Shown here: positions 1 through 39,704 of the stretch, piece after piece
Numbering within the stretch: the stretch's first letter is position 1
Layout: each line of letters begins with the position of its first letter
Sequence record: NC_007456.1
Source of the DNA: Escherichia phage K1F
Direction: 5' to 3' (one strand)
DNA: 39,704 bases
Made by a program: the position numbers and the translations under genes
The notes under the pieces: generated by a model
Databases searched by the model: none
The model's input: only the letters and a program-made list of their open reading frames with translations
Told to the model about the DNA's origin: nothing

Positions 1-178
1 TCTCACAGTTCAAGAACCTCAAGTCTCCCCATAGGCCCTCTTTAAGTCCAGACCAAAGGCCCTACCCCAGTCTATCATAAGGTTGGACCGATGGTCAAGA
101 CGTCAGGTCAACGATAGGTCTAGGCTATGGCTTAGGGAAGGACGATAGGTGGTGACTATTGGTCTGTCTCTGAGTCTC
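1..178. repeat. Left direct terminal repeat (DTR), 178 bp, identical to 39527-39704
   Basis: Window start TCTCACAGTTCAAGAACCTC...CTGTCTCTGAGTCTC recurs exactly at the window end; typical of T7-like linear genomes. Confidence 0.95.
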
Positions 179-189
179 TATCTGTATCA

Positions 190-316
190 GACCATAGGTC
201 ACAGCCATAAGTCATAACCTCTACATCTCATAACCATAAGTCAAAACCTACAGTCTCACTAACCTACAGTCCTACAACCATAAGACACCAACACCTACAG
301 TCATAGACCTACAGTT
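190..316. repeat. Array of short direct repeats (CCTACAGT x4, CCATAAGTC-like x4) next to left DTR
   Basis: CCTACAGT at 247, 263, 294, 308; CCATA(A/G)GTC at 192, 205, 234, 278; analogous to T7 repeats flanking the terminal repeat. Confidence 0.7.
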
Positions 317-567
317 AATAGACACACAGCTATAGACTTAAGGTCAGAGACATGTTAGTCAAAGACTATATCCTCTTACACCATGAGGCCGACGATAGCT
401 CAATCAATATTATTTCGAATTACCTATTGACTATAGGTCCAGACTATGGCCTAATAGCTTCCGTCAACACGACACGGCAACAACCGGATAGTGAAGACGC
501 CTGGTCATCCCGGTTAAGTAGACAGCCTGATAAGTCATACGAACAACAGGCAGATGACAGAAAGTAG

Positions 568-597
568 TTGACAAGATGTAACGATAAGATGTAAGCT
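568..597 (+). promoter_or_regulatory. Candidate host sigma70 early promoter (TTGACA, 18-bp spacer, TAAGCT)
   Basis: Perfect -35 TTGACA at 568-573; weak -10 TAAGCT at 592-597; position matches T7 A-promoter region upstream of gene 0.3. Confidence 0.3.
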
Positions 598-784
598 GTA
601 CCACATCGAAACAACGGTGATGACCAACACTGAAATGGTCTACCTGAAGTCCTCTGACTGAAGGGAATGCTCTTTAACAATCTGGATAAACTCTTAATGT
701 GCGCCGATAGCGACTAACTACAGGGCCTTTGAGTCTACATCTGAAGGCCCTGACTGATAGTCACTAACTTAAAGGATGGACACT

Positions 785-1030
785 ATGAAACACTTAAGCA
801 CAATCACTAATCGCAATGAAGTATTCGTGAACACTAAAGGTTATGCGTGGATTCAGCTTAAAGAGATGACAGGAGCGCGTCACCGTGTGGTAGTGCGCAA
901 GGTCTCAAGCAAGCCGTTCAGCAACTACAGCGTAGATACTGTGCGTATAAACAACGAGACCTACCTGATAGACTCACAGATAACCGTGAGTCCTACAGCG
1001 GGCGTCTCAGCTCCTTATTTCGCTAACTGA
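785..1030 (+). CDS. Hypothetical early protein (82 aa; alternative start 776)
   Basis: ORF with AAGGA 9 nt upstream of ATG 785; first ORF after putative early promoter; no recognised homolog. Confidence 0.5.
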   Translation: MKHLSTITNRNEVFVNTKGYAWIQLKEMTGARHRVVVRKVSSKPFSNYSVDTVRINNETYLIDSQITVSPTAGVSAPYFAN

Positions 1031-1113
1031 GAGTGATTAACTACAGGTCGTTAGACTGCTAGCGGCCTGACTGATAGTCACTAACACATACTTAACTTTG
1101 AGAGGATATACCT

Positions 1114-1623
1114 ATGGAACGTAACGCTAACGCATACTATGAGCTGCTGGCTGCAACTGTTGAGCTGTTCAATGAGCGTATTCAGTACGACGAAATAACT
1201 GAAGGCGATGACTACAGCGATGCGCTGCATGAGGTCGTAGACGGTCAGGTTCCGCACTATTACCACGAGATTTTTACGGTGATGGCTGCTGATGGTATAG
1301 ACCACGAGTTCGAAGACTCTGGGCTGATGCCTGAGACCAAGGACGTAACGCGTATACTACAAGCTCGCATCTATGAGGCGCTGTATAACGATGTGTCTAA
1401 TAGCTCTGAGGTGGTCTGGTTTGAGGCTGAAGAGGAAGACGAAAAGGCTGAATATTGGGTAGTTGACACTAGAACAGGCGAGATAATTGAGGCAGCTGTA
1501 TCACTTTACGAGGCTATTGCATGTGCAAAAGAACTCTATGAGGAAGGTTTTCACATGCAGGTCGAAGACATCAACGATAACGTAGTGTTCGATCCTGCGG
1601 CTGCTGAGGAGGACTGCGAGTGA
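1114..1623 (+). CDS. 0.3: Ocr-like anti-restriction DNA-mimic protein (gene 0.3), 169 aa with C-terminal extension
   Basis: Strong similarity to T7 Ocr core (NERIQYDEI...[45 protein letters not shown]); highly acidic; SD GAGAGGA upstream. Confidence 0.9.
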
Positions 1624-1839
1624 TGGTAACTTATGGTCTCTGCCAGCACCACGTCACCAGCGCCCGGCTTATAGTCCAGACCGGGCGGTTAACCCATGAT
1701 GAGACTATGCGTCTCCTGAAGGTGGTCTACAAGCGCCGCAAGCGTATCCACGACAGTTTGCACGCTGAGTGATAGACGAGAGGCCGTCGACTGATAGGTG
1801 GCCTCAAAGATTATCACTTAAATTGATAGGAGTTAACTA

Positions 1840-2007
1840 ATGAAATTTACAATCATCGCACTTTACATCGCCAGCATTCTGTCATGGCTAACTGCGGTCA
1901 TAGTCGATGGGAATGCACTACGTCTTGGCTGGCTGGCAGTGGACATAATATTCTCTCCGGTAGGGATCGTGCGCGGTCTACTGATGTGGATTGGACTGGC
2001 GGGATAA
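1840..2007 (+). CDS. Small hydrophobic early protein (55 aa)
   Basis: ATG with AGGAG SD (taggagttaactaATG); two hydrophobic segments; not in ORF track (<60 aa). Confidence 0.45.
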   Translation: MKFTIIALYIASILSWLTAVIVDGNALRLGWLAVDIIFSPVGIVRGLLMWIGLAG

Positions 2008-2010
2008 TCT

Positions 2011-2208
2011 ATGAGTCTTGCACTATTGATAGCCATAGGCTATGGACTTATCGCCTACGTGCTGGTGAGAGACATCGACAAAGCGCGTAAAGTCTACAAA
2101 TTCAACTATGTACGTCTGGGCCGCTGGACTGTACGTCAACCTAACGGACGATTCATGCGCAACTTAGCGAACGTCTGGGATATAGCAACTATTGGGAGCA
2201 AACTGTAA
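2011..2208 (+). CDS. Small early protein (65 aa), N-terminal hydrophobic segment
   Basis: ORF track 2011..2208; starts 4 nt after previous ORF stop; position like T7 genes 0.4-0.6. Confidence 0.4.
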   Translation: MSLALLIAIGYGLIAYVLVRDIDKARKVYKFNYVRLGRWTVRQPNGRFMRNLANVWDIATIGSKL

Positions 2209-2288
2209 TGAAAACCGTATACATTAACAGACCATCTATCCGTTAGCAGTGTAGAGCAATACAGCGTGACGTGTTCTTACACCGCCGC

Positions 2289-2468
2289 ATGGAGGCTGAG
2301 GGCCATAAGTCCGAACTGATGTGTCTGGCGTATGGTGGACGACCGATCACTGACGATGGTAAACTTTTAGTCTCAGGCTGGAAGGCGATAGACCAACGGT
2401 CAACCATCAAGCACACGACTCACGGTGACTTCAGTCATCTTCACGCTAACCCACTGATATGCAAGTAA
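2289..2468 (+). CDS. Possible small early ORF (59 aa from ATG 2289; track gives GTG 2271)
   Basis: Open frame ending just upstream of promoter at 2474; no clear SD. Confidence 0.2.
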   Translation: MEAEGHKSELMCLAYGGRPITDDGKLLVSGWKAIDQRSTIKHTTHGDFSHLHANPLICK

Positions 2469-2473
2469 TTATG

Positions 2474-2496
2474 ACTTAACTATCACTATAGGACTC
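2474..2496 (+). promoter_or_regulatory. Phage RNAP promoter copy 1 (ACTTAACTATCACTATA|GGACTC), upstream of the RNAP gene
   Basis: Matches the 11-copy consensus; located 70 bp upstream of gene 1 start. Confidence 0.7.
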
Positions 2497-2565
2497 AAGG
2501 TCTAAGACTACAAGTGAAAGACCAAAGAGACTTTAAGTGAAAGACTAATAACAAGGACTTTAAGT

Positions 2566-5247
2566 ATGAGCGTCATCTCTATTGACAAACACGACTTCTC
2601 TGATGTGTCGAACGCCATTGAGCCGTTTAACCTGCTGGCCGACCACTACGGGCAAGACCTTGCAGTCAAACAGCTTCAGCTTGAGCATGAGGCATACACT
2701 GAAGGCGAGCGACGTTTCATCAAAAACCTTGAGCGACAGACTGAGCGCGGGGAACTGGCAGACAATCAGGTCGCCAAGCCTTTGATGCAGACTCTGGTTC
2801 CTAAGATTGCGCAAGCCGTCAAGGAGTGGCACGAAGGTCCAGACGGGAAGCTGTCAACCTCTCGTCCTAGCGTAGCGTTCACCATGTTGAGCACTGAAGA
2901 GAGGGCCGTTAAAGACCGTTCTCTACGCATCTCCTGCGAGTCTGCTGCTGTCATCATACTGAAGGTCATCCTCTCCAAGCTGGTCAAGCCTGAAGGGATA
3001 CCGATTACACCGATGGCCTCCGCGATAGGTCGCACACTTGAGGACGAAATCCGCTTCGGGCGCATCCGTGACAAGGAGAAGGAGCACTTCAAGAAGGCGA
3101 TAGCTGATAACCTGAACAAGCGAGCTGGTGCATCCTATAAGAAAGCCTACATGCAAGCGGTCGAAGCATCCATGCTGGAGCAAGGCCAACTGGAAGATGC
3201 ATGGGGGACTTGGAGTCCTACAGAGGCTGTCCACGTTGGCATCAAGATGCTTGAGATTGTCATCCAGTCAACACAACTGGTCGAGCTTAAGCGTTACGGT
3301 GCTGGCAATGCAGCGGCTGATGTCGAGATGGTCCACCTGTCAGACTTCTGGGTCAAGAAGATGGCACAACGTGGATTCAGCCTTGCGGGTATCGCACCAG
3401 TCTATCAGCCTTGCGTCGTTCCACCTAAGCCGTGGACGGGTGTCGTAGGCGGTGGTTACTGGGCCAAAGGTCGCAGACCATTACCGCTGATTCGCTTAGG
3501 CTCTAAGTCTGCGGTAGCACGTTACGAAGACGTGTACATGCCTGAAGTCTATGAAGCTGTGAACATCATTCAGAATACACCTTGGAAAGTGAACAAGAAG
3601 GTTCTGGACGTGGTGAACATGGTCGAGAAGCTGAACAACACGCCTATTGATGACATCCCTCAGATGGAACCACTGAAGCCTGAGGCTTATGCGGGTGAGA
3701 CCGAGGAGGAACTCAAGGCATGGAAGAAGGCTGCTGCTGGTATCTATCGCCGCGAGAAGGCCAGACAGTCACGCAGGTTGTCACTGAGCTTTATCGTTAA
3801 CCAAGCGAACAAGTTCTCTCAGTTCAAGGCTATATGGTTCCCGTACAACATGGACTGGCGCGGTCGCGTCTACGCTGTGCCGATGTTCAACCCTCAGGGT
3901 AACGACATGCAGAAGGGTCTCCTGACTCTGGCAGTTGGCAAGCCTATTGGTGCTGACGGTTTCAAATGGCTAAAGGTACACGGTGCAAACTGCGCGGGTG
4001 TCGATAAAGTCACCTTCGAGGAGCGCATCAAGTGGGTGGAAGACAACCACGACAACATCATGGCTGCTGCTAAAGCACCTATGGACAGCATTGAGTGGTG
4101 GGGAAAGTTAGACTCTCCGTTCTGTTTCCTCGCGTTCTGCTTCGAGTATGCTGGCGTAATGCACCATGGCCTGTCTTACTCCTGCTCGCTGCCGATAGCG
4201 TTCGATGGGTCCTGCTCTGGGATTCAGCACTTCAGCGCGATGCTTCGTGACCACATCGGTGGACATGCGGTAAACCTGACGCCTTCCGGTAAAGTCCAAG
4301 ACATCTACCGCATCGTGTCCGACCGCATTGAGGAGGAGCTTAAAGTCCTGCTGGTTAACGGCACGGACAACGAGATGGTAACTCACGAGGACAAGAAAAC
4401 TGGTGAGATTACCGAGCGTCTCAAGCTGGGGACACGAGAGCTGGCCCGTCAGTGGCTGACCTACGGTATGTCACGAAAGGTCACTAAGCGTTCGGTCATG
4501 ACTCTGGCCTACGGGTCGAAAGAGTACGGCTTCGCAGACCAAGTTTACGAGGACATCGTGATGCCAGCGATTGACTCAGGGTCTGGCGCTATGTTCACTG
4601 AACCAAGCCAAGCATCTCGCTTCATGGCTAAGATGATTTGGGAAGCTGTGAGTGTGACCGTAGTTGCTGCGGTTGACGCGATGAAATGGCTTCAGGGTGC
4701 TGCCAAGCTGCTGGCGGCTGAAGTGAAGGACAAGAAGACGGGTGAAATCCTGAAGCCTTGCCTTCCGGTACACTGGGTCACACCTGATGGGTTCCCGGTC
4801 TGGCAGGAATACCGCAAGAAGGATACTACTCGTCTGAACCTGATGTTCTTAGGGTCCTTCAACCTTCAACCTACCGTCAACAAAGGTACGAAGAAAGAGC
4901 TGGATAAGCACAAGCAGGAGTCAGGCATTAGCCCGAACTTCGTCCACTCACAAGATGGTAGCCACCTCCGCAAGACTGTAGTCCATACTCACCGCAAGTA
5001 TGGCGTGATGTCGTTCGCAGTGATTCACGATAGCTTCGGGACCATCCCGGCTGACGCTGAGTATCTGTTCCGTGGGGTCCGTGAGACTATGGTCGAGACC
5101 TACCGCGACAACGATGTGCTGCTTGACTTCTACGAGCAGTTTGAATACCAGCTTCACGAGAGCCAGCGCGATAAGTTGCCAGAGCTTCCGAAGAAAGGTA
5201 AACTGAATATCGAAGACATCTTGTCTTCAGACTTTGCATTCGCTTAA
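2566..5247 (+). CDS. 1: Single-subunit DNA-directed RNA polymerase (T7 gene 1 homolog), 893 aa
   Basis: Collinear similarity to T7 RNAP from N-terminus (KHDFSD...PFN.LADHYG) to C-terminal DFAFA; AAGGA SD. Confidence 0.97.
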   Translation: MSVISIDKHDFSDVSNAIEPFNLLADHYGQDLAVKQLQLEHEAYTEGERRFIKNLERQTERGELADNQVAKPLMQTLVPKIAQAVKEWHEGPDGKLSTSRPSVAFTMLSTEERAVKDRSLRISCESAAVIILKVILSKLVKPEGIPITPMASAIGRTLEDEIRFGRIRDKEKEHFKKAIADNLNKRAGASYKKAYMQAVEASMLEQGQLEDAWGTWSPTEAVHVGIKMLEIVIQSTQLVELKRYGAGNAAADVEMVHLSDFWVKKMAQRGFSLAGIAPVYQPCVVPPKPWTGVVGGGYWAKGRRPLPLIRLGSKSAVARYEDVYMPEVYEAVNIIQNTPWKVNKKVLDVVNMVEKLNNTPIDDIPQMEPLKPEAYAGETEEELKAWKKAAAGIYRREKARQSRRLSLSFIVNQANKFSQFKAIWFPYNMDWRGRVYAVPMFNPQGNDMQKGLLTLAVGKPIGADGFKWLKVHGANCAGVDKVTFEERIKWVEDNHDNIMAAAKAPMDSIEWWGKLDSPFCFLAFCFEYAGVMHHGLSYSCSLPIAFDGSCSGIQHFSAMLRDHIGGHAVNLTPSGKVQDIYRIVSDRIEEELKVLLVNGTDNEMVTHEDKKTGEITERLKLGTRELARQWLTYGMSRKVTKRSVMTLAYGSKEYGFADQVYEDIVMPAIDSGSGAMFTEPSQASRFMAKMIWEAVSVTVVAAVDAMKWLQGAAKLLAAEVKDKKTGEILKPCLPVHWVTPDGFPVWQEYRKKDTTRLNLMFLGSFNLQPTVNKGTKKELDKHKQESGISPNFVHSQDGSHLRKTVVHTHRKYGVMSFAVIHDSFGTIPADAEYLFRGVRETMVETYRDNDVLLDFYEQFEYQLHESQRDKLPELPKKGKLNIEDILSSDFAFA

Positions 5248-5261
5248 CAGGAGAGAGAGCT

Positions 5262-5477
5262 ATGAAATTTGCACACAAGCATACTGGCGTTAATGGTGGG
5301 ACTCAAATCGTGACCGTAACAGAACACAACGGCAAGGGTCTGGTGAAGACCACGGTCATCCCTACCGAGATGTCCAAGCAGCTTAACATCCCGTTCAAGA
5401 CTCTTGTAGATCTGGTCGAGTCCAGCCACGAGAAGTACCTGAAGGACGCAGTGTCCAAGCTGGAGCAGGCCAAATGA
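5262..5477 (+). CDS. Hypothetical protein (71 aa)
   Basis: ORF with strong SD (aacaggagagagagctATG) immediately after gene 1. Confidence 0.55.
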   Translation: MKFAHKHTGVNGGTQIVTVTEHNGKGLVKTTVIPTEMSKQLNIPFKTLVDLVESSHEKYLKDAVSKLEQAK

Positions 5478-5551
5478 CAGACCTACAGTTACTGGCCTTG
5501 TGGCTAGGAGCACTCGCAGTATTCACTTTAATCCAACGCAGAAGAGGTTAA

Positions 5552-5574
5552 CCTAAACTATCACTATAGGATTA
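5552..5574 (+). promoter_or_regulatory. Phage RNAP promoter copy 2 (CCTAAACTATCACTATA|GGATTA)
   Basis: Consensus match; position equals T7 phi1.1 promoters downstream of gene 1. Confidence 0.75.
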
Positions 5575-5618
5575 GACTCAAGGTCATGACTCAAAGTCGT
5601 GGCCTTCATGATTAACCC
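5573..5618 (+). promoter_or_regulatory. Conserved ~45-bp element A (TAGACTCAAGGTCAT...GTGGCCTTCATGATTAACCC), RNase III-site-like
   Basis: One of three near-identical elements (5573, 12860, 36453) at positions matching T7 R1.1, R4.7, R18.5. Confidence 0.4.
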
Positions 5619-5647
5619 TGAATAAACACTACTGGAGATTTAACCGT

Positions 5648-5828
5648 ATGTATCAGAATACTATCAACTTCGAGCGCATCCGTGAACGTCAGCAGACTTG
5701 AAGGTTACATTCCTAAGGGCCGCAAGCTGAACAAGACTAAACGTGGAGGTGGTATCAAGGGTGCTTTCCGTAACGCTGAGGGCAAAGACTCTATGGTCAA
5801 CCAAGAGAAATACTTCGTAGGAGCATAA
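5648..5828 (+). other. Gene 1.1-like coding region split across two frames (17-codon ORF 5648-5701, then +1-frame basic segment KGRKLNKTKR... ending 5828)
   Basis: ATG 5648 has GGAG SD and NFE motif; downstream frame has GRKLNKTKR motif recalled from T7 gp1.1 but only a GTG start (5682). Confidence 0.4.
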
Positions 5829-5832
5829 CGCT

Positions 5833-6096
5833 ATGGGCCGACTTTATAGTGGCAACCTCAACGCTTTCAGAGCAGCGTGTGACAGGCTCTATCAGTTAGA
5901 CTTCGCTGTCATATCTCAAGAGTTTCAAGACCATGTGTCACGCCAAGAGTGCATGAAACTCAGGGTAGAGGACCGAGCTGGTAACATCTTCGCGCTTAAG
6001 ACCTTCGAACACCGCGATGAAAACGTACTGTACAACACTGCAACAGGCTTCCTTAACTGTCTCGCTAACCAACTCGACACATGGAGCAAATCATAA
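5833..6096 (+). CDS. 1.2: gp1.2-like protein (T7 dGTPase inhibitor homolog), 87 aa
   Basis: N-terminus MGRLYSGNLNAF... closely matches T7 gp1.2. Confidence 0.88.
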   Translation: MGRLYSGNLNAFRAACDRLYQLDFAVISQEFQDHVSRQECMKLRVEDRAGNIFALKTFEHRDENVLYNTATGFLNCLANQLDTWSKS

Positions 6097-7118
6097 TGAC
6101 AACTATTAAAACTAACCCGCACCGCGCTGTAGATTACTCTGAGTCTGGCGTTAAGAAGGCACTGGCAGCAGCCGGGTCGCTGGAAGCTGAAGTGAAGTAT
6201 GACGGTGTGCGCCTGAATCTCCCGGTCCTGCGTGAAGGTGAGACCTACTGGCTGAGCCGTGAGTCTAAACCTCTTCCAGCCTTGGAGTGGATGAACTCTG
6301 AGTTAGGGAATGCGTGGACCCAAGCTGACTGGCGTTGGTTCCTACGTCAAGCTGGATACGAAGGCGTGGGTCTGATGATTGACGGAGAGGTCATGGTCAA
6401 AGGCGTTGACTTCAACACATCATCGGGTCTCATCCGAACGAAGTGGCTGAAGCCTAGCAACGAAGAGTTCGCTGAATGTTATCCGGGACGAGGCAATAAG
6501 GTCCCGTTCTGGGTAGCCCGGTCAAGACTTAAGGTTGTTGTATACGGTGTCGTAGACATGACAACCATTGCTGACCCGAAAGCCGAAGGTCCTATCCATA
6601 GCGTAACCCGCCTGAAGGCCGAAGCTATCGTCCCTCTCCTTCAGAAATACTTCCCGGAAATCGACTGGGTTCTCTCTGAGAGTCATACAGTGTTCAACCT
6701 TGAGTCTCTTCGTGATTTGTACGAGGAGAAGCGAGCAGATGGACATGAAGGTCTGGTAGTCAAGGACCCACTGGGAAAATACAAGCGTGGTAAGAAGTCT
6801 GGTATGTGGAAGATGAAGCCAAGTGAAGAGGCAGATGGTCACGTTGTTCGCCCGGTGTGGGGAACAGAAGGTCTAGCCAACGAAGGTATGGTCATCGGCT
6901 TTGACGTTATGCTCGAGAACGGGATGGAGGTCTCCGCAACTAACATTAGTCGCGCCCTTATGTCCGAGTTCACAGAGAATGTTAAGTCAGACCCTGACTA
7001 CTACAAGGGGTGGGCTTGCCAGATTACCTACATGGAGGAGACACCAGATGGCTCATTGCGACATCCCTCGTTCGACCAGTGGCGTGGGACGGAAGATAAC
7101 CCGACCATTAAGAGCTAA
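6096..7118 (+). CDS. 1.3: ATP-dependent DNA ligase (T7 gene 1.3 homolog)
   Basis: IKTNP...EVKYDGVR (adenylation Lys motif) ...DGEVMVKGVDFNT...EGLVVKDP...WKMKP...WACQITYMEETPDGSLRHPSF; start at ATG 6096 (track 6081) overlapping 1.2 stop. Confidence 0.93.
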   Translation: MTTIKTNPHRAVDYSESGVKKALAAAGSLEAEVKYDGVRLNLPVLREGETYWLSRESKPLPALEWMNSELGNAWTQADWRWFLRQAGYEGVGLMIDGEVMVKGVDFNTSSGLIRTKWLKPSNEEFAECYPGRGNKVPFWVARSRLKVVVYGVVDMTTIADPKAEGPIHSVTRLKAEAIVPLLQKYFPEIDWVLSESHTVFNLESLRDLYEEKRADGHEGLVVKDPLGKYKRGKKSGMWKMKPSEEADGHVVRPVWGTEGLANEGMVIGFDVMLENGMEVSATNISRALMSEFTENVKSDPDYYKGWACQITYMEETPDGSLRHPSFDQWRGTEDNPTIKS

Positions 7119-7127
7119 CTAAATGTC

Positions 7128-7160
7128 AACCCAGTGGTCTTATGACTGCTGGGTTTCTTT
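7128..7160 (+). terminator. Rho-independent terminator (early terminator TE analog)
   Basis: 12-bp stem AACCCAGTGGTC/GACTGCTGGGTT with TTAT loop followed by TCTTT; directly after ligase as in T7. Confidence 0.7.
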
Positions 7161-7182
7161 GCGTCTGGGCCACCAGCTAGAC

Positions 7183-7205
7183 CCTAAGCTATCACTATAG
7201 GACAA
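7183..7205 (+). promoter_or_regulatory. Phage RNAP promoter copy 3 (CCTAAGCTATCACTATA|GGACAA)
   Basis: Consensus match with G at -12. Confidence 0.7.
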
Positions 7206-7229
7206 CCATCAACAACCTAAGGAGACTCT

Positions 7230-7487
7230 ATGTCTAAGAACTTAATGTTCAACCGTTATTCTAATACCTTCCACCTGTCCAACAACCCGTTCGCTTGCAT
7301 TAAGCGCAACGAGAAACTTGGCTACTTCGGGAAGGCCGTTAAGCTGTCACCTACAGTCTATGCTCTGATTACTCCTGGAAAAGCTGAAGAGGCTCGCCAG
7401 AAGCGTGAGACAAATGTGCCCGTGGTCTACACTAAGTGGCCTCGCGTTCGGCTGTTTGTTGAGGTCGTAAAGGAGGTGTTCTTATGA
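7230..7487 (+). CDS. Hypothetical protein (85 aa), gene 1.4-1.6 position
   Basis: ORF with AAGGAG SD downstream of promoter 7183. Confidence 0.6.
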   Translation: MSKNLMFNRYSNTFHLSNNPFACIKRNEKLGYFGKAVKLSPTVYALITPGKAEEARQKRETNVPVVYTKWPRVRLFVEVVKEVFL

Positions 7488-7930
7488 CTACTTATGATAA
7501 TATGATTATCAAGCTAATCGATATGAACGATGGTAATCCAGACCATTTATATAACTGTTCCTTCAATTGTGCTGGAGTTCCTTGTAACATCTGCCCCGCT
7601 AAGGATGATGACGATATGACCTTAGGTGAAATCCGAGCGATGGACCCGCGTAAATCTCATCTGAATAAACTTGAGGTAACTCCTACAGATGACCAGCCTT
7701 CCACTGAATCAATCGAAGGTGTCACTAAGCCTTCCCATTACATGCTGTTCGACGACATTGAGGCTATCGAAGTGATTGCCCGTTCAATGACTCGTGAGCA
7801 GTTCAAAGGGTACTGCTTAGGGAACATCCTTAAGTACCGCCTACGCGCTGGTAAGAAAGTCAGAACTTGCTTACTTAGAGAAAGCCAGGGCGAAAGTTGG
7901 ATTCTATGGGGAACTGTACGAGAAACATAA
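7484..7930 (+). CDS. gp1.7-like protein (DUF3310-like motifs); C-terminus appears to continue in +1 frame to 7952
   Basis: Motifs KPSHY...IEAIEV...FKGYCLGNILKYRLRAGKK; after AAGAAAG (7853-7859) the +1 frame reads SELAYLEKARAKVGFYGELYEKHKDKCYDA*. Confidence 0.6.
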   Translation: MTTYDNMIIKLIDMNDGNPDHLYNCSFNCAGVPCNICPAKDDDDMTLGEIRAMDPRKSHLNKLEVTPTDDQPSTESIEGVTKPSHYMLFDDIEAIEVIARSMTREQFKGYCLGNILKYRLRAGKKVRTCLLRESQGESWILWGTVRET

Positions 7931-7941
7931 GGATAAGTGCT

Positions 7942-8169
7942 ATGACGCGTGAAGAACTTCAAGCTGCATCGGCGAAGCGTAGAGCGCAAAGATTTTATCG
8001 TGCATACAAGGCGCTGCGTAAGGGTATGTCGATGTTCAAATTAGGACACAGGGAGTATTGTGATAGCGACCTCCTACCGTTTGCTTATAAGAAGACACCT
8101 AGTCTGATTATCAAGGTAGAGGAGTATGAATATTCTGATGACTGTGTTATGGTGAACCGCTATGCTTAA
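7942..8169 (+). CDS. Hypothetical basic protein (75 aa)
   Basis: ATG 7942 with AAGGATAAG SD; in frame with track ORF 7897..8169. Confidence 0.5.
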   Translation: MTREELQAASAKRRAQRFYRAYKALRKGMSMFKLGHREYCDSDLLPFAYKKTPSLIIKVEEYEYSDDCVMVNRYA

Positions 8170-8266
8170 CGATGTTCTGTACTTCGGCTTAATTTGCGCT
8201 GGAGTAGGCGCGTTACTTCGCTTAATGTATTGGGAGATAGAGGTGGAATATGGTAAAACCAAGTGA
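8162..8266 (+). CDS. Possible small hydrophobic ORF (34 aa)
   Basis: ATG overlapping previous stop; weak SD. Confidence 0.25.
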   Translation: MLNDVLYFGLICAGVGALLRLMYWEIEVEYGKTK

Positions 8267-8348
8267 GTGGTGCCGTGAGATGTATGAGAAGACGCTCAAC
8301 CCGGACTACATCACGTTATACAACCAATGGAAGGAGCGCGGTTTATGA
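8250..8348 (+). CDS. Possible small ORF (32 aa)
   Basis: GAGGTGG SD; stop overlaps gene 2 start (ATGA). Confidence 0.35.
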
Positions 8349-8503
8349 CTGAGGTTGAGAAGAAATACATCGTGGAGCTTGAGGGTCGCGTTCAGTCCTT
8401 CGAGGTTCCGTTGTATGCAAAGTCTCTTGAAGAGGCTACCCTGAAGTCCCAAGAGTATGAGGACGCTGGGTTTGTGGTCGGACGGATTCGTCCTGAGACC
8501 TAA
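8345..8503 (+). CDS. 2: Gp2-like inhibitor of host RNA polymerase (52 aa)
   Basis: ...[17 protein letters not shown]...GFVVGRIRP resembles T7 Gp2 (FEVPIYAETLDEA...GFEVTRVRP); AAGGAG SD; not in ORF track (<60 aa). Confidence 0.75.
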
Positions 8504-8521
8504 ACTATCACTGTAGGACAG
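8499..8521 (+). promoter_or_regulatory. Phage RNAP promoter copy 4, variant (CCTAAACTATCACTGTA|GGACAG; G at -3)
   Basis: Consensus match except -3; overlaps gene 2 stop; upstream of SSB. Confidence 0.6.
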
Positions 8522-8560
8522 ACGTCCAGTTCGTAACTTTAAAATAGGAGATTTACACCG

Positions 8561-8614
8561 ATGGCTAAAGAGCAACTGAAGACTTTCACCACTCCGGTAG
8601 CTGGCATAGTTTGA
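8561..8614 (+). other. 17-codon leader ORF in frame with SSB gene, ended by TGA at 8612
   Basis: ATG 8561 has strong SD (AGGAGA, 10-nt spacing); same frame as ATG 8624; MAKEQLKTF resembles T7 gp2.5 N-terminus MAKKIFTS. Confidence 0.4.
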
Positions 8615-8623
8615 GCCTTACGC

Positions 8624-9259
8624 ATGGCTGACAAAGCAGACACCAAGTTTAACGAGCGTGGTGAGCATAAGGTTAACCTGACTTTCAGTCTGGATGACCC
8701 GAAGGTCCGTAAGATGATTGATGTCTTACAGAAGATTCACGACGATGCGTATGCGAAAGCACTTGCAGACCACGAGAAGAACCCACCTCAGGTTCAGCGT
8801 GGCAAGAAGCCTATTGAACCACGAGAAGGCGACATGCCGTGGATTGAGAATGGTGACGGTACTGTTACCATGAAGTTTAAATGCTTCGCGTCTTACCTGA
8901 AAGACGGCAAGTCCGAGCCTATCGTATTACGGTTCTACGACACCGATGCTAAACTCATCCGTGACGTCCCGAATATTGGCGCTGGCTCAAAGCTGAAGGT
9001 CAAGTTTAAAGTCCTGCCGTTTAAGTGGAACGCTGCGACTGGTGCAAGCGTTAAGCTCCAACTTGAGTCCTGCCTTCTGGTAGAACTGAAGGAGTGGAAA
9101 GGTGATGGTGCTGGTGGCGATGGTGGCTGGGGTGACGATGAAGACCTCGGTACTGGCTACAAAGCGTCAACCGATGGTGACTTCGGGTCTGATGACTTCG
9201 GTGACGATGGTTCCGAAGGTGGTGACGACTCCAACTCTGGTGGCGATTACGACTTCTAA
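8624..9259 (+). CDS. 2.5: Single-stranded DNA-binding protein (T7 gp2.5 homolog) with acidic C-terminal tail ending DYDF
   Basis: KVNLT...HEKNPP...RGKKPIEPREGDMPW...NGDGT...KFKCFASY...VKLQLESCLLVEL and acidic tail ...GGDYDF as in T7 (...DGDF). Confidence 0.9.
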   Translation: MADKADTKFNERGEHKVNLTFSLDDPKVRKMIDVLQKIHDDAYAKALADHEKNPPQVQRGKKPIEPREGDMPWIENGDGTVTMKFKCFASYLKDGKSEPIVLRFYDTDAKLIRDVPNIGAGSKLKVKFKVLPFKWNAATGASVKLQLESCLLVELKEWKGDGAGGDGGWGDDEDLGTGYKASTDGDFGSDDFGDDGSEGGDDSNSGGDYDF

Positions 9260-9711
9260 TGGCCCAATGGTCTGCAAAACGGGGGCACTCTGTGGGTGCC
9301 TACCGCTCTGGACTTGAAGCCAAGAACCAGCAGTGGCTGGAACAGAACGGCGTCAAAGCGGAGTACGAAAGCCATTATATCAACTATGTGATTCCGGCTT
9401 CCGACCACAAGTATACACCAGACTTTATCCTTCCTAACGGTATCATCGTGGAGACCAAAGGAATCTTCGCAGTGGAAGACCGTAAGAAGCACCTTATGGT
9501 ACGAGAACAGCACCCAGAGTTAGACATCCGGTTCGTGTTCTCAAGTTCCCGCTCCAAGTTATACAAAGGGTCTCCGACCACGTATGGCGCATGGTGCGAA
9601 AAGAACGGCTTTAAGTATGCCGATAAGTTCATCCCGGTTGAGTGGCTGCGAGAGACGACTGTACGTCTGCCTTCCGGCATTCTCATCCCAAAGAAAGGAG
9701 TTAAGAAATGA
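9259..9711 (+). CDS. 3: Endonuclease I, Holliday-junction resolvase (T7 gene 3 homolog)
   Basis: YRSGLE...YVIPAS.H.YTPDF.LPNGI.VETKG...DRKKHL.VREQHPELDIRFVFSSSRSKLYKGSPT.YG..CEK.G. Confidence 0.93.
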   Translation: MAQWSAKRGHSVGAYRSGLEAKNQQWLEQNGVKAEYESHYINYVIPASDHKYTPDFILPNGIIVETKGIFAVEDRKKHLMVREQHPELDIRFVFSSSRSKLYKGSPTTYGAWCEKNGFKYADKFIPVEWLRETTVRLPSGILIPKKGVKK

Positions 9712-10178
9712 GCAAGCAGTTTAAACTGTTAAGTGCTGAGTGTGGCTGGCCTTGTGGGACTATCGTTACCCAGTGTGAGAAGGACCCCCAGCCAGCGATA
9801 GGAATGATTCTAGTTGAGTGCCAGACTCCAGGCACCTACAAACACGGGTCTAAAGGCCACAATACGCAACCTGAGGGAATGTGGGGAGCGTGGGTCTGTA
9901 CTGAACGCCTTGAAGAAATCAAGACAGAAGAGAAACACCAAGTCCTGCCAACTTCGAGCGTACCTCCTGTGACTGTGAAGCGTGAAGTCCTGACAATCGA
10001 CAAGATTGGTGTGGGCCAGACGTTCATCGTCCACGGCAAGCCTGACGAAGTTTACGTGAAGATTAGCAACTCACACGTCTTCAACCATAAGCGTCTCCAG
10101 ATGCACACCACCGGACGCACAACGCTTCACCCAGCACATGAATCTAGTGGTCGTAGAATTGGTGGTGTACAATGGTAA
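9708..10178 (+). CDS. Hypothetical Cys-containing protein (156 aa) between genes 3 and 3.5
   Basis: ORF with AAGGAG SD, start overlaps gene 3 stop (ATGA); no T7 counterpart at this position. Confidence 0.6.
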   Translation: MSKQFKLLSAECGWPCGTIVTQCEKDPQPAIGMILVECQTPGTYKHGSKGHNTQPEGMWGAWVCTERLEEIKTEEKHQVLPTSSVPPVTVKREVLTIDKIGVGQTFIVHGKPDEVYVKISNSHVFNHKRLQMHTTGRTTLHPAHESSGRRIGGVQW

Positions 10179-10630
10179 GTAAGGTGCAATTCAACCCACG
10201 GTCCCGGACTGACGCTATCTTCGTTCACTGTTCGGCTACCAAGCCAGAGATGGACATCGGGGTAGAGACCATCCGTATGTGGCACAAGCAGCAGGCTTGG
10301 CTGGACGTAGGCTACCACTTTATCATCAAGCGTGATGGTACTGTGGAAGAGGGTCGCCCGGTAAATGTCGTAGGGTCACACGTTAAGGATTGGAACTCCC
10401 GGTCTGTAGGCGTCTGCCTTGTAGGTGGAATCAACGCTAAGGGTCAGTTTGAAGCTAACTTCACTCCAGCCCAGATGAACTCCCTGCGCAACAAGCTGGA
10501 TGACCTGAAGGTCATGTATCCTCAGGCAGAGATAAGAGCACACCATGACGTAGCACCAAAGGCGTGTCCAAGTTTCGACTTACAGCGCTGGCTGTCTACC
10601 AATGAACTGGTCACTTCCGACCGTGGTTAA
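10172..10630 (+). CDS. 3.5: N-acetylmuramoyl-L-alanine amidase / T7 lysozyme homolog (gene 3.5)
   Basis: VQF..R...DAIFVHCSATKP...WH..Q.WLDVGYHFIIKRDGTVE.GR...VGSH.KG.N..S.GVCLVGGI...AHHDVAPKACPSFDL.RW...ELVTSDRG. Confidence 0.93.
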   Translation: MVSKVQFNPRSRTDAIFVHCSATKPEMDIGVETIRMWHKQQAWLDVGYHFIIKRDGTVEEGRPVNVVGSHVKDWNSRSVGVCLVGGINAKGQFEANFTPAQMNSLRNKLDDLKVMYPQAEIRAHHDVAPKACPSFDLQRWLSTNELVTSDRG

Positions 10631-10654
10631 TAAACTCTAAGGGAGAACAACCCA

Positions 10655-10870
10655 ATGATTAAACTTATCGAATTTCTTGGTCGTCTGGTGGTGCGTGGTT
10701 ATCGTCGTGCTTCGGTACTGGAACGAAAGGTAGAAAAGAAGACTGCTGATGGTGCGGCTGATGCTGCTGCTCTGGCTGACAAGCTGACCATCGCGTCACT
10801 GGAAGCTGGCATGAAGGCTCGTCAGGCTGATACCAAAGCTGACCAGTTGGAGCAGTTCTTCAAAGACTAA
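10655..10870 (+). CDS. Hypothetical protein (71 aa), Ala-rich, likely helical
   Basis: ORF with GGGAGA SD after lysozyme gene. Confidence 0.55.
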   Translation: MIKLIEFLGRLVVRGYRRASVLERKVEKKTADGAADAAALADKLTIASLEAGMKARQADTKADQLEQFFKD

Positions 10871-10888
10871 ACTATCACCTTAGGGATG
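10866..10888 (+). promoter_or_regulatory. Degenerate phage promoter-like site (AACTATCACCTTA|GGGA; mismatches at -4 and -3)
   Basis: Shares the -13 to -5 block with the consensus; just upstream of gene 4. Confidence 0.35.
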
Positions 10889-10935
10889 GGACCATGAGTC
10901 CTGTCCCTCTGTTCGCATTTGTGATTAAGGAGTGA

Positions 10936-12856
<1,921 letters not shown>

Positions 12857-12859
12857 GTC

Positions 12860-12900
12860 TAGACTCAAGGTCATTCACAGCGAGTGGCCTTTATGATTAG
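12860..12900 (+). promoter_or_regulatory. Conserved ~45-bp element B (RNase III-site-like), before DNA polymerase gene
   Basis: TAGACTCAAGGTCATTCACAGCGAGTGGCCTTTATGATTAG; same family as 5573 and 36453; T7 R4.7 position. Confidence 0.4.
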
Positions 12901-12920
12901 ACTAAAGCGGAGGATTAACC

Positions 12921-14936
12921 ATGTTTGACCTTAAGGATATTTGGGGTTCGGACATCGAGACCAACGGTCTCCTTGACACCGTGTCCCAGTTCCATTGTGG
13001 GGTCCTGATTAATGCCGAGTCGAATGAGACCCTTAAGTATGGGGTAGCGCCGATGGTCGGTATCGTCGGTGGCTTCAAAGAGTATGTACAGAAGGTGGAA
13101 GAAATTGCTGCAACGCCTACGGGTATGCTGGTCTTCCATAACGGTATCAACTATGACGTCCCGGCTATAGACAAGCTGAAGCGTTTGTACTTTGGGAAAC
13201 GATTTAACTTCCCGAAACACAAGATGATTGATACCTTGGTGCTGGGCCGCTTGATGTATCCCAACATTAAGTTCTCAGACATGGGAGCGGTGAAAGCTGG
13301 TCGTCTGCCACCTAAGATGATGGGACGCCAGTCTCTTGAGGCTTGGGGCTATCGTCTCGGTGAGATGAAAGGTGAATACAAACACGATTACGTTGCCAAA
13401 TGCAAGGCTGAAGGTATCGAATATAAGGCTGGGGACGAATGGTTGTTCCCGTCTCAGGAGATGCTGGACTATAACGTTCAAGACGTTGTGGTCACACTGG
13501 CGTTGTTCAAGAAGTTCCTGACTGACAAGTATTACTTCCAGTCTGAACAGTTCGCTTTCGAACAGATTTATGCGTTGCGTCTGGAACATGATGCTGCGTG
13601 GACCTGTGCTAAGATGGAACGTAACGGCTATCCAATGAACACAGAGATGGTCGAAGGCTTATATCGTGAACTCACCGTCAAACGTGCAGAGTTGCTGGAC
13701 AAGCTGCGTTCGACTTTCGGTAGCTGGTACGCACCAAAGGGAGGCAAGGAGTTCTTCAGGCATCCACGGACAGGTAAGGACCTTCCGAAGTATCCGAGGG
13801 TCGTGTATCCTAAGGTTGGTGGCATCTTTAAGAAGCCGAAGAACAAAGCTCAACGATTAGGTCTTGAACCTTGTGAACGCGATACGCGAGACACGATGGA
13901 GGGAGCACCATTCACACCTATCACTTACGTTGAGTTTAATCCGGGAAGCGGGGACCACTTAGCGAAAGTTCTGATGGAGCGTGGCTGGGAGCCTGTGGAC
14001 TTCACTGACACCGGGAAACCTGTAGTCGATGACGAGACGTTAGAACATGTTAAGTTACCAGACGCAGAGGCTCAGGCTTGCGTAGAGCTGGTCCGTGAGT
14101 ATCTGGTAGTCCAGAAGCGCATAGGTCAGGCTGCTGAAGGTAAGAACGCATGGTTGAAACTTGTAGGGCCAGACGGACGTATGCACGGTTCAATCAACCC
14201 ATGTGGTGCAGTAACCGGACGTGCTACCCATAGTTCACCAAACATGGCTCAGGTCCCGGCTAACGGTGCTCCGTATGGTGAGACTTGCCGTGGTGCTTTC
14301 GGTGCAGCTTGGAACAAGACGGATGGTAAGCCAGACCCTTGGATTCAAGTGGGTGTGGATGCTTCAGGTCTTGAGCTTCGTTGTCTGGGGAACCGAGCGG
14401 CTCCGTTTGATGGTGGTGCCTATGCGAAGACTGTGGTAGAAGGTGACATCCACTGGGCCAACGCAGTAAACGCTGGGTTAGCACCTAACGTCCCACGCGA
14501 TAAGTCGAACCACGACCATGATGCTTTCCGTAATAACGCTAAGACGTTCATCTATGCGTTCCTGTATGGTGCAGGGGCCGCTAAGATTGGACTGATAGTA
14601 GGCGGTGGTAAGAAGGAAGGTTCAGCTCTCATGAAGAAATTCATTGAGGGTACACCAGCCATCAAAGACCTCAGGGAAGCTGTGAGTAATACGTTAATCT
14701 CTGAGTCCAAATGGGTAGACGGTGAGAATATCGTGAAGTGGAAACGCCGCTGGCTTAAAGGCTTGGATGGTCGACGCATCCACATCCGGTCTCCACACTC
14801 AGCACTTAACGCCTTACTTCAAGGTGATGGTGCGGTAGTCTGTAAGCACTGGATTGTTGAGACAGAACGTATGCTCGAAGAGGCCGGGTATGTCCACGGC
14901 TGGGAAGGAGACTTCGCGTACATGGCATGGGTGCAT
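12921..14936 (+). CDS. 5: DNA polymerase (T7 gene 5 homolog), exon 1 (672 codons, ends ...YMAWVH)
   Basis: 3'-5' exo motif DIETNGL; ...FHNG.NYDVPA...EAWGYRLGEMKGEYK...DYNVQDVVVT...; ORF track stops at TAA 14937-14939, the first intron codon. Confidence 0.9.
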
Positions 14937-15534
14937 TAACATCATGGTGCACATTAAATCTGGTGAACTCGGTGAACTCCTAATGGGACAATACCGAGCC
15001 AAGCCATAGGGAGGATGTATGAGAGGCAAGAAGTTAATTCTTGAGGCCACTGAGACTGGCTGCATAATCCCTACGTCACATAAATTGAATCAGGATGGAT
15101 ACTTCCGAAAGAGGACTAACGGTGTCCTTGAGATGTATCATAGAACTGTATGGATTAAAGCTAATGGTCCAATACCTGAAGGTTTCGAAGTAGACCACAA
15201 GTGTCGTAATAGAGCTTGTTGCAACGTCGAACATCTACAAGTATTAGACCGTGACTCACACTTAGTCAAGACCAACCAAGAGCGATACGCTGCTAGGAAG
15301 CTAGAAGCACGAGACTACTGGGTAGAGACTGGGTGTACAGGAACGAAGTTAGCCGAAGTATTCAATGTGTCGTTCTCAGCCGCCTGTGGGTGGATTAGAG
15401 AGTGGAAGGCGTAGAGACTATCCGAAAGGAGTAGGGCCGTGGGTGAGATTCCCACGTAACCCGAAGCGCCAGACAGTCACCTCAAAGACTGATGATATAG
15501 TCCGACACTTCCAGTAATGGGAGAATACAGAAAG
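14937..15534 (+). mobile_element. Group I-type intron (598 bp) in DNA polymerase gene, carrying an HNH endonuclease ORF
   Basis: Exon 1 ends in U (14936), intron ends in G (15534); P1-like pairing of exon GUGCAU (14931-14936) with GUGCAC (14947-14952); exons join in frame to give WVH|DELQIACRT. Confidence 0.7.
15019..15414 (+). CDS. HNH homing endonuclease (131 aa) within the intron
   Basis: HNH motif EVDHKCRNRACCNVEHLQV; strong SD AGGGAGGA; free-standing ORF. Confidence 0.85.
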   Translation: MRGKKLILEATETGCIIPTSHKLNQDGYFRKRTNGVLEMYHRTVWIKANGPIPEGFEVDHKCRNRACCNVEHLQVLDRDSHLVKTNQERYAARKLEARDYWVETGCTGTKLAEVFNVSFSAACGWIREWKA

Positions 15535-15690
15535 GATGAGTTACAGATTGCTTGTCGTACTCAAGAAATAGCAGAACGTACAGTCGAAATTGCGCAGCTA
15601 GCTATGCGTAAGGTGGGTGAGTTCTATAACTTTAAATGTGTCCTTGATACCGAAGGTAAGATTGGACCAACTTGGAAGGAGTGTCACTAA
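15535..15690 (+). CDS. 5: DNA polymerase exon 2 (51 codons: DELQIACRTQEIAERTVEIAQLAMRKVGEFYNFKCVLDTEGKIGPTWKECH)
   Basis: Matches remembered T7 DNA polymerase C-terminus (...VGCRTEEIAQ...WNFRCLLDTEGKMGPNWAICH); no SD before in-frame ATG 15517. Confidence 0.75.
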   Translation, partial: DELQIACRTQEIAERTVEIAQLAMRKVGEFYNFKCVLDTEGKIGPTWKECH

Positions 15691-15938
15691 TGGCTATGAC
15701 CAAACGTATGCGAGTTTCGTTCTCGCTGGGTGCTGTGTTGTTAACTGAAAACGTGGAGAACTTCAAGAAGACTCTCTGCGAGCTAAGCCGTAAGGTCCTC
15801 AACGGAGAGAAGACCACTGGTTTTGAGCGTAAGATGGTAGAGGTTGGTGTGACTGAAGGTCTGGAAGCTGTAGTCGAACTGGTCTTCAAGAAAAGTATTT
15901 GTCGACAGTCTGAAAGAAGACCTGAGCAACTACTCTGA
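15690..15938 (+). CDS. gp5.5-like protein (82 aa)
   Basis: MAMTKRMRVSF... resembles T7 gp5.5 N-terminus; AAGGAG SD; ATG overlaps polymerase stop (TAATG). Confidence 0.6.
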   Translation: MAMTKRMRVSFSLGAVLLTENVENFKKTLCELSRKVLNGEKTTGFERKMVEVGVTEGLEAVVELVFKKSICRQSERRPEQLL

Positions 15939-15977
15939 CCAGCCGAGCTTTGGTAACTTCCGGGTGGAGTTCGAACG

Positions 15978-16187
15978 ATGAGTGAATACTTACGGGTCCT
16001 AGCGGCCCTTAAGTCCTGCCCGAAGACCTTCCAGTCCAACTATGTGCGCAACAACGCTGCACTGGTGGCTGAGGCTGCGAGTCGTGGACATCTAAGCTGC
16101 CTGTCTATGGACGGGCGTAACAACGGTGCGTGGGAGATTACCGCTGCTGGCACCAAGTTCCTGAACCAACACGGAGGCTGTCTATGA
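15978..16187 (+). CDS. gp5.7-like protein (69 aa)
   Basis: MSEYLRVLAALKSCPKTFQSNYVRNNAALVAEAASRGH... resembles T7 gp5.7. Confidence 0.6.
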   Translation: MSEYLRVLAALKSCPKTFQSNYVRNNAALVAEAASRGHLSCLSMDGRNNGAWEITAAGTKFLNQHGGCL

Positions 16188-17050
16188 GTGACAAGAAGAT
16201 AGCTCTTGTTCTTGATGGTGATTACCTAGTGTTCTCATCTATGGCTGCGGCTGAGGATGAGACCGATTGGGGTGATGATATTTATACTCTGATTTGTGAC
16301 CACGCCAAGGCTCGTCGTATCCTTGAGAACACCATTTCTGAAATCGTTAAGAAGCGCAAGGCGTGGAAAGACGCTAAGATTGTGATGTGCTTCACTGATG
16401 ATTATAACTGGCGCAAGGACGTCCTGCCTACCTATAAGGCCAACCGTAAAGGTTCGCGCAAGCCTGTAGGATACAAGAAGTTCGTAGCCGAAGTGATGGC
16501 CGACCAACGGTTCAACAGCTTCCTGCGTCCTACGCTTGAAGGCGATGACTGTATGGGTATCATCGGGACACGACCTCAGATTGTAGGCTGTGACCATGCT
16601 GTTCTGGTGTCCTGCGATAAGGACTTCAAGACCATCCCGAACTGTGAGTTCTTCTGGTTAACCACTGGTGAAATCCTGAGTCATACGACTGCTGAGGCAG
16701 ACTACTGGCACATGGAGCAGACCATCAAAGGTGACACTACAGATGGCTACGGTGGCATTCCTGGGATGGGTGAGGATACCACTCGTGCATTCCTTGACGA
16801 GCCGTACTACTTCGTGCAGGAGAGCCGCGAGCTTAAGACTGGCAAGAACAAAGGCCAGATTAAGACTGAGTGGAAGAAGTATCCGAAGCGTGAAGACATG
16901 ACGTTGTGGGACTGCATGGTGACTCTGGCTGCTAAAGCTGGGATGACAGAGGAGGAGCTTCTGGTCCAAGCTCAGGTCGCTCGTATTTGTCGAGCATCTG
17001 ACTATGACCCTAAGTCCAAGGAGGTCATCCTGTGGACACCATCCATGTAA
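16184..17050 (+). CDS. 6: 5'-3' exonuclease (T7 gene 6 homolog)
   Basis: ...LVLDGDYLVF...CDHAKARRILE...NWRK...YKANRK...KPVGY...LEGDD.MG.I......VSCDKDFKTIPNC.F.W.TTG.IL...TIKGD.TDGY.GI.G; start ATG 16184 with GGAGG SD (track start 16130 is upstream in frame). Confidence 0.93.
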   Translation: MSDKKIALVLDGDYLVFSSMAAAEDETDWGDDIYTLICDHAKARRILENTISEIVKKRKAWKDAKIVMCFTDDYNWRKDVLPTYKANRKGSRKPVGYKKFVAEVMADQRFNSFLRPTLEGDDCMGIIGTRPQIVGCDHAVLVSCDKDFKTIPNCEFFWLTTGEILSHTTAEADYWHMEQTIKGDTTDGYGGIPGMGEDTTRAFLDEPYYFVQESRELKTGKNKGQIKTEWKKYPKREDMTLWDCMVTLAAKAGMTEEELLVQAQVARICRASDYDPKSKEVILWTPSM

Positions 17051-17176
17051 TATACTGGGCCGGACTTCTGGCCATTTACTGCATGTACAAGTGGTTCGGG
17101 TCGAACAACCGACCTAAACACTGAGTCTAACCGATAGTCATATCCTATCAATCCAACAGTCATCCATAGGTGAAAC

Positions 17177-17199
17177 ACTAAACTATCACTATAGGGACT
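17177..17199 (+). promoter_or_regulatory. Phage RNAP promoter copy 6 (ACTAAACTATCACTATA|GGGACT)
   Basis: Consensus match; T7 phi6.5 position. Confidence 0.75.
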
Positions 17200-17260
17200 T
17201 TAGGGCCTAAGATATGACTATAAGATAGACTTTAGTCTTAACTTAAAGAGGAGATTCAAG

Positions 17261-17533
17261 ATGGCTATTAATGCTATTGAAAACGTTGTTAAGCAGTTAC
17301 AGGAAGAAAGACTTGATGTCCCGAACATCTCCCAGTCTGCTATCCAGTTCCTGCACGTATTGTTCAACGCAAGCTACGCTGAGAAGATGGGAGCTATTAG
17401 TCTCCTCAAGCAGCAGGGCTACAGCGATGCGTTCATTGCCGGATTCATCAAGGGTCTCCAGTATTGCTCTGACACTCTCGACTCTGCGATTGCTATGCGT
17501 CGTGAGCTGAAAGATACCGTTCAGTTCGATTAA
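17261..17533 (+). CDS. gp6.5-like hypothetical protein (90 aa)
   Basis: ORF with GAGGAG SD; position matches T7 gene 6.5. Confidence 0.6.
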   Translation: MAINAIENVVKQLQEERLDVPNISQSAIQFLHVLFNASYAEKMGAISLLKQQGYSDAFIAGFIKGLQYCSDTLDSAIAMRRELKDTVQFD

Positions 17534-17547
17534 CTGTAGGAGGGACT

Positions 17548-17772
17548 ATGTGTTTCAGTCCGAAGATTAGCACTCCGAAGCCTTCGGTCCAAGCACCTGA
17601 ACCAGCACCTCTGAGTGAGGAAGTTGCGTCAGTTGACATCGGGGCTGAATCGGATGTGGACACCAATGAGACCAAAGGTATCAAAGACCTTAAGGTCAAG
17701 AAGGAGTCTGCACCTAAAGATAAATCGTCAGTTAGCCGCGCCATGCGAGCCTCTGGCGTCAACATGGGGTAA
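17548..17772 (+). CDS. gp6.7-like virion protein (74 aa)
   Basis: MCFSPKISTPKP... resembles T7 gp6.7 N-terminus (MCFSPKIKTPK); SD TAGGAGGG. Confidence 0.65.
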   Translation: MCFSPKISTPKPSVQAPEPAPLSEEVASVDIGAESDVDTNETKGIKDLKVKKESAPKDKSSVSRAMRASGVNMG

Positions 17773-17776
17773 GACA

Positions 17777-18181
17777 ATGCTACCATATCTCAACTCACGC
17801 GAAGGTCGCCACATGTGCGCTTGTCGCCTCTGGGAAGACGGGCAGTCTAACTTCAAGTCATTTGAGGACTTCAAGGCTCATACTTACCGTATGGCTGACG
17901 AGTTCGACGGTGAAGAATACACAATATACGATGTCTCAGGTCAACCAGTAGCGTATCTCTACATGCTGGCTACCGCATCTTGGCACCGACCAACTCCCGG
18001 TCTTGACCTTTCAATCGTCGCTATTCGTCGTGACTCGCAGTCCTCCCGCAAGGTTCTTGAGACTGTCAGACACATCATAGACGAAGAGTGCAATCGTTGG
18101 GGTCTTGGCTGGTATTCTCGTGTCAAGCATGTTTCCGGGTCGGTAGACATCGTAACAACTAAGGAGATTAATCGTGGGTAA
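17777..18181 (+). CDS. gp7-like protein (134 aa)
   Basis: ATG 17777 in frame within track ORF 17615..18181; start chosen to avoid overlap with 6.7; positional assignment. Confidence 0.5.
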   Translation: MLPYLNSREGRHMCACRLWEDGQSNFKSFEDFKAHTYRMADEFDGEEYTIYDVSGQPVAYLYMLATASWHRPTPGLDLSIVAIRRDSQSSRKVLETVRHIIDEECNRWGLGWYSRVKHVSGSVDIVTTKEINRG

Positions 18182-18422
18182 ATCAATCAGTAAGGCCTTC
18201 AAGAAAGTGGTGAAAAGTACGCTAGGGACCGTTGGTCTTGGCTCTGATGACGCGCCTAAGGTTGTTGAGGCTCAAACCCCAGCAGCACCAGTGGAAGTAC
18301 CGAACGACAAAGTGGAGGATGTGGATACTGAATCAACCGCATCTGACGAGAAGAAAGCGAAGCGTGCAGGTAAGCGTAGTCTTCAGGTCTCTCGCACCTC
18401 TGGTGGCGGTATTTCTATTTAA
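18174..18422 (+). CDS. gp7.3-like tail/virion protein (82 aa), GTG start
   Basis: MGKSISKAFKKVVKS...KRAGKRSLQVSRTSGGGISI resembles T7 gp7.3 (...KKSLSVARSSGGGINI); GTG 18174 preceded by AAGGAGA. Confidence 0.7.
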   Translation: MGKSISKAFKKVVKSTLGTVGLGSDDAPKVVEAQTPAAPVEVPNDKVEDVDTESTASDEKKAKRAGKRSLQVSRTSGGGISI

Positions 18423-18433
18423 GGAGGTGACTA

Positions 18434-20002
18434 ATGGCTGAACGTGAAGGGTTCGCTGCTGAAGGCGCGAAGGCAGTTTATGATAGACTGAAGAACGGTA
18501 GACAGCCATATGAGACACGCGCTCAGAACTGTGCTGCTGTCACTATCCCGTCACTGTTTCCTAAGGAGTCAGACAACTCATCTACTGAGTATACCACTCC
18601 GTGGCAAGCTGTAGGTGCTCGCTGCTTGAACAACTTGGCTGCAAAGCTGATGCTGGCGTTATTCCCGCAGTCACCATGGATGCGACTGACAGTCTCCGAA
18701 TATGAGGCCAAGACCTTGAGTCAGGACTCAGAGGCTGCTGCTCGTGTTGACGAAGGGCTTGCTATGGTCGAGCGTGTGTTGATGGCCTACATGGAGACTA
18801 ACAGTTTCCGTGTGCCATTGTTCGAAGCTCTGAAGCAGCTTATCGTCTCCGGTAACTGTCTGCTTTACATTCCAGAGCCTGAACAGGGTACTTACAGTCC
18901 TATGCGAATGTACCGCTTAGTGTCCTACGTTGTTCAACGTGATGCTTTCGGTAATATCTTGCAGATTGTGACTATCGACAAGGTAGCGTTTAGTGCTCTA
19001 CCGGAAGACGTTAAGTCCCAACTCAACGCAGACGACTATGAGCCTGACACAGAGCTGGAAGTATATACGCACATCTACCGTCAAGACGACGAGTACCTGC
19101 GTTACGAGGAAGTGGAAGGCATTGAGGTGACAGGGACCGATGGTTCCTACCCGCTGACTGCGTGTCCATACATCCCGGTACGAATGGTTCGACTGGATGG
19201 TGAAGACTATGGTCGTTCCTACTGCGAGGAGTATCTGGGAGACCTGAACTCGCTGGAGACGATTACAGAAGCTATCACCAAAATGGCTAAGGTAGCCTCC
19301 AAGGTGGTGGGCCTCGTTAACCCGAACGGTATCACGCAACCTCGTCGTCTGAACAAGGCGGCTACAGGTGAGTTCGTTGCCGGTCGCGTTGAGGACATCA
19401 ACTTCCTGCAACTGACTAAGGGTCAGGACTTTACGATTGCCAAGTCGGTGGCTGATGCTATCGAGCAACGTTTAGGCTGGGCCTTCCTTCTTAATAGTGC
19501 TGTTCAGCGTAATGCCGAGCGAGTCACTGCTGAAGAGATTCGTTATGTTGCTGGAGAACTGGAGGCGACCTTAGGTGGCGTGTACTCAGTACAATCCCAA
19601 GAGCTTCAGTTACCTATCGTCCGTGTGCTGATGAACCAACTTCAGTCTGCTGGCATGATTCCTGACCTTCCGAAAGAAGCGGTAGAGCCTACTGTCTCCA
19701 CTGGTCTGGAAGCGTTAGGTCGTGGTCAGGACTTGGAGAAGCTAACTCAGGCGGTTAACATGATGACTGGTCTTCAGCCGCTATCTCAGGACCCGGACAT
19801 CAACTTGCCGACCCTTAAGCTACGACTCCTGAACGCTCTGGGTATCGACACCGCTGGCCTACTCCTGACGCAAGACGAGAAGATTCAGCGCATGGCTGAG
19901 CAGTCGTCTCAACAGGCAGTTGTCCAAGGTGCTAGTGCTGCTGGTGCTAACATGGGTGCTGCTGTAGGTCAGGGAGCTGGTGAGGACATGGCTCAAGCCT
20001 AA
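18434..20002 (+). CDS. 8: Portal (head-to-tail connector) protein (T7 gene 8 homolog)
   Basis: Near-collinear identity with T7 gp8 (YETRAQNCA...IPSLFPK...PWQAVGAR.LNNLA.KLMLALFP...YRL.SYVVQRDAFGN...); AAGGAGGTGA SD. Confidence 0.95.
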   Translation: MAEREGFAAEGAKAVYDRLKNGRQPYETRAQNCAAVTIPSLFPKESDNSSTEYTTPWQAVGARCLNNLAAKLMLALFPQSPWMRLTVSEYEAKTLSQDSEAAARVDEGLAMVERVLMAYMETNSFRVPLFEALKQLIVSGNCLLYIPEPEQGTYSPMRMYRLVSYVVQRDAFGNILQIVTIDKVAFSALPEDVKSQLNADDYEPDTELEVYTHIYRQDDEYLRYEEVEGIEVTGTDGSYPLTACPYIPVRMVRLDGEDYGRSYCEEYLGDLNSLETITEAITKMAKVASKVVGLVNPNGITQPRRLNKAATGEFVAGRVEDINFLQLTKGQDFTIAKSVADAIEQRLGWAFLLNSAVQRNAERVTAEEIRYVAGELEATLGGVYSVQSQELQLPIVRVLMNQLQSAGMIPDLPKEAVEPTVSTGLEALGRGQDLEKLTQAVNMMTGLQPLSQDPDINLPTLKLRLLNALGIDTAGLLLTQDEKIQRMAEQSSQQAVVQGASAAGANMGAAVGQGAGEDMAQA

Positions 20003-20020
20003 ACTATCACTATAGGAACA
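19998..20020 (+). promoter_or_regulatory. Phage RNAP promoter copy 7 (CCTAAACTATCACTATA|GGAACA)
   Basis: Consensus match; overlaps portal stop; upstream of scaffold gene. Confidence 0.75.
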
Positions 20021-20110
20021 ACACAACTTGAGTGAGTGAACGCATAGCCAGCCGTAACGGGAGGGCAGGTTGTTGTGTTTCCTATTAACGACTTAAAGGA
20101 GAATGACTTA

Positions 20111-20995
20111 ATGTCTCAATCAGTTTATGCCGAGTTCGGCGTTAGCTCTAATGCAATCACTGGTTCCGTTGAGGACCTGAACGAACACCAGAAGTCTATG
20201 CTTGAACAGGACGTAGCTGTTCGTGATGGCGATGACGCTATTACCTTCAAGCAACTGGAAGCCGAAAACGAAGAGGCGACCGAAGAAGACGAGAACGTCG
20301 AAGAGACTGAGGGTGCTGAAGACAACGAGTCCGATGACGAAGAGTCTGAGACCGATGGTGAGCAACCTGAGTTCGTCGAACTTGGTGATGCACCTAAAGA
20401 GCTGACCGAAAGTGTCACCGCTCTGGATGAAAACGAAGCTGCATTCGACGACATGGTGTCTTCTGCTGTAGAAGCTGGCAAGGTCACTGCTGATGAAATT
20501 ACCGCTATCAAGGCTGAATACGCCAAGGACGGTAAGCTGTCTGACGCATCCTACGCTAAGTTGCAGGAAGCAGGTTACACCAAGCGTTTCGTAGATTCGT
20601 TTGTCCGTGGTCAGGAAGCTCTTGCTGAACAGTATGCTGCTGGTGTGGTTCGCTACGCTGGTGGTGCTGAACAGTTTAATCGCATCCTGTCACACCTTGA
20701 GTCCAACGACCCGTCAACTCGTGAAGCACTTGAAGCTGCTATCGTTCGTAAGGACATTGCGACTACCAAGGCTCTGCTGAATCTGGCTGGCAAGACTCTG
20801 GGTAAAGCTGTGGGTGTTAAACCTCAGCGTACCATCACCACTCAGGCTAAACCTGTGGTCGCACCTAAGGCTCCTCAGACCGAAGCATTCAGCTCCAAGG
20901 CTGACATGATTAAGGCAATGAGTGACCCGCGCTACCTGCGTGACGCTAAGTACACGATGGAAGTCCGCGCTAAGGTAGCTGCCTCAAGCCTGTAG
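20111..20995 (+). CDS. 9: Capsid assembly (scaffolding) protein (T7 gene 9 homolog), acidic
   Basis: Acidic Glu/Asp-rich protein between portal and capsid; start ATG 20111 with AAAGGAGA SD (track start 20075 is upstream in frame). Confidence 0.85.
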   Translation: MSQSVYAEFGVSSNAITGSVEDLNEHQKSMLEQDVAVRDGDDAITFKQLEAENEEATEEDENVEETEGAEDNESDDEESETDGEQPEFVELGDAPKELTESVTALDENEAAFDDMVSSAVEAGKVTADEITAIKAEYAKDGKLSDASYAKLQEAGYTKRFVDSFVRGQEALAEQYAAGVVRYAGGAEQFNRILSHLESNDPSTREALEAAIVRKDIATTKALLNLAGKTLGKAVGVKPQRTITTQAKPVVAPKAPQTEAFSSKADMIKAMSDPRYLRDAKYTMEVRAKVAASSL

Positions 20996-20996
20996 G

Positions 20997-21019
20997 ACTA
21001 AACTATCACTATAGGGAGA
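20997..21019 (+). promoter_or_regulatory. Phage RNAP promoter copy 8 (ACTAAACTATCACTATA|GGGAGA), phi10 analog
   Basis: Only copy with full GGGAGA at +1 to +6; sits before major capsid gene. Confidence 0.85.
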
Positions 21020-21135
21020 CCAAGAGATGCTCTGAAATGAAGAGACTCAATGTTTCCCTATTACTTCAGTCCATACGGATTGGGCGTACAGTAAGTAATA
21101 AACTTTATCTTTCAATTGAATAGGAGAATTAGCAT

Positions 21136-22179
21136 ATGGCAAACGTTCCGGGTCAGAAAATTGGTACAGACCAAGGTAAAGGCAAATCCAGCTCCGACGC
21201 TCTTGCGTTGTTCCTGAAGGTATTTGCCGGTGAAGTCCTGACCGCATTCACTCGCCGCTCTGTAACTGCTGACAAGCATATTGTCCGTACCATTCAGAAC
21301 GGTAAGTCTGCTCAGTTCCCGGTCATGGGTCGCACCTCTGGTGTGTATCTGGCTCCGGGTGAGCGACTGTCAGATAAGCGTAAAGGTATCAAACATACCG
21401 AGAAAGTGATTACCATTGATGGTCTGCTGACTGCCGATGTGATGATTTTCGACATTGAAGACGCTATGAACCACTATGACGTGGCTGGCGAGTATTCCAA
21501 CCAGTTGGGTGAAGCTCTGGCTATCGCTGCCGATGGTGCTGTTCTGGCTGAAATGGCCATCCTGTGTAACCTCCCGGCTGCATCCAACGAGAACATTGCT
21601 GGTCTAGGCACTGCGTCCGTACTTGAAGTAGGTAAGAAAGCCGACCTCGACACCCCGGCTAAACTTGGTGAAGCAATCATCGGTCAACTGACCATTGCTC
21701 GTGCGAAGCTGACCTCTAACTACGTTCCTGCTGGCGACCGTTACTTCTACACCACGCCTGACAACTACTCTGCAATCCTCGCGGCTCTGATGCCGAACGC
21801 TGCTAACTATGCTGCGCTGATTGATCCAGAGACTGGTAACATCCGTAACGTGATGGGCTTCGTTGTTGTTGAAGTTCCGCATCTGGTACAGGGTGGTGCT
21901 GGTGAGACTCGTGGTGACGATGGCATCACTATCGCTTCCGGTCAGAAACACGCGTTCCCGGCAACTGCCTCTAGTGACGTTAAAGTTACTATGGACAACG
22001 TTGTGGGTCTGTTCTCTCACCGTTCTGCTGTGGGTACTGTGAAGCTGCGTGATTTGGCGCTGGAACGTGACCGTGACGTAGATGCTCAGGGTGACCTGAT
22101 TGTCGGTAAATACGCTATGGGCCACGGTGGTCTGCGTCCAGAAGCAGCAGGCGCACTGGTTTTCAGCCCAGCGGAGTAA
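21136..22179 (+). CDS. 10: Major capsid protein 10A (T7 gene 10 homolog), 347 aa
   Basis: Long identity blocks with T7 gp10A (ALFLKVF.GEVLTAF.R.SVT...KHTEKVITIDGLLTADV...AMNHYDV...AILAALMPNAANYAALIDPE...KYAMGHGGLRPEAAGA). Confidence 0.97.
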   Translation: MANVPGQKIGTDQGKGKSSSDALALFLKVFAGEVLTAFTRRSVTADKHIVRTIQNGKSAQFPVMGRTSGVYLAPGERLSDKRKGIKHTEKVITIDGLLTADVMIFDIEDAMNHYDVAGEYSNQLGEALAIAADGAVLAEMAILCNLPAASNENIAGLGTASVLEVGKKADLDTPAKLGEAIIGQLTIARAKLTSNYVPAGDRYFYTTPDNYSAILAALMPNAANYAALIDPETGNIRNVMGFVVVEVPHLVQGGAGETRGDDGITIASGQKHAFPATASSDVKVTMDNVVGLFSHRSAVGTVKLRDLALERDRDVDAQGDLIVGKYAMGHGGLRPEAAGALVFSPAE

Positions 22180-22310
22180 GCACTTTTAGCCAACCTAACG
22201 TCGCTACAGTAGCGGCTGCACCTGAAGAGGAGACTCTAACTCCTCAACAGAAAGCTGCGCGTACTCGTGCTGCGAACAGGGCCGATAAACTGGCTGAGTC
22301 CAACAACTAA
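21136..22310 (+). CDS. 10: Minor capsid protein 10B by predicted -1 frameshift at GGTTTTC (22158-22164), about 391 aa
   Basis: Heptamer G GTT TTC in 0 frame near 10A end; -1 frame stays open 48 codons (QPSGVSTFSQPNVATVAAAPEEETLTPQQKAARTRAANRADKLAESNN) to TAA 22308-22310, just before Tphi. Confidence 0.6.
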
Positions 22311-22313
22311 TTG

Positions 22314-22352
22314 AAACCCCTTGGGTGCCTTCGGGTGCTTGAGGGGTTTTTG
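22314..22352 (+). terminator. Tphi-like terminator (AAACCCCTTGGGTGCCTTCGGGTGCTTGAGGGGTTTTTG)
   Basis: GC-rich hairpin with U-tract; near-identical in form and position to T7 Tphi. Confidence 0.85.
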
Positions 22353-22372
22353 CTTAAAGTGAGAGGAGACTT

Positions 22373-22939
22373 ATGGCTCAATACATTCCACTGAATGCTA
22401 ACGATGACTTAGATGCCATCAACGATATGTTAGCTGCTATCGGTGAACCAGCAGTCCTACAGCTTGACGAGGGGAACGCTGACGTATCGAACGCTCAACG
22501 TATCCTGCATCGTGTCAATCGTCAGGTCCAAGCTAAAGGATGGAACTTTAACATTAATGAAGCTGCTGTCCTGACACCTGATGTCCAAGACAACAGGATT
22601 CGATTCTTGCCGTCATACCTTCGTGTAATGACCGCTGGGGCCACCAGCTACTACAGCAACATGGGTGGATACCTGTACGACCTGTCCACTCAGTCAACCA
22701 CTTTCACCGACCCTATCACGGTAGAGCTTGTGGAGATGAAGCCATTCTCCGAGATGCCTGTGGTCTTCAGGGACTACATCGTCACTAAAGCTAGCCGTGA
22801 GTTCAACGCTAAGTTCTTCGGTAGCCCAGAGTCTGAACTGTACCTTCGTGAGCAGGAAGCAGAACTCTATCAGCAGGTCATGGAATACGAGATGGATACT
22901 GGTCGCTACAACATGATGTCCGACATTGGGAGGGACTAA
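22373..22939 (+). CDS. 11: Tail tubular protein A (T7 gene 11 homolog)
   Basis: ...AINDMLAAIGEP...NA.RIL...NRQ.Q..GW.FNI.E......FSEMP..FR.YIVTKASR.FN..FFG.PE; SD GAGAGGAGA. Confidence 0.93.
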   Translation: MAQYIPLNANDDLDAINDMLAAIGEPAVLQLDEGNADVSNAQRILHRVNRQVQAKGWNFNINEAAVLTPDVQDNRIRFLPSYLRVMTAGATSYYSNMGGYLYDLSTQSTTFTDPITVELVEMKPFSEMPVVFRDYIVTKASREFNAKFFGSPESELYLREQEAELYQQVMEYEMDTGRYNMMSDIGRD

Positions 22940-25296
22940 TGCCGCTTATTACGCAAAGCATAAAAAATCTTAAGGGCGGCATTAGCCAACAGCCTGACAT
23001 CCTGAGGTTCTCAGACCAAGGCGAGGCACAGGTTAACTGCTGGTCATCCGAGAGTGATGGACTCCAGAAGCGTCCACCTACAGTCTTCAAGCGACGTCTT
23101 AACATCGACGTTGGAAGCAACCCTAAGTTCCACCTGATTAACCGTGATGAGCAGGAGCAGTATTACATCGTGTTCAATGGGTCAAACATTCAGATAGTTG
23201 ACTTGAGTGGTAATCAATACTCAGTGTCAGGTTCGGTAGACTACGTTAAGTCCTCCAACCCACGAGATGACATCCGTGTCGTTACCGTGGCAGACTATAC
23301 GTTCGTCGTTAACCGTAAGGTTGTCGTCAAAGGTGGAAGCGAGAAGTCACACTCTGGTTATAACCGCAAAGCACGAGCTTTAATTAACCTACGTGGTGGA
23401 CAGTATGGTCGAACCCTTAAGGTGGGAATCAACGGTGGCGTTAAGGTCTCGCATAAGCTACCAGCAGGTAATGATGCCGAGAATGACCCACCTAAGGTGG
23501 ACGCTCAAGCCATTGGTGCAGCTCTGAGAGACCTTCTTGTCACTGCCTACCCTACCTTCACGTTTGACCTTGGGTCTGGATTCCTGCTAATCACAGCTCC
23601 TTCAGGGACCGATATTAATTCAGTGGAGACGGAGGATGGCTACGCTAACCAGCTAATAAGCCCAGTCCTAGACACTGTGCAGACAATCTCTAAACTACCT
23701 CTTGCCGCTCCTAATGGGTATATCATTAAGATTCAAGGTGAGACAAACAGTAGCGCCGATGAATACTACGTGATGTATGACTCCAACACTAAGACGTGGA
23801 AGGAGACAGTGGAGCCGGGAGTTGTCACTGGGTTCGATAACACCACAATGCCACACGCCCTGGTACGACAATCTGATGGCTCCTTTGAGTTCAAGGCTCT
23901 GGACTGGTCTAAGCGTGGTGCTGGTAATGATGACACAAACCCTATGCCTAGCTTCGTGGATGCCACGATTAACGATGTGTTCTTCTACAGGAACAGGCTA
24001 GGGTTCTTGTCAGGCGAGAACGTAATCATGAGCCGTTCAGCCAGCTACTTTGCGTTCTTCCCTAAGAGTGTGGCGACACTGAGTGATGATGACCCTATTG
24101 ATGTAGCTGTAAGTCACCCTCGAATCTCAATCCTTAAGTATGCCGTTCCGTTTAGCGAGCAGCTACTACTTTGGTCGGATGAGGTTCAGTTCGTGATGAC
24201 AAGCTCTGGTGTCCTTACCTCGAAGTCTATCCAGCTTGATGTAGGCTCAGAGTTTGCCCTAGGTGACAATGCCAGACCGTTCGCTGTAGGACGCTCAGTC
24301 TTCTTCTCAGCTCCTCGTGGGTCATTCACCAGCATTAAGCGATACTTCGCTGTAGCTGATGTGTCTGATGTGAAGGATGCAGATGATACAACTGGTCACG
24401 TACTGTCCTACATCCCTAACGGGGTGTTTGATATTCAAGGTACAGGGACTGAGAACTACATCTGCGTCAACTCTACAGGTGCATACAACCGTATCTACAT
24501 CTACAAGTTCTTGTTTAAGGACAGCGTACAGCTTCAAGCCTCTTGGTCACACTGGGAGTTCCCTAAAGATGATAAGATTCTTGCGTCTGCTTCTATTGGC
24601 TCTACCATGTTCATCGTTCGTCAGCACCAAGGAGGGGTAGACATTGAGCACCTTAAGTTCATCAAGGAGGCAACTGACTTTCCGTCAGAGCCGTATAGAC
24701 TCCACGTTGACTCCAAGGTGTCTATGGTCATCCCAATTGGCTCGTTTAATGCTGACACATATAAGACTACGGTTGACATTGGTGCTGCTTATGGCGGTAA
24801 CGCTCCGTCTCCCGGTCGGTACTATCTGATTGACAGTCAGGGTGCTTATTTGGACCTTGGGGAATTAACCAGTATCTCTACTGTGATTACCCTCAACGGC
24901 GATTGGTCAGGACGTACAGTGTTCATCGGACGGTCCTATCTGATGTCCTACAAGTTCTCACGGTTCCTGATTAAGATTGAAGATGATAGTGGCACTCAGT
25001 CTGAAGACACTGGTCGTCTACAGCTTCGTCGGGCTTGGGTCAACTACAGGGACACTGGCGCTCTGAGACTCATTGTCAGAAACGGTGAGCGAGAGTTCGT
25101 TAACACCTTTAATGGGTACACCCTTGGTCAGCAAACCATAGGGACTACTAACATTGGTGACGGGCAGTATCGCTTCGCTATGAATGGTAACGCATTAACC
25201 ACGAGTCTAACCTTAGAGTCCGACTATCCTACCCCAGTGTCAATCGTTGGATGTGGCTGGGAGGCGTCATACGCTAAGAAAGCTCGTTCCGTCTAA
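22939..25296 (+). CDS. 12: Tail tubular protein B (T7 gene 12 homolog)
   Basis: MPLITQSIKNLKGGISQQPDILRF.DQG...NRLGFLSGENV...ILKYAVPFSE.LL.WSDE.QFV...IGRLQLRRAWVNY...IVGCGWE. Confidence 0.95.
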   Translation: MPLITQSIKNLKGGISQQPDILRFSDQGEAQVNCWSSESDGLQKRPPTVFKRRLNIDVGSNPKFHLINRDEQEQYYIVFNGSNIQIVDLSGNQYSVSGSVDYVKSSNPRDDIRVVTVADYTFVVNRKVVVKGGSEKSHSGYNRKARALINLRGGQYGRTLKVGINGGVKVSHKLPAGNDAENDPPKVDAQAIGAALRDLLVTAYPTFTFDLGSGFLLITAPSGTDINSVETEDGYANQLISPVLDTVQTISKLPLAAPNGYIIKIQGETNSSADEYYVMYDSNTKTWKETVEPGVVTGFDNTTMPHALVRQSDGSFEFKALDWSKRGAGNDDTNPMPSFVDATINDVFFYRNRLGFLSGENVIMSRSASYFAFFPKSVATLSDDDPIDVAVSHPRISILKYAVPFSEQLLLWSDEVQFVMTSSGVLTSKSIQLDVGSEFALGDNARPFAVGRSVFFSAPRGSFTSIKRYFAVADVSDVKDADDTTGHVLSYIPNGVFDIQGTGTENYICVNSTGAYNRIYIYKFLFKDSVQLQASWSHWEFPKDDKILASASIGSTMFIVRQHQGGVDIEHLKFIKEATDFPSEPYRLHVDSKVSMVIPIGSFNADTYKTTVDIGAAYGGNAPSPGRYYLIDSQGAYLDLGELTSISTVITLNGDWSGRTVFIGRSYLMSYKFSRFLIKIEDDSGTQSEDTGRLQLRRAWVNYRDTGALRLIVRNGEREFVNTFNGYTLGQQTIGTTNIGDGQYRFAMNGNALTTSLTLESDYPTPVSIVGCGWEASYAKKARSV

Positions 25297-25320
25297 CTTA
25301 TTGAAGGGCCTATAGATTTA

Positions 25321-25343
25321 CCTTAACTATCACTATAGGGACT
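25321..25343 (+). promoter_or_regulatory. Phage RNAP promoter copy 9 (CCTTAACTATCACTATA|GGGACT)
   Basis: Consensus match; upstream of gene 13. Confidence 0.75.
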
Positions 25344-25372
25344 ATAGGCCCTTAAGGTTATAAGGAGACTTT

Positions 25373-25843
25373 ATGTATATTCGCAAGGCTACGGAACCAG
25401 ATGTCCACTACTTTCTGTGGCATCTTTCAGCAGATGATGTTAATGAGTGCAAAGCAAACTATGGGTCAACCGTTGGTCTCTCTGAAAGACTGCTTAAGCA
25501 CCTATCTCCGTCATCTGTGGTTTTAACGAACGGTGTAGGCGAAGTGTTTTCCTATGGTGGAAACCAAGGTGATAACGTATGGTTCTTGACTTCCGGTCTT
25601 GTCTATAAGCTGAGACCTAAAGAGAAGCGGGAGTTCATAAAGCGTATCTCTGAGTACAGGGACTTAATGTTAGACCAATACGGGACCATCTGGAACTACG
25701 TGTGGTCAGGCAATAAGTCTCACATTAAATTCTTGAAGTTACTAGGCGCTAGGTTTCACGATGAGTGGACCACAAGTCCGGTAACTGGTGAGCGTTTTCA
25801 ACTATTCACTATCTCTAAGGAGGACGTATGTGCGAGCCAGTAA
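25373..25843 (+). CDS. Internal virion protein A-like (gene 13 position), 156 aa
   Basis: ORF with AAGGAGA SD between tail tube B and gp14 homolog; positional assignment. Confidence 0.65.
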   Translation: MYIRKATEPDVHYFLWHLSADDVNECKANYGSTVGLSERLLKHLSPSSVVLTNGVGEVFSYGGNQGDNVWFLTSGLVYKLRPKEKREFIKRISEYRDLMLDQYGTIWNYVWSGNKSHIKFLKLLGARFHDEWTTSPVTGERFQLFTISKEDVCASQ

Positions 25844-26415
25844 GTATCGGTCTAGGAATCATGGCTGTAGCAGGGGCCACTATGTCCGCATCTCAACAGG
25901 CCAAAGCTGAGGGTGCTGCTATCGACGCTCAGAACCGACAGGCTCAGGAGATGGTTAAGCAGATGAATTACTCTGACGCCAACCTAAGGATGCAGGAGCG
26001 AGACCTTAAGGAACAGCAGATGGCTGAACTGACAGAGACCACGTTAAACGGTATCCGCAATCAGGGCATGGTACGAGCTGCGGTAGCTGAGTCCGGTCTG
26101 GAAGGAAACTCTATGGACAGGATTGAACGTCAGGTAGAGGGAGATACAGTCAAGGAGAGAGCAGGGATTACCGAAAGTTACAACCGCGACTATGCGGCTA
26201 TCTTTGGGAACCGTATCGCCAACATTGAGAACACCAAGTCTGCTATCCGTGGTCAAGGTAAAATCATCAAGACTAGCCCACTGGCTCATGCACTTAATGT
26301 TGCTAACGCCGGTATGCAGGGATACGCTGCTGGTAAGTCAATCTCTGGGGCATCAAGCTCTGGTGGTTCTGCACCGATTAGTGCTGCTAAAGGCACACCT
26401 ACAGGTCATAGCTAA
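25828..26415 (+). CDS. 14: Internal virion protein B (T7 gene 14 homolog)
   Basis: Size and composition like T7 gp14 (MC start, Ala/Gln-rich, ...NSMDRIER...); AAGGAGGA SD. Confidence 0.8.
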   Translation: MCEPVSIGLGIMAVAGATMSASQQAKAEGAAIDAQNRQAQEMVKQMNYSDANLRMQERDLKEQQMAELTETTLNGIRNQGMVRAAVAESGLEGNSMDRIERQVEGDTVKERAGITESYNRDYAAIFGNRIANIENTKSAIRGQGKIIKTSPLAHALNVANAGMQGYAAGKSISGASSSGGSAPISAAKGTPTGHS

Positions 26416-26426
26416 GAGGAGGACTA

Positions 26427-28709
26427 ATGGCTAGTAATATTGAATCAGCTCTGGCTAATCGGACTATGGGTCGTGGCAGAGCGCCGGGTAAAACTATCGC
26501 CGTCAACTATCAAGCAGCCAGCGTTCAGGCTCCAACTGGTGACTCAGGTCTGGCTCGGGCGTTAACCAACTTCGTTGAGTCTGGTACTGGATTATACAAG
26601 CAGTTCAAAGACGAGGAGAAGACACGGGCCGACGAGCGGTCTAACGAGATTATCCGTAAGCTGACACCTCAGCAAAGACGTGAGGCTATCCAGAACGGCA
26701 CATTGCTGTATCAGGATGACCCTTACGCTATGGAAGCACTTCGAGTCAAGACTGGTCGTAATGCTGCCTTTGCTGTAGACGACGAGATTAACGTTAAGAT
26801 TCAGAACGGTGAGTTCCGTACACGTCAGGACATGGAAGAGTATCGCCACCAGCGACTTCAGGACGCCGCTAAGTCCTATGCTGAAGAGGCGGGTATTAAC
26901 CCTACGGACGAGTTCTTCCAGCGTGGGTTCAACGATAACATCACAGACCGCAACATCGCTATCTATGGGTCTTTCAATAAGTATTTCAGCAAGCAGTCTG
27001 AAGAGACAGCAATGTTGAACACCCGTATTGAGATGAACTCATTCCTGAACGATGGCGACCTGATGCGTTCACCTGAGTCTGGCAAGACATTCATGGCCTA
27101 CCTTCGTGACGGACTGACTACTGCTGCTATCCCCTCGGACCAGCGAGCGCGGGAGGTCATTACCCAGACGGTCCGTGACGCAATCCAGAAGTCAGGCGGC
27201 TCAAACTTCCTACAGCAAGTACGAGGCGAGCGAATCACCCTTAACGGCGTGGATGCTACAGTCGAAGAGATTGTAGGACCTGATATCTTCAACGCTGCTA
27301 TTGTTGAGGCACAAGGAACTGAGTACAAGCTGGTGGCTAAGTATCAGGAAGACTTAGCGTTAGGCGTTCAGTCTGCGATTCTTCAGGACGACCCAACCAT
27401 CGGTCTGGCCCAGATTCAAAAACTCAAGGAGCAGAACAACCTGCTTCAACCGGGTGAAGAACTCACACCTCAGCGTCAGATGCTTATTAATGCCGAAGCC
27501 AGCTTACTGGAAGCGGTAAAGCGTAAGTCTGCTGAACAGGCGAAGGAGAACACGAAGTTAATCCAGACCCAGAACAAGCAACTGGTCATTGACCAAGTGT
27601 ATCAGCGACGTCTGGCTGGAGACAACGTGTCCACCAACTATGAGGACCTTCCGGTCTCTGAAGCCACAGGAGAGTTCAAGCGTTCAGACATGAACAACTA
27701 TGCGTCTTCTAAGCTACAGCAGATTGACCAGATGGACATACCTGAGGCTGCTAAGGACGCCCAGAAGGTGGCATTGTTAAGAGCTGACACTAACAACGGT
27801 CCGTTCCGTAATGCCTTCCAGACGCTTACTCAGGACGCTGCTGGTGAGTGGCAAGCTGCTGTCATCCGTGGACAGTACGACCCAGACAAGATGAAACGCT
27901 TCGAGTCTCTTCGTCGTGCCTACACTCAGGACCCTTCAAGTTTCGCTGCTCTGTATCCTGACCAAGCTCAGCTGTTCTCTACGTTCGACCAGATGGACAA
28001 GATGGGTCTGGACCCTCAGACGATGATTGAAGCTGATAAGCAAGCTGCAAGTCAAAGCCGTGAGATGCGCATGGAGTCAGACAAGGCGTGGCAGGAGTTG
28101 AAGAACGACTCTCGGAATAAGGACCTTTCGCGTCTTCCTACGTCTCTGGACTCAAGTGCTCGTAAGGTCTGGGACTCATGGTACTATCGTACAGGTAACG
28201 CTGACGCTGCAACTCAGCAGACTCAACGCTGGCTGAATGAGAACACCGTAACGTTCCAGTCTGAGGGTTCTGATGGTAAGTCCATCGGCATGGTGTCCAA
28301 ACACCAGCTTATGGTCGGGGATAACCCAGAGTCGTGGCAGGTGGGTCGAGACATTATAGACACAGCTCGTCAGCAGCTCATTAAGGCCAACCCTTGGGTA
28401 GTGAACTCTCAGTTGTCCGTTGTTGAACAGAACGGCTCTATCTTCCTCCAAGACGCTACGGGGACTATTCGTATTCGATACGATAAAGAACTTGTAGGTA
28501 AACTCTACCGCGAACAACAGCAGAAGGCACAAGATGCCGCATATGCTCAGGCAGAACGTGACGCTAACAAGCGAGCGCGTATCGTCGGGACTAAAGCTGC
28601 TGGTGACAAACGTCGAGCTGACCGAGAGGCCAACATCGAGAAGCGCGGTGGGATGTACAATGACGTCTCACTGGAGGGTATCGCAAATGCACTAATCGGT
28701 AAGGAGTAA
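26427..28709 (+). CDS. 15: Internal virion protein C (T7 gene 15 homolog)
   Basis: ADERSNEIIRKLTPQQRREAIQNGTLLYQDDPYAMEALRVKTGRNAAF matches T7 gp15 nearly exactly; collinear thereafter. Confidence 0.93.
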   Translation: MASNIESALANRTMGRGRAPGKTIAVNYQAASVQAPTGDSGLARALTNFVESGTGLYKQFKDEEKTRADERSNEIIRKLTPQQRREAIQNGTLLYQDDPYAMEALRVKTGRNAAFAVDDEINVKIQNGEFRTRQDMEEYRHQRLQDAAKSYAEEAGINPTDEFFQRGFNDNITDRNIAIYGSFNKYFSKQSEETAMLNTRIEMNSFLNDGDLMRSPESGKTFMAYLRDGLTTAAIPSDQRAREVITQTVRDAIQKSGGSNFLQQVRGERITLNGVDATVEEIVGPDIFNAAIVEAQGTEYKLVAKYQEDLALGVQSAILQDDPTIGLAQIQKLKEQNNLLQPGEELTPQRQMLINAEASLLEAVKRKSAEQAKENTKLIQTQNKQLVIDQVYQRRLAGDNVSTNYEDLPVSEATGEFKRSDMNNYASSKLQQIDQMDIPEAAKDAQKVALLRADTNNGPFRNAFQTLTQDAAGEWQAAVIRGQYDPDKMKRFESLRRAYTQDPSSFAALYPDQAQLFSTFDQMDKMGLDPQTMIEADKQAASQSREMRMESDKAWQELKNDSRNKDLSRLPTSLDSSARKVWDSWYYRTGNADAATQQTQRWLNENTVTFQSEGSDGKSIGMVSKHQLMVGDNPESWQVGRDIIDTARQQLIKANPWVVNSQLSVVEQNGSIFLQDATGTIRIRYDKELVGKLYREQQQKAQDAAYAQAERDANKRARIVGTKAAGDKRRADREANIEKRGGMYNDVSLEGIANALIGKE

Positions 28710-28713
28710 CATA

Positions 28714-31700
28714 ATGGCGACTCGTGGTATTCGCAATAACAATCCGGGGAACATCCGGGTAAGTAAGGACCAATGGGAAGGAATGACTGGAGATGATGGC
28801 GCATTTGTCACTTTCGATAGTCCAGAGTCTGGCGTCCGAGCTTTAGGTAAAAACCTGCTGTCCTACGGTCGCCAAGGTTATGACTCCATCGAGAAGATCA
28901 TCAACCGATGGGCGCCTCCTAATGAGAATGACACTCAGGCTTATATTGACTCAGTGGTGGCTGCGACTGGTATCCCAGCTACCCAGAGTCTAGACCTCTC
29001 GAACCCGGACACCCTGTCTGCTCTGGCGCAAGCTATCAGCTTCCATGAGACAGGTTCCCGGTACAACCCTGAAGTATACCAACAGGGGGTCGCAAGAGCA
29101 CTCAACGGTATCAGCCCAAAGACTCCACCAGTAAGCGCTAACGTATTTGACGCACTCACGGAAGGACTCAAGGCTAAACCTAAAGTAGCTCTGGGTGAGA
29201 ACCTTCCGACCGCTGCTGGTCTGAACATTGAGGGTCAAGCACCTGAAGCTCCCAACGAATCGTTCGGTGAGATGTTCTATAAGGCTACTGGAGAGACCAT
29301 GCAGGAACGAGAGGATCGCTCTACGTGGTTCGGTTTCGGTACGGCTACAGAAGCTGAAGTGAAGAACTCTATGGTCGGCGTGGCTATCCGCGCTGGTCAG
29401 ACTGAGGACTCACTGGATGTCATTGGCGATGTGTTCAACCCAACCCGATGGAATAACCATAAGTGGTCTCGTGAGGAGCTGGACCAGATTCGTAACGCTG
29501 GGGTTCTGCCTCAGTATTACGGGGTCATTACTGGTGGCTCCCCTCAGAACCTGACCGAGCTTATTAACTTGGCGCTTGAGAACCAGAAGTTTGACCAAGA
29601 GAAGGCCAAGGCCGGGACTGGCGCTCAACTGGCGGCTGGTGTGATTGGTGCTGGCGTGGACCCTCTGACCTACGTTCCTATTGCTGGGCAGGTAGGTAAA
29701 GGTGGGAAGCTAGTCAACAAGATGTTCACTGTGGCTGCTCAGTCTGGTGCTCTGGCTGGGGCATCCGAGATTGCTCGAACCTCAGTTGCTGGTGGGGACG
29801 CTCATGTGGCTGAGGCAATTATGGGCGGTGCTCTCTTCGGTGGGGGAATGACAGCTATCGGGGACGCTATCGGCAAGGCCTTAGGCAAGTCAACCAACGA
29901 GTTCGCCGGGCCAGCCACACGTCTGGAAGCCCGTGAGACTGCACGTAATGTTGATGGTCAGGACCTGTCGCGTATGCCAATCCGTGAAGGAGAGGAGACC
30001 TTTAGTCACCAAGGCGTTAAGTTCGCTGACGTGCCGAATGAGCCGGGAAGTGTACGATTAGAAGACGGTTCAATCCTGATTGGTGAGAACCCTCTGAACC
30101 CTAAGACACGTCAAGTCTTTGACGAAGTGATTGAGCCAGAACGTGCCGCTGCTGGTGTGAACCTTGGCGGACTTACCGAGATTGGTCTGAAGCTGCTTCG
30201 GTCTGAGAACCCGGAGATTCGTGGTGTAGCTACTGACTTAGTGCGTTCACCGACTGGTATGCAGTCTGGGGCCTCAGGTAAAATCGGGACCACTGCGTCT
30301 GACGTATTCGAGAGACTTCGTGCTGTAGACCATCGGTTCTACAACGACATCGACGATGCTGTTACTGAGGCACTCAAGGACCCTTACTTCCAGACAGCAT
30401 TCTGGCGAGACTCTGGCGCATTCCGTCAAGACATCTATCAGCGTGTGTCTATGGCTATCGAAGATGGTAGTGGGAACCTGAAGGCTGAACTGACTCCGGG
30501 AGAACTGAAAGTCTATGACCTGCTGAAGAACCAGTTCGACGCCAAGCGTGAGATGATGGAGAACCCAGCTATGTTTGGTCGGCCAGACGCTCAGTCTATC
30601 TTTCCGGGCAGCCGCTTCAAGGGAACCTACGTCCCGCATGTGTATAGCAAACAGATGAAGGAGCTGTACATCAAGGAGCTTGGGAGTCCAGAGGCGTTGC
30701 AGGAGGCCATCAAGAAGTCATGGTTGACCAGCTATGCGTCTCGACCTGAAGTCAAGAAACGCGTGGACGAGGCACTCTTAGAGGCTGACCCTACGTTGAC
30801 CCCAGAAGGACTTGCTGCTGCGGTCGATAAGTACGCCAACGATAAGGCTTACGGTATCTCTCACACCGAGCAGTTCGAACGTTCATCCGTAATGGAAGAG
30901 AACATCAACGGTCTGGTTGGTCTGGAGAACAACAGCTTCCTTGAGGCTCGTAACCTGTTCGATAGCGATATGTCAATCGTCCTACCTAACGGTCAGACCT
31001 TCAGTGTCAACAACCTGCGTGAGTGGGACATGGACAAGATTGTCCCGGCCTACAACCGTCGAATTAATGGCGATATTGCTATCATGGCTGGTACAGGCAA
31101 AACCACGAAGGACATGAAGGACTTGGTTGAGACCATGATGAACAAGGCTGGGGATGACGGTAAGTTGAAAGGTGAAGTATCTACCTTACGTGACACCTTG
31201 AAGATTCTAACTGGTCGTGCTCGACGTGATGGTGCTGATGATGCAGCCTTCGCTACCGTGATGCGCACAATGACAGACCTATCGTTCTTCGCTAAGAATG
31301 CCTACATGGGTGTTCAGAACTTAACGGAGATTGGTGGTATGCTGGCTCGTGGCAACGTTCGTGCAATGCTGCATGGAGTCCCAATTTTCCGTGACCTAGC
31401 CTTCCGTAACAAGAAGGTTGGGGCCTCAGAGATTAAGGACCTGCACAATGTTATCTTCGGTAAGGAACTGGATGACTCAATCCGTCCGTCTAAACAGGAT
31501 GTCATTGACCGTCTGCGATCTTACAGTGACCTAGGTCGTGGTACAGCTACAGCTCTGGGGACTGCCAAGTATTACACTGGCGAACTTGCAGTACGCTCTC
31601 CGTTCACTAAAGTCCTCAACGGTACGACCAACTACCTGTTAGATGCTGGACGTCAGGGCTTCCTGTCTGACATCGTGGAGCATAGCCTGACTGGTAGTAA

Positions 31701-32601
31701 GCGTAAGTTCGATGACCGCTGGCTGAAGACCGCTGGTATCTCTGACGAGCAGTGGAAGGGCATTAAGTCCCTCATCCGTGAGTCAGTGACGCGTGGTCCA
31801 GACGGGAAGTACACCATCAAGGATAAGAAGGCGTTCAGTCAGGACCCAAGGGCTATGGACCTGTGGCGTATGGGTGACACCATCGCTGATGAAACGTTAC
31901 TCCGTCCTCATAAGCTGTCCAACATGGACGCCAAGGCTTATGGTCCTATCGCTAAGACTGTCCTTCAGTTTAAGAACTTCGTCATCAAGTCCATCAATGG
32001 GCGAACCATGCGTACCTTCTATAACGCCACGAAGAACAACCGAGCGATTGACGCTGCACTATCGACCGTGATGTCTATGGGTCTGGCTGGTATCTACTAC
32101 ATGGCTCAGGCGCACGTCAAGGCTTATGCTATGCAGGATGGTCGAGACCGTGACTACCTTAAGCAAGCTCTGGACCCGACGATGATTGGTTATGCGGCTC
32201 TGTCCCGTAGTTCACATCTGGGTGGCCCACTTGGGGTAGCTAACATTCTAGGTGGCATCGCTGGGTATGAGGACACTAAGATGCTCCGTTCGTCTATCCT
32301 ACCTCGTTCGCCTACAGAGAAGCCTGAACGTGCCATCACGTTTGGTGCAGCTACAAGTGACCCTGTGATGAATGTTGTTGGTAACTTCTTGGAGCAGGTT
32401 CCAGCTTTCGGATATGCTGCTAACGTTGGCGTTTCTGCTTACAACTTGGCTGGCTACCTCAAGGCTGATACTCGTGTCAACGAGCGTGACTACATGACCG
32501 GGATGTATAATACGTTCCGTGAACTGGTTCCGAACGACCCCATTACCCAGAAGCTGTTGCTTGGAATGTTTGAGGAGCAAGGCATCCACATCAAGGACTA
32601 A
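28714..32601 (+). CDS. 16: Internal virion protein D (T7 gene 16 homolog), 1295 aa; N-terminal ~140 aa divergent from T7
   Basis: Collinear with T7 gp16 from about residue 190 (...FGFG.A.EAE...RLEARETARN...DLVRSPTGMQSGASGK...NPAMFG...GTYVPHVY...); N-terminus starts MATRGIRNNNPGNIR. Confidence 0.93.
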   Translation: MATRGIRNNNPGNIRVSKDQWEGMTGDDGAFVTFDSPESGVRALGKNLLSYGRQGYDSIEKIINRWAPPNENDTQAYIDSVVAATGIPATQSLDLSNPDTLSALAQAISFHETGSRYNPEVYQQGVARALNGISPKTPPVSANVFDALTEGLKAKPKVALGENLPTAAGLNIEGQAPEAPNESFGEMFYKATGETMQEREDRSTWFGFGTATEAEVKNSMVGVAIRAGQTEDSLDVIGDVFNPTRWNNHKWSREELDQIRNAGVLPQYYGVITGGSPQNLTELINLALENQKFDQEKAKAGTGAQLAAGVIGAGVDPLTYVPIAGQVGKGGKLVNKMFTVAAQSGALAGASEIARTSVAGGDAHVAEAIMGGALFGGGMTAIGDAIGKALGKSTNEFAGPATRLEARETARNVDGQDLSRMPIREGEETFSHQGVKFADVPNEPGSVRLEDGSILIGENPLNPKTRQVFDEVIEPERAAAGVNLGGLTEIGLKLLRSENPEIRGVATDLVRSPTGMQSGASGKIGTTASDVFERLRAVDHRFYNDIDDAVTEALKDPYFQTAFWRDSGAFRQDIYQRVSMAIEDGSGNLKAELTPGELKVYDLLKNQFDAKREMMENPAMFGRPDAQSIFPGSRFKGTYVPHVYSKQMKELYIKELGSPEALQEAIKKSWLTSYASRPEVKKRVDEALLEADPTLTPEGLAAAVDKYANDKAYGISHTEQFERSSVMEENINGLVGLENNSFLEARNLFDSDMSIVLPNGQTFSVNNLREWDMDKIVPAYNRRINGDIAIMAGTGKTTKDMKDLVETMMNKAGDDGKLKGEVSTLRDTLKILTGRARRDGADDAAFATVMRTMTDLSFFAKNAYMGVQNLTEIGGMLARGNVRAMLHGVPIFRDLAFRNKKVGASEIKDLHNVIFGKELDDSIRPSKQDVIDRLRSYSDLGRGTATALGTAKYYTGELAVRSPFTKVLNGTTNYLLDAGRQGFLSDIVEHSLTGSKRKFDDRWLKTAGISDEQWKGIKSLIRESVTRGPDGKYTIKDKKAFSQDPRAMDLWRMGDTIADETLLRPHKLSNMDAKAYGPIAKTVLQFKNFVIKSINGRTMRTFYNATKNNRAIDAALSTVMSMGLAGIYYMAQAHVKAYAMQDGRDRDYLKQALDPTMIGYAALSRSSHLGGPLGVANILGGIAGYEDTKMLRSSILPRSPTEKPERAITFGAATSDPVMNVVGNFLEQVPAFGYAANVGVSAYNLAGYLKADTRVNERDYMTGMYNTFRELVPNDPITQKLLLGMFEEQGIHIKD

Positions 32602-32619
32602 ACTATCACTATAGGAAAC
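32597..32619 (+). promoter_or_regulatory. Phage RNAP promoter copy 10 (ACTAAACTATCACTATA|GGAAAC)
   Basis: Consensus match; overlaps gene 16 stop; upstream of tail spike gene. Confidence 0.75.
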
Positions 32620-32665
32620 GGGAGGCGCTACCATAGGTCTCCGCTTAAATCACAAAGGAGGCATA

Positions 32666-35600
32666 ATGTCCACGATTACACAATTCCCTTCAGGAAACAC
32701 TCAGTACAGGATTGAGTTCGACTACCTAGCCAGAACGTTTGTTGTTGTTACGCTGGTGAATAGCTCTAACCCTACCCTGAACCGTGTACTGGAAGTTGGT
32801 CGAGATTACCGATTCCTTAACCCAACGATGATTGAGATGTTGGTGGACCAATCAGGTTTCGACATCGTTCGTATTCACCGTCAGACTGGGACTGACTTAG
32901 TGGTAGACTTCAGGAATGGCTCAGTGTTGACAGCTAGTGACCTGACCACTGCAGAGCTTCAGGCTATCCATATTGCAGAAGAAGGTCGAGACCAAACGGT
33001 TGACTTAGCGAAGGAATATGCCGATGCTGCTGGTAGCTCTGCTGGCAACGCTAAGGATAGCGAGGACGAAGCACGACGAATCGCTGAGAGTATCAGGGCA
33101 GCTGGTCTAATTGGTTATATGACCCGTCGCTCCTTCGAGAAAGGCTACAACGTTACAACATGGAGCGAGGTCCTGCTATGGGAAGAGGATGGTGATTATT
33201 ACCGCTGGGATGGTACGCTTCCAAAGAACGTTCCTGCTGGTTCAACTCCTGAAACTTCCGGTGGGATTGGATTAGGTGCGTGGGTTAGTGTTGGTGATGC
33301 TGCTTTAAGAAGTCAGATTTCAAACCCGGAAGGGGCAATACTCTACCCTGAATTACATAGAGCACGCTGGCTTGATGAAAAAGATGCTCGTGGTTGGGGT
33401 GCTAAAGGGGATGGTGTCACTGATGATACAGCAGCGTTAACGAGCGCATTAAACGACACACCGGTTGGACAAAAGATTAATGGCAATGGGAAGACATATA
33501 AGGTCACATCCCTGCCTGACATTAGTCGCTTCATCAACACTCGTTTCGTTTATGAGCGCATTCCCGGACAACCTCTTTATTATGCCTCTGAAGAATTTGT
33601 TCAGGGTGAGCTATTCAAAATAACGGACACCCCTTATTACAATGCGTGGCCTCAGGATAAAGCGTTCGTATATGAGAATGTGATATATGCACCTTACATG
33701 GGTAGCGATCGTCATGGTGTTAGTCGTCTGCATGTATCATGGGTTAAGTCTGGTGATGATGGTCAAACATGGTCTACTCCAGAGTGGTTAACTGATCTGC
33801 ATCCAGATTACCCTACAGTGAACTATCATTGTATGAGTATGGGTGTATGTCGCAACCGTCTGTTTGCCATGATTGAAACACGTACCTTAGCCAAGAACGC
33901 ATTAACCAATTGTGCATTGTGGGATCGCCCCATGTCTCGTAGCCTGCATCTTACTGGTGGTATCACTAAAGCTGCAAATCAGCGATATGCAACAATACAT
34001 GTACCAGACCACGGACTATTCGTGGGTGATTTTGTTAACTTCTCTAATTCTGCGGTAACAGGTGTATCCGGTGATATGACTGTTGCAACCGTAATAGATA
34101 AGGACAACTTCACGGTTCTTACACCCAACCAGCAGACTTCAGATTTGAATAACGCTGGAAAGAATTGGCACATGGGTACTTCTTTCCATAAGTCTCCATG
34201 GCGTAAGACAGATCTTGGTCTAATCCCTAGTGTCACAGAGGTGCATAGCTTTGCTACTATTGATAACAATGGCTTTGCTATGGGCTATCATCAAGGTGAT
34301 GTAGCTCCACGAGAAGTTGGGCTTTTCTACTTCCCTGATGCTTTCAATAGCCCATCTAATTATGTTCGTCGTCAGATACCATCTGAGTATGAACCAGATG
34401 CGTCAGAGCCGTGCATCAAGTACTATGACGGTGTATTATACCTTATCACTCGTGGCACTCGTGGTGATAGACTAGGTAGCTCTTTGCATCGTAGTAGAGA
34501 CATAGGTCAGACTTGGGAGTCACTGAGATTTCCACATAATGTTCATCATACTACATTACCTTTTGCTAAAGTAGGGGATGACCTTATTATGTTTGGTTCA
34601 GAACGTGCAGAAAATGAATGGGAAGCAGGTGCACCAGATGATCGTTACAAGGCATCTTATCCTCGCACCTTCTATGCACGCTTGAATGTAAACAATTGGA
34701 ATGCAGATGATATTGAATGGGTTAACATCACTGACCAGATTTATCAGGGCGGAATAGTTAACTCAGGTGTAGGTGTTGGTTCGGTAGTTGTGAAGGATAA
34801 TTACATCTACTACATGTTTGGTGGAGAGGACCATTTTAACCCATGGACATATGGAGATAACTCAGCGAAAGACCCATTCAAATCGGATGGTCACCCCTCG
34901 GATTTGTATTGCTACAAAATGAAGATTGGCCCAGACAATCGTGTTTCCAGAGATTTCAGATATGGTGCTGTACCCAACAGAGCTGTTCCCGTGTTTTTTG
35001 ATACGAATGGGGTTCGCACTGTTCCTGCGCCAATGGAATTTACAGGGGATTTGGGTTTAGGTCATGTGACCATTAGAGCCAGCACCAGTAGTAACATTCG
35101 CTCTGAAGTTTTAATGGAAGGTGAATATGGGTTTATCGGGAAATCTATACCGACTGATAACCCGGCAGGGCAGCGCATCATATTTTGCGGGGGTGAAGGC
35201 ACCAGTTCAACGACTGGCGCACAGATTACGCTATATGGTGCAAATAACACCGACTCAAGGCGAATAGTTTACAACGGAGATGAGCATCTATTTCAGAGTG
35301 CTGATGTTAAGCCTTATAACGATAACGTCACTGCGCTTGGTGGGCCTAGCAACCGTTTCACCACTGCATACCTCGGAAGCAACCCTATTGTTACTTCTAA
35401 CGGGGAGAGGAAAACAGAGCCGGTAGTTTTTGATGATGCTTTCCTGGATGCCTGGGGTGACGTTCACTACATCATGTACCAGTGGTTAGATGCTGTTCAA
35501 CTGAAAGGCAATGATGCTCGTATTCACTTCGGGGTTATTGCTCAGCAAATTCGTGATGTATTCATTGCACATGGTCTGATGGATGAAAACAGTACGAATT

Positions 35601-35860
35601 GTCGTTATGCTGTTCTGTGCTATGACAAGTATCCACGGATGACCGATACGGTATTTTCGCACAATGAAATCGTTGAACACACTGACGAGGAGGGTAATGT
35701 CACTACTACGGAAGAACCTGTGTACACCGAGGTGGTTATTCACGAAGAGGGTGAGGAGTGGGGTGTTCGGCCTGACGGAATTTTCTTTGCTGAAGCCGCT
35801 TATCAGAGAAGAAAACTGGAAAGAATCGAAGCCAGACTTTCTGCTCTTGAACAGAAGTAA
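32666..35860 (+). CDS. 17: Tail spike: T7 gp17-like N-terminal anchor + large catalytic region + C-terminal intramolecular chaperone domain; probable endosialidase
   Basis: N-terminus FDYLARTFVVVTLVNS...DYRF resembles T7 gp17; C-terminal 153 aa (from S911: TSNGERK...IHFGVIAQQIRDV...) is the self-cleaving chaperone-domain type; 1064 aa with Ser911 matches endoNF of phage K1F from memory. Confidence 0.9.
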   Translation: MSTITQFPSGNTQYRIEFDYLARTFVVVTLVNSSNPTLNRVLEVGRDYRFLNPTMIEMLVDQSGFDIVRIHRQTGTDLVVDFRNGSVLTASDLTTAELQAIHIAEEGRDQTVDLAKEYADAAGSSAGNAKDSEDEARRIAESIRAAGLIGYMTRRSFEKGYNVTTWSEVLLWEEDGDYYRWDGTLPKNVPAGSTPETSGGIGLGAWVSVGDAALRSQISNPEGAILYPELHRARWLDEKDARGWGAKGDGVTDDTAALTSALNDTPVGQKINGNGKTYKVTSLPDISRFINTRFVYERIPGQPLYYASEEFVQGELFKITDTPYYNAWPQDKAFVYENVIYAPYMGSDRHGVSRLHVSWVKSGDDGQTWSTPEWLTDLHPDYPTVNYHCMSMGVCRNRLFAMIETRTLAKNALTNCALWDRPMSRSLHLTGGITKAANQRYATIHVPDHGLFVGDFVNFSNSAVTGVSGDMTVATVIDKDNFTVLTPNQQTSDLNNAGKNWHMGTSFHKSPWRKTDLGLIPSVTEVHSFATIDNNGFAMGYHQGDVAPREVGLFYFPDAFNSPSNYVRRQIPSEYEPDASEPCIKYYDGVLYLITRGTRGDRLGSSLHRSRDIGQTWESLRFPHNVHHTTLPFAKVGDDLIMFGSERAENEWEAGAPDDRYKASYPRTFYARLNVNNWNADDIEWVNITDQIYQGGIVNSGVGVGSVVVKDNYIYYMFGGEDHFNPWTYGDNSAKDPFKSDGHPSDLYCYKMKIGPDNRVSRDFRYGAVPNRAVPVFFDTNGVRTVPAPMEFTGDLGLGHVTIRASTSSNIRSEVLMEGEYGFIGKSIPTDNPAGQRIIFCGGEGTSSTTGAQITLYGANNTDSRRIVYNGDEHLFQSADVKPYNDNVTALGGPSNRFTTAYLGSNPIVTSNGERKTEPVVFDDAFLDAWGDVHYIMYQWLDAVQLKGNDARIHFGVIAQQIRDVFIAHGLMDENSTNCRYAVLCYDKYPRMTDTVFSHNEIVEHTDEEGNVTTTEEPVYTEVVIHEEGEEWGVRPDGIFFAEAAYQRRKLERIEARLSALEQK

Positions 35861-35993
35861 TAAACAAAACCATTTTGCCATTAAGTTGGTGGGGTAGATG
35901 TTAGAAGGTTGTGGAGGTAGAGGCTAACTACACGCTAACCAACGTATGTAACAACTTTGGGTCACGGACGACCCGCTTTAAACTGGAGGTTTT

Positions 35994-36188
35994 ATGATTG
36001 AGTTAGACTTCAAGAATGAGGTCCTTAAAGCCTCTCCTATCGTCGGGACCGCTGCGGCTGATGGTGCCAGTCGGTTCTTCTTTGGACTCACACTGAACGA
36101 ATGGTTCTACGTTGCGGCTATCGCGTACACCGTTGTCCAAATTGGTGTGCTGGTCTACAAAACGATTAAAGGAGGTGGTAAAACATGA
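35994..36188 (+). CDS. 17.5: Holin (T7 gene 17.5 homolog), 64 aa
   Basis: ...SPIVGTAAADGASRFFFGLTLNEWFYVAAIAYTVVQIG... near-identical to T7 gp17.5 core; one TM segment; SD GGAGG. Confidence 0.85.
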   Translation: MIELDFKNEVLKASPIVGTAAADGASRFFFGLTLNEWFYVAAIAYTVVQIGVLVYKTIKGGGKT

Positions 36189-36448
36189 CGCAGATGGACT
36201 TAGAGAAGTTCCTATTGATGCTGGATACTGAACGTGCTCGACTCATGCTGCAAGACTTACGTGACGACTCTAAGCGTTCACCTCAGCTCTACAACGCCAT
36301 TGAGAAGCTGCTTGCTCGTCACAACTTTGTGTTAAGCAAGGTGTCTGTGGACGAGAAGACGCTGGCTGATATGGAGGCCCTGAACGCAGAGTACGATAAG
36401 GTGCTTTCAGCGACTGAGGATAATGACACCGGGTATGGTGTTCAATAA
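36185..36448 (+). CDS. 18: Terminase small subunit (T7 gene 18 homolog)
   Basis: ...RSPQLYNAIEKLLARH.F... matches T7 gp18 (RSPQLYNAIEKLLDRHKF); ATGA overlap with holin. Confidence 0.85.
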   Translation: MTQMDLEKFLLMLDTERARLMLQDLRDDSKRSPQLYNAIEKLLARHNFVLSKVSVDEKTLADMEALNAEYDKVLSATEDNDTGYGVQ

Positions 36449-36452
36449 GTGT

Positions 36453-36498
36453 TAGACTCAAGGTCATTACTATATGTAGTGGCCTTTATGGTTAACAC
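36453..36498 (+). promoter_or_regulatory. Conserved ~45-bp element C (RNase III-site-like), after gene 18
   Basis: TAGACTCAAGGTCATTACTATATGTAGTGGCCTTTATGGTTAACAC; T7 R18.5 position. Confidence 0.4.
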
Positions 36499-36550
36499 TA
36501 ACTAGTGGAGGCGACTCTACGTGAAAATCTGATAAACCGGGAGGGCAACT

Positions 36551-37000
36551 ATGCTCGAATTTTTAAAGAGGGCGGCTCCGTGGTTACTTGCAGCAGTGAT
36601 GTTTGCTGGTGGCTACCACACCGCTAACAATAAGTGGGAGGCTAAGGTCAATGCGGAATACACCTCGAATCTTAAGGCATCGGAAGATACAAGGCTTGCT
36701 GTCCAAGCTGAAGTCAACAAAGTGTCCAAACGGTTTCAGGACGAAATGTCCTCGTTGGAAGGCAGCACTGATAGGATTATTGCTGACCTTAAGTCTGACA
36801 ATAAGCGGCTGCTCATCCGAGTCAAACCTACGAGTGGAACCACGCAAAGTGACGGTCGATGCTTCATTGATGGTTACGCCGAACTTGACGAACGAGATGC
36901 TAAACGTCTTATCGCCATCGGAGTGAAAGGAGACAAGTGGATTAAGGCCCTTCAAGACACTGTGAGAGCCTTACAGCAAGAGAAGGAGGTGACGCATTGA
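36551..37000 (+). CDS. 18.5: Rz-like i-spanin (T7 gene 18.5 homolog)
   Basis: N-terminal TM segment ([15 protein letters not shown]), coiled-coil periplasmic domain; SD GGGAGGG. Confidence 0.8.
36651..36926 (+). CDS. 18.7: Rz1-like o-spanin lipoprotein embedded in +1 frame of 18.5 (gene 18.7 homolog)
   Basis: Signal/lipobox [16 protein letters not shown]; ...RWKAALIGL...ISGCSSES...[15 protein letters not shown] resembles T7 gp18.7; ATG 36651 within track ORF 36603..36926 (TTG start). Confidence 0.75.
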   Translation: MRNTPRILRHRKIQGLLSKLKSTKCPNGFRTKCPRWKAALIGLLLTLSLTISGCSSESNLRVEPRKVTVDASLMVTPNLTNEMLNVLSPSE

Positions 37001-38757
37001 GTAAAGACTTAGTGGCGCGTCAGGCGCTAATGACTGCCCGTATGAAGGCAGACTTCGTGTTCTTCCTGTTCGTCCTGTGGAAAGCTCTGTCACTCCCGGT
37101 CCCGACTCGCTGTCAGATTGACATGGCGAAGAAACTATCGGCTGGTGACAACAGGCGTTTCATCTTACAGGCGTTCCGTGGTATCGGGAAGTCCTTCATT
37201 ACGTGTGCATTCGTGGTCTGGAAGCTATGGAACAACCCAGACTTGAAGTTCATGATTGTGTCGGCCTCAAAGGAACGAGCCGATGCGAACTCCATCTTCA
37301 TCAAGCGAATCATCGACCTCATGCCTCAGCTTAAGGAACTCAAACCTAAGCAGGGACAGCGAGATGCGGTTATCAGCTTCGACGTTGGACCAGCCAAGCC
37401 GGACCACTCACCTTCGGTTAAGTCCGTTGGTATCACTGGTCAGTTGACTGGTAGTCGTGCTGACATCCTGATTGCCGATGACGTGGAGGTTCCGAACAAC
37501 TCAGCGACTCAGGCTGCACGAGACCGTCTGTCAGAGCTTGTGAAAGAGTTCGATGCTATCCTGAAGCCCGGAGGCACAATCATCTATCTGGGTACTCCTC
37601 AGAACGAGATGACCCTGTATCGTGAGCTGGAAGGTCGTGGGTACACCACTACTATCTGGCCTGCTCGTTATCCACGCGACAGGAAGGACTGGCAGTCTTA
37701 CGGCGACCGTCTGGCTCCTATGCTTCAGGCAGAACTGGAAGAGGACCCTGAGTCCTTCTACTGGCGTCCGACCGACGAGGTACGCTTCGATGATACGGAC
37801 CTGAAGGAACGTGAGTTGTCATATGGCAAGGCTGGCTTCGCTCTACAGTTCATGCTTAACCCGAACCTGAGTGATGCTGAGAAGTACCCTCTGAAGCTCC
37901 GTGACCTTATCGTAGCCGACTTGGACCCAGCGTCTAGCCCAATGGTATACCAATGGCTTCCTAACCCTCAGAACAAGCGTGAGGACGTTCCTAACGTTGG
38001 ACTCATGGGTGACTCATACCACACGTATCAGACTGTAGGTTCTGCCTTCAGTTCGTACACCCAGAAGATTCTGGTCATTGACCCTAGTGGTCGTGGTAAA
38101 GATGAAACTGGTTATGCGGTACTGTACCAGCTCAACGGCTACATCTTCGCTATGGAAGTTGGCGGTATGCGAGGTGGCTATGAAGACTCTACGCTGGAAG
38201 CCTTGGCTAAGATTGGTCGTAAGTGGAAGGTCAACGAATACGTCATTGAGGGTAACTTCGGTGATGGTATGTACCTTGAGCTATTCAAGCCTGTAGCGGC
38301 CCGTATTCATCCTGCTGCTGTAACTGAAGTGAAGAGTAAGGGTCAGAAGGAACTCCGCATCTGTGACGTTCTGGAGCCTATCATGGGGTCTCACCGACTT
38401 ATCGTTAACGCTGCTGCTATCGTCCAAGACTACCAGTCAGCCTCTGATAAGGATGGTGTGCGTAACCCTATCTACTCTCTCTTCTACCAGATGACCCGTA
38501 TCTCTCGTGAACGTGGAGCCTTGGCACACGATGACCGACTTGATGCGCTGGCTATCGGTGTACAGTTCTTCGTTGAGTCGATGGCTAAGGATGCCAACAA
38601 AGGCGAACGTGAAGTCACTGAGGAGTGGCTGGAAGAACAGATGGAGAACCCACGGAAAGGCTTCGAGTCCATCCACACTGAGTTCTGGGACAATGGGGTC
38701 CGGGTAACTCATGATACAGACGAGCTGGGACTAGGGTCCTACGTTACGTTCCATTAG
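36997..38757 (+). CDS. 19: Terminase large subunit (T7 gene 19 homolog), 586 aa, apparent TTG start
   Basis: ...[50 protein letters not shown]... nearly identical to T7 gp19; TTG 36997 preceded by AAGGAGGTGA, overlaps 18.5 stop. Confidence 0.93.
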
Positions 38758-38766
38758 CTGAGTGAA

Positions 38767-38815
38767 TAACTATAGGTGAAAACTGCATGAATACGCAGTT
38801 AGTAACCTATAGTTA
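38767..38815 (+). other. Nested inverted repeat / hairpin downstream of terminase gene
   Basis: TAACTATAGGT (38767-38777) is the exact reverse complement of ACCTATAGTTA (38805-38815); inner AACTGC/GCAGTT pair around an 8-nt loop. Confidence 0.6.
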
Positions 38816-38851
38816 CTACCAGTCTAACCTACTGTTTTACAAGGAGTTTGG

Positions 38852-38874
38852 ACTTAACTATCACTATAGGAAGA
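38852..38874 (+). promoter_or_regulatory. Phage RNAP promoter copy 11 (ACTTAACTATCACTATA|GGAAGA), phiOR analog
   Basis: Consensus match downstream of gene 19, as T7 phiOR. Confidence 0.75.
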
Positions 38875-39052
38875 CTACCGGTTACTTATAGTATTACTGT
38901 AGTGAATATACATATGCAGACTTTATGCAAGACCTTAGGAGGCAGACTCCGAGTTCTTACCTAAGGCTTGCACCGATGGAAGGAGGTGATATTAATCATA
39001 ATACCTCCAATACAGATAGTCACAGACCATAGATACAGGAGGTATGTAGCAT

Positions 39053-39214
39053 ATGGCAAAGACCAAAGCTGTACTTAAAGCTCTGGCGACCAATCGAGCT
39101 ACATACAGGTTTCTTGCTGCTGTTCTACTTGCTGCTGGCGTTACTACTGCTGGAAGTCAGTGGGTCGGGTGGGTCGAGACTCTCATATGTTCTCTGGTGT
39201 CTGAGTGTCGTTAA
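39053..39214 (+). CDS. Small hydrophobic protein (53 aa), gene 19.5 position
   Basis: ATG with AGGAGG SD; Ala/Leu-rich hydrophobic core; last ORF region before right DTR. Confidence 0.45.
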   Translation: MAKTKAVLKALATNRATYRFLAAVLLAAGVTTAGSQWVGWVETLICSLVSECR

Positions 39215-39249
39215 CGCCGTAATGGTAACAATCAACGAAAGGAGGTAGT

Positions 39250-39318
39250 ATGGACGAAGAGTCTTACGGTTCGTTCTCTGAAGAGGACTATAAGACGGAG
39301 TGGGAATACGCCCATTGA
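39250..39318 (+). CDS. Possible 22-codon ORF with strong SD
   Basis: AAAGGAGGT 5 nt upstream of ATG; acidic peptide MDEESYGSFSEEDYKTEWEYAH. Confidence 0.25.
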   Translation: MDEESYGSFSEEDYKTEWEYAH

Positions 39319-39444
39319 AGACCTAAGGTCAGTTCATAGCTGACGCTACTCTACTGACCTTAGCTACTGTAGTCAAGGACTTTAGGTAACACCTTAAGAG
39401 AAGCTCACTTAGGGTCATCCTACTTATTGGTCTATCCTAGTGTC

Positions 39445-39490
39445 GCCTGACCTACGGTCCTTGACCTACAGTGGCTGTGGCCTACAGCAG
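39445..39490. repeat. Short direct repeats (CCTACGGT/CCTACAGT/CCTACAGC) next to right DTR
   Basis: Same CCTACAGT motif family as at 247-315 beside the left DTR. Confidence 0.65.
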
Positions 39491-39526
39491 TGACGATGAG
39501 TTTTGGACCAAAAGTTTGAGACCACA

Positions 39527-39704
39527 TCTCACAGTTCAAGAACCTCAAGTCTCCCCATAGGCCCTCTTTAAGTCCAGACCAAAGGCCCTACCCCAGTCTA
39601 TCATAAGGTTGGACCGATGGTCAAGACGTCAGGTCAACGATAGGTCTAGGCTATGGCTTAGGGAAGGACGATAGGTGGTGACTATTGGTCTGTCTCTGAG
39701 TCTC
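39527..39704. repeat. Right direct terminal repeat (DTR), 178 bp
   Basis: Exact copy of 1-178. Confidence 0.95.

Follow-up and report, generated by a model that had tools for sequence, protein, structure and literature searches.

Escherichia Phage K1F Revisited: a Complete T7-Like Genome in a Record That Almost Certainly Carries Single-Base Errors

Introduction

The closest described system to the DNA analysed here is Escherichia phage K1F itself, which is placed in the genus Kayfunavirus of the T7 supergroup (Autographiviridae, Studiervirinae). The K1F genome has long been published, and the terminal repeat of 178 bp, the genes, the intron and the tail spike described below are all found in the record AM084414.1/NC_007636.1; nothing in this DNA is undescribed. 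A further K1F record, NC_007456, is given with 39,704 bp in a listing of PMC2266997, and DQ111067.1 is named coliphage K1F in an entry of PMC6301781.

Phage T7 (NC_001604) has in common with K1F the terminal repeats, the placement of all genes on a single strand and the gene order 0.3, 1, 1.2, 1.3, 1.6-2.5, 3, 3.5, 4, 5, 5.7, 6, 6.5-7.3 and 8-19, at protein identities of 37-77%. Nevertheless, the promoter consensus of K1F is unlike that of T7, 11 phage promoters stand against 17 annotated in T7, gene 5 is interrupted by an intron, and only the first ~115 aa of gp17 are shared. T7 genes 0.4-0.7, 1.1, 1.4, 1.5, 2.8, 3.8, 4.1, 4.3-4.7, 5.3, 5.9, 6.3, 19.3 and 19.5 have no K1F match by blastx, and counterparts of T7 gp5.5 and gp7 were detected solely at the level of PHROG profiles.

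The intron also has described counterparts. In the T7-like phages PhiI and W31, introns of the DNA polymerase gene are described in a passage of PMC3428280 as carrying an HNH endonuclease ORF inside the ribozyme and, citing Bonocora and Shub (2004), as self-splicing. By this description, the K1F element, a group I intron with an HNH ORF in a T7-type DNA polymerase gene, is alike. The K1F intron itself is mentioned in a passage of PMC4925675.

Genome Identity

The window, i.e., the whole stretch of 39,704 nucleotides under record NC_007456.1, aligned over its full length to AM084414 in 39,707 alignment columns, being 5 bp longer. By ICTV convention, the phage species threshold is 95% nucleotide identity, and the 99.96% found over 100% of the length exceeds the >95% genome-wide identity expected within the species Kayfunavirus K1F. 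There is hardly any doubt that the window is a single complete linear K1F genome, running from left to right terminal repeat, which is the best explanation overall. Its length and the literature listings point most probably to the K1F version that was deposited first (DQ111067/NC_007456, 39,704 bp). The 15 differences from AM084414 (11 single-base indels and 4 substitutions) all fall within 2243-22285, and the rightmost 15.7 kb are 100% identical.

The segments absent from three close relatives measure 78-599 nt. They comprise the intron, two gene segments that are present in other T7-like phages, the 78-nt intergenic stretch 8170-8247 and the 10B tail. The endosialidase module of K1F is also found in phage 216Ecol046PP.

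Genome Ends and Gene Layout

The longest perfect match between the window ends (repeat family D3) is 178 bp, and linear T7-like genomes likewise end in short direct repeats:

1..178, + strand: left direct terminal repeat, identical to 39527-39704
179..351, + strand: non-coding left end, in which the motifs CCATAAGTC / ACCTACAGT recur as short, imperfect repeats (TRF arrays 205-264 and 293-323)
39527..39704, + strand: right direct terminal repeat, identical to 1-178

The left-end repeats resemble the T7 left-end repeat arrays. The terminal repeats of the relatives Vec13 and Peacock are annotated at 179 bp, and that of K1F is given as 179 bp in a passage of PMC4925675, citing Scholl and Merril; the discrepancy with 178 bp is trivial.

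The + strand carries 49 genes that cover 91% of the window, and the credible genes are all on this strand; none of the ten longest ORFs on the - strand (117-173 aa), all of them nested in + strand genes, matched a PHROG family. Comparison by blastx with 56 T7 proteins gave 38 matches, in + frames throughout and in T7 order, with one exception, the HNH ORF in the gene 5 intron, which matches T7 gp7.7. The core domains of the T7-type proteins were confirmed by Pfam, and the phage's own single-subunit RNA polymerase, typical of T7-like phages, is an 893-aa ORF. The main genes outside genes 5 and 17 are as follows:

1114..1623, + strand: gene 0.3, Ocr DNA mimic (Pfam ocr, E 3.6e-32; PDB 1s7z/2y7c cover aa 8-111)
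2566..5247, + strand: gene 1, single-subunit RNA polymerase (62.6% identity to T7 gp1 over 883 aa; Pfam RNA_pol, E 1.5e-106)
6096..7118, + strand: gene 1.3, ATP-dependent DNA ligase (51.5% to T7 gp1.3; Pfam DNA_ligase_A_M and DNA_ligase_C)
7484..7930, + strand: gene 1.7, nucleotide kinase (72% to T7 gp1.7; phrog_2585)
8561..9259, + strand: gene 2.5, ssDNA-binding protein (T7 match)
9708..10178, + strand: gene 3.2 (phrog_16385, phrog_15211)
10939..12699, + strand: gene 4, primase/helicase (T7 match, Pfam)
16184..17050, + strand: gene 6, exonuclease (51% to T7 gp6)
17813..18181, + strand: host-range protein resembling that of T7 gene 7 (in the long ORF, aa 58-185 match phrog_2746)
18434..20002, + strand: gene 8, portal (68% to T7 gp8; Pfam Head-tail_con)
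21136..22179, + strand: gene 10A, major capsid protein (70% to T7 gp10A; Pfam Gp10A-like)
22158..22310, + strand: probable 10B extension (slippery motif GGTTTTC, from which the -1 frame stays open until the stop at 22308-22310)
22373..32601, + strand: genes 11, 12 (tail tube), 13, 14, 15 and 16 (internal virion proteins), matched collinearly by T7 proteins with 38-53% identity
35994..38757, + strand: genes 17.5 (holin), 18, 18.5/18.7 (spanins) and 19 (large terminase; Pfam terminase domains), collinear T7 matches

In addition, gp12 matches Pfam Phage_nozzle. The Peacock annotation carries the same -1 frameshift product (10B), and that of AM084414 is without it. The T7 gene 7-like ORF is annotated as gp6.8 with a longer start; the start at 17813 follows the annotation of the relatives.

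Promoters, Terminator and RNA Hairpins

Eleven candidate promoters, conserved along the genome as in T7-like phages, were predicted from matches to AACTATCACTATAGG with at most two mismatches. All belong to the + strand and immediately precede genes, and ~0.9 matches would be expected by chance even at three mismatches:

2478..2492, + strand: promoter core upstream of gene 1, 0 mismatches
5556..5570, + strand: promoter core in the gap that follows gene 1.1, 0 mismatches
7187..7201, + strand: promoter core upstream of gene 1.6, 1 mismatch
8503..8517, + strand: promoter core upstream of gene 2.5, 1 mismatch
10870..10884, + strand: promoter core upstream of gene 4, 2 mismatches, the weakest of the 11
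17181..17195, + strand: promoter core upstream of gene 6.5, 0 mismatches
20002..20016, + strand: promoter core upstream of gene 9, 0 mismatches
21001..21015, + strand: promoter core upstream of gene 10, 0 mismatches
25325..25339, + strand: promoter core upstream of gene 13, 0 mismatches
32601..32615, + strand: promoter core upstream of gene 17, 0 mismatches
38856..38870, + strand: promoter core near the right end, at the T7 phiOR position, 0 mismatches

A twelfth similar site at 33821, with three mismatches and inside gene 17, is probably not a promoter, and a degenerate copy at 17205 is probably none either. Four hairpins occupy the following positions:

5572..5624, + strand: conserved hairpin at the T7 R1.1 position (repeat families D11 and D15; fold z -2.3)
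12854..12905, + strand: conserved hairpin upstream of gene 5 (repeat family D15; fold z -2.6)
22328..22355, + strand: terminator-like hairpin and T run after gene 10, at the T7 Tphi position
36452..36504, + strand: conserved hairpin between genes 18 and 18.5, at the T7 R18.5 position (D11, 81% identical to 5572-5624; fold z -5.8)

The three conserved hairpins are likely RNase III processing sites, a role that we assume by analogy with T7.

A first-pass annotation had proposed one whole T7-like phage genome on the grounds of perfect 178-bp terminal repeats, single-strand gene orientation, T7 gene order and 11 phage promoters, and had likened it to coliphage K1F. All of these features were found again, the gene order with the single exception of the intron ORF. 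The comparison with phage genomes bore out the likeness to K1F through the high-identity match to AM084414, and no large unexplained insertion relative to the relatives appeared.

Group I Intron in Gene 5

The DNA polymerase gene is divided as follows:

12921..14936, + strand: gene 5 DNA polymerase, exon 1 (T7 gp5 aa 4-653; boundary from intronless relatives)
14937..15534, + strand: group I intron of 598 nt, beginning with a TAA stop, last base G
15019..15414, + strand: intron ORF gp5.3, predicted HNH homing endonuclease of 131 aa (Pfam HNH_3, E 7e-16, aa 40-81)
15535..15690, + strand: gene 5 DNA polymerase, exon 2 (T7 gp5 aa 654-704)

Gp5.3 belongs to phrog_6254 (E 3e-46), matches the PADLOC HEase model (E 7e-75) and shares 41.5% identity over 53 aa with T7 gp7.7. 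The intron covers the full Rfam model RF00028 at 35.7 bits (E 3.4e-7), below the curated cut-off of 50 bits, and therefore had to be confirmed via intronless relatives. In Bas105 and Peacock, it is exactly missing at the K1F insertion site. The spliced gene 5 product of 723 aa would have no internal stop and is 98.3% identical, without gaps, to the DNA polymerase of intronless Peacock. Exon 1 ends in GTGCAT (U last) and the intron in AAAG (G last); in P1, the last exon U pairs with G (alignment columns 10/24), and this pair is kept in 8/8 sequences. Four compensatory base pairs, with both sides changed, are found in the helices.

The same element occupies the same gene 5 codon in 13a, Bas102, PC127, WX2 and mtp4. 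Five genera of T7-like phages have a nearly identical copy at this single site. The K1F copy of 598 nt compares with 601-602 nt in 13a-type copies, from which it differs by 3 nt in the P1 loop. Across genera, conservation is 84-98% in the non-coding intron sequence that flanks the ORF, vs. 72-80% for the ORF and 59-78% for the exons in other genera. By analogy, the HNH endonuclease might be more than a selfish element and give K1F a competitive edge in mixed infection, where it would cleave the DNA polymerase gene of T7-like phages that lack the intron, a possible but rather doubtful role that fits the recurrence of the nearly identical element in five genera. A benefit of this kind in competition between phages is reported for an intron endonuclease of the jumbo phage PhiPA3 in a passage of PMC11620839.

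Endosialidase Tail Spike

In K1F, the T7-type tail fibre is replaced by a tail spike that breaks down the polysialic acid of the K1 capsule:

32666..35860, + strand: gene 17, endosialidase tail spike endoNF of 1064 aa (Pfam, PDB)

Gp17 consists of a T7 adaptor (aa 10-115), a catalytic part (aa 246-910) and a C-terminal chaperone domain from aa 911. Seven Pfam domains were found, including End_N_terminal, End_beta_propel, End_beta_barrel, End_tail_spike and Peptidase_S74, and aa 245-910 and 790-1064 match solved endoNF chains (PDB 1V0E, 3GVL, 3GW6) at 626-1577 bits. The endosialidase catalytic domains and the self-cleaving C-terminal chaperone domain that mark an endoNF-type spike are thus present by Pfam and PDB matches; beta-propeller, beta-barrel, stalk and chaperone domains all correspond to endoNF, with no difference. 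Similarity to T7 gp17 is confined to aa 6-113 (T7 aa 12-119). The spikes of Vec13 and Peacock share the N-terminal ~255 aa with K1F, whereas their enzymatic modules are different.

Accessory Genes

Ten ORFs (gp0.1, 0.2, 0.35-0.38, 1.1, 1.15, 3.2 and 3.7) belong to PHROG families of unknown function. Gp1.75 matched no PHROG and is the sole accessory ORF outside existing phage protein families. When ten accessory proteins were searched with the defence models of PADLOC-DB 2.0, 9/10 gave no match, the sole match being the intron endonuclease. No tRNA was found in the window, no Rfam family was found in it at curated thresholds, and the surroundings of the accessory ORFs contain neither an integrase or transposase nor any repeats or operon-like cluster.

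K1F Ocr carries an insertion of ~57 aa ahead of the C-terminal EDCE, which is also present in 216Ecol046PP and missing in Vec13, Peacock and T7. This extra domain is confidently predicted to adopt a small beta-beta-alpha-beta-beta fold (pLDDT ~80-86). In alignments, gp3.2 shows a variable N-terminal half of alternative modules and a conserved C-terminal domain of 70 aa; gp3.2 gave no match in Pfam and PDB. As a lesser reading, the extra Ocr domain or gp3.2 may be an uncharacterised counter-defence module.

The first-pass annotation had set apart the intron, the tail spike swap and a few accessory ORFs, and had seen no undescribed defence or mobile system. The intron and the joining of endosialidase endoNF to a T7-type adaptor are upheld by the data above, the accessory ORFs fall into existing families in all but one case, and the PHROG, PADLOC, tRNA, Rfam and - strand ORF searches agree with the absence of such a system.

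Single-Base Indels and Record Quality

The indels relative to AM084414 frameshift seven genes: 0.38, 1.15, 1.7, 2.5, 3.2, 4 and 5.5. An additional A at 7856 alters the C-terminus of gene 1.7, and an additional C at 10111 that of gene 3.2. The paired indels at 8610/8631 let the gene 2.5 ORF of the window begin only at 8624. In gene 4, an additional G at 12631 yields 586 aa, compared with 566 aa in AM084414, T7 and the relatives, the true stop lying at ~12640. Where the indel sites are alignable, 216Ecol046PP, Vec13 and Peacock all read as AM084414; at 2243 and 2258, one independent relative is comparable, the others being without that segment. The AM084414 reading restores the gene lengths of the relatives and T7, e.g., 566 aa for gp4 and 699 nt for gene 2.5. 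Because independent relatives side with AM084414 and seven genes are frameshifted, the 11 indels are almost certainly base-calling or sequencing errors of this version and not biology.

Alternative Readings

Could the window be a genuine K1F laboratory variant, with real indels that truncate or alter gp0.38, 1.15, 1.7, 2.5, 3.2, 4 and 5.5? Differences from AM084414 do exist, and phage PR_Kaz2018 (MN510331) has the indels and the CDS coordinates of the window. PR_Kaz2018 is not independent, however: its length equals that of the window, the alignment of the two is gapless, and identity is 100% precisely in the segments that other relatives lack and ~95% elsewhere, the signature of a consensus built on the window's record as reference. 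At least one later GenBank genome, MN510331, thus appears to have inherited the indels via reference-guided assembly. A real variant would also have an essential ssDNA-binding protein without its first 21 codons and a gp4 whose last residues are swapped for unrelated ones. Together with the reading of the independent relatives, this makes a true variant extremely unlikely.

Hardly more credible is a free-standing HNH gene in gene 5, with the polymerase split into two separately translated polypeptides. The Rfam score below the gathering cut-off would allow it, and an in-frame ATG at 15517 could begin a 57-aa exon 2 peptide (gp5.4 in AM084414). Nevertheless, the Rfam match covers the full model, the boundaries are those expected of group I introns (U paired with G at the 5′ splice site, and G as the last intron base), the helices show compensatory changes, the flanks are better conserved than the ORF, and self-splicing is reported for the PhiI and W31 introns (PMC3428280, in the passage on these phages). 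The interruption of gene 5 is judged from these features to be a real group I intron. That one or several accessory ORFs form an undescribed anti-defence or mobile system is likewise improbable, if slightly less so. The ten PHROG ORFs of unknown function, gp1.75, the predicted Ocr domain and the alternative modules of gp3.2 speak for it; the accessory ORFs, however, are small, single and scattered and are common to many sequenced Kayfunavirus or other T7-like phages, the uncharacterised ones match no PADLOC model, and nothing exceeds the usual variability of T7-family early genes.

Conclusion

K1F is set apart from T7 by the gene 5 intron, the endosialidase tail spike and early accessory genes without the gene 0.7 kinase, all of which have been described before. 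By analogy with T7 biology, K1F would work like T7: host RNA polymerase would transcribe the early left-end genes, among them the gene for the anti-restriction protein Ocr and that for the phage RNA polymerase, the latter enzyme would then read the 11 phage promoters over the remaining genome, and the terminal repeats would permit concatemer formation and packaging. With two sequenced versions of K1F, a solved structure for its tail spike and routine use of the phage as a model for engineering and therapy, the discovery value is small. The practical value lies in data quality. The window's record corrupts seven gene models, including the C-terminus of the primase/helicase and the start of the ssDNA-binding protein, and protein sets and phage engineering are better based on AM084414/NC_007636.

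Genome Identity and Organization

The window (39,704 bases, G+C 49.8%) represents an already known genome, that of coliphage K1F, as the first-pass annotation had proposed. In a megablast search of 50,697 phage records, the best match was K1F record AM084414.1 together with its RefSeq copy NC_007636.1 (39,699 bp), with 99.9% identity in the first 25 kb and 100% in the last 15.7 kb, and the next-closest genomes were other Kayfunavirus phages at 93–96% identity. Aligned over its full length with AM084414, the window is 99.96% identical; the 15 sites at which the two differ comprise 11 single-base indels and four substitutions and all lie within 2243–22285. A second K1F record, NC_007456, has been tabulated with 39,704 bp and 43 genes (PMC2266997), and the literature also gives DQ111067.1 as a coliphage K1F sequence (PMC6301781). 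The window equals NC_007456 in length and is therefore most likely that earlier version, which goes back to Scholl and Merril (2005), a reference confirmed in PMC6277420.

Bases 1–178 are identical to the last 178 of the window, which is the longest perfect terminal match and was also recovered as repeat family D3. Terminal repeats of 179 bp are annotated in the relatives Vec13 and Peacock, and the repeat is therefore a family feature rather than an assembly accident. PMC4925675 gives 179 bp for K1F as well, citing the original description; the one-base difference is trivial. The 49 genes of the + strand together span 91% of the window. All ten of the longest − strand ORFs (117–173 aa) lie inside + strand genes, and none has a PHROG family match. 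When the translated window was compared with 56 T7 proteins, 38 matches were obtained, every one in a + frame, running from gene 0.3 to gene 19.2 in T7 order; only the HNH ORF within the intron of gene 5 departs from this order, its match being T7 gp7.7. A tRNA scan of the window found none. The perfect 178-bp terminal repeats, single-strand gene orientation and T7 gene order described by the first-pass annotation are thus confirmed, and its interpretation of them is supported.

Promoters and Conserved Hairpins

Allowing up to two mismatches, the window contains 11 copies of the phage promoter motif AACTATCACTATAGG, always on the + strand and just upstream of a gene; about 0.9 matches would be expected by chance, even allowing three mismatches. 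The earlier count of 11 phage promoters therefore stands. Left out of this count were a twelfth match, with three mismatches, within gene 17 and a degenerate copy at 17205.

Phage promoter motifs (start positions) and conserved hairpins with the core GACTCAAGGTCAT...GGCCTT
2478, + strand, promoter motif
5556, + strand, promoter motif
5572–5624, hairpin between genes 1.1 and 1.15, 3' of the promoter at 5556
7187, + strand, promoter motif
8503, + strand, promoter motif
10870, + strand, promoter motif
12854–12905, hairpin upstream of gene 5
17181, + strand, promoter motif
20002, + strand, promoter motif
21001, + strand, promoter motif
25325, + strand, promoter motif
32601, + strand, promoter motif
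36452–36504, hairpin between genes 18 and 18.5
38856, + strand, promoter motif

Unlike T7, K1F has no left-end promoter matching phiOL, and the first of its phage promoters immediately precedes gene 1. The promoter region upstream of the RNA polymerase gene (2446–2493) and that at the right end (38824–38871) are 83% identical over 48 nt, a likeness that reaches well past the promoter core. Scanning 1–8600 for sigma-70 and terminator consensus sequences gave fewer matches than in shuffled sequence; by eye, TTGACA was found only at 568–573.

The three hairpins, copies of one conserved element, occupy the positions of RNase III processing sites in T7, and by this analogy they are candidate processing sites in K1F. 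A terminator-like hairpin is found 3' of gene 10.

The Group I Intron of Gene 5

The ORF of the DNA polymerase ends at 14939, with residues 4–653 of T7 gp5 aligning to 12948–14936 and residues 654–704 to 15535–15687. At curated thresholds, Rfam found no family in the whole window. A permissive scan of 14700–15800 matched the group I intron model over its full length at 14927–15524 (35.7 bits, E 3.4e-7, curated cut-off 50), the match holding a large insertion that carries an ORF; a TYMV pseudoknot match in the same scan (E 3.7) was dismissed as chance. The intronless relatives Bas105 and Peacock, in which the site reads ...GCATGGGTTCACGAYGAR..., fix the intron at 14937–15534 (598 nt). Exon 1 ends in ...GTGCAT, the intron runs from the TAA stop to ...AAAG, and exon 2 starts with GATGAG. 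The joined exons encode 723 aa without internal stop, 98.3% identical to the Peacock polymerase and gapless. The intron reported by the first-pass annotation is genuine. It is already known, being mentioned in PMC4925675, and gene 5 is annotated as a two-piece join in AM084414.

The intron ORF (15019–15414) encodes an HNH endonuclease (Pfam HNH_3; phrog_6254). A PDB sequence search with this protein gave no match; over its full 131 residues it matches the PADLOC-DB model 'HEase' (PDLC03704, E 7e-75).

Phages of Kayfunavirus, Teseptimavirus (13a), Berlinvirus and Teetrevirus, as well as one Yersinia phage, carry this element at the same codon. Relative to the K1F copy, the non-coding intron parts are 84–98% identical and the ORF 72–80%, whereas the flanking exons in other genera reach only 59–78%, as predicted by horizontal spread of a mobile intron. 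In a consensus fold of eight intron copies, the last exon U forms a U-G pair in P1 and four pairs are changed on both sides, a modest degree of covariation, since no more than two sequence types are represented among the copies. The 15 nt before the intron (14922–14936) are identical, ATGGCATGGGTGCAT, in all intron-carrying phages examined. The two intronless relatives read ATGGCATGGGTTCAC and so differ by two synonymous substitutions at the splice junction, a difference compatible either with base-pairing constraints in P1 or with co-conversion during homing.

Tail Spike and Capsid Genes

The endosialidase tail spike gp17 (1064 aa) resembles T7 gp17 over its first ~115 residues only. It matches the solved endoNF structures 1V0E and 3GVL and the C-terminal chaperone domain 3GW6 with 626–1577 bits.

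Pfam domains of gp17
aa 10–115, T7 tail-fibre N-terminal domain
aa 156–211, Tail_spike_N
aa 246–910, four endosialidase domains
aa 916–971, Peptidase_S74 chaperone domain

Vec13 and Peacock keep the first ~255 residues of gp17 and lack 33432–35890, whereas 216Ecol046PP has the whole of gene 17 in common with K1F. The tail spike swap recognized in the initial reading is thus borne out, and it is a known module swap.

At the end of gene 10A lies GGTTTTC, a T7-type slippery motif; no stop interrupts the −1 frame before the one at 22308–22310 (region 22158–22310). A minor capsid product 10B, predicted to arise by −1 frameshift and to end in ...LAESNN, is therefore likely. AM084414 carries no annotation of 10B. 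The A/C difference at 22285 would correspond to Asp versus Ala in this frame.

Accessory Genes and Segments Absent From Close Relatives

Comparison of the window with three close relatives left five segments covered by none of them.

Segments covered by none of three close relatives
7482–7710, N-terminal part of gp1.7; 86–88% identity in other coliphages, e.g., LNA7 and C5
8170–8247, intergenic
9712–9938, N-terminal half of gp3.2; 96% in Providencia phage EPr2 and 79% in EcoDS1
14936–15534, gene 5 intron
22182–22304, tail of the probable 10B product

Accessory ORFs belong to existing PHROG families, mostly of unknown function, with the sole exception of gp1.75 (7942–8169), which has no PHROG family match and at whose position a 228-nt gene is annotated in relatives. 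The annotated gp6.8 ORF is homologous to T7 gene 7. A PADLOC scan of ten accessory proteins matched only the intron endonuclease. In gp3.2 (9708–10178), the N-terminal half is variable and a 70-aa C-terminal domain is conserved, the latter being a stand-alone 74-aa protein in phage Peacock; gp3.2 gave neither a Pfam nor a PDB match, and its structure predicted from a 4-sequence alignment had a mean pLDDT of 34.6. K1F Ocr (gp0.3) carries an insertion of ~57 aa before the C-terminal EDCE (1437–1602; about aa 110–165), which is common to 216Ecol046PP but absent from Vec13, Peacock and T7. The predicted structure of gp0.3, with a mean pLDDT of 65 overall and of about 80–86 in the inserted part, suggests with fair confidence that the insertion forms a small beta-beta-alpha-beta-beta unit; searched with Foldseek, the model had no PDB match at E ≤ 0.001. 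Neither the Ocr insertion nor gp3.2 changes the verdict. With the PHROG, PADLOC and tRNA results, the earlier view that the window holds no undescribed system is upheld: the intron, the endosialidase tail spike and the accessory genes of K1F have all been described already.

Probable Sequencing Errors in the Record

The eleven single-base indels relative to AM084414 (2243, 2258, 5698, 7856, 8610, 8631, 10111, 10294–10297, 12631 and 15898) disturb genes 0.38, 1.15, 1.7, 2.5, 3.2, 4 and 5.5 by frameshifts. At the difference sites, the independently sequenced relatives 216Ecol046PP, Vec13 and Peacock have, wherever they align, the reading of AM084414 and not that of the window. The AM084414 reading also yields the gene lengths of the relatives and T7: the primase/helicase has 566 aa, versus 586 aa in the window; gene 2.5 has 699 nt, where the window ORF begins 21 codons late; and gene 5.5 has 291 nt. 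Since the relatives side with AM084414 and its gene lengths fit, the indels are probably base-calling errors of this record version.

The same indels and CDS coordinates recur in MN510331.1 (phage vB_EcoP_PR_Kaz2018). This genome is likewise 39,704 in length and aligns gap-free to the window at ~95% identity. In precisely those segments that other relatives lack (7482–7774 and 9712–9989), the identity rises to 100%, against ~95% elsewhere. For these reasons it is not independent evidence for the indels and appears to be a reference-guided consensus based on the present record, from which its gaps were filled. What is worth passing on from this analysis is solely that the record probably contains sequencing errors and that these have apparently been carried over into MN510331.

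Follow-up and report, generated by a model that had tools for sequence, protein, structure and literature searches.

Dunn and Studier are said to have noted the short-repeat arrays of phage T7 in 1983, naming them SRL and SRR, and reportedly suspected them of a role in junction processing. In the T7 sequence (NC_001604), the terminal repeat ends at position 160 and is followed by ATCTGTT and then by CCTAAAG-type units every 13 bp (175-355), with five CCTAAAG-type units located at the right end (39621-39700). This confirms the statement in an initial annotation of Escherichia phage K1F that T7 possesses arrays at both of the equivalent places. Phage T3 (NC_003298) displays the same order as T7, with CCTAAAG and CCTGTAG units. 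It has been described that the junctions of the head-to-tail concatemer each contain a single copy of the terminal repeat, which needs to be duplicated (PMC10438801), and that the concatemer is recognised at PacB by gp18 and cut at PacC by gp19 (PMC9860248). As the latter source gives no PacB coordinates, PacB is not tied to these repeats. No function or description of the T7 arrays, and no binding or genetic work on K1F or T7-type arrays, was found in the accessible literature; PMC3185743, PMC4283147 and PMC10438801 make no mention of these repeats.

Phage K1F is a T7-like coliphage belonging to the genus Kayfunavirus of the subfamily Studiervirinae. The window, that is the whole 39,704-nt stretch of K1F DNA analysed (NC_007456.1), is 100% identical over its first 1000 bases to the K1F record AM084414/NC_007636. 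The arrayed motif at both ends is the 10-base ACCTACAGTC, present as direct copies in the same orientation (Table 1). The left array begins 14 bp internal to the left direct terminal repeat (DTR) and the right array stops 38 bp before the right DTR; the length of this repeat has been given as 179 bp (PMC4925675). In common with T7, the arrays are found immediately internal to each terminal repeat, on the same strand and in non-coding DNA, with ATCTGT before the left array. They also share a short motif of regular period and the pairing of a main motif with a secondary motif of the CATAAAG/CCATAAG type. The K1F arrays are very probably short-repeat arrays of the T7 type flanking the terminal repeat. 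The initial annotation had described the motif as different from that of T7, which it is by one base (CCTACAG in K1F vs CCTAAAG in T7).

A wider survey of the T7 group was carried out with K1F gp19, whereby eighty loci were fetched, fifty-three of them with enough downstream DNA. Using at least three copies of one CCT-NNN-G heptamer within 200 bp, on the coding strand, as the criterion, arrays were identified after gene 19 in 19/53 loci, compared with 1/53 coding controls of equal length. These arrays favour the + strand (Wilcoxon p = 9e-5 and 0.003) and hold the same place even where gp19 identity is as low as 56-70%. Their central triplet is lineage-specific, being AAA in T7 and T3, ACA in Kayfunavirus, AAT in loci L055 and L052, TGA in L046, CAA in L065, L072 and L077, and TTA in L063; the array motifs of distant relatives are CCTAATG, CCTTGAG, CCTCAAG and CCTTTAG. 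A-tract curvature as a shared property was rejected on a sequence argument, the AAA of T7 units being absent from K1F units. A generalised motif, CCNNNNGTC, lacked specificity, with 2.4 matches per kb on the + strand and a higher density on the - strand.

Table 1. Features at the ends of the K1F genome, with the terminase genes and the phiOR-equivalent promoter (positions in the window)
Feature	Position	Strand	Remarks
Left direct terminal repeat (DTR)	1-178		Repeated exactly (178 bp) at 39527-39704
ATCTGTA	180-186	+	Directly after DTR; one-base variant of T7 class II pause/termination signal ATCTGTT
Left array, 8 units	192-316	+	Motif searches, 8-mer clustering, Tandem Repeats Finder
Left-array unit CCATAGGTC	192	+	
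Left-array units CCATAAGTC	205, 234	+	
Left-array units CCTACAGTC	247, 263, 294	+	
Left-array unit CCATAAGAC	278	+	One mismatch to CCATA(A/G)GTC
Left-array unit CCTACAGTT	308	+	
Gene 18, small terminase subunit	36185-36448	+	87-aa ORF; PF11123 DNA_Packaging_2, E = 4.7e-12
Gene 19, large terminase subunit	36997-38757	+	586-aa ORF; gp19, DNA maturation, in AM084414
Phage-type promoter, phiOR equivalent	38854-38870	+	Exact match to K1F consensus TTAACTATCACTATAGG
Right array, 3 units	39451-39489	+	CCTACGGTC 39451, CCTACAGTG 39465, CCTACAGCA 39481
Conserved 37-bp block, right array to DTR (…gatgagttttggaccaaaagtttgagaccaca)	39490-39526	+	Nearly invariant in relatives
Right direct terminal repeat (DTR)	39527-39704		Exact copy of 1-178

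Four copies each of CCTACAGT and CCATA(A/G)GTC had been noted initially on the left, and three of CCTAC(A/G)G(T/C) on the right (39451-39488). All four CCTACAGT copies are present on the + strand (247, 263, 294 and 308), as are the three on the right, whose cores are CCTACGGT (39451), CCTACAGT (39465) and CCTACAGC (39481). CCATA(A/G)GTC is exact only at 192, 205 and 234, the supposed fourth copy being the mismatched unit at 278. Degenerate copies occur near 218-229 and at 271 (CCTACAAC). Left-array units are 13-16 bp apart, with a single double gap that contains a degenerate copy, and those of the right array are spaced by 14 and 16 bp. An imperfect tandem repeat with a 17-bp unit (ACTTATTGGTCTATCCT, 2.1 copies, 39407-39439) is located just upstream of the right array. 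The block separating the right array from the DTR may play a role in cleavage-site recognition; T7, T3 and L055 possess a similar 'aaaaatctgag…tatctca' block at its place. The right half of the DTR (98-200) contains a separate family of GAC-N5-GTC / (C/G)GATAGGT(C/G) elements (gaccgatggtc, gacgtcaggtc, aacgataggtc, gacgataggtg, gactattggtc and gaccataggtc), comparable to the CCTTGRG family in the terminal repeat of T7. With this family included, short repeats span the whole K1F junction, beyond 190-316.

Over the whole window, CCTACAGT was identified twelve times on both strands compared with a shuffle expectation of 1.65, a count matched in 0/100 shuffles. Neither four copies within 130 bp nor three CCTACRGY copies were obtained in any of 1000 dinucleotide-preserving shuffles, which reached a maximum of two. 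In a motif-free search, the densest 8-mer cluster of the genome was ACCTACAG, with four copies at 246 (three copies in the best of 100 shuffles), and the top score of Tandem Repeats Finder for the whole window was that of 205-264. The clustering is non-random and confined to one strand. Seven further copies of CCTACAGT are found inside the genome (5482, 7350, 23077 and 33812 on the + strand; 8517, 17540 and 38039 on the - strand). The one at 8510-8517 corresponds, in reverse complement, to part of a phage promoter variant, ACTGTAGG, and the remaining internal copies are all in coding sequence. The array region is non-coding: no ORF of at least 20 aa was found across 218-351, AM084414 carries no CDS annotation ahead of 352, and a coding reading was dropped. 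A reading as RNA elements was likewise dropped, as there was no Rfam match at either genome end (E up to 1).

In the concatemer, a single terminal repeat is bracketed by three motif copies on its left and by ATCTGTA followed by eight copies on its right, all running in one direction. The units may serve as repeated binding sites for a DNA-maturation protein, the best candidate being gp18 working with gp19. Bound in this way, the arrays would help to assemble or position a gp18-gp19 complex at the junction, beside a putative RNA polymerase pause site. The gp18 of K1F, which is 52% identical to that of both T7 and T3, is the candidate array-binding protein and gp19 its candidate partner; for K1F gp18 (PF11123) there is no solved structure. 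The arrays would be helper elements and not an essential packaging signal, since their copy number is free to vary (see below). Deletions near the right end of T7 (Kim and Chung, 1996) and deletions in plasmid-packaging experiments (Chung and Hinkle, 1990) are both said to point to a largely dispensable flanking sequence. The role in concatemer junction processing that the initial annotation had cited for the T7 arrays is not established here, PacB being without coordinates in PMC9860248. A probability of roughly 0.35-0.4 is given to the arrays being terminase-binding sites that aid junction processing. The minimal packaging signal matters for the engineering of T7-like phages and of transducing particles.

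The position of the left array also suggests a role in transcription, by which the arrays, or a protein bound to them, would strengthen or position a polymerase pause at ATCTGT, an event linked to concatemer processing in T7. T7 polymerase stops 6-8 nt downstream of its signal ATCTGTT (bioRxiv 10.1101/2021.01.11.426313). In K1F, where the first unit (192) begins 6 bp past ATCTGTA, such a stop would fall at this unit. ATCTGT precedes the array in K1F, T7, T3, L046, L055 and L039, several surveyed loci possessing '…tccct ATCTGT' just before it, and pausing has been linked to packaging (PMC3276506). The seventh base of the element is A in K1F, with ATCTGTAT conserved in 6/6 Kayfunavirus relatives retrieved by BLAST, and T at the same spot in T7 and T3. 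Any base change in ATCTGTT abolishes termination by the T7 polymerase (bioRxiv 10.1101/2021.01.11.426313); K1F polymerase, which is presumed to pause at ATCTGTA, may read another seventh base or may not pause at all. Against a transcriptional role, the right array carries the same motif although it precedes the terminal repeat and is thus remote from the pause site. Furthermore, L063 and L065 possess arrays without ATCTGT, and in L052 ATCTGT is followed by a single motif copy. Such a role is regarded as unlikely, though it is the strongest of the competitors to terminase binding.

The K1F phage promoter consensus TTAACTATCACTATAGG was found at eleven sites (0.12 expected). The site at 38854-38870 corresponds in position to phiOR of T7 and T3 and would drive transcription over the concatemer junction. 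No match to the consensus was found within 1-2475, and K1F is thus without a clear phiOL promoter. A link between the array motif and the promoters was rejected, TTAACTATCACTATAGG being unrelated to the motif and having no copy left of 2476. A conserved 'cctattgactataggtcc' at 424-441, which may be a degenerate promoter remnant, lies within the annotated gp0.1 CDS (352-567), the reality of which is doubtful. Within the DTR, a sigma-70-like leftward promoter (98-69, minus strand; TTGACC, an 18-nt spacer, and TAGACT with TG) is reminiscent of A0, the leftward promoter annotated for T7 and T3; taken overall, promoter-like matches did not exceed their frequency in shuffled sequence.

Hairpins were also identified near both ends. 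That at 39321-39364 (GACCTAAGGTCAGT…ACTGACCTTAG; -25.2 kcal/mol, z = -3.1) is located between a 22-codon ORF, which it follows directly, and the right DTR, ~165 bp further on, and relatives retain its stem with a different loop. It is not a typical terminator, as no T-run follows it, and may serve as an RNase III site or in DNA processing. Related hairpins at 708-766 and 1032-1082 (…taactacagg…cctgactgatagtcactaac; z = -3.3 and -5.5) are found upstream of genes 0.2 and 0.3 and are similar to the sites at which RNase III processes the early transcripts of T7 and T3.

Comparison within the genus bears on whether the arrays have any function at all. Kayfunavirus junctions were taken from six phages retrieved by BLAST and from twelve usable loci of IMG/VR, located by means of a junction anchor (eighteen matches, of which six chance matches in unrelated contigs, L013, L017, L019, L020, L026 and L029, were dropped). 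Arrays are present in all of the examined junctions that extend through the array region. Two apparent left-end expansions were rejected, that of Vec13 being an unrelated insertion downstream of the array and that of phage 216Ecol046PP a duplicated junction resembling an assembly artefact. The start of the latter (L114; PP328844.1, 1-1000) consists of the terminal repeat, an unrelated segment, a second full junction (in the order right array, repeat, left array) and a partial array duplication.

Among the fifty-six distinct unit contexts of eighteen distinct Kayfunavirus left arrays, the bases flanking the selected motif are conserved, with A at -1 in 51/56 and C at +8 in 47/56, defining the unit as A-CCTACAGT-C; most spacer positions hold <0.5 bit (0.07-0.82). 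Left-array units are 14-16 bp apart, rising to 25-32 bp if a further unit intervenes. CCATAAGTC units are not genus-wide, some members possessing CCTCAAGTC or extra CCTACAGTC units instead. In loci complete through the array, the left array contains two to seven copies of CCTACAGT, which indicates that no fixed number is required. The right array has three copies in 16/20 distinct junctions and two in the other four.

Part of this picture would suit a neutral origin, in which functionless arrays are produced by slippage or unequal recombination near the ends and the motif persists through the copying of whole units. The stretch equivalent to K1F 187-246 is the most variable of the whole junction. 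Runs of identical units at 14-16 bp (CCTACAGTctaaccaa x4 in L015, CCTACAGTcctacaa x5 in L016) reflect recent duplication of whole units. However, A-CCTACAGT-C is retained across ~20 distinct junctions in which spacers vary, the motif persisting amid spacers as different as ctcactaa, cctacaa, ctaaccaa and cataga. In the right array, which remains at three copies, the spacer before copy 3 has been rewritten (ggctgtgg, agctgcca, ggctgagg, agctcaca) and the motif stays. Neutral slippage thus accounts for the change in copy number but not for retention of the motif across unrelated spacers, independently on both sides of the terminal repeat, and at the same place in the distant lineages described above. 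A purely neutral explanation is improbable: selection keeps A-CCTACAGT-C, while whole-unit duplication lets spacers and copy number drift.

Replication offers another possible use for the units, as primase start sites, or for nicking or priming when the terminal repeat is duplicated. T7-type primase recognises 5'-GTC-3', and GTC closes six of the eight units on the left. Most T7 units, however, end in GAC, GCC or GTA, and a primase-site reading was rejected because the GTC ending is not common to them. Within the K1F array, moreover, GAC, which reads GTC on the opposite strand, is almost as frequent, and ACAGTC would template a primer beginning ACUG, outside the preferred T7 primers ACCC, ACCA and ACAC. 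The single repeat at each concatemer junction must nevertheless be duplicated (PMC10438801). A replicative function is improbable. Finally, the left end of a T7-type genome is the first to enter the cell and the last to be packaged, and a left array within the first 320 bp might act in genome entry or in the virion (portal or core contact, end protection) and not in packaging recognition, but this is very unlikely given the same motif and orientation at the opposite genome end, which fits a junction-centred role.

If the arrays are bound by terminase, their motif might be expected to follow it, and the initial annotation had considered the difference from T7 to be consistent with co-evolution of motif and terminase. 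This proposal is neither refuted nor supported beyond phylogeny, as the motif tracks gp18 no better than gp19. Mean gp18 identity is 87% between phages sharing a motif vs 57% between those with different motifs, and the corresponding values for gp19 are 88% vs 68%; same-motif pairs are more similar in both proteins, which reflects shared ancestry. L055 and L052 have CCTAATG in common with gp18 only 71% identical, and T7 (CCTAAAG) and L055 (CCTAATG) differ in motif despite 77% identity in gp18. Among Kayfunavirus, different secondary motifs (CCATAAGTC or CCTCAAGTC) accompany gp18 proteins with 97-100% identity. T3 and T7 share CCTAAAG, with gp18 92% identical, yet Tsuchida et al. 1996 (reference 25 of PMC9860248), going by its title, regards their packaging specificity as distinct. 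To the extent that this title can be relied on, the motif is not the sole specificity signal. It is unlikely that the central triplet of CCT-NNN-G is a lineage 'barcode' read by the maturation machinery. Were it so, co-infecting T7-like phages would avoid packaging the DNA of each other, the variable left array would be a trial ground for new specificities, and mixed Kayfunavirus arrays (CCATAAGTC or CCTCAAGTC beside CCTACAGTC) would be intermediates.

Outside the T7 group, the repeats R1-R3 of lambda cosB are bound by the small terminase subunit gpNu1 (PMC2366019). Like the K1F arrays, these are several short repeats adjoining a terminase cut site, small-subunit binding being the working model for K1F. 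Unlike cosB, the K1F arrays flank the cut region on either side and have a variable copy number, and they show no sequence similarity to cosB. T7 is closer, differing from K1F in a strict period of 13 bp (13-16 bp in K1F), in ~14 left units (eight in K1F) and in three main-motif copies inside its 160-bp terminal repeat (none in K1F). T3 possesses other motifs than K1F and a 231-bp terminal repeat containing several motif copies. It nevertheless shares with K1F the same layout, two motif types and a terminal repeat that starts alike (tctcatagttcaagaaccc… in T3, tctcacagttcaagaacct… in K1F). K1F alone adds little to this; the added value is in the comparative picture of a 10-bp unit with a lineage-specific triplet, and of a variable left array set against a fixed three-copy right array. 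The arrays of K1F are an ordinary feature of the T7 group and of a known kind.

Follow-up and report, generated by a model that had tools for sequence, protein, structure and literature searches.

The closest described counterparts of the elements reported here are the RNase III processing sites of phages T7 and T3. Substrates of E. coli RNase III extend over about two helical turns, with approximately 11 bp between cut and loop as the minimum reactive helix, and internal loops restrict the enzyme to one phosphodiester, leaving a 3' hairpin that is protective against 3'-5' exonucleases (PMC1540722). A single RNase III cut results in a stabilized message (PMC6993053), and the T7 sites R0.5 and R1.1 are known to be efficient in vivo (PMC3643576). 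In the T3 record NC_003298, ten stem-loops are annotated as "RNase III recognition site", and these served as the basis for the T3 sites. The T7 records NC_001604 and V01146, as examined, contain no RNase III features, and the T7 sites and cuts were placed by cleavage coordinates that we take to be those of Dunn and Studier (1983); on folding, each of these positions falls in a hairpin of the expected form. T7 and T3 sites follow a common plan, which consists of a lower stem, ACUC, AAGGUC...GGCCUU, UAU^GAU (the cut being marked by ^) and again the lower stem.

Escherichia phage K1F belongs to the genus Kayfunavirus in the subfamily Studiervirinae (T7 group), and the window analyzed here is the whole stretch of 39,704 nucleotides of its sequence record NC_007456.1. 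We describe three hairpins in this window, E1, E2, and E3, which are very probably signals for host RNase III in the K1F early transcript and belong with the R0.3/R0.5/R1 family of T7 and T3. The first 2.6 kb of the window is 99.9% identical to the K1F records AM084414 and NC_007636, whose early region carries CDS features only, namely gene 0.1, gene 0.2 (785-1030, + strand; PHROG 10124, a family of unknown function), gene 0.3/ocr (1114-1623), genes 0.35, 0.36, 0.37, and 0.38 between ocr and gene 1, and gene 1 for the RNA polymerase (from 2566). The Ocr identity of gene 0.3 was confirmed by Pfam and PHROGs, and the small genes neighboring ocr fall into PHROGs of unknown function. Upstream of these genes lies a homolog of the T7 A3-type E. 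coli early promoter (568-597, + strand; TTGACA at 568-573 and TAAGCT at 592-597), and K1F 558-618 aligns locally to positions -44 to +12 of T7 A3 with a score of 47, a value that speaks to homology only. A simple scan for the sigma-70 consensus missed the early promoters including this one. Far downstream, directly after the ligase gene, a strong hairpin at 7127-7165 (CAACCCAGUGGUC...GACUGCUGGGUU) followed by UUCUUUG is probably the equivalent of the early terminator TE, which likewise is not annotated in the K1F records. With the A3 homolog upstream and the TE-like terminator downstream, E1 to E3 are therefore placed within the early transcript of the host polymerase. As a separate observation, gene 0.38 as annotated in AM084414 (2208-2468) contains an in-frame TAG at 2244-2246 in the NC_007456.1 sequence, where the two K1F versions are distinguished by a T that is extra at about 2243 and an A that is missing at about 2258. 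These two 1-nt indels, some 15 nt apart, compensate each other and suggest that the depositions differ in their sequencing.

E1 (707-769, + strand), which may be called "R0.2" as the predicted RNase III-type signal upstream of gene 0.2, pairs 708-715 with 759-766 in the lower stem and 721-730 with 743-752 in the upper stem, the two being separated by an internal loop of 716-720 and 753-758. E2 (1030-1086, + strand) stands directly before ocr and consists of a lower stem (1032-1038/1076-1082), an internal loop (1039-1043 and 1070-1075), and an upper stem of exactly 11 bp (1044-1054/1059-1069) that is closed by the tetraloop ACUG. E3 (1766-1822, + strand) lies before gene 0.36 and shares bases with the stop codon of gene 0.35; here the lower stem is 1767-1774/1812-1819, the internal loop 1775-1779 and 1806-1811, and the upper stem 1780-1788/1797-1805. 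All three are thus built on one plan, with a lower stem of 7-8 bp, an asymmetric internal loop of 5/6 nt, an upper stem of 9-11 bp, and an apical loop, and their geometry is inside the range of 12 T7/T3 sites. Fold prediction, suggested as a check in the preliminary description of this DNA, gives a hairpin in all three regions, with z-scores of -4.05 to -5.06 against dinucleotide shuffles and free energies of -24 to -26 kcal/mol (E1, -25.6 kcal/mol and z -5.1; E2, -25.3 kcal/mol and z -4.8; E3, z -4.05). In contexts of 300 and 800 nt every canonical pair of E1 to E3 has a pair probability of 0.83-1.00 (0.93-1.0 in E2). For E2, E3, and three other K1F sites the + strand folds much better than the - strand owing to G.U pairs, whereas E1, which lacks G.U pairs in K1F, folds equally well on the minus strand.

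The preliminary description had drawn attention to a short repeat before the first two early genes. This repeat is real, as GGCCCTGACTGATAGTCACTAAC at 746-768 and GGCCTGACTGATAGTCACTAAC at 1064-1085 (both + strand) differ solely by one extra C, and they are the only 2 copies in the 39.7 kb at up to 3 mismatches, where 0.00 are expected from 100 shuffles. The copies end short of the annotated gene starts, by 16 nt at gene 0.2 (785) and by 28 nt at gene 0.3/ocr (1114). As a unit in its own right, however, the repeat dissolves, for each copy is only the 3' arm of a longer hairpin, the two hairpins being paralogous: the first copy runs from the 3' strand of the E1 upper stem through the 3' side of the internal loop into the 3' strand of the lower stem, and the second is the 3' arm of E2. 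The 5' arms of E1 and E2 are alike too (GAyTAACTACAGG), while their apical loops differ. An inverted repeat CAGGGCC...GGCCCTG, also pointed out at the outset, is present at 721-727 and 746-752 and is in fact the upper stem of E1. The motif GGCCGTCGACTGATAGGTGGCC at 1782-1803, taken as a relative of the repeat before the next ORF, does lie in a hairpin of the same family, E3, but the likeness is not one of positional homology. The alignment of the E3 motif to E1 and E2 is out of register because GACTGATAG occupies the apical loop and upper stem in E3, unlike the motif of this type in E1 and E2, which occupies the 3' internal loop and the lower stem.

Membership in the phage family was assessed with a covariance model that was made from 14 canonical T7/T3 RNase III sites, with the structure taken from their folds and with no K1F sequence; the promoter-embedded R3.8 and R13 types were left out. 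Run on K1F with filters off, the model finds six matches of 30-57 bits, all of them intergenic and on the + strand, and the next match has 12.4 bits. E2 scores 39.3 bits (E 1.3e-6), E1 33.0 bits (E 4e-5), and E3 30.3 bits (E 1.7e-4), E-values which are rough because the calibration was shortened. These scores of 30-39 bits are below those of the other three K1F sites (49-57 bits), all on the + strand, which are the equivalent of R1.1 at 5566-5623 (49.1 bits), between genes 1.1 and 1.15 and just after the phage promoter core at 5559-5570; the equivalent of R4.7 at 12853-12908 (49.4 bits), just upstream of the DNA polymerase ORF 12921-14939; and the equivalent of R18.5 at 36446-36503 (57.1 bits), between the ORFs 36185-36448 and 36551-37000. 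As a control of specificity, the 78 kb of T7 and T3 together returned the training sites and the held-out R6.5 sites (39.7 and 39.0 bits), with nothing else above 16.3 bits and hence no false positives. A scan of the whole window against Rfam at gathering thresholds gave 0 matches, a result that carries weight only if the T7 R sites are represented there by a family.

Position and sequence tie the K1F hairpins to individual T7 sites. The segments CUGAGUGAUAGAC and GAUUAUCACUU of E3 are identical in T7 1425-1480, the R0.5 site; both E3 and R0.5 overlap the GAG-TGA stop of a short gene after ocr, and in K1F this is likewise a 0.4-like gene (0.35). Judged by sequence and synteny, E3 is the ortholog of T7 R0.5. 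T7 R0.3 is found before ocr, the very position that is occupied by E2, which is thus the positional equivalent of T7/T3 R0.3, although in T3 the gene after R0.3 is of the SAM hydrolase type. The upper stem CAGGUC...GGCCUG of E1 and E2 is matched by that of R1 in T7 and T3. More generally, T7 R0.3, R0.5, R1, and R1.1, the last of which is the model substrate of biochemical work, share with E1 to E3 the architecture, the strand, and the placement just 5' of the ribosome binding site (RBS).

Relatives were gathered with the Ocr protein as anchor and thus independently of the element itself, which provided 32 loci, and 30 of these were examined. Most of these 30 loci have a hairpin built on this plan before ocr, so that the comparison with related phages proposed in the preliminary description came out in favor of the element, and its stem sequences vary by lineage. 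The lower stems include GUGAUUA/UAGUCAC, AGGUUA/UAACCU, and GUGGUUAC/GUAACCAC, and the upper stems CAGGUCG/CGGCCUG, CUAGGGUA/UACCCUAG, and AAGCUAUCUUGGC/GCCAGGGUAGCUU. All model matches in these loci (33/33) are on the coding strand. In a MAFFT alignment of the six K1F and twelve T7/T3 sites, 94.4% of the cells are paired, both partners have changed in 11 of the 18 pairs, and the score for covariation is 0.568, whereas controls with slid partners reach 0.055-0.106. Model-fitted alignments of the relatives give similar values of pairing and covariation, and such alignments lean towards the model. Upstream of ocr in two loci (L006, at about 850-905, and L014, at about 730-800) there is an E1-type hairpin with an apical insertion of about 26 nt, CCGCGAGACGGGCTTGACTTGAGCGAC. 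This form, which the covariance model missed, may be a branched or an extended version of the site. The ocr gene itself also varies among these phages: K1F Ocr has 169 aa compared with 110-114 aa in most relatives, an in-frame block of about 160 bp (1443-1602) is missing from loci L007-L014, and the Pfam ocr domain covers residues 7-99 only of K1F Ocr, with the extra C-terminal segment having no family assignment.

The structure, the family membership by sequence and structure, the strand specificity, the synteny, and the covariation are the observations on which our reading of E1 to E3 as host RNase III signals is built. Processing sites of early mRNA as in T7 were one of the two candidates named in the preliminary description, and it is this one that the covariance model, the synteny, and the covariation support. 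By analogy with T7, the following course of events may be proposed. E. coli RNA polymerase would start at A-type promoters, one of them the A3 homolog at 568-597, and produce a polycistronic early RNA in which each hairpin, of about two helical turns, would be bound by RNase III. The internal loop would cause the enzyme to cut one strand only, on the 3' side of the loop, and from the alignment to T7 UAU^GAU the scissile bonds on the + strand are predicted at 755^756 in E1 and 1072^1073 in E2 (both ACU^GAU) and at 1808^1809 in E3 (AAA^GAU). The upstream message would retain a 3' hairpin and so be shielded from 3'-5' exonucleases, a stabilizing effect that is likewise expected from analogy. The downstream message would begin 29-41 nt before its start codon with the RBS free; the predicted leaders are 29 nt for E1, 41 nt before the ocr ATG for E2, and 31 nt for E3, compared with 27-34 nt in T7. 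As an outcome, gene 0.2, ocr together with 0.35, and the genes from 0.36 onward would each have a stable mRNA of their own.

The other candidate was that the elements are translational regulatory hairpins, which would hide or free the RBS of genes 0.2, 0.3, and 0.36 and in this way control their initiation without any need for RNase III. Each hairpin does end 16-28 nt before a start codon. In T7, processing of R0.3 by RNase III is reported to enhance the translation of gene 0.3, and some translational role is thus plausible. Nevertheless the Shine-Dalgarno sequences (AAGGA at 772-776, GAGAGGA at 1100-1106, and TAGGAG at 1827-1832) and the start codons all lie outside the hairpins, the stems pair with p>0.83 without them, and the same hairpin family is found at the proven processing sites of T7 and T3. 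In its sense of RBS occlusion this candidate is not supported, and we regard regulation that bypasses RNase III as very unlikely.

Besides their presumed part in RNA processing, the hairpins are of interest for the mosaic structure of the early region. In K1F the two repeat copies bracket an accessory cassette (769-1063, + strand) that consists of a leader, gene 0.2, and the 5' arm and loop of E2. When K1F 600-2600 was compared with the relatives by blastn, the segment 769-1065 was missing from seven loci (L004, L005, L006, L007, L011, L013, and L014), and in each of these the alignment block up to 768 has about 20 bp in common with the next block, which begins at 1066; the shared bases are the repeat itself. 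Relatives that lack gene 0.2 have one hybrid site composed of the E1 5' arm and loop, the shared 3' arm, and the ocr leader. Other arrangements are found as well: L010 carries the gene 0.2 cassette as in K1F, in L008 there is an extra cassette and ocr is preceded by three sites, a different gene of 58 aa stands between the two sites in L009 and L012, and in L004 and L013 a gene of 115 aa is inserted at the 5' arm of E3 with a site of its own. The early region is matched by 423 phage records, compared with 69 that contain the gene 0.2 segment. Gain or loss of the gene 0.2 cassette in relatives took place precisely at this repeat, and recombination between the sites is therefore the best explanation for E1 and E2 having 3' arms that are identical over 22 bp.

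One might then take the repeat for a mere scar of recombination or duplication, left by the insertion of the gene 0.2 cassette and having no function at the RNA level, and both the indel endpoints within the repeat in seven relatives and the identity of the 3' arms next to differing 5' arms and loops are in line with such an origin. We consider this highly unlikely as a full account of the repeat, since each copy is one half of a complete hairpin with the score of a T7/T3-type site and one complete hairpin is kept even in relatives without gene 0.2; the stems covary, all matches share one strand, and a scar would not retain a matched 5' arm.

Apart from their predicted role as RNase III signals, the R-site hairpins appear from the sequence comparisons to have a second property: with the ends of the indels falling inside the 22-bp repeat in seven relatives, the sites also mark the junctions of exchangeable early cassettes. 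There are about 11 distinct mosaic endpoints in K1F 600-2600, and about 5 of them are inside hairpins that cover approximately 9% of this region. Further mosaic breakpoints are located at gene boundaries, namely at both ends of gene 0.36 (start codon, 1840; end, 2007), and another within the 5' part of gene 0.38, with breakpoint windows of 1839-2009 and 2212-2294; the segment 2294-2600 is unusually conserved (96-97%, vs 87-92% in neighboring blocks). In the literature searched, nothing relevant was found on R sites as mosaic junctions. We tentatively put forward, as a distinct possibility, that RNase III hairpins act as conserved homology "linkers" through which small Kayfunavirus early cassettes are gained, lost, or swapped, the 22-bp repeat being the footprint of a crossover, and that the swapped cassettes are host-takeover or anti-defence genes, each with its own R site. 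The role as cassette junction may either have been selected or be a mere consequence of conserved sequence.

Within the repeat, the preliminary description had also singled out the small palindrome TGACT-GAT-AGTCA. Its letters are indeed there, but in context its pairing probability is 0.000, and in E1 and E2 its bases form instead the 3' internal loop ACUGAU and the 3' strand AGUCAC of the lower stem (p 0.83-1.0). In close relatives the palindrome is broken and the long hairpin is kept (CTGAATGATAG in L009, CTGATTGATAG in L012, and GATGGTCA in L013), and we therefore rejected it as a functional unit. This bears on the view that the palindrome or the inverted repeat is a DNA-level element such as an operator, a protein-binding site, or part of a minor promoter, a view which could appeal to the existence of the palindrome, to the minor E. 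coli promoters B and C that adjoin R0.5 and R1 in T3 and T7, and to a weak promoter-like match at 777-804. We find it extremely unlikely, because besides the three close relatives with their broken palindrome the distant relatives have the structure in common and not the sequence, the G.U pairs together with the coding-strand position of every one of the 33 matches point to RNA and not to duplex DNA, and, with the exception of E1, the six K1F sites fold less well on the minus strand. That the hairpins are intrinsic terminators or attenuators partitioning early transcription can practically be dismissed, stable GC-containing intergenic hairpins though they are, since no U-run follows any of E1 to E3, a terminator scan of 1-2600 returned 0 sites, and a proper TE-like hairpin with a U-tract is present far downstream, at about 7127-7165.

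RNase III signals such as E1 to E3 are of an ordinary and well-understood kind, and they add nothing conceptually new on RNase III; they are unannotated in the K1F database records, and the K1F sites are possibly listed here for the first time. Six RNase III sites can be added to the K1F annotation, and with them the termini of the early mRNAs, both 5' and 3', can be predicted. Engineering of K1F for therapy against E. coli K1 is under way, and for such work these short intergenic repeats should be regarded both as processing signals and as direct repeats prone to recombination; their deletion or duplication could alter mRNA stability or lead to the loss of an insert placed between them. The finding on cassette junctions is a modest point of comparative genomics that concerns the shuffling of early genes in T7-like phages.

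How K1F compares with the known systems in its entirety can be summarized from the early region outward. E1 is an extra K1F site without counterpart in T7 or T3, standing before the accessory gene 0.2, which T7 lacks. In the internal loop, the T7 consensus is ACUC/UAUGAU, and K1F has AACUA/ACUGAU and GACGA/AAAGAU instead. Column 22:41 of the alignment is a G-C pair in E2, where the T7/T3 sites mostly have A-U or G.U, and it is known that antideterminant base pairs in the proximal and distal boxes can block RNase III (PMC1540722). Another difference is found before gene 1, where T7 and T3 have R1 and no phage promoter and K1F has a phage promoter core instead; searching there for an R1-type site with the covariance model yielded none (best 3.3 bits), and a weak hairpin at about 2488-2535 has z -1.3. 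This core, TATCACTATAGG, is present in nine exact copies, all on the + strand (2481-2492, 5559, 7190, 17184, 20005, 21004, 25328, 32604, and 38859), and a further copy at 8506 has one mismatch; when up to 2 mismatches are allowed, there are 17 matches, where 2.65 are expected. The copy at 2481-2492 lies 74 nt upstream of gene 1 and is followed by ACTCAAGGTC, a 5' motif of R sites, with the complete site absent. A promoter core before the RNA polymerase gene 1 could constitute a positive-feedback arrangement in K1F. The region between ocr and gene 1 of K1F holds four small ORFs only, and a homolog of the T7 gp0.7 protein kinase was found nowhere in the whole window (best tblastn E = 1.0). In T7 the gp0.7 kinase takes part in host shutoff and in the stimulation of RNase III.

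Outside the phages, other E. coli RNase III substrates have no sequence in common with the phage sites, and many cellular ones such as rRNA precursors are cut on both strands. Those E. coli RNase III substrates that are cut only once have about two helical turns, cleavage restricted by the loop, and a remaining 3' hairpin (PMC1540722), as is predicted for K1F. Among the phages, T3 has ten annotated sites and K1F six canonical ones. T3 R4.7 precedes gene 5 just as the K1F site at 12853-12908 precedes the DNA polymerase gene, and the T3 sites R0.3, R0.5, R1, R1.1, R1.3, R4.7, R6.5, and R18.5 (NC_003298) agree with the K1F sites both in family and in genomic positions.

Follow-up and report, generated by a model that had tools for sequence, protein, structure and literature searches.

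Gene 0.3 of Escherichia phage K1F codes for an Ocr homolog, gp0.3, that carries a C-terminal extension with a small globular module predicted to fold on its own. The interpretation towards which we lean is that gp0.3 is a two-part protein, an Ocr DNA mimic joined to an optional protein-binding module acting in cis, and that the missing gp0.7 kinase of K1F has nothing to do with this architecture. The module would be a protein-binding add-on, tethered to Ocr by a flexible acidic linker; it would change the set of host complexes to which the mimic binds, or the way in which the mimic itself is recognised, and would not be needed for core anti-restriction. A trade-off of this kind could explain why the module is frequently lost. 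Frequent loss could also mean that the module contributes little. The original prediction suggested that the extension widens the range of anti-defence activity or adds another function; both putative roles are plausible.

The analysis was conducted with record NC_007456.1, and the whole stretch of 39,704 nucleotides is referred to here as the window. Over bases 700-2600 it shares 99.9% identity with NC_007636/AM084414, K1F being a member of the genus Kayfunavirus, and in the annotation of NC_007636/AM084414 the interval 1114-1623 is gene 0.3, 'ocr-like anti-restriction'. The gene is accompanied by the following signals:

1026..1090, plus strand: bipartite RNA hairpin directly 5' of gene 0.3 (RNA fold -25.8 kcal/mol, z -4.8)
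1100..1106, plus strand: Shine-Dalgarno sequence GAGAGGA of gene 0.3, read from the sequence, with the ATG 7 nt downstream
1114..1623, plus strand: gene 0.3 coding sequence, ATG start, 169 codons plus TGA (phrog_2568 'ocr-like anti-restriction', E 4e-57)
2476..2493, plus strand: first K1F-type phage promoter, marking the end of the early region (10 matches in the window)

The stability of the hairpin at 1026..1090 was reached by none of 200 shuffles. A second copy is located at 703-772, 5' of gene 0.2, and a 20-nt repeat, CCTGACTGATAGTCACTAAC, is common to both hairpins (749-768 and 1066-1085). By presumed analogy with T7 R0.3, the hairpin in front of gene 0.3 resembles an RNase III processing site and is a candidate for one. 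The 10 matches to K1F-type phage promoters are all on the plus strand, with 0.03 expected by chance. The gene order is 0.1, 0.2, 0.3 ... 1, so that gene 0.3 lies upstream of both the phage RNA polymerase gene and the first phage promoter. The early region, gene 0.3 included, would be read by host polymerase, as in T7. Given its position before the first phage promoter and after an RNase III-like hairpin, gene 0.3 most likely belongs, as T7 0.3 does, to the immediate-early genes transcribed by the host. A scan of positions 1-2700 for σ70 promoters and terminators revealed no signal exceeding shuffles.

Five parts of the gene 0.3 product could be delineated:

1114..1422, plus strand: Ocr DNA-mimic domain, residues 1-103 (Pfam PF08684, PDB 1S7Z/2Y7C, AF2)
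1423..1449, plus strand: acidic linker, residues 104-112 (EAEEEDEKA), coil in AF2, with a length of 0 to ~20 residues among homologs
1450..1596, plus strand: globular module, residues 113-161, beta-beta-alpha-beta-beta in AF2
1552-1596, plus strand: near-invariant module motif starting with H, residues 147-161 (beta3-beta4 hairpin), where dN/dS is lowest
1597..1620, plus strand: acidic C-terminal tail, residues 162-169 (AAAEEDCE), retained in long and short alleles

Among anti-restriction proteins that mimic DNA, Ocr is the classical example, and it is also a trigger of PARIS. The original prediction had identified 1114-1623 as an Ocr homolog of 169 aa that extends about 50 aa beyond T7 Ocr, and this assignment was borne out. 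The Pfam 'ocr' profile (PF08684) matched residues 7-99 with E 3.6e-32 and 111.3 bits against a cut-off of 25, and T7 Ocr in PDB 1S7Z/2Y7C aligned without gaps to residues 8-111 (E about 1e-27; 1.4e-27 for 1S7Z), with 60% identity between the core of K1F gp0.3 and T7 Ocr. AF2 predicted helices at residues 7-26, 35-45, 50-60 and 75-95, which we take to match those of 1S7Z; pLDDT was mostly >90, and the model is an all-helical monomer of four helices with a long final one, as expected of an Ocr domain. The net charge is -18 for residues 1-103 of the K1F protein and -28 for the 117 residues of T7 Ocr. Thus, the profile match, helical monomer, dense negative charge and early position that characterise the Ocr family are all found in K1F gp0.3. 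Residues I53, F54 and V56 are invariant in the Ocr alignment, which is consistent with a conserved functional surface, and a dN/dS of 0.155 was obtained for residues 1-103 by the Nei-Gojobori method with 13 long alleles. T7 Ocr is established as an inhibitor of type I R-M and BREX methyltransferases (PMC12707154, PMC7261183). By homology, the K1F domain would dimerise and occupy the DNA-binding groove of the same two classes of enzyme.

At 169 aa versus 117 aa, K1F gp0.3 is 52 aa longer than T7 Ocr. The original prediction quoted the C-terminal sequence correctly and described an acidic extension with aromatic residues. The extension is real but is not a mere tail: among homologs, an acidic linker of variable length is followed by the module and then by AAAEEDCE. 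The structure prediction proposed earlier for the extension was run, and returned a beta-beta-alpha-beta-beta domain. When the module was modelled alone with AF2, as a 60-aa construct, pLDDT was 89 and pTM was 0.73, both obtained from shallow alignments of close relatives (Neff about 1.9), so that the predicted fold rests mainly on the prior of the network. Strands were placed at construct residues 5-9, 15-20, 39-42 and 48-50, and a helix at 22-34. The full-length AF2 model contained the same module elements, with pLDDT of 86-91 for those blocks, and the linker was coil; pTM of the full-length model was only 0.60, which fits a flexible tether. In these models, the module is confidently predicted to fold separately from the Ocr domain.

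A search for relatives of the module gave no match in Pfam, even up to E 10, none in PDB, whether by sequence or by profile, and none in NCBIfam. PHROGs contained no separate family for it, the PHROG that covers the module being the Ocr family itself. In a phmmer search of 1.84 billion representatives, the module was never found apart from Ocr; the only other matches were two giant cadherin-repeat proteins. The cadherin match (E 4e-10) arose from a 'D-V/I-N-D-N' string (DVNDN) multiplied over 13 repeats; the string is missing in the IME15-type subfamily, which has VEDDTSSEV there, and the cadherin-like calcium-binding motif was taken as chance. A scan of IMG/VR located the module in known Ocr loci only, and a module HMM run over all collected loci located it in Ocr context only. 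The sole match of a word-index protein search beyond Ocr was the 59-aa product of a frameshifted gene. Structural comparison of the module with Foldseek gave a best E of 0.37 against PDB, where L7/L12 was the only high-probability match, and E 5e-3 against BFVD for a 170-aa protein, which is probably another long Ocr; many small uncharacterised phage proteins ranked below it. As modelled, the module appears to be a small alpha/beta domain in two layers, with a generic fold like that of ClpS and L12, and homology to characterised families is unsupported.

The Ocr domain was found in 566 phage records. A module of the K1F type was present in 69 of them, all with genomes of ~39-41 kb, and a divergent subfamily, 24-28% identical to the K1F type and likewise fused to Ocr, was present in 10 further records; it is carried by Stenotrophomonas phage IME15, five Aeromonas phages, Escherichia phage Ebrios and Kosakonia phage Kc166A. 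Altogether, 79 of the 566 Ocr-bearing phage genomes in the searched collection, or about one in seven, carry a module. Both subfamilies join Ocr at the same point, and the positions V, A, G, VE and P are unchanged throughout the two. The common junction at such low identity suggests that the two parts of the protein work together. This distribution bears on an alternative in which a small early protein of independent origin, with another host target, was fused to Ocr and became the module; it might be a toxin, or a defence inhibitor like Dmd or the anti-CRISPR proteins, for which Ocr is a mere carrier that secures expression at the earliest time. We regard this as unlikely: the module was neither free-standing nor fused elsewhere in the phmmer, IMG/VR and module HMM searches, both subfamilies sit on Ocr at the same point, and the fold matches are below the level usually taken as homology.

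The two-part reading treats the module as optional, and alleles from close relatives show that it is. Ocr proteins of only 110 or 114 aa, with N-domains 90-95% identical to that of K1F, are encoded by eight Kayfunavirus-like loci. DNA alignment revealed that the short alleles are the long allele minus the module, removed by a clean in-frame deletion. There are three types of deletion junction, and all fall within direct repeats of acidic codons (GCTGARGAGGA, GARGAGGAY and GACGAG). The sites concerned in K1F are:

1426..1436, plus strand: upstream direct-repeat copy GCTGAAGAGGA, read from the sequence, a breakpoint of deletion alleles
1457..1459, plus strand: GGG run at the start of the module, where an extra G splits the gene in metagenomic relatives
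1603..1613, plus strand: downstream direct-repeat copy GCTGAGGAGGA, whose DNA is conserved in long and short alleles

The two repeat copies are identical at 10 of 11 positions and lie 177 nt (59 codons) apart; a deletion between them yields exactly the 110-aa alleles of loci L010, L011 and L013. In three related metagenomic contigs (L003-L005), the GGG run has become GGGG, and the gene is split into a 117-aa Ocr and a 59-aa ORF that overlaps it. The short alleles were scattered among the long ones when flanking sequence was used for a neighbour-joining tree, the tree being a short one without bootstrap support and possibly affected by recombination. Judging from these sequences, the module was probably lost several times within Kayfunavirus. 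The deletions would have come about when the repeated acidic codons on either side of the module recombined or allowed slippage.

An appendage on the C-terminus of Ocr has a precedent in T7, where 121 residues of gp0.7 become attached to Ocr when the DNA between two 12-bp repeats is spontaneously deleted (Isaev et al. 2020, PMC7261183). The 0.3-0.7 fusion still defeats EcoKI, but its inhibition of BREX is about 10-fold worse, and BREX+ cells select for truncations (PMC7261183). These data indicate that C-terminal appendages of Ocr are tolerated and shift its target spectrum, and that the region is prone to deletion. One could go further and propose that the K1F module is an anti-defence or sensor-evasion domain, i.e. 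that, attached to each monomer of the Ocr dimer, it lets the mimic act on one more target, whether it blocks a system that senses Ocr, such as PARIS, or binds a further defence component. We hold this possible but rather improbable. If it were true, repeated gain and loss of the module within the genus would record a continuing arms race with hosts that require or detect it.

It is more doubtful that the module simply lengthens the DNA mimic, adding negative surface to each monomer, so that the dimer would span more of the DNA path in type I R-M or BREX enzymes and bind more tightly or to more of them. The K1F sequence by itself would fit, as the 49 residues of the module sum to a net charge of -10, which makes it as densely charged as the Ocr domain, and both linker and tail are acidic. 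However, the charge is only -4 in the commonest allele and -6 in Kc166A; the charge of the module is not conserved, which argues against simple lengthening of the mimic. The predicted structure, in which the linker is flexible and the module forms a compact alpha/beta sandwich, is not that of a continued helical rod. Relatives that lack the module are common, and the T7 appendage described above weakened BREX inhibition (PMC7261183).

Selection was measured by the Nei-Gojobori method using the same 13 long alleles. The module as a whole (residues 113-161) had a dN/dS of 0.29. Its fastest-evolving part consists of the first two strands and the helix (residues 113-146; dN/dS 0.40), while in the motif at residues 147-161 dN/dS was 0.064, with dS of 0.60. 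The combination of a high dS and a low dN/dS in the motif points to constraint on protein rather than on DNA. A nucleotide-level element beneath the 3' end of the module was ruled out, as dS there (0.60) is above that of the rest of the gene; only the last codons of gene 0.3 have a double role, serving also as the Shine-Dalgarno sequence of gene 0.35.

The same figures enter into another explanation, namely that the module shields Ocr by steric hindrance from systems that sense it, such as PARIS (AriA), or is itself sensed by some hosts. The presence/absence polymorphism within one genus, with its several independent loss alleles, would be expected from such a role, and the helix face of the module is where evolution is fastest. 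K1F Ocr also keeps F54, the residue whose change allows T7 to escape PARIS (PMC12707154). A dispensable module located between deletion-prone repeats explains the polymorphism equally well, and we consider either version improbable.

The short alleles and the one frameshift allele could also be invoked to argue that the extension is a read-through product, an annotation artefact or a decaying remnant, and the original prediction had named an earlier stop in homologs as a sign of a translation artefact. Earlier stops do exist, in the form of the 110- and 114-aa alleles and the frameshift, but they do not imply an artefact, since the short alleles are exact deletions of a module that is under purifying selection and also present in other genera. 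The frame is intact in >115 protein clusters of 162-179 aa, which is not expected of a translation artefact, and a confident predicted fold, the dN/dS values of the module and its motif and the persistence of the module in other genera, where identity is down to 24-28% but core positions are invariant, likewise argue against this explanation, which we consider very improbable. On the evidence of the sequences compared, we conclude that the extension is a functional protein domain and no artefact.

Downstream of gene 0.3, the region 1623-2566 contains only small ORFs, as had been noted originally, with genes of 49, 55, 65 and 86 aa:

1623..1772, plus strand: gene 0.35, 49 aa, T7 gp0.4 homolog by hhalign, the ATG of which overlaps the TGA of gene 0.3
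1840..2468, plus strand: genes 0.36 (55 aa), 0.37 (65 aa) and 0.38 (86 aa), from ORFs and annotation, with no kinase among them

Gene 0.38 has an in-frame TAG in this genome copy. The family of gp0.35 was matched to the T7 gp0.4 family by hhalign (probability 92%, E 6.7e-7, 40 columns), and a relative with 71% tblastn identity to K1F gp0.35 carries the precomputed Pfam assignment PF26807, Phage_T7_GP04. The two proteins are of similar length (49 aa and, in T7, 51 aa), and in both phages the ATG overlaps the stop codon of gene 0.3. By profile comparison, gene 0.35 codes for a gp0.4-family protein, and it is translationally coupled to gene 0.3. Its Shine-Dalgarno sequence, GAGGAGGA (1606-1613), lies within the tail codons of gene 0.3, inside the downstream repeat copy GCTGAGGAGGA, with the ATG 9 nt later, which is likely why every allele keeps the EEDCE tail.

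The statement that K1F contains no gp0.7 homolog was upheld by three lines of evidence. A tblastn search with T7 gp0.7 against the whole window gave a best E of 0.98; a gp0.7 profile HMM built from 34 homologs gave a best E of 0.81 against 655 six-frame ORF segments of the window (positive controls, E 1e-79 to 1e-178); and no protein kinase is present in the K1F RefSeq annotation, which lists only the gene 1.7 nucleotide kinase. The pairing of the extension with the missing kinase, also part of the original prediction, was not sustained. All Kayfunavirus-like loci in IMG/VR, those with a long Ocr and those with a short one (the eight short-Ocr loci included), are without a 0.7 homolog, while three phages combine both features: Ebrios and IME15 each have a full-length 0.7 kinase beside an Ocr with the module, Ebrios having a SAM hydrolase as well, and the K1F-like Klebsiella phage SAKp10309 has a long Ocr and a 245-aa kinase domain. 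We conclude that the missing gp0.7 is an ordinary, general trait of this phage group and unrelated to the module. The notion that the extension makes up for the lack of the gp0.7 kinase and of host shut-off can virtually be dismissed, since it has the coincidence of the two traits in K1F in its favour, and against it the short-Ocr loci that also lack 0.7, the three phages that have both and the lack of similarity between module and gp0.7.

The Ocr assignment and the missing 0.7 gene were already evident from public annotation. No description of the extended Ocr or of its module was found in the literature searched. Several GenBank records name gene 0.3 'protein kinase', an annotation that is corrected by the present analysis, and gene 0.35 can be named as a gp0.4-family gene. 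The occurrence of long and short natural alleles in a single genus of therapeutic interest (K1-capsule phages) provides a ready isogenic comparison, which bears on how appendages tune the target range of a DNA mimic or its visibility to host sensors.

Several known systems resemble parts of the K1F protein. T7 gp0.4 (FtsZ inhibitor family, PF26807) has the KELYE string in common with the extension, and its start in T7 falls exactly at the end of Ocr, i.e. where the extension is located in K1F, which suggested that the extension might be a fused gp0.4. Homology was rejected by profile comparison (hhalign probability 0.85%, E 0.065, 18 columns), and the BLASTP match of the extension to gp0.4 covered 11 residues only.

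The resemblance of the module to ClpS and to the C-terminal domain of L7/L12 is one of fold only, with 11-19% identity and no profile match. ClpS has about 85 residues and the order beta-alpha-alpha-beta-alpha-beta, whereas that of the module is beta-beta-alpha-beta-beta. Membership of the module in the ClpS adaptor family, which would call for sequence or profile homology together with the full core and its N-degron pocket, was rejected. Among other alpha/beta sandwich proteins, the T4 antitoxin Dmd and the anti-CRISPR proteins AcrIF9 and AcrIIC3 gave weak scores and 8-18% identity; these are free-standing proteins, whereas the module is invariably fused to Ocr.

The closest comparison is with T7 itself. 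K1F gp0.3 is like T7 Ocr in its helix layout, its acidity, its early (class I) position and the overlapping gp0.4-family gene that follows. It differs in the linker and the 49-residue globular module, in place of which T7 Ocr has no more than a short acidic tail; its final 7 residues are dispensable (PMC7261183). With the T7 0.3-0.7 fusion, K1F gp0.3 shares a foreign appendage on the C-terminus of Ocr and the involvement of the same region, in which the fusion arose by deletion between short direct repeats (PMC7261183). A natural 0.3::0.7 fusion of 140 aa is present at locus L053. The appendage of the T7 fusion is an accidental C-terminal part of gp0.7, disfavoured on BREX+ hosts (PMC7261183), whereas that of K1F gp0.3 is a dedicated domain which is conserved and has no relation to gp0.7.

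In the early region of K1F, two bipartite hairpins were observed, one in front of gene 0.2 and one in front of gene 0.3:

703-772, bipartite hairpin before gene 0.2 (z -4.7)
1026-1090, bipartite hairpin before gene 0.3 (z -4.8)

The two structures are similar and share an identical 20-nt arm, CCTGACTGATAGTCACTAAC, at 749-768 and 1066-1085; by analogy, they resemble the sites at which RNase III processes the early transcript of T7. Two of the small genes downstream of gene 0.3 stand out:

1623-1772, gene 0.35, 49 aa, existing annotation merely 'gp0.35 protein'
2208-2468, gene 0.38, differing from the second K1F record, NC_007636, at 2244-2257

The gene 0.35 product is a homolog of T7 gp0.4 (family Phage_T7_GP04, PF26807), the T7 protein being an FtsZ inhibitor. 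In the window, the gene 0.35 ATG overlaps the gene 0.3 stop codon, and the last codons of gene 0.3 contain the gene 0.35 Shine-Dalgarno sequence. A smaller hairpin is located 3' of gene 0.35, at about 1780-1805. In gene 0.38, a 14-nt stretch of the window is one base out of register relative to NC_007636 (bounded by an insertion at 2244 and, near 2258, the deletion that compensates for it), and with this one-base shift codon 13 becomes an in-frame TAG. Either gene 0.38 is a real pseudogene here or the TAG stems from a sequencing discrepancy between the two records.

The K1F-type phage promoter, TWAACTATCACTATAGGR, occurs 10 times in the window, with 0.03 copies expected by chance, and all copies are on the + strand. 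The first lies directly upstream of the RNA polymerase gene (gene 1), and two direct repeats are situated between it and the gene 1 start:

2476-2493, 5554, 7185, 8501, 17179, 20000, 20999, 25323, 32599, 38854, + strand, K1F-type phage promoters
2505-2548, direct repeats of 21 nt, adjacent to each other, AGACTACAAGTGAAAGACCAA and AGACTTTAAGTGAAAGACTAA

An altered gene 0.3 was observed in Logan assemblies of three related samples (SRR33193082-84), where the GGG run with which the C-terminal module begins is longer by one G, so that the gene is split into two overlapping ORFs, a 117-aa Ocr and one of 59 aa. The extra G is either genuine, making this a loss allele, or an assembly error in the homopolymer. 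The GenBank records MH400309 (Vec13), OM355495 (ZH4), phage CY1, MZ398247 (IME177) and LT594300 (LM33_P1) name the Ocr-like gene 'protein kinase'. The encoded proteins share 80-95% identity with K1F gp0.3, and a kinase domain is absent from all of them; the label looks like a propagated annotation error.

Klebsiella phage SAKp10309 (PV904160), a K1F-like phage with a long Ocr, encodes a 245-aa protein (2020-2754) whose match to T7 gp0.7 is confined to the kinase part (32% identity over residues 21-218), and which is without the C-terminal shut-off region. In the T7-like Escherichia phage Ebrios (MG966531), a T3-type SAM hydrolase, a 174-aa module-bearing Ocr and a gp0.7 kinase are encoded consecutively (971-3387); thus, two different anti-restriction strategies are adjacent in one phage. 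Finally, a 37,555-bp phage sequence, IMGVR_UViG_638277131, encodes a 140-aa Ocr (906-1328) that ends in the C-terminal ~35 residues of gp0.7, with 71 nt separating the gene from the start of the RNA polymerase gene. This gene is a natural 0.3::0.7 deletion fusion, akin to the laboratory T7 '0.3-0.7 fusion' (PMC7261183).

Follow-up and report, generated by a model that had tools for sequence, protein, structure and literature searches.

The gene 1 region of phage K1F

Escherichia phage K1F, a member of the genus Kayfunavirus in the Studiervirinae, has the gene order of T7 in its early region: small early genes 0.1 to 0.38, then gene 1, and then genes 1.1, 1.15, 1.2, and 1.3. The window analyzed here is the whole 39,704-nucleotide stretch of record NC_007456.1, of which the first 6 kb match the K1F entry AM084414/NC_007636 at 100% identity, and the coordinates below refer to it; the genes, promoters, and terminator discussed all lie on its plus strand. 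Gene 0.38 (2208 to 2468), an early gene assigned from the annotation of record AM084414, ends in a stop codon at 2466 to 2468. Gene 1 (2566 to 5247) is an open reading frame for a single-subunit phage RNA polymerase of 893 amino acids, as evidenced by Pfam matches to PF00940 (RNA_pol; 1.5e-106) and PF14700 (RPOL_N). The intergenic space holds the 23-mer ACTTAACTATCACTATAGGACTC (2474 to 2496), here called phi1, which corresponds to positions -17 to +6 of a K1F-type promoter. It begins 6 nucleotides past the gene 0.38 stop codon, is oriented like gene 1, and has its predicted start at G2491, 75 nucleotides from the gene 1 ATG at 2566.

A transcript from phi1 would carry a 75-nucleotide leader (2491 to 2565) that is AT-rich, contains repeated GACTnnAAGTGAAAGAC motifs, and includes the Shine-Dalgarno sequence AAGGA at 2553 to 2557. 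Folding of this leader revealed no terminator-like hairpin with a U run, and a simple scan of positions 1 to 6000 for sigma-70 promoters and terminators found no terminator-like site. The class II pause signal ATCTGTT does not occur in 2491 to 2566, and its frequency in the genome is that expected by chance. The polymerase gene is thus preceded by a cognate promoter in the same orientation, with no terminator in between, which is the layout of an autogene.

Two candidate sigma-70 early promoters, both sequence predictions, might supply an independent trigger for the first polymerase. One (TTGACT...TAATAG; 427 to 463) occupies a position equivalent to that of a "host RNAP promoter" in phage EcoDS1, and the other (TTGACA-18-TAAGCT; 568 to 605) came from the scan and is equivalent to the second EcoDS1 host promoter; the overall count of sigma-70 promoters in the scan was at chance level. 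The simple scan missed a TE-like intrinsic terminator at 7128 to 7163, which was spotted by eye and confirmed by folding. It comprises a hairpin (7128 to 7155) followed by UUUCUUUG, sits right after gene 1.3, in the place of T7's early terminator, and folds at -19.8 kcal/mol (z -4.3), a value equaled by 0 of 200 shuffles. The unit read by the host polymerase probably ends at this terminator, and because it would extend that far, phi1 would lie within a host-driven early operon.

Two further genes bear on the fate of the polymerase and its mRNA. Gene 2 (8345 to 8503) encodes a host RNA polymerase inhibitor (Pfam RNA_pol_inhib; 1.5e-19), and gene 3.5 (10172 to 10630) encodes a T7-lysozyme-type amidase (Pfam Amidase_2; 2.2e-15) that its depositors annotated as "lysozyme/RNA polymerase inhibitor". 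In T7, gp2 shuts off host transcription and lysozyme restrains the phage polymerase. By analogy, the gp2 homologue would end the supply of gene 1 mRNA made by the host polymerase, and gp3.5 is the expected brake on the K1F polymerase.

phi1 as a member of the K1F promoter family

The sequence of phi1 recurs across the genome. Its core, TCACTATAGG, has nine exact copies, every one of them on the plus strand, and the wider family consists of ten strong copies and one weak copy, likewise all on the plus strand. The ten strong copies (starts at 2491, 5569, 7200, 8516, 17194, 20015, 21014, 25338, 32614, and 38869) share the 20-base consensus MCTWAACTATCACTATAGGR and were the source of a weight matrix; phi1 equals this consensus at each position from -17 to +3. 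Promoter copies were named after the gene downstream of each. The next phage promoter after phi1, past genes 1 and 1.1, is phi1.15 (5552 to 5574; 36.2 bits), followed by phi1.6 (7183 to 7205), phi2.5 (8499 to 8521; a CACTGTAGG variant), phi6.5 (17177 to 17199), phi9 (19998 to 20020), phi10 (20997 to 21019), phi13 (25321 to 25343), phi17 (32597 to 32619), and phiOR near the right end (38852 to 38874), all detected with the matrix. In addition, phi13 is flanked by a perfect 10-bp inverted repeat.

With the matrix, phi1 scored 35.4 bits, or 32.7 bits when it was left out of the training set, and the other nine strong copies scored 25.8 to 38.0 bits by the same leave-one-out procedure. When both strands of the genome were scanned, the eleventh copy, phi4 (CACCTTAGGG; 10866 to 10888, start 10883), reached 22.5 bits, and the top score on either strand beyond the family of 11 was 12.3 bits. 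A search with the phi1 23-mer that allowed up to three mismatches returned phi1 and two other copies, phi17 and phiOR, whereas 0 of 100 genome shuffles contained a match at that threshold. The earlier note on this DNA, which had counted 11 promoter copies and had described a good consensus match about 70 bp before gene 1, is borne out on both counts, with the proviso that the copy at 10883 is weak; the 3' edge of phi1 (2496) is 69 to 70 nucleotides from the ATG.

The CACTATAGG core is present in phi1, with TATA at -4 to -1 and G at +1 and +2, in the same orientation as the genes. Transcription from phi1 would begin with GGACTC, a "GGA"-type start that phi1 has in common with five other copies (phi1.15, phi1.6, phi2.5, phi9, and phi17); phi10 instead starts with GGGAGA. 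Experimental support for the family comes from phi9, whose published version, PK1F (gacatggctcaagcctaaactatcactatagg; PMC12218169 supplement), corresponds to 19984 to 20016 of the window. The K1F polymerase was shown experimentally to act specifically on PK1F: the pair raised targeted mutation frequency 46,470-fold, compared with 6- to 27-fold for non-cognate promoters (PMC12218169). Within -17 to +3, phi1 differs from phi9 solely at -17 and -14, and both variants are present in other copies. Judged by its sequence, 2474 to 2496 is a genuine cognate promoter and ranks among the full-strength members of the K1F family.

Conservation and covariation with polymerase specificity

Comparison with related phage genomes, as the earlier note had suggested, finds the site conserved. 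The comparison drew on 80 loci with genes for relatives of the K1F polymerase, of which 21, with polymerase identities of 79 to 99%, make up the K1F clade. In 21 of 21 clade loci, gene 1 is preceded by a phage-type promoter whose start lies 75 to 102 nucleotides ahead of the ATG (-75 to -102). A motif-agnostic test took the best 19-mer match between the 300 nucleotides before gene 1 and the 3 kb that follow it, and it gave 18 or 19 identities of 19 in 20 of 20 testable clade loci. The remaining locus, L015, fell outside this test for want of downstream sequence and has its site at -75 by a regular-expression scan. All tested T7-, T3-, and K11-type loci gave 14 to 16 of 19 in the motif-agnostic test, which is noise. 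Moreover, the region from 2440 to 2600 is kept, at a coverage of at least 80%, in 219 of 219 GenBank phage records with a polymerase identity of at least 80%.

Within one specificity class, positions -12 to +3 are invariant, and positions -18 to -22 vary. A subclade of five loci (L010 to L012, L018, and L019) is set apart by an A at -2 of phi1 (CACTAAAGG); elsewhere in these genomes, the promoters have retained T at that position. This pattern suggests selection for an attenuated rather than a maximal phi1. The GGA-type start and the -2 A variant together hint at a promoter of moderate, tuned strength.

Evidence for function also comes from loci whose polymerases have changed specificity (residues of the specificity loop are given in T7 numbering). 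K1F-type polymerases have N748 and N756 and go with AACTATCAC, which reads ACTAT at -12 to -8. GW1-type polymerases (L016 and L035) have D748 and R756, as in T3, and go with AACCCTCAC, which reads ACCCT at -12 to -8; ACCCT is also common to T3 promoters. The polymerase of Citrobacter phage CR8 (L014) has K748, as in K11, and goes with GGAAGGTACAC, which reads GGTAC at these positions. In all three specificity types, the site upstream of gene 1 matches the consensus of its own genome at 19 of 19 positions. That phi1 changes together with the other promoters of the genome is strong evidence, from sequence comparison, that it is a working cognate promoter. Having been retuned twice and kept cognate, the site is under selection as a promoter. 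Following changes in the polymerase specificity loop could also serve, more generally, as an annotation test for predicted phage promoters.

Comparison with known systems

Neither the phi1 element nor the feedback idea is new: the element has been annotated in EcoDS1 and CR8, a phi1 is named in a paper on phage phiIBB-PF7A, and the feedback loop was put forward for phage LUZ100. The "phi" promoter at 2244 to 2266 of EcoDS1 (GenBank EU734172) is identical to phi1 at 23 of 23 positions and lies the same 70 nucleotides before gene 1. In CR8 (HG818824), a "predicted promoter" at 3356 to 3378 occupies the homologous position, with gene 0.38 on one side and gene 1 on the other, although it has a different consensus (AAGGAAGGTACACTATAGG) and lies 102 nucleotides upstream. 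The EcoDS1 and CR8 records annotate the promoter and do not mention a function; the K1F record AM084414 has no promoters annotated. The novelty that the earlier note implied for phi1 was therefore overstated, given the identical 23-mer in EcoDS1, the predicted promoter in CR8, and the published case of LUZ100.

LUZ100 offers a parallel with a mapped start. Its phi1 lies directly upstream of the polymerase gene, with a start mapped by ONT-cappable-seq (Putzeys et al. 2023, PMC10134795), and the authors, who called the feature peculiar, proposed bootstrapping by the host polymerase and then a positive feedback loop (PMC10134795). The likeness to K1F is a phage-specific promoter immediately 5' of the polymerase gene, with the K1F start being a predicted one. 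However, LUZ100 has an upstream terminator and a MarR/integrase module, and its loop was proposed for a lysis-lysogeny switch, whereas for K1F, a strictly lytic phage, no terminator-like site was found upstream; the promoter sequences of the two phages are unrelated.

Other parallels come from T7 and its close relatives. The T7 class II promoters phi1.1A, phi1.1B, and phi1.3, details of which were reportedly set out by Dunn and Studier in 1983, resemble phi1 in being 23-bp, rightward, intergenic promoters with the CACTATAGG core and a GGA-type start, and in sitting within the stretch that the host transcribes, ahead of the early terminator. They differ in that all of them are downstream of gene 1, and in T7-type loci no promoter was found within 300 nucleotides upstream of gene 1. 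The phiOL promoter of T7, T3, and K11 is, like phi1, the leftmost phage promoter, with transcripts that would traverse gene 1. Yet phiOL lies about 2.5 to 2.8 kb upstream of gene 1 and before the host promoters (at -2745 and -2608 in T7-type loci, -2813 in T3-type loci, and -2551 in K11-type loci). No intact phiOL was found in the K1F clade, and in the sampled loci, phi1 and phiOL seem to exclude each other. These positions also qualify a statement of the earlier note, that T7 gene 1 is transcribed by the host polymerase only: this is the textbook account, but it simplifies matters, since phiOL lies upstream and read-through into gene 1 is possible.

Finally, phi1 and gene 1 can be set beside the engineered T7 autogene of Dubendorff and Studier (1991). 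A review that cites this work (PMC1500874) describes autocatalytic polymerase expression, in which the polymerase gene is placed under its cognate promoter and a trigger dose is followed by self-amplification. That construct is an artificial plasmid with a strong class III promoter. In contrast, the K1F arrangement is natural, has a class II-like start, lies in a host-driven operon, and has a lysozyme-type inhibitor gene alongside.

Proposed positive feedback on the polymerase gene

We propose that phi1 is a functional promoter for the K1F polymerase and that gene 1 is a natural autogene for which the host polymerase provides the start, the phage's own enzyme the amplification, and gp3.5 the brake; we give this reading a probability of roughly 0.7. 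The most economical reading of the locus is that gene 1 is transcribed by the polymerase it encodes; the stretch from the start to the gene holds no terminator-like signal. In this model, the host RNA polymerase would start from sigma-70 promoters at the left end, for which 427 and 568 are the candidates, and read genes 0.2 to 0.38 and gene 1 as far as the terminator at 7128 to 7163, which would yield the first polymerase molecules. These would then initiate at G2491 and produce a transcript consisting of the 75-nucleotide leader and gene 1. Because the next terminator for the phage polymerase comes only after gene 10, the phi1 transcript would also cover the downstream DNA metabolism genes. 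Gene 1 would in this way become self-amplifying, and synthesis of the polymerase could continue past the shutdown of the host polymerase by gp2, with the T7-lysozyme homologue gp3.5 as the expected brake.

The steps of this model differ in how they were reached. The sequence comparisons show that phi1 matches the full consensus of its family, keeps its position among relatives, and coevolves with the specificity of the polymerase; we infer initiation at G2491 in vivo, the size of its effect on the amount of polymerase, and the braking by gp3.5. If its GGA start behaves like those of the T7 class II promoters, phi1 may be weak and lysozyme-sensitive. Feedback may also be incidental to some other role of the promoter, such as take-over of the early region, genome entry, or origin priming, and T7 thrives with no phi1-type site, which leaves the benefit less than obvious. 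A literature search for transcript mapping in K1F or any Kayfunavirus turned up nothing relevant; capsid-gene promoters, and no others, were tested in PMC10138996.

Other roles for the site

The incidental role that fares best is take-over of transcription. Here, phi1 would be the polymerase's first entry point for early and middle transcription and for T7-like, transcription-coupled entry of the genome, with transcription of gene 1 as a by-product. We regard this as possible, though clearly less probable than selection for feedback, and the two are compatible. It fits the position of phi1, which is the first phage promoter on a genome with no intact phiOL at its left end and which lies upstream of the TE-like terminator. 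It also fits the distribution of promoters elsewhere: NOI, a phage of the gh-1 type, has no phage promoter in its first ~9 kb other than the one upstream of gene 1, and T7-type genomes, which have no phi1, carry phiOL and promoters just past gene 1. However, phi1.15 (start 5569) is also upstream of the terminator and could serve this purpose in a genome with no phi1. Moreover, gene 1 is necessarily part of each transcript from G2491, whatever the purpose for which the promoter was selected.

It is rather unlikely that phi1 serves mainly as a replication origin, in which the promoter and the adjacent AT-rich stretch would act together and the transcript would prime DNA synthesis, as at the primary origin of T7 (phi1.1A and phi1.1B with an AT-rich region). 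The 60 nucleotides past the promoter (+7 to +66) are 65% AT, which puts them in the top 1.5% of genome windows, and one T7-type primase motif (TGGTC, on the minus strand) lies at 2520. Yet similar AT contents follow phi6.5 (68%), phi1.6, and phiOR (65% each), as would be expected of any untranslated leader, and a single 5-mer is at chance level. Also, one subclade has a rearranged leader sequence and has nevertheless kept the promoter.

Slightly less probable still is a primary role in RNA processing. The region would then act as a hairpin in the host-made early RNA, as an RNase III site before gene 1 like R1 of T7, with the likeness to a promoter being secondary. A tentative, imperfect hairpin at 2483 to 2540, seen in folds and in a consensus structure, pairs promoter positions -8 to +2 (2483 to 2492) with 2531 to 2540 and has an inner stem, GGTCT/AGACC, between 2499 to 2503 and 2519 to 2523; it would form only in read-through RNA. 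The hairpin is predicted in K1F-, L010-, and L016-type sequences, and the consensus structure has 13 pairs, one of them compensatory: the -2 T-to-A change is met by a downstream A-to-T change in three sequences. The CR8 promoter is located in the loop of a long hairpin, and phi13 is likewise flanked by an inverted repeat. Against this, the intergenic and leader folds are no better than those of shuffled sequences (z -0.19 and +0.33), the covariation is a lone event that depends on the alignment, and an Rfam search of positions 1 to 9000 (E of at most 1) gave zero matches. Nor does a hairpin explain the 23 of 23 match to the promoter consensus or the tracking of polymerase specificity by positions -12 to -8. 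The hairpin could be an R1-like RNase III site, but at most as an additional feature that overlaps the promoter.

The earlier note had offered a recombination boundary as an alternative, with the promoter copy marking a mosaic junction. The early region to the left of phi1 is indeed highly mosaic among relatives, and nucleotide homology to CR8 begins at 2494, just past the promoter. Nevertheless, in 19 of 20 K1F-clade loci, a single block of homology spans the promoter, starting at 2294 and reaching at least 2834 to 3000, so that the 3' part of gene 0.38 (from 2294), phi1, and gene 1 form one unit. The recurrent breakpoints are at 2212/2294 and further left, not at 2474 to 2496, and the 219 GenBank relatives all keep at least 80% of the surrounding region. 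The point at which CR8 homology starts reflects overall divergence and the changed promoter specificity. A boundary at phi1 is thus very improbable, and this part of the earlier note does not hold. Least probable of all is that phi1 is a chance match or a decaying, functionless relic, in view of the shuffles with no match, its full-strength score, its invariance across the clade next to variable flanking positions (-18 to -22), and its having been retuned twice to new polymerase specificities.

Distribution among T7-like phages and implications

A promoter upstream of gene 1 is not confined to the K1F clade. In phiIBB-PF7A, a phi1 was predicted (PMC3080317), and this phage and those of the gh-1 and Pf-10 types resemble K1F in having a promoter of their own consensus about 100 nucleotides upstream of gene 1 and no phiOL. 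They differ in the consensus itself (AAAACCCTCACTGTGGC or CCCTCACCAAAACAGG), and their polymerases are just 54 to 57% identical to that of K1F. The layout with phi1 and no phiOL was found in Pseudomonas Ghunavirus (NOI and 9 of 9 loci at an identity of at least 76%), in Pifdecavirus Maksa, in locus L100 (62% identity), and in the distant loci L102, L103, and L105 (36 to 39%). It was not found in Minipunavirus MP2, Wuhanvirus PS30, and some others.

Considering this distribution, we tentatively suggest, at somewhat less than even odds, that the T7 layout of host promoters and a distant phiOL is the exception. In many T7-like phages, among them the whole K1F clade, CR8, phages of the gh-1 and Pf-10 types, together with some distant lineages, the polymerase gene would be a natural autogene, with phi1 replacing phiOL. 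In K1F, the overlap of promoter and hairpin would then give host-made and phage-made gene 1 mRNAs different 5' ends and fates, and the strength of phi1, apparently tuned in each lineage, would set the dosage of the polymerase and the timing of infection in phages that are strictly lytic.

The classic rule that the polymerase gene is a host-made early gene would, if so, fail across T7-like phages. In K1F-like phages, the polymerase probably keeps up its own supply once host transcription has been shut off, which bears on the timing of infection and on models of T7-type gene expression. The K1F polymerase is also an orthogonal transcription tool, and a natural autogene with a gp3.5 brake could be a template for self-amplifying circuits. 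Finally, a 2026 paper on a Kayfunavirus genome describes CTWAACTATCACTATAGG repeats, one of which lies at the end of the gene that precedes the polymerase gene.

Variant and Weak Copies of the Promoter

Members of the K1F promoter family differ in how closely they follow the consensus. An eleventh copy lies upstream of gene 4 (10866-10888) and scores 22.5 bits. This copy, phi4, matches the consensus at every position from -17 to -5 and departs from it in the melting region (CACCTTAGGG); the promoter may have been kept deliberately weak or may be decaying. Variation of another kind is found in one Kayfunavirus subclade, represented by five of the fetched loci that encode relatives of the K1F polymerase (L010, L011, L012, L018, and L019). 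There, the promoter at -81 from gene 1 carries A at -2 (CACTAAAGG), a substitution confined to the gene 1 upstream promoter, with T kept in the others. Within the same subclade, the leader following the gene 1 promoter is rearranged and can pair with the promoter core in a perfect stem of 10 bp.

Potential RNA structure also surrounds phi13 of K1F (span, 25306-25351), where GGGCCTATAG at 25306-25315 and CTATAGGCCC at 25342-25351 make up a perfect inverted repeat of 10 bp on either side of the promoter. As judged from the sequence, phi13 would occupy the hairpin loop in read-through RNA, and the inverted repeat is possibly an RNase III site. Citrobacter phage CR8 offers a parallel, in that its phi1, the promoter upstream of gene 1, likewise lies in a hairpin loop.

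The Left End

K1F has no intact phage promoter at its left end. Positions 421-436 (CTATTGACTATAGGTC, within 414-436) appear to resemble a promoter core carrying one inserted base, and the inserted base creates a -35 element (TTGACT) for a candidate host promoter. K11-type Klebsiella phages have a second site, (A)CTATCACTATAGGTCTA, in the corresponding position at the left end, roughly 2,490 to 2,770 nt upstream of gene 1 (L040, L042, L043, L047, and L061); this site fits the K1F-type core rather than these phages' own consensus, ATTAGGTAGCACTATAGG. In L037, a T3-type contig, a promoter of the phiOL type (the left-end phage promoter of T7, T3, and K11 types) lies just 617 nt upstream of gene 1, whereas the corresponding distance in L080 is ~2,800 nt; this spacing implies a large deletion in the early region of the L037 phage.

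Other Features of the Early Region

Two further elements invite comparison with T7. The sequence CTATCTGT at 178-185 is identical to a feature annotated as "concatemeric junction" in the sibling phage EcoDS1 (GenBank accession no. EU734172), and it is similar to the class II pause signal that T7 has where the terminal repeat ends. Directly after gene 1.3, a strong hairpin followed by UUUCUUUG (7128-7163), overlooked by a simple terminator scan, occupies the same position as the T7 early terminator TE.

Comparison of positions 1-2300 with L002-L035 revealed that the early region of the K1F clade is a patchwork, with recurrent breakpoints, for the most part at gene borders, near 568, 768-791, 1066, 1442, 1603-1622, 1765, 1844, 2009, 2212, and 2294.

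Finally, the present sequence and the other K1F record, AM084414, differ in gene 0.38 (2240-2260) by two compensating 1-nt indels (T added at ~2243 and A absent at ~2258, relative to AM084414). Because of these indels, the gene as read in the present sequence contains a frame-shifted patch of 5 codons with an in-frame TAG; the difference is probably a discrepancy in sequencing between the two records.

Follow-up and report, generated by a model that had tools for sequence, protein, structure and literature searches.

What is the short element that begins at position 5573 of the Escherichia phage K1F genome, directly behind a phage promoter, and is it, together with two further copies downstream, a counterpart of the sites at which RNase III cuts the mRNAs of phage T7? 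An earlier note on this DNA had described three copies of a conserved element of about 45 bp, had equated them with T7 R1.1, R4.7 and R18.5, and had suggested that they serve mRNA processing or stability. The window analyzed here, a stretch of 39,704 bp, is the K1F genome (a 1-kb probe was 99.9% identical to AM084414 / NC_007636). K1F is a T7-like phage (Autographiviridae, Studiervirinae, Kayfunavirus), and its ORFs follow the T7 gene order, all on the + strand. Processing of T7-group mRNAs by RNase III has been textbook knowledge since the 1970s-1980s, with T7 R1.1 as the standard model substrate, and as a class the K1F elements are already known, namely as the textbook RNase III hairpins of T7 and T3. 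The record AM084414 lists only protein-coding features and the signal and mature peptides of gp17, with no promoters, terminators or RNA-processing sites. A literature search for K1F or Kayfunavirus combined with RNase III returned nothing specific, the K1F genome paper (Scholl & Merril 2005) lying outside that scope, and no transcript-end data were found for K1F.

Three conserved intergenic elements on the + strand

The two half-motifs of the element, TAGACTCAAGGTCAT and GTGGCCTTYATGRTTA, each had exactly three exact matches in the window, all on the + strand, starting at 5573, 12860 and 36453 for the former and at 5599, 12884 and 36479 for the latter. With up to 3 mismatches allowed, no shuffle of the window equaled the observed number of matches for either half-motif, and in 40 kb chance alone falls far short of producing a 15-mer and a 16-mer in three exact copies each. 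Thus the existence of the three copies and their exact half-motifs stood as first described, whereas the ends that had been quoted for them (5618, 12900 and 36498) were slightly too far; the conserved cores are 42, 40 and 42 nt long (Table 1). The spacers between the half-motifs, given before as 10-12 nt, measured 11, 9 and 11 nt in the copies at 5573, 12860 and 36453. Conservation far above the intergenic background was borne out: identity among the three elements is 83%, compared with 53-62% in their flanks, which is about the level expected for unrelated sequence under this scoring. The description of the first copy as lying after gene 1 needs correction, because it is found about 325 nt downstream of that gene, with a small ORF (5262-5477) and a promoter in between.

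RNA structure and the recognition helix

Folding of each element as + strand RNA, which the earlier note had proposed as a check, gave a stable two-stem hairpin in all three cases (-19.4 to -23.4 kcal/mol, z from -3.3 to -4.7), and 0 of 200 shuffles folded as well. In each copy, an asymmetric internal loop (5′ ACUC / 3′ YAUGR) separates a lower from an upper stem. When the K1F copies were folded jointly with seven T7 sites, the lower stem comprised 9 bp and the upper stem 8 bp, the internal loop had 4 nt on its 5′ side and 5 nt on its 3′ side, and compensatory changes occurred in 9 pairs. Compensation is visible within the lower stem of the three K1F copies themselves, where columns 6/53 read G-C, G-C and U-A, and columns 8/51 read U-A, C-G and U-A. 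The internal loop sequence is kept across K1F, EcoDS1 (another Kayfunavirus phage), T3 and T7, and a UAUGG variant of its 3′ side is common to the R18.5-position copies of these phages.

The upper stem is the same in all three copies (A-U A-U G-C G-C, U-G C-G, A-U U-G), and its 8 pairs are all those of T7 R1.1. According to Pertzev and Nicholson, the binding of E. coli RNase III and its choice of cleavage site are set by a proximal, a middle and a distal box, which in R1.1-derived substrates comprise 4 bp, 2 bp (U12:G27 and C13:G26) and 2 bp (canonical UA/UG), respectively (PMC1540722). The minimal substrate described there has U12:G27 and C13:G26 where the K1F copies have their middle pairs, U-G and C-G. 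As for the determinants of reactivity, proximal box, middle segment and distal box of the K1F copies are all permissive, and no antideterminant pairs were found. The boxes were placed on the K1F pairs by the numbering of that substrate and by what we take to be the structure of R1.1. Besides the two-stem form, the loop and the recognition helix, K1F and T7 sites have in common their strand, their intergenic placement and their association with phage promoters (PMC6938266); in contrast, the sequences of lower stem and apical loop differ between the two phages, with compensation.

A covariance model of the sites and its performance on T3

A covariance model (model R1) was trained on the three K1F copies and seven T7 sites, leaving phage T3 outside the training set, and was run without filters on T3. 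In the T3 record (AJ318471), ten stem-loops carry the label 'RNase III recognition site', itself assigned largely by homology to T7, and the model recovered 8 of these 10 (R0.3, R0.5, R1, R1.1, R1.3, R4.7, R6.5 and R18.5), with no further match at E≤1. T3 sites and K1F copies share only about 55-65% identity over the whole hairpin. Both of the missed sites, R3.8 and R13, are of a different, promoter-associated architecture. T7 R6.5, which also lay outside the training set, was recovered as well. In the window, the three K1F copies, being training members themselves, scored 58-63 bits on the + strand, compared with at most 11 bits on the - strand. Searching Rfam gave no match at gathering thresholds, and none at the coordinates of these elements at E≤1; since Rfam appears to have no model for T7-type RNase III sites, this result is uninformative about the RNase III reading.

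Covariation was followed across related sequences. Conservation of the region around copy 1 extends to 221 phage records. Viral contigs were scanned with a gapped pattern and then with the covariance model, which yielded 58 matches, representing 51 distinct sequences. In these 51 sequences, aligned by fitting to the model, 92.8% of cells were paired, compared with at most 49% when partners were slid, and compensatory (double-sided) changes occurred in 15 of 17 pairs, including 9 of 9 in the lower stem. No shuffle reached any of the observed values of the covariation measures. Part of the invariance of the upper stem is due to ascertainment, because the search pattern CTCAAGGTC...GGCCTT fixed part of it. 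The conserved U-G pairs would become C-A mismatches on the opposite strand.

Gene order assigns the copies to R1.1, R4.7 and R18.5

The positions of the K1F copies relative to genes 1.2, 5, 18 and 18.5 match those of the sites in T3 and EcoDS1 (Table 1). The R1.1-position hairpin follows the promoter directly and lies upstream of gene 1.2, the R4.7-position hairpin ends 13 nt upstream of the start of gene 5 (12921), and the R18.5-position hairpin stands between gene 18 (end 36448) and gene 18.5 (start 36551). In this layout, with R1.1 after a promoter and a small gene before it, followed by R4.7 and R18.5, T3 is closer to K1F than T7 is. The equivalence proposed before therefore holds as far as gene order goes, but sequence identity fails to tell the sites apart, as K1F copies are 60.6% identical to T3/T7 sites at the same position and 58.2% identical to those at different positions; the labels R1.1, R4.7 and R18.5 thus rest on gene order. 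Within the genus, each of the three positions is occupied by a hairpin in EcoDS1 as well, 89-97% identical to the K1F copy. Same-position copies of K1F and EcoDS1 are 92.5% identical on comparison, and different-position copies 66.5%, which indicates stable orthologous loci within the genus. Concerted evolution of the three copies within the genus was considered and ruled out, same-position copies being far more alike.

The promoter core was found at 11 sites on the K1F + strand, 10 of them with at most 1 mismatch and the one at 10871 with 3 mismatches, and each lies a short way upstream of a gene or gene block. Most of the eleven cores are preceded by CTAA or TTAA, and they are unannotated in AM084414. 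One of them, a perfect core (ACTATCACTATAGGA) at 2479 (region 2479-2535, + strand), lies about 75 nt upstream of the RNA polymerase gene 1, a place where EcoDS1 has an annotated promoter and T7 has no phage promoter. A sigma-70-like match at 12874-12903, overlapping copy 2, was dismissed as noise because the scan found fewer promoter-like sites than it found in shuffles.

Table 1. Candidate RNase III-type hairpins and promoter cores of K1F, with the corresponding sites of T3 and EcoDS1
Feature	Phage	Coordinates	Strand	Remarks
Hairpin, R1.1 position	K1F	5566..5623, core 5573-5614	+	model 58.5 bits; MFE -19.4 kcal/mol, z -3.7
Hairpin, R4.7 position	K1F	12853..12908, core 12860-12899	+	model 60.5 bits; MFE -19.4 kcal/mol, z -3.3
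Hairpin, R18.5 position	K1F	36446..36503, core 36453-36494	+	model 63 bits; MFE -23.4 kcal/mol, z -4.7
Diverged hairpin upstream of gene 0.2	K1F	707..769	+	31.5 bits, E 1.5e-4; MFE -25.6 kcal/mol, z -3.7
Hairpin between genes 0.2 and 0.3 (R0.3 position)	K1F	1030..1086	+	39.3 bits, E 2e-6; MFE -25.8 kcal/mol, z -5.9
Hairpin between genes 0.35 and 0.36 (R0.5-like)	K1F	1766..1822	+	34.6 bits, E 3e-5; MFE -24.1 kcal/mol, z -4.7
R3.8-like: weak promoter-like sequence, hairpin 10882-10908, conserved tail CTGTTCGCATT	K1F	10871..10925	+	upstream of gene 4; z -2.6
R13-like hairpin	K1F	25304..25353, 12-bp arms 25304-25315 and 25342-25353	+	upstream of gene 13; z -3.1
R6.5-like long hairpin, tentative	K1F	17134..17221	+	encloses promoter 17182; perfect 11-bp lower stem, z -2.5
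Phage promoter core ACTATCACTATAGGA	K1F	5557..5571	+	directly before copy 1 hairpin
Promoter cores ACTATCACTATAGG(A/G)	K1F	2479, 5557, 7188, 8504, 10871, 17182, 20003, 21002, 25326, 32602, 38857	+	
R1.1 position	T3	6003-6053		immediately follows promoter phi1.1 (5984-6006); separated from gene 1 by small gene 1.05
R4.7 position	T3	12970-13018		directly before gene 5
R18.5 position	T3	35038-35088		between genes 18 and 18.5
R1.1 position	EcoDS1	6048-6105 (model match)		directly after annotated promoter 'phi' 6034-6056
R4.7 position	EcoDS1	13041-13096		
R18.5 position	EcoDS1	35936-35993		

Further hairpins of the same type in K1F

Three copies proved to be an undercount of the family, since the covariance model added three more diverged intergenic hairpins of the early region (at 707, 1030 and 1766), all outside its training set. 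In the hairpins at 707 and 1030, the internal loop (ACUAC / GACUGAU) resembles that of T7 R1. For comparison, the sites of T7 are R0.3, R0.5, R1, R1.1, R1.3, R3.8, R4.7, R6.5, R13 and R18.5. An R3.8-like element upstream of gene 4 aligns with R3.8 of T3 and T7, with TCCCTYTGTTCGCATT in common, and the model matched neither this element nor R3.8 of T3 or T7. The arms of an R13-like hairpin enclose the promoter at 25326-25340, just as T3 R13 encloses phi13 at the same position; because the arm sequences are not conserved, this equivalence is an analogy and is held with less confidence. A long hairpin at 17134..17221, which can be called R6.5-like only tentatively, aligned in part with R6.5 of T3 and T7 and had no match to the model, whereas R6.5 of both T7 and T3 did.

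No convincing equivalent of R1 was found in K1F. Behind the promoter at 2479, CTCAAGGTCT...AGACC forms a weak hairpin resembling the 5′ half of the RNase III motif, and this R1-like candidate was not counted (z -1.0, no match to the model). An equivalent of R1.3 is not expected, since the overlap of genes 1.2 and 1.3 (at about 6081-6096) means that there is no gap between them to hold one. K1F also differs from T7 by an additional site in the early region, ahead of gene 0.2, and by the lack of gp0.7. A homolog of the gp0.7 kinase was sought by tblastn over the whole window and none was found (best E 0.98); the K1F early region (1-2566) has small genes 0.1-0.38 in its place. In T7 this kinase raises RNase III activity (PMC4858673), so the efficiency of processing in K1F could differ from that in T7; the difference concerns the context of the hairpins and not the hairpins themselves.

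It is conceivable, if unlikely, that K1F has two classes of hairpin tuned to different cleavage rates, which would give temporal control of mRNA processing without gp0.7. Speculatively, the early class would be marked by the ACUAC / GACUGAU loop (707, 1030 and, more loosely, 1766) and the later-region class by a recognition helix identical to that of T7 R1.1 (5573, 12860 and 36453), and by the same speculation the division might extend to Kayfunavirus phages other than K1F.

Predicted cleavage positions

When the 3′ half-motif of K1F was searched in T7 (NC_001604), matches were found at 880, 1458, 5877, 6438, 13882, 18553 and 36846. The T7 records NC_001604 and V01146 list promoters and terminators, and RNase III sites are absent from both. 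We take the T7 cleavage coordinates to be 890 (R0.3), 1468 (R0.5), 5887 (R1.1), 6450 (R1.3), 13892 (R4.7), 18563 (R6.5) and 36856 (R18.5), values that reportedly go back to the work of Dunn & Studier in 1983. On these values, the T7 cut falls at the 11th base of each half-motif match (at the 13th for R1.3), and this constant offset supports both the coordinates assumed and the homology of K1F and T7 sites. All three K1F copies can be aligned with the T7 RNase III sites, and by the same offset (e.g. R1.1, 5887) their scissile bonds are predicted at 5609/5610, 12894/12895 and 36489/36490, on the 3′ side of the internal loop.

A proposed role in mRNA processing and the alternatives

Alignment with T7, identity of the upper stem, recovery of the T3 sites, gene order and covariation all agree with the earlier suggestion of mRNA processing or stability elements, and we consider it very probable that the three K1F elements are T7-type RNase III processing hairpins acting on + strand transcripts. 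Each would form a hairpin of about 55 nt in which some 9 bp make up the lower stem and 8 bp or more the upper stem, with the internal loop between the two and an apical loop on top. Host RNase III, a double-strand-specific endonuclease, would bind the upper stem by way of the proximal box AAGG/CCUU, the middle segment UC/GG and the distal box AU/GU, and would make a single cut on the 3′ side of the internal loop, after 5609, 12894 and 36489. Through such cleavage, defined mRNAs would arise from the long polycistronic transcripts of the phage. The product upstream of the cut would retain the hairpin as its 3′ end, a structure that in T7 protects mRNA from 3′ exonucleases, and the downstream product would have its 5′ end a few nt before the next ribosome binding site. 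Transcripts initiated at the promoter at 5557 would begin with the hairpin, and the cut would trim a 5′ leader of about 41 nt. RNase III cleavage has been demonstrated experimentally for T7, whereas for K1F the present data cover the sequence, the fold, covariation, homology to the sites of T3 and T7, and gene-order position, and we infer cleavage in K1F, the exact bond, and any effect on mRNA stability or translation from T7 biology. T7 is able to grow without RNase III (PMC6938266), which suggests that such elements tune expression and are not essential, and that their contribution to fitness may be modest.

Hairpins of this kind might also bind RNase III without being cleaved, or might stabilize 3′ ends or modulate translation independently of cleavage. 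Variants of R1.1 that bind the enzyme and resist cleavage do exist, owing to a G-C pair at position 4 of the proximal box (PMC1540722), the K1F hairpins are stable by themselves, and the kinase that stimulates RNase III is missing from K1F. The upper-stem pairs of K1F, however, are exactly those of T7 R1.1, which is cleaved efficiently, and none of them is replaced by an antideterminant. In addition, K1F, EcoDS1, T3 and T7 all keep the sequence of the loop in which the scissile bond lies, a feature that a pure structural stabilizer would not need. We therefore regard a role without cleavage as improbable. Stable intergenic hairpins on the transcribed strand could also be read as sites at which the RNA polymerase of host or phage terminates or pauses, yet no copy is followed by a U-tract (the tails read UUAACCCUGAAUAA, UUAGACUAAAGCGG and UUAACACUAACUAG), and a terminator scan of positions 1-13500 picked up neither the 5573 nor the 12860 element. 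The upper stem, with its A-U and G-U pairs and the adjoining internal loop, is unlike the G+C-rich stems of terminators, and the EcoDS1 and T3 records place the terminators TE and Tphi at other locations. Termination or pausing is thus a very improbable function of these hairpins.

Similarly slight is the chance that the elements act as DNA, whether as protein-binding sites, as recombination or replication signals, or as mobile palindromes, with the RNA fold being incidental. They are indeed repeated, partly palindromic and intergenic, and one overlaps a promoter region. Against this, the signal of the covariance model is confined to one strand (58-63 bits versus at most 11 bits), the conserved G-U pairs have meaning only in + strand RNA, and compensatory changes preserve pairing while the sequence drifts. 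Moreover, the identity of K1F and EcoDS1 copies, 92.5% at the same position and 66.5% otherwise, points to orthologous loci and not to recent transposition. RNase III processing hairpins thus remain the reading that we favor for the three elements.

Annotation of K1F and its relatives

Equivalent hairpins occur in EcoDS1 and other Kayfunavirus genomes and in about 220 related phage records, and in those records that were inspected they carry no RNA-element annotation. In AM084414, gp4.4, a 49-codon ORF at approximately 12747-12896, overlaps the 12860 hairpin, and in many relatives the hairpin of the 5573 type is covered by ORFs labeled 'hypothetical protein' or 'microtubule-binding protein'. 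These ORFs are probably spurious calls on structured RNA.

Two other features of the window were observed in passing. The group I intron family RF00028 gave a full-length match (model 1-253) at 14927-15524 on the + strand, inside the DNA polymerase gene 5, at 35.7 bits (E 1.2e-5), which is under the gathering score of 50. This match spans the small ORF gp5.3 (15019-15414), and in AM084414 gp5 is given as a join of two pieces around this region. Bonocora & Shub reportedly described, in 2004, introns of group I that interrupt DNA polymerase genes in T7-like phages. At the left end (1-350), many short direct repeats (CCTACAGTC, CATAAGTC and ATAGGTC) are found, as is typical of T7-like phages in the region beside the terminal repeat and concatemer junction.

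The main value of these results lies in annotation, as AM084414 and many related Kayfunavirus records leave these hairpins unannotated and some have doubtful small ORFs, such as gp4.4, drawn across them. The covariance model, which was specific on T3, could be used to annotate RNase III sites across T7-like phages, and such annotation would help in the engineering of K1F, which is of interest for therapy against E. coli K1.

Follow-up and report, generated by a model that had tools for sequence, protein, structure and literature searches.

An extra T private to one database record, most likely a sequencing error, splits the T7 gene 1.1 homolog of Escherichia phage K1F

In phage T7, gene 1.1 (NP_041961.1, 42 aa) encodes a small, very basic protein and lies between gene 1 (RNA polymerase) and gene 1.2, preceded by a phi1.1-type promoter and an R1.1-like hairpin. 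The gene is dispensable in T7. The K1F locus described here has the same flanking genes, the same kind of promoter and hairpin, and a likewise small and very basic product with which T7 gp1.1 shares the motifs NFE and KGRKLNKTKR; in the sequence that we analyzed, however, its coding information is divided over two reading frames. A second described system that invites comparison is the +1 frameshift of prfB (RF2), in which the pausing element is a stop codon occupying the A site; as in prfB, the K1F sequence has a UGA at the point from which a +1 shift would lead back into frame.

Two public sequences exist for K1F, a phage of the genus Kayfunavirus. The one under study (NC_007456.1, 39,704 bp, hereafter “the window”, meaning the entire stretch of DNA analyzed) goes with the AAZ-series proteins, a match to DQ111067 / NC_007456 that is partly our own presumption, and the other is AM084414 / NC_007636, at 39,699 bp. 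The K1F genome of Scholl & Merril 2005 appears under DQ111067 in PMC6301781 and under NC_007456 in PMC4925675. Gene order and a megablast search agree that the window is K1F, and its exact 178-bp terminal repeat marks it as a complete genome. The genome of vB_EcoP_PR_Kaz2018 (MN510331), with 95.28% identity to K1F, also has a 178-bp terminal repeat and is also 39,704 bp long; its ends were set from related genomes, so that this length match with the K1F record may not be independent. The gene order around the locus is RNA polymerase (2566-5247), a series of small open reading frames (ORFs), a gp1.2-like gene (5833-6096) and ligase (6081-7118), with the following features in between:

5558-5570, + strand: phage RNA polymerase promoter core CTATCACTATAGG, probably serving the gene 1.1-1.2 transcript, counterpart of T7 phi1.1 (motif count and alignment with T7 phi1.1B)
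5568-5619, + strand: leader RNA, predicted to fold as stem, internal loop and stem, R1.1-like (MFE -20.1 kcal/mol, z -2.4)
5634-5637, + strand: Shine-Dalgarno (SD) core GGAG (read from the sequence; GGAG also precedes the ATG in most related leaders compared)
5648-5698, + strand: codons 1-17 of the gene 1.1 homolog, MYQNTINFERIRERQQT (pN/pS 0.12 in relatives; NFE aligns with residues 3-5 of T7 gp1.1)
5699, + strand: extra T, which may be either base of TT 5698-5699 (private to the record; the resulting change of frame brings in TGA 5699-5701)
5700-5828, + strand: codons 18-59 and stop codon TAA of the gene 1.1 homolog, EGYIPKGRKLNKTKRGGGIKGAFRNAEGKDSMVNQEKYFVGA (match to PF08200; pN/pS 0.09)
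5833-6096, + strand: gene 1.2, dGTPase inhibitor homolog (gp1.2 in AM084414; dGTPase inhibitor in T7; fixes the T7 1.1-1.2 synteny)

Read directly from the window, ATG 5648 opens an ORF of 17 codons on the + strand, MYQNTINFERIRERQQT, which stops at TGA 5699-5701, and the +1 frame, which contains LEGYIPKGRKLNKTKRGGG, is open from 5649 to TAA 5826-5828. The sole start codon in this second frame is GTG 5682, which would give 48 aa, and the window as written encodes 17 aa plus an unstarted remainder of 42 codons. The initial annotation had described this arrangement as gene 1.1-like coding information split between two frames that could be fused by skipping one base, and both points hold: deletion of one T yields a conserved ORF. 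The site is TT 5698-5699 rather than “around 5696”, however, and the fused product has 59 aa instead of approximately 62. The SD that had been called good is a decent one (GGAG 5634-5637), but its spacer of 10 nt to ATG 5648 is rather long.

The protein encoded by the repaired ORF matches the Pfam family PF08200 (Phage_1_1, Bacteriophage 1.1 protein) over residues 6-49 with 43.1 bits (E 6.1e-11; the gathering cutoff of the family is a whole-protein score of 21 bits), and this match bridges the break, while the 48-aa fragment from the +1 frame on its own scores 26.8 bits. With BLASTP, it shares 15 of 37 aligned residues (41%, E 7e-6) with T7 gp1.1, MRNFEKMTKRSNRNARDFEATKGRKLNKTKRDRSHKRSWEGQ; NFE aligns before the break and the identical KGRKLNKTKR after it. 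The T7 motif named in the initial annotation was correct, and the T7 protein aligns across the point at which the K1F frame is broken. The likeness to T7 gp1.1 has its limits, in that the identity of 41% extends over 37 residues only and the K1F protein is 17 residues longer at its C-terminus (GGGIKGAF...EKYFVGA). The ORF occupies the position expected of gene 1.1, flanked by the RNA polymerase gene and gene 1.2 and 3' of a phage promoter. Judged by family match, alignment and synteny, the repaired ORF is the K1F homolog of T7 gene 1.1.

The upstream region agrees with this assignment in its layout. The promoter core has 12 matches with at most two mismatches in the window against 0.89 expected (nine exact, all on the + strand), and a “phi” promoter is annotated in EcoDS1 at the site equivalent to 5558-5570. 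The lower stem of the leader starts beside the transcription start of this promoter. For the leader, an RNAalifold consensus was computed from 16 diverse sequences (K1F-like, Klebsiella-phage and T7), giving 17 pairs, five of which show compensatory double changes, with a nearly invariant internal loop; the homologous T7 leader, ACTCAAGGTC...GGCCTTYATGA, lies directly after phi1.1A. Leader 5568-5619 therefore appears to be the homolog of the T7 RNase III processing site R1.1, which we take to be the R1.1 of Dunn & Studier 1983. No Rfam family covers leader 5568-5619.

The naming of the small ORFs in this region is a trap for comparisons, because the “gp1.1” of AM084414 is an unrelated protein and the true homolog of T7 gene 1.1 is the gene called “gp1.15” there. 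The unrelated “gp1.1” corresponds to a 71-aa ORF at 5262-5477 (+ strand), whose only match is phrog_8082 (unknown function), with none to Pfam Phage_1_1; EcoDS1 gives the name “1.1” to both ORFs. The stop codon of the 71-aa ORF overlaps the ATG (ATGA) of a 25-codon ORF at 5474-5551 (+ strand), MTDLQLLALWLGALAVFTLIQRRRG, which is hydrophobic with a basic tail and is unannotated in AM084414.

We then located the cause of the split by nucleotide alignment over 5620-5840, in which a single indel separates the window (ACTTGAAGG) from AM084414, Vec13 and vB_EcoP-22664BS1 (ACTGAAGG). AM084414, which is an independent sequence of K1F, is identical to the window over this interval except for one T, and shares its ATG, stop codon and neighboring genes. 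Removal of that T from the window gives an ORF of 59 aa identical to gp1.15 of AM084414, the same gene with T where the window has TT. AM084414, Vec13 and 22664BS1 each encode one ORF of 59 aa, MYQNTINFERIRERQQTEGYIPKGRKLNKTKRGGGIKGAFRNAEGKDS(M/L)VNQEKYFVGA, and MYQNTINFERIRERQQTEGYIPKGRKLNKTKRGGG... is read as one ORF in AM084414 and relatives; the ORF is annotated as gp1.15 in AM084414 (CAJ29349.1) and as gp1.1 in EcoDS1. A single uninterrupted ORF is thus found in AM084414 and its relatives but not in the window, where the stop at 5699-5701 intervenes, a difference that we attribute to an error in the record. Alignment with T7 gene 1.1 and relatives had been proposed in the initial annotation as a check, and the relatives indeed read through without the extra T. 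Homologs starting at the GTG of the +1 frame, which the initial annotation had named as a refuting observation, were not seen; homologs begin at the ATG and continue without interruption.

The extra T was missing from every relative examined as well as from AM084414. A 42-nt megablast probe centered on TT, which can match only records bearing TT since megablast requires a 28-nt exact word, had no matches in 50,697 phage records. The corresponding 41-nt probe with a single T matched 82 phage records. In IMG/VR, the exact 21-nt TT pattern was likewise not found. In a collection of 15 billion proteins, the repaired 59-aa protein is present on 11 contigs. We rejected the converse possibility that AM084414 is the faulty record, because the four complete relatives, the 82 records found with the short probe and 77 IMG/VR loci all side with AM084414.

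These wider searches also bear on an explanation offered in the initial annotation, namely that selection on these genes has been relaxed, and on its wider form, a decay of several early genes (gene 1.1, gp1.7 and SSB) throughout the K1F-like phages. The presence of several frame anomalies within one genome would fit such decay. The relatives speak against it. With the 59-aa protein as a tblastn query, the full protein was found in one frame in 601 of 604 phage records (Kayfunavirus, Przondovirus and others), and an intact ATG-initiated ORF of 58 or 59 codons was found at 77 of 79 IMG/VR loci, all 77 nucleotide sequences being distinct; of the two exceptions, one is cut by an early stop (50 aa) and the other is a distant relative in which the match starts at residue 7. 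Across the 77 distinct sequences, the mean pairwise pN/pS was 0.12 before the break (codons 1-17) and 0.09 after it (codons 18-59), and variable sites were in excess at third positions on both sides (7/4/13 at codon positions 1/2/3 in codons 1-17; 10/8/38 in codons 18-59). As pN/pS is around 0.1 on both sides of the break and the ORFs are intact, we conclude that this is one ORF under strong purifying selection. Moreover, AM084414 and the four complete relatives show none of the anomalies. A pseudogene arising by relaxed selection was therefore rejected, and lineage-wide decay has in our view almost no chance of being the explanation. The two halves in the window are also more than a chance neighborhood of ORFs: the family match of the repaired protein bridges the break, and in relatives purifying selection acts on both halves in a single frame.

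If TT were real, a programmed +1 ribosomal frameshift that skips U5699 at ACU-UGA could still yield the full protein; indeed, a +1 shift at ACU U GAA restores the protein of the relatives exactly, and the UGA would offer the same kind of pause as in prfB. The K1F site nevertheless differs from prfB in having no slippery CUU-U codon, no upstream SD-like element and no conservation, being present in one database record only. The TT site is missing in AM084414 and in all relatives; from the sequence, tRNA-Thr would not re-pair from ACU to CUU; and the 15 nt upstream (CGUGAACGUCAGCAG) contain no SD-like stimulator. The 91 nt downstream fold no better than shuffled sequences (z +1.3), and an Rfam search at the candidate frameshift site gave no match. 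Lacking conservation, slippery codon, stimulators, downstream structure and an Rfam match, programmed frameshifting was rejected, and we consider it extremely improbable. A broader version, in which TT is real, full-length gp1.1 arises by an unconventional +1 shift at ACU-UGA, and the T-before-stop insertions in gp0.38 and SSB described below are likewise real and specially decoded, strikes us as scarcely credible.

To place the extra T in context, we compared the window with AM084414 over the whole genome and found 12 differences:

2244: extra T in the window (gp0.38)
2260: A missing in the window (gp0.38)
5699: extra T in the window (gene 1.1 homolog)
7858: extra A in the window
7885-7897: three substitutions
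8612: extra T in the window (SSB)
8632: A missing in the window (SSB)
10112: extra C in the window
10294-10297: GGCT in the window, AGGC in AM084414
12632: extra G in the window
15900: extra T in the window
22285: A in the window, C in AM084414

These are seven single-base insertions, two single-base deletions, two short changed blocks and one lone substitution, and all seven insertions lengthen an existing run of bases. All 12 are confined to the left 22.3 kb; the stretch 22,286-39,704 has no difference. Four complete genomes (Vec13, EcoDS1, LM33_P1 and CLB_P1) are closer to AM084414 than to the window at every alignable site, save for a tie of CLB_P1 at the 10294 block. Where the indels lie, these four relatives need no gaps against AM084414 and one or two against the window (one gap at 5699). 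The initial annotation had counted the split as a third frame anomaly of the early region next to those in the gp1.7-like and SSB genes. Both of these anomalies are real, each being a private 1-nt insertion, but the anomalies as a whole are not confined to the early region: they run from 2.2 to 15.9 kb, and the single substitution is at 22.3 kb. Its suggestion of sequence errors, on the other hand, agrees with the findings, as the extra T is private and is accompanied by eight more private 1-nt indels and two changed blocks. Overall, the initial reading is partly supported, in its appeal to sequence error and not in its appeal to relaxed selection.

The consequences for the encoded proteins are considerable. 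In the window, gp0.38 meets a stop at codon 13 and its frame is regained 16 nt later through the lost A, while the four relatives are open through the frame of AM084414; the single-stranded DNA-binding protein (SSB, gp2.5) meets a stop at codon 18 and regains its frame 20 nt later, also through a lost A; and the gene 1.1 homolog meets its stop at codon 18. The C-termini of gp1.7, gp3.2 and gp5.5 are shifted, one residue of gp3.5 is changed, and the C-terminal Asp-Phe of the gp4 primase-helicase is replaced by an extension of 22 residues. In the same collection of 15 billion proteins, the frameshifted gp1.7 (148 aa, AAZ72972.1 / YP_338098.1) and gp4 (586 aa, AAZ72981.1 / YP_338107.1) are both singletons, each found on one K1F contig only.

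A separate irregularity concerns gene 5 (DNA polymerase, at about 12,920-15,690 of the window), which AM084414 annotates as two joined pieces with gp5.3 nested between them; the counterpart of gp5.3 in CLB_P1 carries the annotation HNH homing endonuclease. The arrangement points to an interruption of the intron or intein kind, which is common to K1F and CLB_P1 and missing in Vec13, EcoDS1 and LM33_P1.

The pattern of differences allowed us to weigh a record error against a real mutation. It could be that the extra T is real and arose in a particular laboratory stock of K1F, making gene 1.1 a recent pseudogene of a dispensable gene in one lineage. Given that gene 1.1 is non-essential in T7, such a mutant would be viable; the two K1F records were produced in different laboratories and are not identical; and the derived state is always in the window wherever the relatives can be compared, which would also fit the accumulation of mutations in one stock. 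In addition, three of the four extra T's (2244, 5699 and 8612) create an immediate in-frame stop (TAG, TGA and TGA), which is somewhat above expectation: duplication of a T run in K1F coding sequence gives an immediate stop in 16% of cases, or 24% if a purine follows (P 0.015-0.045, post hoc). This baseline is as high as it is because, within the coding strand, TGA and TAG are mostly found as NNT GAN or NNT AGN, and the excess is probably a product of codon structure and small numbers, too weak to build on.

Other features of the same record are hard to reconcile with a living stock. Gene 2.5 is essential in T7 (Kim & Richardson 1993), and we assume the same for K1F. The stop at codon 18 of SSB, produced by the same T-to-TT change, should for that reason be non-viable, and further private indels lie in replication genes. 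A “compensating” deletion placed 3' of a stop has no biological rationale but is typical of a mis-spaced trace, so that the paired +1/-1 changes, 16-20 nt apart in gp0.38 and SSB, resemble misreadings of traces. Indels outnumber substitutions, which is the opposite of natural divergence, and TT is carried by no other record or contig. Since the SSB insertion would be non-viable if real, the record must contain T-to-TT errors, and the T at 5699 is most economically explained as another one. A mutation in the sequenced stock therefore seems to us unlikely.

Our preferred reading, to which we assign a probability of roughly 87%, is that TT 5698-5699 represents one T duplicated by a base-calling or assembly error, and that the split of the gene exists only in the database. 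Private to this record, the insertion is at odds with an independent sequence from the same isolate; the ORF obtained on repair is the conserved one; and the record holds further private indels of the same kind, with implausible changes elsewhere (the stop at codon 18 of SSB, the gp0.38 pattern and the loss of Asp-Phe in gp4). From this we infer that the insertion is a fault of the record and not a mutation in the sequenced DNA, and that the two-frame split is most likely not real biology. The actual K1F phage would then carry a single intact gene of 59 codons; its transcription would proceed from the promoter at 5558-5570 through the R1.1-like RNase III hairpin, and its translation would begin at ATG 5648, immediately 5' of gene 1.2.

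The 59-aa product is a basic protein of 6.8 kDa with a pI of 10.2. A PDB sequence search with the repaired protein gave no match even at E-values up to 10. On the basis of its charge and the conserved KGRKLNKTKR motif, one might speculate that it binds nucleic acid or the ribosome. Co-expression of T7 Ocr and gp1.1 is noted to result in effective shut-off of host protein synthesis (PMC7064336).

In practical terms, about ten private indel errors break or distort eight genes in NC_007456.1 (gp0.38, the gene 1.1 homolog, gp1.7, SSB, gp3.2, gp3.5, gp4 and gp5.5), making this reference unsafe for phage engineering, annotation transfer and gene-content comparison; AM084414 / NC_007636 should be used instead. 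The split itself touches no open biological question. The gene is already annotated, and gp1.1 is a strongly conserved small basic protein.

Follow-up and report, generated by a model that had tools for sequence, protein, structure and literature searches.

An extra adenine that frameshifts gene 1.7 in a deposited genome of Escherichia phage K1F is very probably a base-calling error

In the deposited genome of Escherichia phage K1F (NC_007456.1; 39,704 nt, analyzed here as a single window at its full length), the 3' end of gene 1.7 is thrown out of frame by one additional A. This base is very probably a base-calling error in the deposited record, the gene itself being an ordinary gp1.7 ortholog that involves no recoding. 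As to the cause, we infer an error, either of base calling or of assembly, and not a mutation of the stock that was sequenced; sequencing error is favored over mutation because the extra A is only one of 16 clustered record-specific differences, which are dominated by indels and break essential genes. According to the proposed scenario, a single spurious A, by which AAGAAG was read as AAGAAAG (7856–7858), would shift the last 30 codons into the wrong frame, so that the annotated protein would close with 23 meaningless residues replacing the conserved SELAYLEK...HKDKCYDA tail. The actual phage most likely makes an intact 155-aa gp1.7, with no recoding required.

In the 0 frame, gene 1.7 occupies positions 7484..7930 of the plus strand and appears in the ORF listing as a 148-aa nucleotide kinase of the DUF3310/T7 gp1.7-like type, the product of which finishes with ...RAGKKVRTCLLRESQGESWILWGTVRET. 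From position 7850 (to 7864 and on), the letters read GGT AAG AAA GTC AGA ACT TGC..., and the ORF departs from the family frame immediately after AAG AAA (7853–7858), leaving a 23-aa nonsense tail after ...RAGKK. When G7859 is skipped, translation of 7860–7952 yields SELAYLEKARAKVGFYGELYEKHKDKCYDA followed by a stop codon; this plus-strand segment (7860..7952, here in the +1 frame) is the true C-terminal coding part of gene 1.7 and aligns with residues 168–195 of T7 gp1.7. The first-pass annotation had described the gene as frameshifted near its 3' end at AAGAAAG, and the letters, the ORF, and the translations agree with this description to the base. The lesion consists of one additional A in the AAA run at 7856..7858 (plus strand), where all other independent sequences have AAGAAG, and its placement inside the run is arbitrary. 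The same local cluster includes three record-specific substitutions within 42 nt 3' of the lesion (C7885, G7888, and T7897 on the plus strand, with A, T, and C, respectively, in relatives), which alter the restored tail by changing D to A, M to R, and A to V. Exact-sequence matching identified the 148-aa product as AAZ72972.1/YP_338098.1 from the 39,704-bp K1F record and the 155-aa version as CAJ29353.1 from AM084414, the second K1F record. The former record we take to be DQ111067 (Scholl and Merril, 2005). The K1F stock of the depositing laboratory was subsequently distributed (PMC6277420).

The restored reading frame also fits the surrounding genes. Upstream, gene 1.6 (7230..7487, plus strand, 85 aa) overlaps the start of gene 1.7 by 4 nt. 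Downstream, the ATG of the next gene, annotated in AM084414 as gp1.75 (7942..8169, plus strand), overlaps the restored stop codon of gene 1.7 (ATGACGCGTGA), and the same overlap is annotated in phages Yanou, Bas104, JeanTinguely, and AV103. Such an overlap between the stop codon of gene 1.7 and the start codon of its neighbor is the usual coupled arrangement of the T7 type. The order ligase - 1.6 - 1.7 - 1.8 - 2 - 2.5 is kept as in T7-group phages.

Comparison with T7 gp1.7 clearly separates the two frames. The repaired 155-aa protein shares 80% identity with T7 gp1.7 (117 of 147 aa) in an alignment that includes the tail and extends to residue 195 of 196, whereas pairwise alignment of the 0-frame protein is meaningful only as far as KK. 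Colinearity that takes in the ...KKSELAYLEK...HKDKCY tail is thus present only once the extra A is removed. The resemblance of the +1 tail to the C-terminus of T7 gp1.7, which the first-pass annotation had put forward, was confirmed when both frames were aligned with the T7 protein as it had proposed: the +1 tail corresponds to the conserved C-terminus and the 0-frame tail does not. The DUF3310-like motifs that it had noted in the ORF starting at 7484 were likewise recognized by the PF11753 profile (60 positions; gathering cut-off, 24 bits), with a score of 69.8 bits for the 0-frame protein and 76.1 bits after the repair, the coverage of the profile rising from positions 1–46 to positions 1–56.

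As judged from these sequence comparisons, K1F gene 1.7 belongs to the T7 gp1.7/DUF3310 family of nucleotide kinases and is an ordinary representative of it. It resembles the nucleoside-monophosphate (dTMP/dGMP) kinase gp1.7 of T7 in sequence (80% identity), in its Pfam match, and in gene position, and it differs in length (155 aa vs. 196 aa in T7), the alignment beginning at T7 residue 49; the last 30 codons being out of frame is a difference confined to the deposited K1F record. The K1F start codon (7484) corresponds approximately to residue 43 of T7 gp1.7, and the K1F protein lacks the N-terminal Cys-rich segment of its T7 counterpart. T7 gp1.7 is known to have dTMP/dGMP kinase activity (cited in PMC11897194), whereas for K1F gp1.7 the kinase function is predicted.

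A second, independent sequence of the same isolate does not contain the extra A. At the position of the lesion, AM084414 (NC_007636) reads AAG-AAG and encodes an intact gp1.7 of 155 aa, annotated at 7483..7950. Its gp1.7 (CAJ29353.1) represents the same gene of the same phage, differing in the lack of the extra A and in the presence of A, T, and C at the three substituted positions, which gives ...KKSELAYLEKDMAKAGFYGELYEKHKDKCYDA. Over the interval 7230–8170 the two K1F records are 99.6% identical and differ at four positions. In total, 12 other sequences encode the region in a single frame with GGTAAGAAGTC, namely AM084414, seven T7-like phages (T7, Yanou, Bas104, JeanTinguely, AV103, SYGE1, and PVN09), and four Kayfunavirus genomes (PhiNW-B1, MT1B1P3, PDP21P1, and AN24P4). 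All seven T7-like phages have the AM084414 bases at 7885, 7888, and 7897; the four Kayfunavirus genomes diverge at some of these positions, and none of them has the C/G/T combination.

Larger sequence collections gave the same picture. The in-frame DNA pattern was found in 49 IMG/VR contigs, while the extra-A pattern was found in no IMG/VR contig and had no match among 241 million metagenome records. A protein search with a 42-aa query spanning the junction and the 0-frame tail retrieved two DUF3310 proteins only, both continuing in the family frame (...AGKKS/G...); this search is a weak negative, because the parent protein of the query was itself not recovered, and the DNA pattern scans are the stronger test for homologs of the 0-frame tail. 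Homologs ending like the 0-frame product, which the first-pass annotation had named as the observation that would count against it, were therefore found neither in the DNA scans of IMG/VR and the metagenomes nor in the weaker protein search.

Whole-genome alignment of the deposited record with AM084414 (39,699 bp) revealed 16 differences in approximately 39.7 kb, of which nine are single-base indels and seven are substitutions. The indels comprise seven insertions in the deposited record, each duplicating an adjacent base, and two deletions, which compensate for insertions located 14 and 20 nt upstream. Six of the seven substitutions fall into two tight clusters. Clustering as tight as that of the 16 differences, with seven neighbor gaps no longer than 45 nt, did not arise in any of 200,000 random placements. 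Every aligned independent relative has the AM084414 state at all 16 positions, a 16:0 asymmetry that is based on three to five Kayfunavirus genomes per cluster (Kaz2018 excluded) and, for the gene 1.7 cluster, also on the seven T7-like phages; therefore, all of the change lies on the side of the deposited record. Across the deposited record, there is an excess of indels that are derived and clustered, extend homopolymers, and disrupt conserved ORFs. The earlier proposal that the insertion of one base into a purine run is the simplest explanation is upheld by the second K1F record and by every independent relative, none of which has the extra base; between sequencing error and real mutation, a choice that the proposal had left open, the 16 clustered, indel-dominated, gene-breaking differences favor sequencing error. 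No published comparison of the two K1F records turned up in a literature search, and a search for resequenced K1F returned nothing useful.

Several of these differences and their distribution deserve a separate description. All 16 are located in the left 22.3 kb of the genome (1–22285, the left 56%), with a probability of about 1e-4 under a uniform distribution, which suggests that sequencing quality or strategy differed between the early/middle and the late regions. At 10294–10297, within the lysozyme gene 3.5, the deposited record has GGCT for AGGC, by which a conserved Gly is changed to Ala (WHKQQGW to WHKQQAW), and at 22285, downstream of gene 10A, it has a record-specific A for C. The relatives have the AM084414 bases at both locations.

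Six genes other than gene 1.7 are damaged by record-specific indels. In gene 2.5 (about 8561..9259), one T has been added at 8610 and one A is absent at 8630, so that the intervening 20 nt are read out of frame and include a stop codon; the single-stranded DNA-binding protein (SSB) gp2.5 is 232 aa long in AM084414 and stops after 17 aa in the deposited record, and because of this stop the ORF listing gives only a 211-aa ORF from 8624. All relatives have the AM084414 state at both indel sites. In the helicase-primase gene 4 (10939..12699), an extra G at 12631 removes the ...WENNDF terminus and adds a 20-aa extension, whereas AM084414 and the relatives retain the T7-like acidic, Phe-terminated end of gp4. 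The remaining indels, at 2243/2257, 5698, 10111, and 15898, leave gp0.38 and gp1.15 with only 12 and 17 aa, respectively, before a stop, scramble the tail of gp3.2, and cut gp5.5 to 82 aa (vs. 96 aa). In T7, gp2.5 is an essential protein, and both it and gp4 have functional tails that are acidic and end in Phe; therefore, a viable phage carrying all of these lesions is implausible.

A separate observation concerns the DNA polymerase gene 5 (about 12921–15690), which is annotated as a two-piece join in both related records. A homing-endonuclease-like ORF, 5.3 (about 15019–15414), is situated in the gap, and the arrangement looks like an insertion of the intron or intein type.

Only one other record contains the extra A, namely MN510331 (vB_EcoP_PR_Kaz2018), which also shares the three nearby substitutions and annotates the same ORF at 7484..7930. 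MN510331 has the same length as the deposited K1F record and aligns with it with no indels and 1,875 mismatches (4.7%), whereas the BLAST alignments of genuine relatives with comparable identity are split into 8 to 16 pieces. The two records are identical over 7700–7905, whereas real Kayfunavirus relatives show only 72–80% identity to K1F across the aligned 3' region of gene 1.7; at 7908–7935, MN510331 has exactly the sequence of MT1B1P3. At 10294–10297 it has the bases of the relatives, yet all indels of the deposited K1F record are retained. Genome Detective is a pipeline that places contigs on a RefSeq genome. Its use is reported in the announcement of Kaz2018 (PMC6895311). Taken by its sequence, MN510331 is a chimeric consensus, written in the coordinates of the K1F record, with inherited reference errors; it looks copied from the reference in places where the real phage diverges and resembles MT1B1P3 in the rest. 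Because this consensus was laid onto those coordinates, it provides no independent evidence for the extra A, and we rejected it as a confirmation on account of the absence of indels at 4.7% divergence, the mixture of reference and MT1B1P3-like sequence, and the retained indels.

Among the alternatives, a real +1 insertion of A in the sequenced K1F stock, with the resulting truncated or scrambled C-terminus of gp1.7 being tolerated by a laboratory lineage, is unlikely, although it fares best. A frameshift in this gene could be tolerable, given that T7 does not need gp1.7 under standard conditions, and the greater part of the DUF3310 core (profile positions 1–46 of 60) precedes the lesion. Loss of the gene might conceivably even be selected, as T7 gp1.7 is reported to be an activator of the defence protein Avs5 (PMC11897194). 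Against this explanation, the lesion is inseparable from 15 other differences that bear the hallmarks of base-calling errors and include paired compensating indels, the stop codon in the essential gp2.5, and the damage to the C-terminus of gp4; furthermore, AM084414 is free of all 16 differences, and the extra A occurs in no independent sequence. Were the extra A real, the C-terminal helix of gp1.7 in this lineage would be replaced by 23 unrelated residues, a change either tolerated or selected (e.g., as an escape from Avs5), and traces of the full-length protein might come from tRNA-Lys slipping spontaneously by +1 on AAA-G; this complete scenario we consider quite improbable.

The converse possibility, that AM084414 is in error and the deposited 39,704-bp record is the true K1F sequence, is supported only by the disagreement between the two records. 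It is highly improbable in view of the 16:0 asymmetry described above and of the intact, homolog-like proteins encoded by the AM084414 versions, and it was rejected, as the relatives all side with AM084414.

The least probable alternative is a programmed +1 ribosomal frameshift on AAG-AAA-G, in which tRNA-Lys would pair again, shifting from AAA to AAG, and full-length gp1.7 would be produced from the sequence as deposited. Such re-pairing is chemically possible for tRNA-Lys(UUU), and phages of the T7 group are known to frameshift in gene 10. The similarity to the programmed frameshifts of this group (e.g., gene 10A/10B) is superficial, however, consisting in a gene that continues in another frame: the established frameshifts are conserved in relatives and yield two products, whereas the shift in K1F gene 1.7 is confined to one database record and occurs in no relative. 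The independent relatives, as well as AM084414, encode gp1.7 in a single frame, so that neither the site nor the need for a shift is conserved. A stimulatory context was not observed either. The codon that follows the shift site is GTC, an ordinary sense codon that is neither a stop nor hungry; the downstream RNA fold (z = -0.31) is no better than that of shuffled sequence; and the local sequence upstream of AAG AAA contains no SD-like AGGGGG. In addition, AAGAAAG occurs 13 times on the plus strand, including positions within annotated genes 1, 4, and 10, where shifting would be harmful. The first-pass annotation had also regarded a programmed shift as less likely, and the unconserved site, the non-stimulatory context, and the commonness of the heptamer bear this out. 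With no conservation, no stimulatory context, and the same heptamer within essential genes, programmed frameshifting is extremely improbable and was rejected.

As a separate observation on this heptamer, its 13 sites in the window (e.g., at 3139, 11077, and 21634), all of them on the plus strand, exceed the 5.9 expected from shuffled sequences. This excess probably reflects Lys-rich coding bias.

With a base-calling error as the preferred explanation, the practical consequences concern annotation. Proteins of the deposited K1F record such as YP_338098.1 (named 'nucleotide kinase' at NCBI) have a wrong gp1.7 C-terminus, and following the same pattern, wrong products are given for gp0.38, gp1.15, gp2.5, gp3.2, gp4, and gp5.5. 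The errors have already propagated to at least one later record, MN510331. For the engineering of K1F, or for its use as a reference, AM084414/NC_007636 is preferable at the affected sites, or else these sites should be resequenced. The frameshift in gene 1.7 is very probably not a biological feature of the phage; its biological importance is small, and its value lies in the warning that it provides for the annotation of gene 1.7 and of six other K1F genes.

Follow-up and report, generated by a model that had tools for sequence, protein, structure and literature searches.

The SSB encoded by gene 2.5 of bacteriophage T7 (gp2.5) is essential in that phage, and its acidic C-terminal tail is functionally important. 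In T7, the gene is flanked by gene 2, for the RNAP inhibitor, and gene 3, for endonuclease I, and is served by a phage promoter of its own. Both features are shared by Escherichia phage K1F, of which a stretch of 39,704 nucleotides (the window) was analyzed here over its whole length. The corrected K1F protein consists of 232 aa and, between residues 7 and 203, shares about 52% identity with T7 gp2.5; the two proteins share the N-terminal pattern MAK...EPYA[WY] and an acidic tail ending in Phe, which reads DYDF in K1F and DGDF in T7. Compared with T7 gp2.5, nothing functionally distinctive was found in K1F, the sole peculiarity being two one-base discrepancies in the sequence record.

As written, the record shows a 17-codon leader ORF, a TGA stop, and an in-frame SSB ORF. 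This arrangement resembles termination–reinitiation via a short upstream ORF in geometry alone, that is, in a short ORF driven by a Shine-Dalgarno (SD) sequence and ending in a stop 9 nt ahead of an in-frame ATG that has no SD. It differs in that no relative conserves the arrangement and that the "leader" belongs to the SSB itself as its N-terminus. A second described system is programmed recoding, for which the prfB frameshift site, CUU UGA C, serves as a reference. A third comparison is with the compensating indel base-calling errors of early Sanger-era phage genome records, with which the K1F record shares the location in homopolymers of 2–3 nt, nearby pairs of opposite sign, singleton alleles, and broken conserved ORFs. 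We consider it highly probable that the leader, its TGA, and the SSB start without an SD result from two compensating base-calling errors in the record, and that gene 2.5 of the phage is a plain 232-codon gene.

Layout of the gene 2.5 locus

The coordinates of the features discussed are collected in Table 1. A scan of positions 8480–8630 revealed one full SD core (AGGAG), at 8546; the only other SD-like match was AGGA at 8515, inside the promoter, and ATG 8624 has no SD-like string directly in front of it. The initial annotation had regarded AGGAGA as the sole strong SD and assigned it to ATG 8561, and this assignment was confirmed. Its description of the plus-strand reading was likewise accurate: ATG 8561 is followed by 17 codons and a TGA at 8612–8614, which lies 9 nt before the in-frame ATG 8624. 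The string comprising the SD, spacer, and ATG, AGGAGATttacaccgATG, is the listed RBS of the helix-destabilizing protein gene of a Citrobacter Kayfunavirus (PMC4925675).

The leader had been said to resemble the gp2.5 N-terminus. The comparison bore this out, as MAKEQLKTFTTPVAGIV proved identical (17/17) to residues 1–17 of gp2.5 in AM084414, vB_EcoP_F, EcoDS1, and SH3. The same 17 residues were found in most of the relatives read, with residue 16 alone differing in two cluster members.

Table 1. Features of the gene 2.5 region and further sites at which the record differs (positions in the window)
Feature	Position	Strand	Evidence or remark
Phage RNA-polymerase promoter phi2.5, 5' of gene 2.5	8499..8521	+	23/23 identical to phi2.5 annotated in EcoDS1 (EU734172)
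Shine-Dalgarno sequence AGGAGA of gene 2.5	8546..8551	+	9–10 nt 5' of ATG 8561
Gene 2.5 (T7-type SSB), 232 codons after correction	8561..9259	+	AM084414 match, Pfam, PDB
Apparent 17-codon leader ORF: first 17 codons of gene 2.5 plus a very probably artefactual TGA	8561..8614	+	reads MAKEQLKTFTTPVAGIV
TTT run carrying an extra T (+1 indel)	8610..8612	+	relatives TT; alignment, whole-genome diff, outgroup polarisation
Out-of-frame stretch between the indels, TGA GCC TTA CGC ATG GCT GA	8612..8631	+	relatives: GAG CCT TAC GCA TGG CTG AAC = EPYAWLN
211-codon ORF annotated as SSB (AAZ72976.1 / YP_338102.1)	8624..9259	+	matches Pfam SBB_T7; ATG very probably a frame-shift artefact
Missing A (-1 indel)	8631..8631	+	relatives GAACAAAG, window GACAAAG; alignment, whole-genome diff, outgroup polarisation
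Wild-type (error-free) reading across both indel sites			GTTGAGCCTTACGCATGGCTGAACAAAG; window reading GTTTGAG...CTGACAAAG
Expected tryptic peptide of the uninterrupted gene 2.5 product across both indel sites			TFTTPVAGIVEPYAWLNK
Further window-specific difference, gene 3.5	10294-10297
Further window-specific difference, downstream of gene 10	22285

Two minor observations concern the surroundings of the gene. The T7-like promoter consensus (..TAAACTATCACTATAGGA..) is present in 12 copies, as plus-strand 23-mers at 2474, 5552, 7183, 8499, 10866, 17177, 17206, 19998, 20997, 25321, 32597, and 38852; the copy at 8499 has G for A at one core position (CACTGTAGG), as in EcoDS1 phi2.5. At the other end of the gene, a 71-codon GTG ORF (9102–9317, plus strand), named "gp2.55" in AM084414, runs in another frame over the end of gene 2.5, where the acidic tail is encoded, and over the start of gene 3. 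Lying in the GGT/GAT-rich tail region, it is probably spurious.

Two one-base indels and the conserved reading frame

A megablast search placed the window within Kayfunavirus, with K1F AM084414 (39,699 bp) as the best match (99.8% over the gene 2.5 region). The window itself corresponds to the 39,704-bp K1F record, which we take to be DQ111067/NC_007456 (Scholl & Merril, 2005), in line with citations in PMC6301781 and PMC4925675. Between 8150 and 9600, AM084414 and the window were identical except for two one-base indels. AM084414 encodes a continuous 232-aa gp2.5 (CAJ29357.1; YP_424926.1 in NC_007636); the phage is the same K1F, and the extra T and missing A by which the window's record differs lead to the 211-aa AAZ72976.1. 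A base-by-base alignment with vB_EcoP_F, EcoDS1, SH3, and phiYIO1-1 showed that all four relatives have the AM084414 state at both indels.

The DNA alignment and a position-by-position comparison agreed that the window departs from AM084414 and the relatives by these two indels and not by a substitution in the TGA codon. At the T run, the relatives have GTTGAG and the window has GTTTGAG; at the A site, the relatives have CTGAACAAAG and the window has CTGACAAAG. The relatives accordingly read GTT GAG CCT TAC GCA TGG CTG AAC AAA (V-E-P-Y-A-W-L-N-K), whereas the window reads GTT TGA GCC TTA CGC ATG GCT GAC AAA (V-stop-A-L-R-M-A-D-K). The indels are 19–20 nt apart, with 18–19 nt between them, and six codons are shifted. 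The TGA and the "start" ATG 8624 both result from this shift of one base in the reading register: the ATG is composed of the A of GCA (Ala) and the TG of TGG (Trp). When one T of 8610–8612 was deleted and one A was added after 8631, the sequence became identical to AM084414 gene 2.5 at 699 of 699 positions (8561–9259). An origin of the stop in a TGG-to-TGA point mutation of the Trp codon was ruled out by the alignment, in which the register differs.

The alignment with the SSB genes of related phages that the initial annotation had proposed thus revealed one uninterrupted ORF from the equivalent of ATG 8561, and at the site of the TGA the independent K1F sequence AM084414 has a sense codon, reading GTT GAG. 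A 232-aa gp2.5 from this equivalent ATG is annotated in AM084414, vB_EcoP_F, EcoDS1, and SH3, in keeping with the earlier proposal that 8561 was the original start. The assignment of the SSB start to ATG 8624, by contrast, did not hold; this ATG is a start codon in no homolog and corresponds to GC-ATG-G across the Ala-Trp codons of EPYAW.

The variant was then found to be confined to very few sequences. With a 76-nt query over the site, AM084414 was the best of 217 matching phage records at 97.4% identity, a value that corresponds exactly to the two gaps, and none of the 217 matched the query across the site at 99% or more. The exact variant pattern had no matches in IMG/VR, where the wild-type pattern occurred in 11 contigs. 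An exact-sequence look-up of the 211-aa protein returned one contig only, named Escherichia phage K1F. In the 784-member cluster at 90% identity, all 14 of the 14 other members read were 230–232 aa long and began MAKEQLKTFTTPVAG[ILM]VEPY[AS]WLNK (MAKEQLK...).

Protein family evidence was consistent with the longer frame. The corrected form matched Pfam PF21265 (SBB_T7; gathering cut-off, 27 bits) with an E value of 3.6e-73, scoring 245 bits as the 232-aa form versus 229 bits for the 211-aa form; the profile positions covered were 2–169 and 12–169, respectively, and the shifted stretch (8612–8631) corresponds to approximately the first 10 positions of the profile. The corrected form, as encoded by AM084414, also matched the T7 gp2.5 structure (PDB 1JE5, chain 1JE5_A) with an E value of 2e-54 over query residues 7–203. 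In this alignment, K1F EPYAW lies opposite T7 EPYAY, and in the window as written EPYAW is out of frame. The EPYAW/EPYAY alignment, the Pfam coverage, and the N-termini of the cluster members together indicate that it is in the relatives' frame that the conserved protein is encoded. The K1F SSB ends with an acidic tail, ...GGDDSNSGGDYDF, whose final residue is Phe (DYDF). Judged by these similarities, the corrected K1F gene 2.5 belongs to the T7 gp2.5 SSB family as an ordinary member. An AlphaFold2 model of full-length K1F gp2.5, built from an eight-sequence alignment, had a mean pLDDT of 41.7, which is too low for use.

These comparisons suggest how the record came to its present form. The extra T would put six codons out of frame, the missing A of an AA doublet would bring the frame back, and the shifted stretch would by chance contain a TGA (from the adjoining GTT and GAG) and an ATG (from the adjoining GCA and TGG). 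This chance pair presumably led the annotators to choose ATG 8624 as the start, so that a 211-aa SSB was recorded. The phi2.5 promoter would drive transcription of gene 2.5 in the phage, translation would start at ATG 8561 with the AGGAGA SD, and the product would be an SSB of the T7 gp2.5 type with the OB-fold known from the T7 structure and an acidic tail ending in DYDF.

Error pattern across the record and in MN510331

A whole-genome alignment of the window with AM084414 revealed 16 differing columns, which amount to 15 events: 11 one-base indels and four substitutions. All 11 indels lie in homopolymers of 2–3 nt, and three compensating pairs of opposite sign were observed, at 2243 (+T)/2257 (-A), 8610 (+T)/8631 (-A), and 10294–10297 (-A/+T). 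In 200,000 random placements, three or more opposite-sign pairs within 25 nt never occurred (0/200,000). Indels account for 11 of the 15 difference events, compared with 6–7% between natural Kayfunavirus genomes (Fisher p ~1e-10). The window allele was a singleton in 10 of 10 events, determined with four outgroup genomes for every alignable event and at the protein level for 12631, where gp4 ends in ...DF in 11 of 11 relatives and not in the window.

Seven genes in all are damaged in the window: 2.5, 0.38, 1.15, 1.7, 3.2, 4, and 5.5. In gene 0.38, the +1/-1 pair at 2243/2257 creates a TAG inside its own shifted stretch after 12 codons, as in gene 2.5. Gene 1.15 acquires a stop after 17 codons (5698), the C-termini of genes 1.7 (7856, 7885–7897) and 3.2 (10111) are shifted, and gene 5.5 is truncated (15898). 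In gene 4 (primase/helicase; 12631), the C-terminal DF is replaced by a 22-residue out-of-frame tail, giving 586 aa versus 566, a gain of 20 residues. Two of the three pairs have a stop in the shifted stretch, so the pairing cannot be put down to selection for a restored frame. Given the indel excess, the singleton status of the window allele in all ten events, the compensating pairs, and the seven damaged genes, the genome-wide differences are, as far as sequence comparison can tell, the signature of base-calling error. Exactly such a pattern would result if a base-caller inserted one peak and lost the one beside it, and we infer that sequencing or base-calling, rather than the phage stock, is the source of the differences.

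A second record with the TGA was found using a shorter query. MN510331 (vB_EcoP_PR_Kaz2018; BioProject PRJNA574554), a 2019 Illumina genome of 39,704 bp, has the same coordinates, TGA, and 8624–9259 SSB annotation as the window. Over the whole genome, the two records differ by 1,875 substitutions and 0 indels. The SNPs of MN510331 are real, as 71% of its variant alleles are common to natural relatives; these relatives, which share its alleles, show 71–113 indel events each against the window. At 10294–10297, where the window's pair can be expressed as substitutions, MN510331 is wild-type, and at every site requiring a true indel it has the window's state. The longest stretches over which it is identical to the window measure 607, 428, and 425 bp. 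They coincide with K1F-specific segments that have little or no homolog in the four relatives, which suggests reference fill-in; 7480–8358 and 14934–15540 are K1F-specific segments. The Kaz2018 paper reported the use of Genome Detective, a reference-based pipeline, and 95.28% identity to K1F, and 95.28% is exactly the ungapped identity between MN510331 and the window. With this identity, and with K1F accessions for the window's proteins, the equal length does not make Kaz2018 the source of the window. MN510331 is thus apparently a substitution-only, reference-guided consensus on the window's record. Being derived from this reference, it would inherit the window's indel errors and provides no independent confirmation of the TGA. 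In Logan/ENA de novo assemblies, the reconstructed 232-aa form of the Kaz2018 SSB had no match, and the 211-aa form was found only in its own GenBank record.

A further peculiarity of MN510331 was noted at 15890–15906, where it shows C at the position of the window's extra T (15898), reading TATCTG versus TATTTG in the window and TATTG in the wild type. An odd C in a column that should not exist fits an artefact of alignment or consensus building where the reference forces a column.

Alternative readings and use of the record

Four explanations had been offered in the initial annotation. Sequencing error proved the best one; a point mutation creating the TGA does not fit a lesion that consists of an extra T and a missing A, and neither readthrough nor termination–reinitiation is reflected in the relatives. 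The indels could nevertheless be real in the sequenced K1F stock or in a natural lineage, with ribosomes terminating at the TGA and reinitiating 9 nt on at ATG 8624, and with an SSB lacking its first 21 residues being sufficient for growth. The geometry fits such a process, since a strong SD serves the upstream ORF, the stop lies close before an in-frame ATG, and the second indel restores the frame; the same sequence also occurs in MN510331. However, that record is reference-derived (0 gaps, 1,875 mismatches), and both indels are absent from the independent K1F sequence AM084414. The window's record moreover contains eight or nine further singleton one-base indels in other genes, a spectrum of error rather than of mutation, and its ten other error-like singletons would also have to be real. 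A truncated SSB would lose the conserved VEPYAW and approximately 10 Pfam positions from a protein that the literature on T7 regards as essential. The leader and downstream start do not behave as separate cistrons, there being one continuous ORF in all relatives examined. We therefore regard real indels as very improbable; if they were real, the locus would represent a natural rescue of an essential gene by a compensating frameshift together with a fortuitous de novo restart ATG.

Programmed recoding would instead produce a full-length SSB from ATG 8561, either by readthrough of the TGA at 8612–8614 (Trp, Sec, or near-cognate) or by an RF2-like +1 frameshift at GUU UGA. Such a mechanism would present an in-frame TGA that splits a conserved protein in two, only the upstream portion having a strong SD, and GUU UGA G superficially resembles the prfB site. 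Readthrough, however, would yield X-ALRMAD in place of EPYAWLN, leaving six residues wrong in a motif whose conservation extends to T7, and a +1 shift at the TGA would restore EPYAWL only to leave the frame at the missing A (8631) and meet a stop approximately 23 codons later (...AGG TTA ACC TGA). By itself, no recoding event would thus produce an SSB that works. Conservation characterizes recoding sites, yet this one is a singleton: in the relatives neither a stop nor TGG stands here, the GAG being in a different register, and the in-frame stop is found in no IMG/VR contig and in no independent record among the 217. As conservation is the defining feature, the leader ORF belongs to no recoding or coupling class; very probably it is no genuine feature of the phage, and recoding appears hardly credible, less so even than real indels. 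The pairwise difference is formally symmetric, and on this ground alone the window could be correct and AM084414 and the relatives erroneous or "corrected" by annotation. Four relatives from different laboratories, the 11 IMG/VR contigs, and the other checkable phage records agree with AM084414, and the frame of AM084414 and the relatives yields the conserved protein, which leaves this reading a negligible probability.

With two base-calling errors as the preferred explanation, the leader would carry no biological weight, and K1F gene 2.5 would be an ordinary T7-type SSB gene. The consequences concern curation. The 39,704-bp K1F record, which is a RefSeq entry according to the literature, gives a truncated SSB (YP_338102.1; 211 aa for 232) and carries one-base errors in at least six further genes. 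K1F is widely used in phage engineering and therapy research, and constructs, primers, and MS databases built on this record inherit its errors. They have already propagated, as MN510331 repeats all the indel errors and the truncated annotations; both records merit a curation flag, and AM084414/NC_007636 is the preferred K1F reference.

One further locus in the window deserves mention. The gene 5 DNA polymerase (about 12921–15690) is annotated as two joined pieces in AM084414 and MN510331, and the ORF at 15019–15414, inside the interruption, is called "homing endonuclease" in MN510331. Because the 607-bp segment at 14934–15540 had no blastn match in four related Kayfunavirus genomes, it appears to be a K1F-specific mobile insertion, such as an intron or intein-like element with a homing endonuclease.
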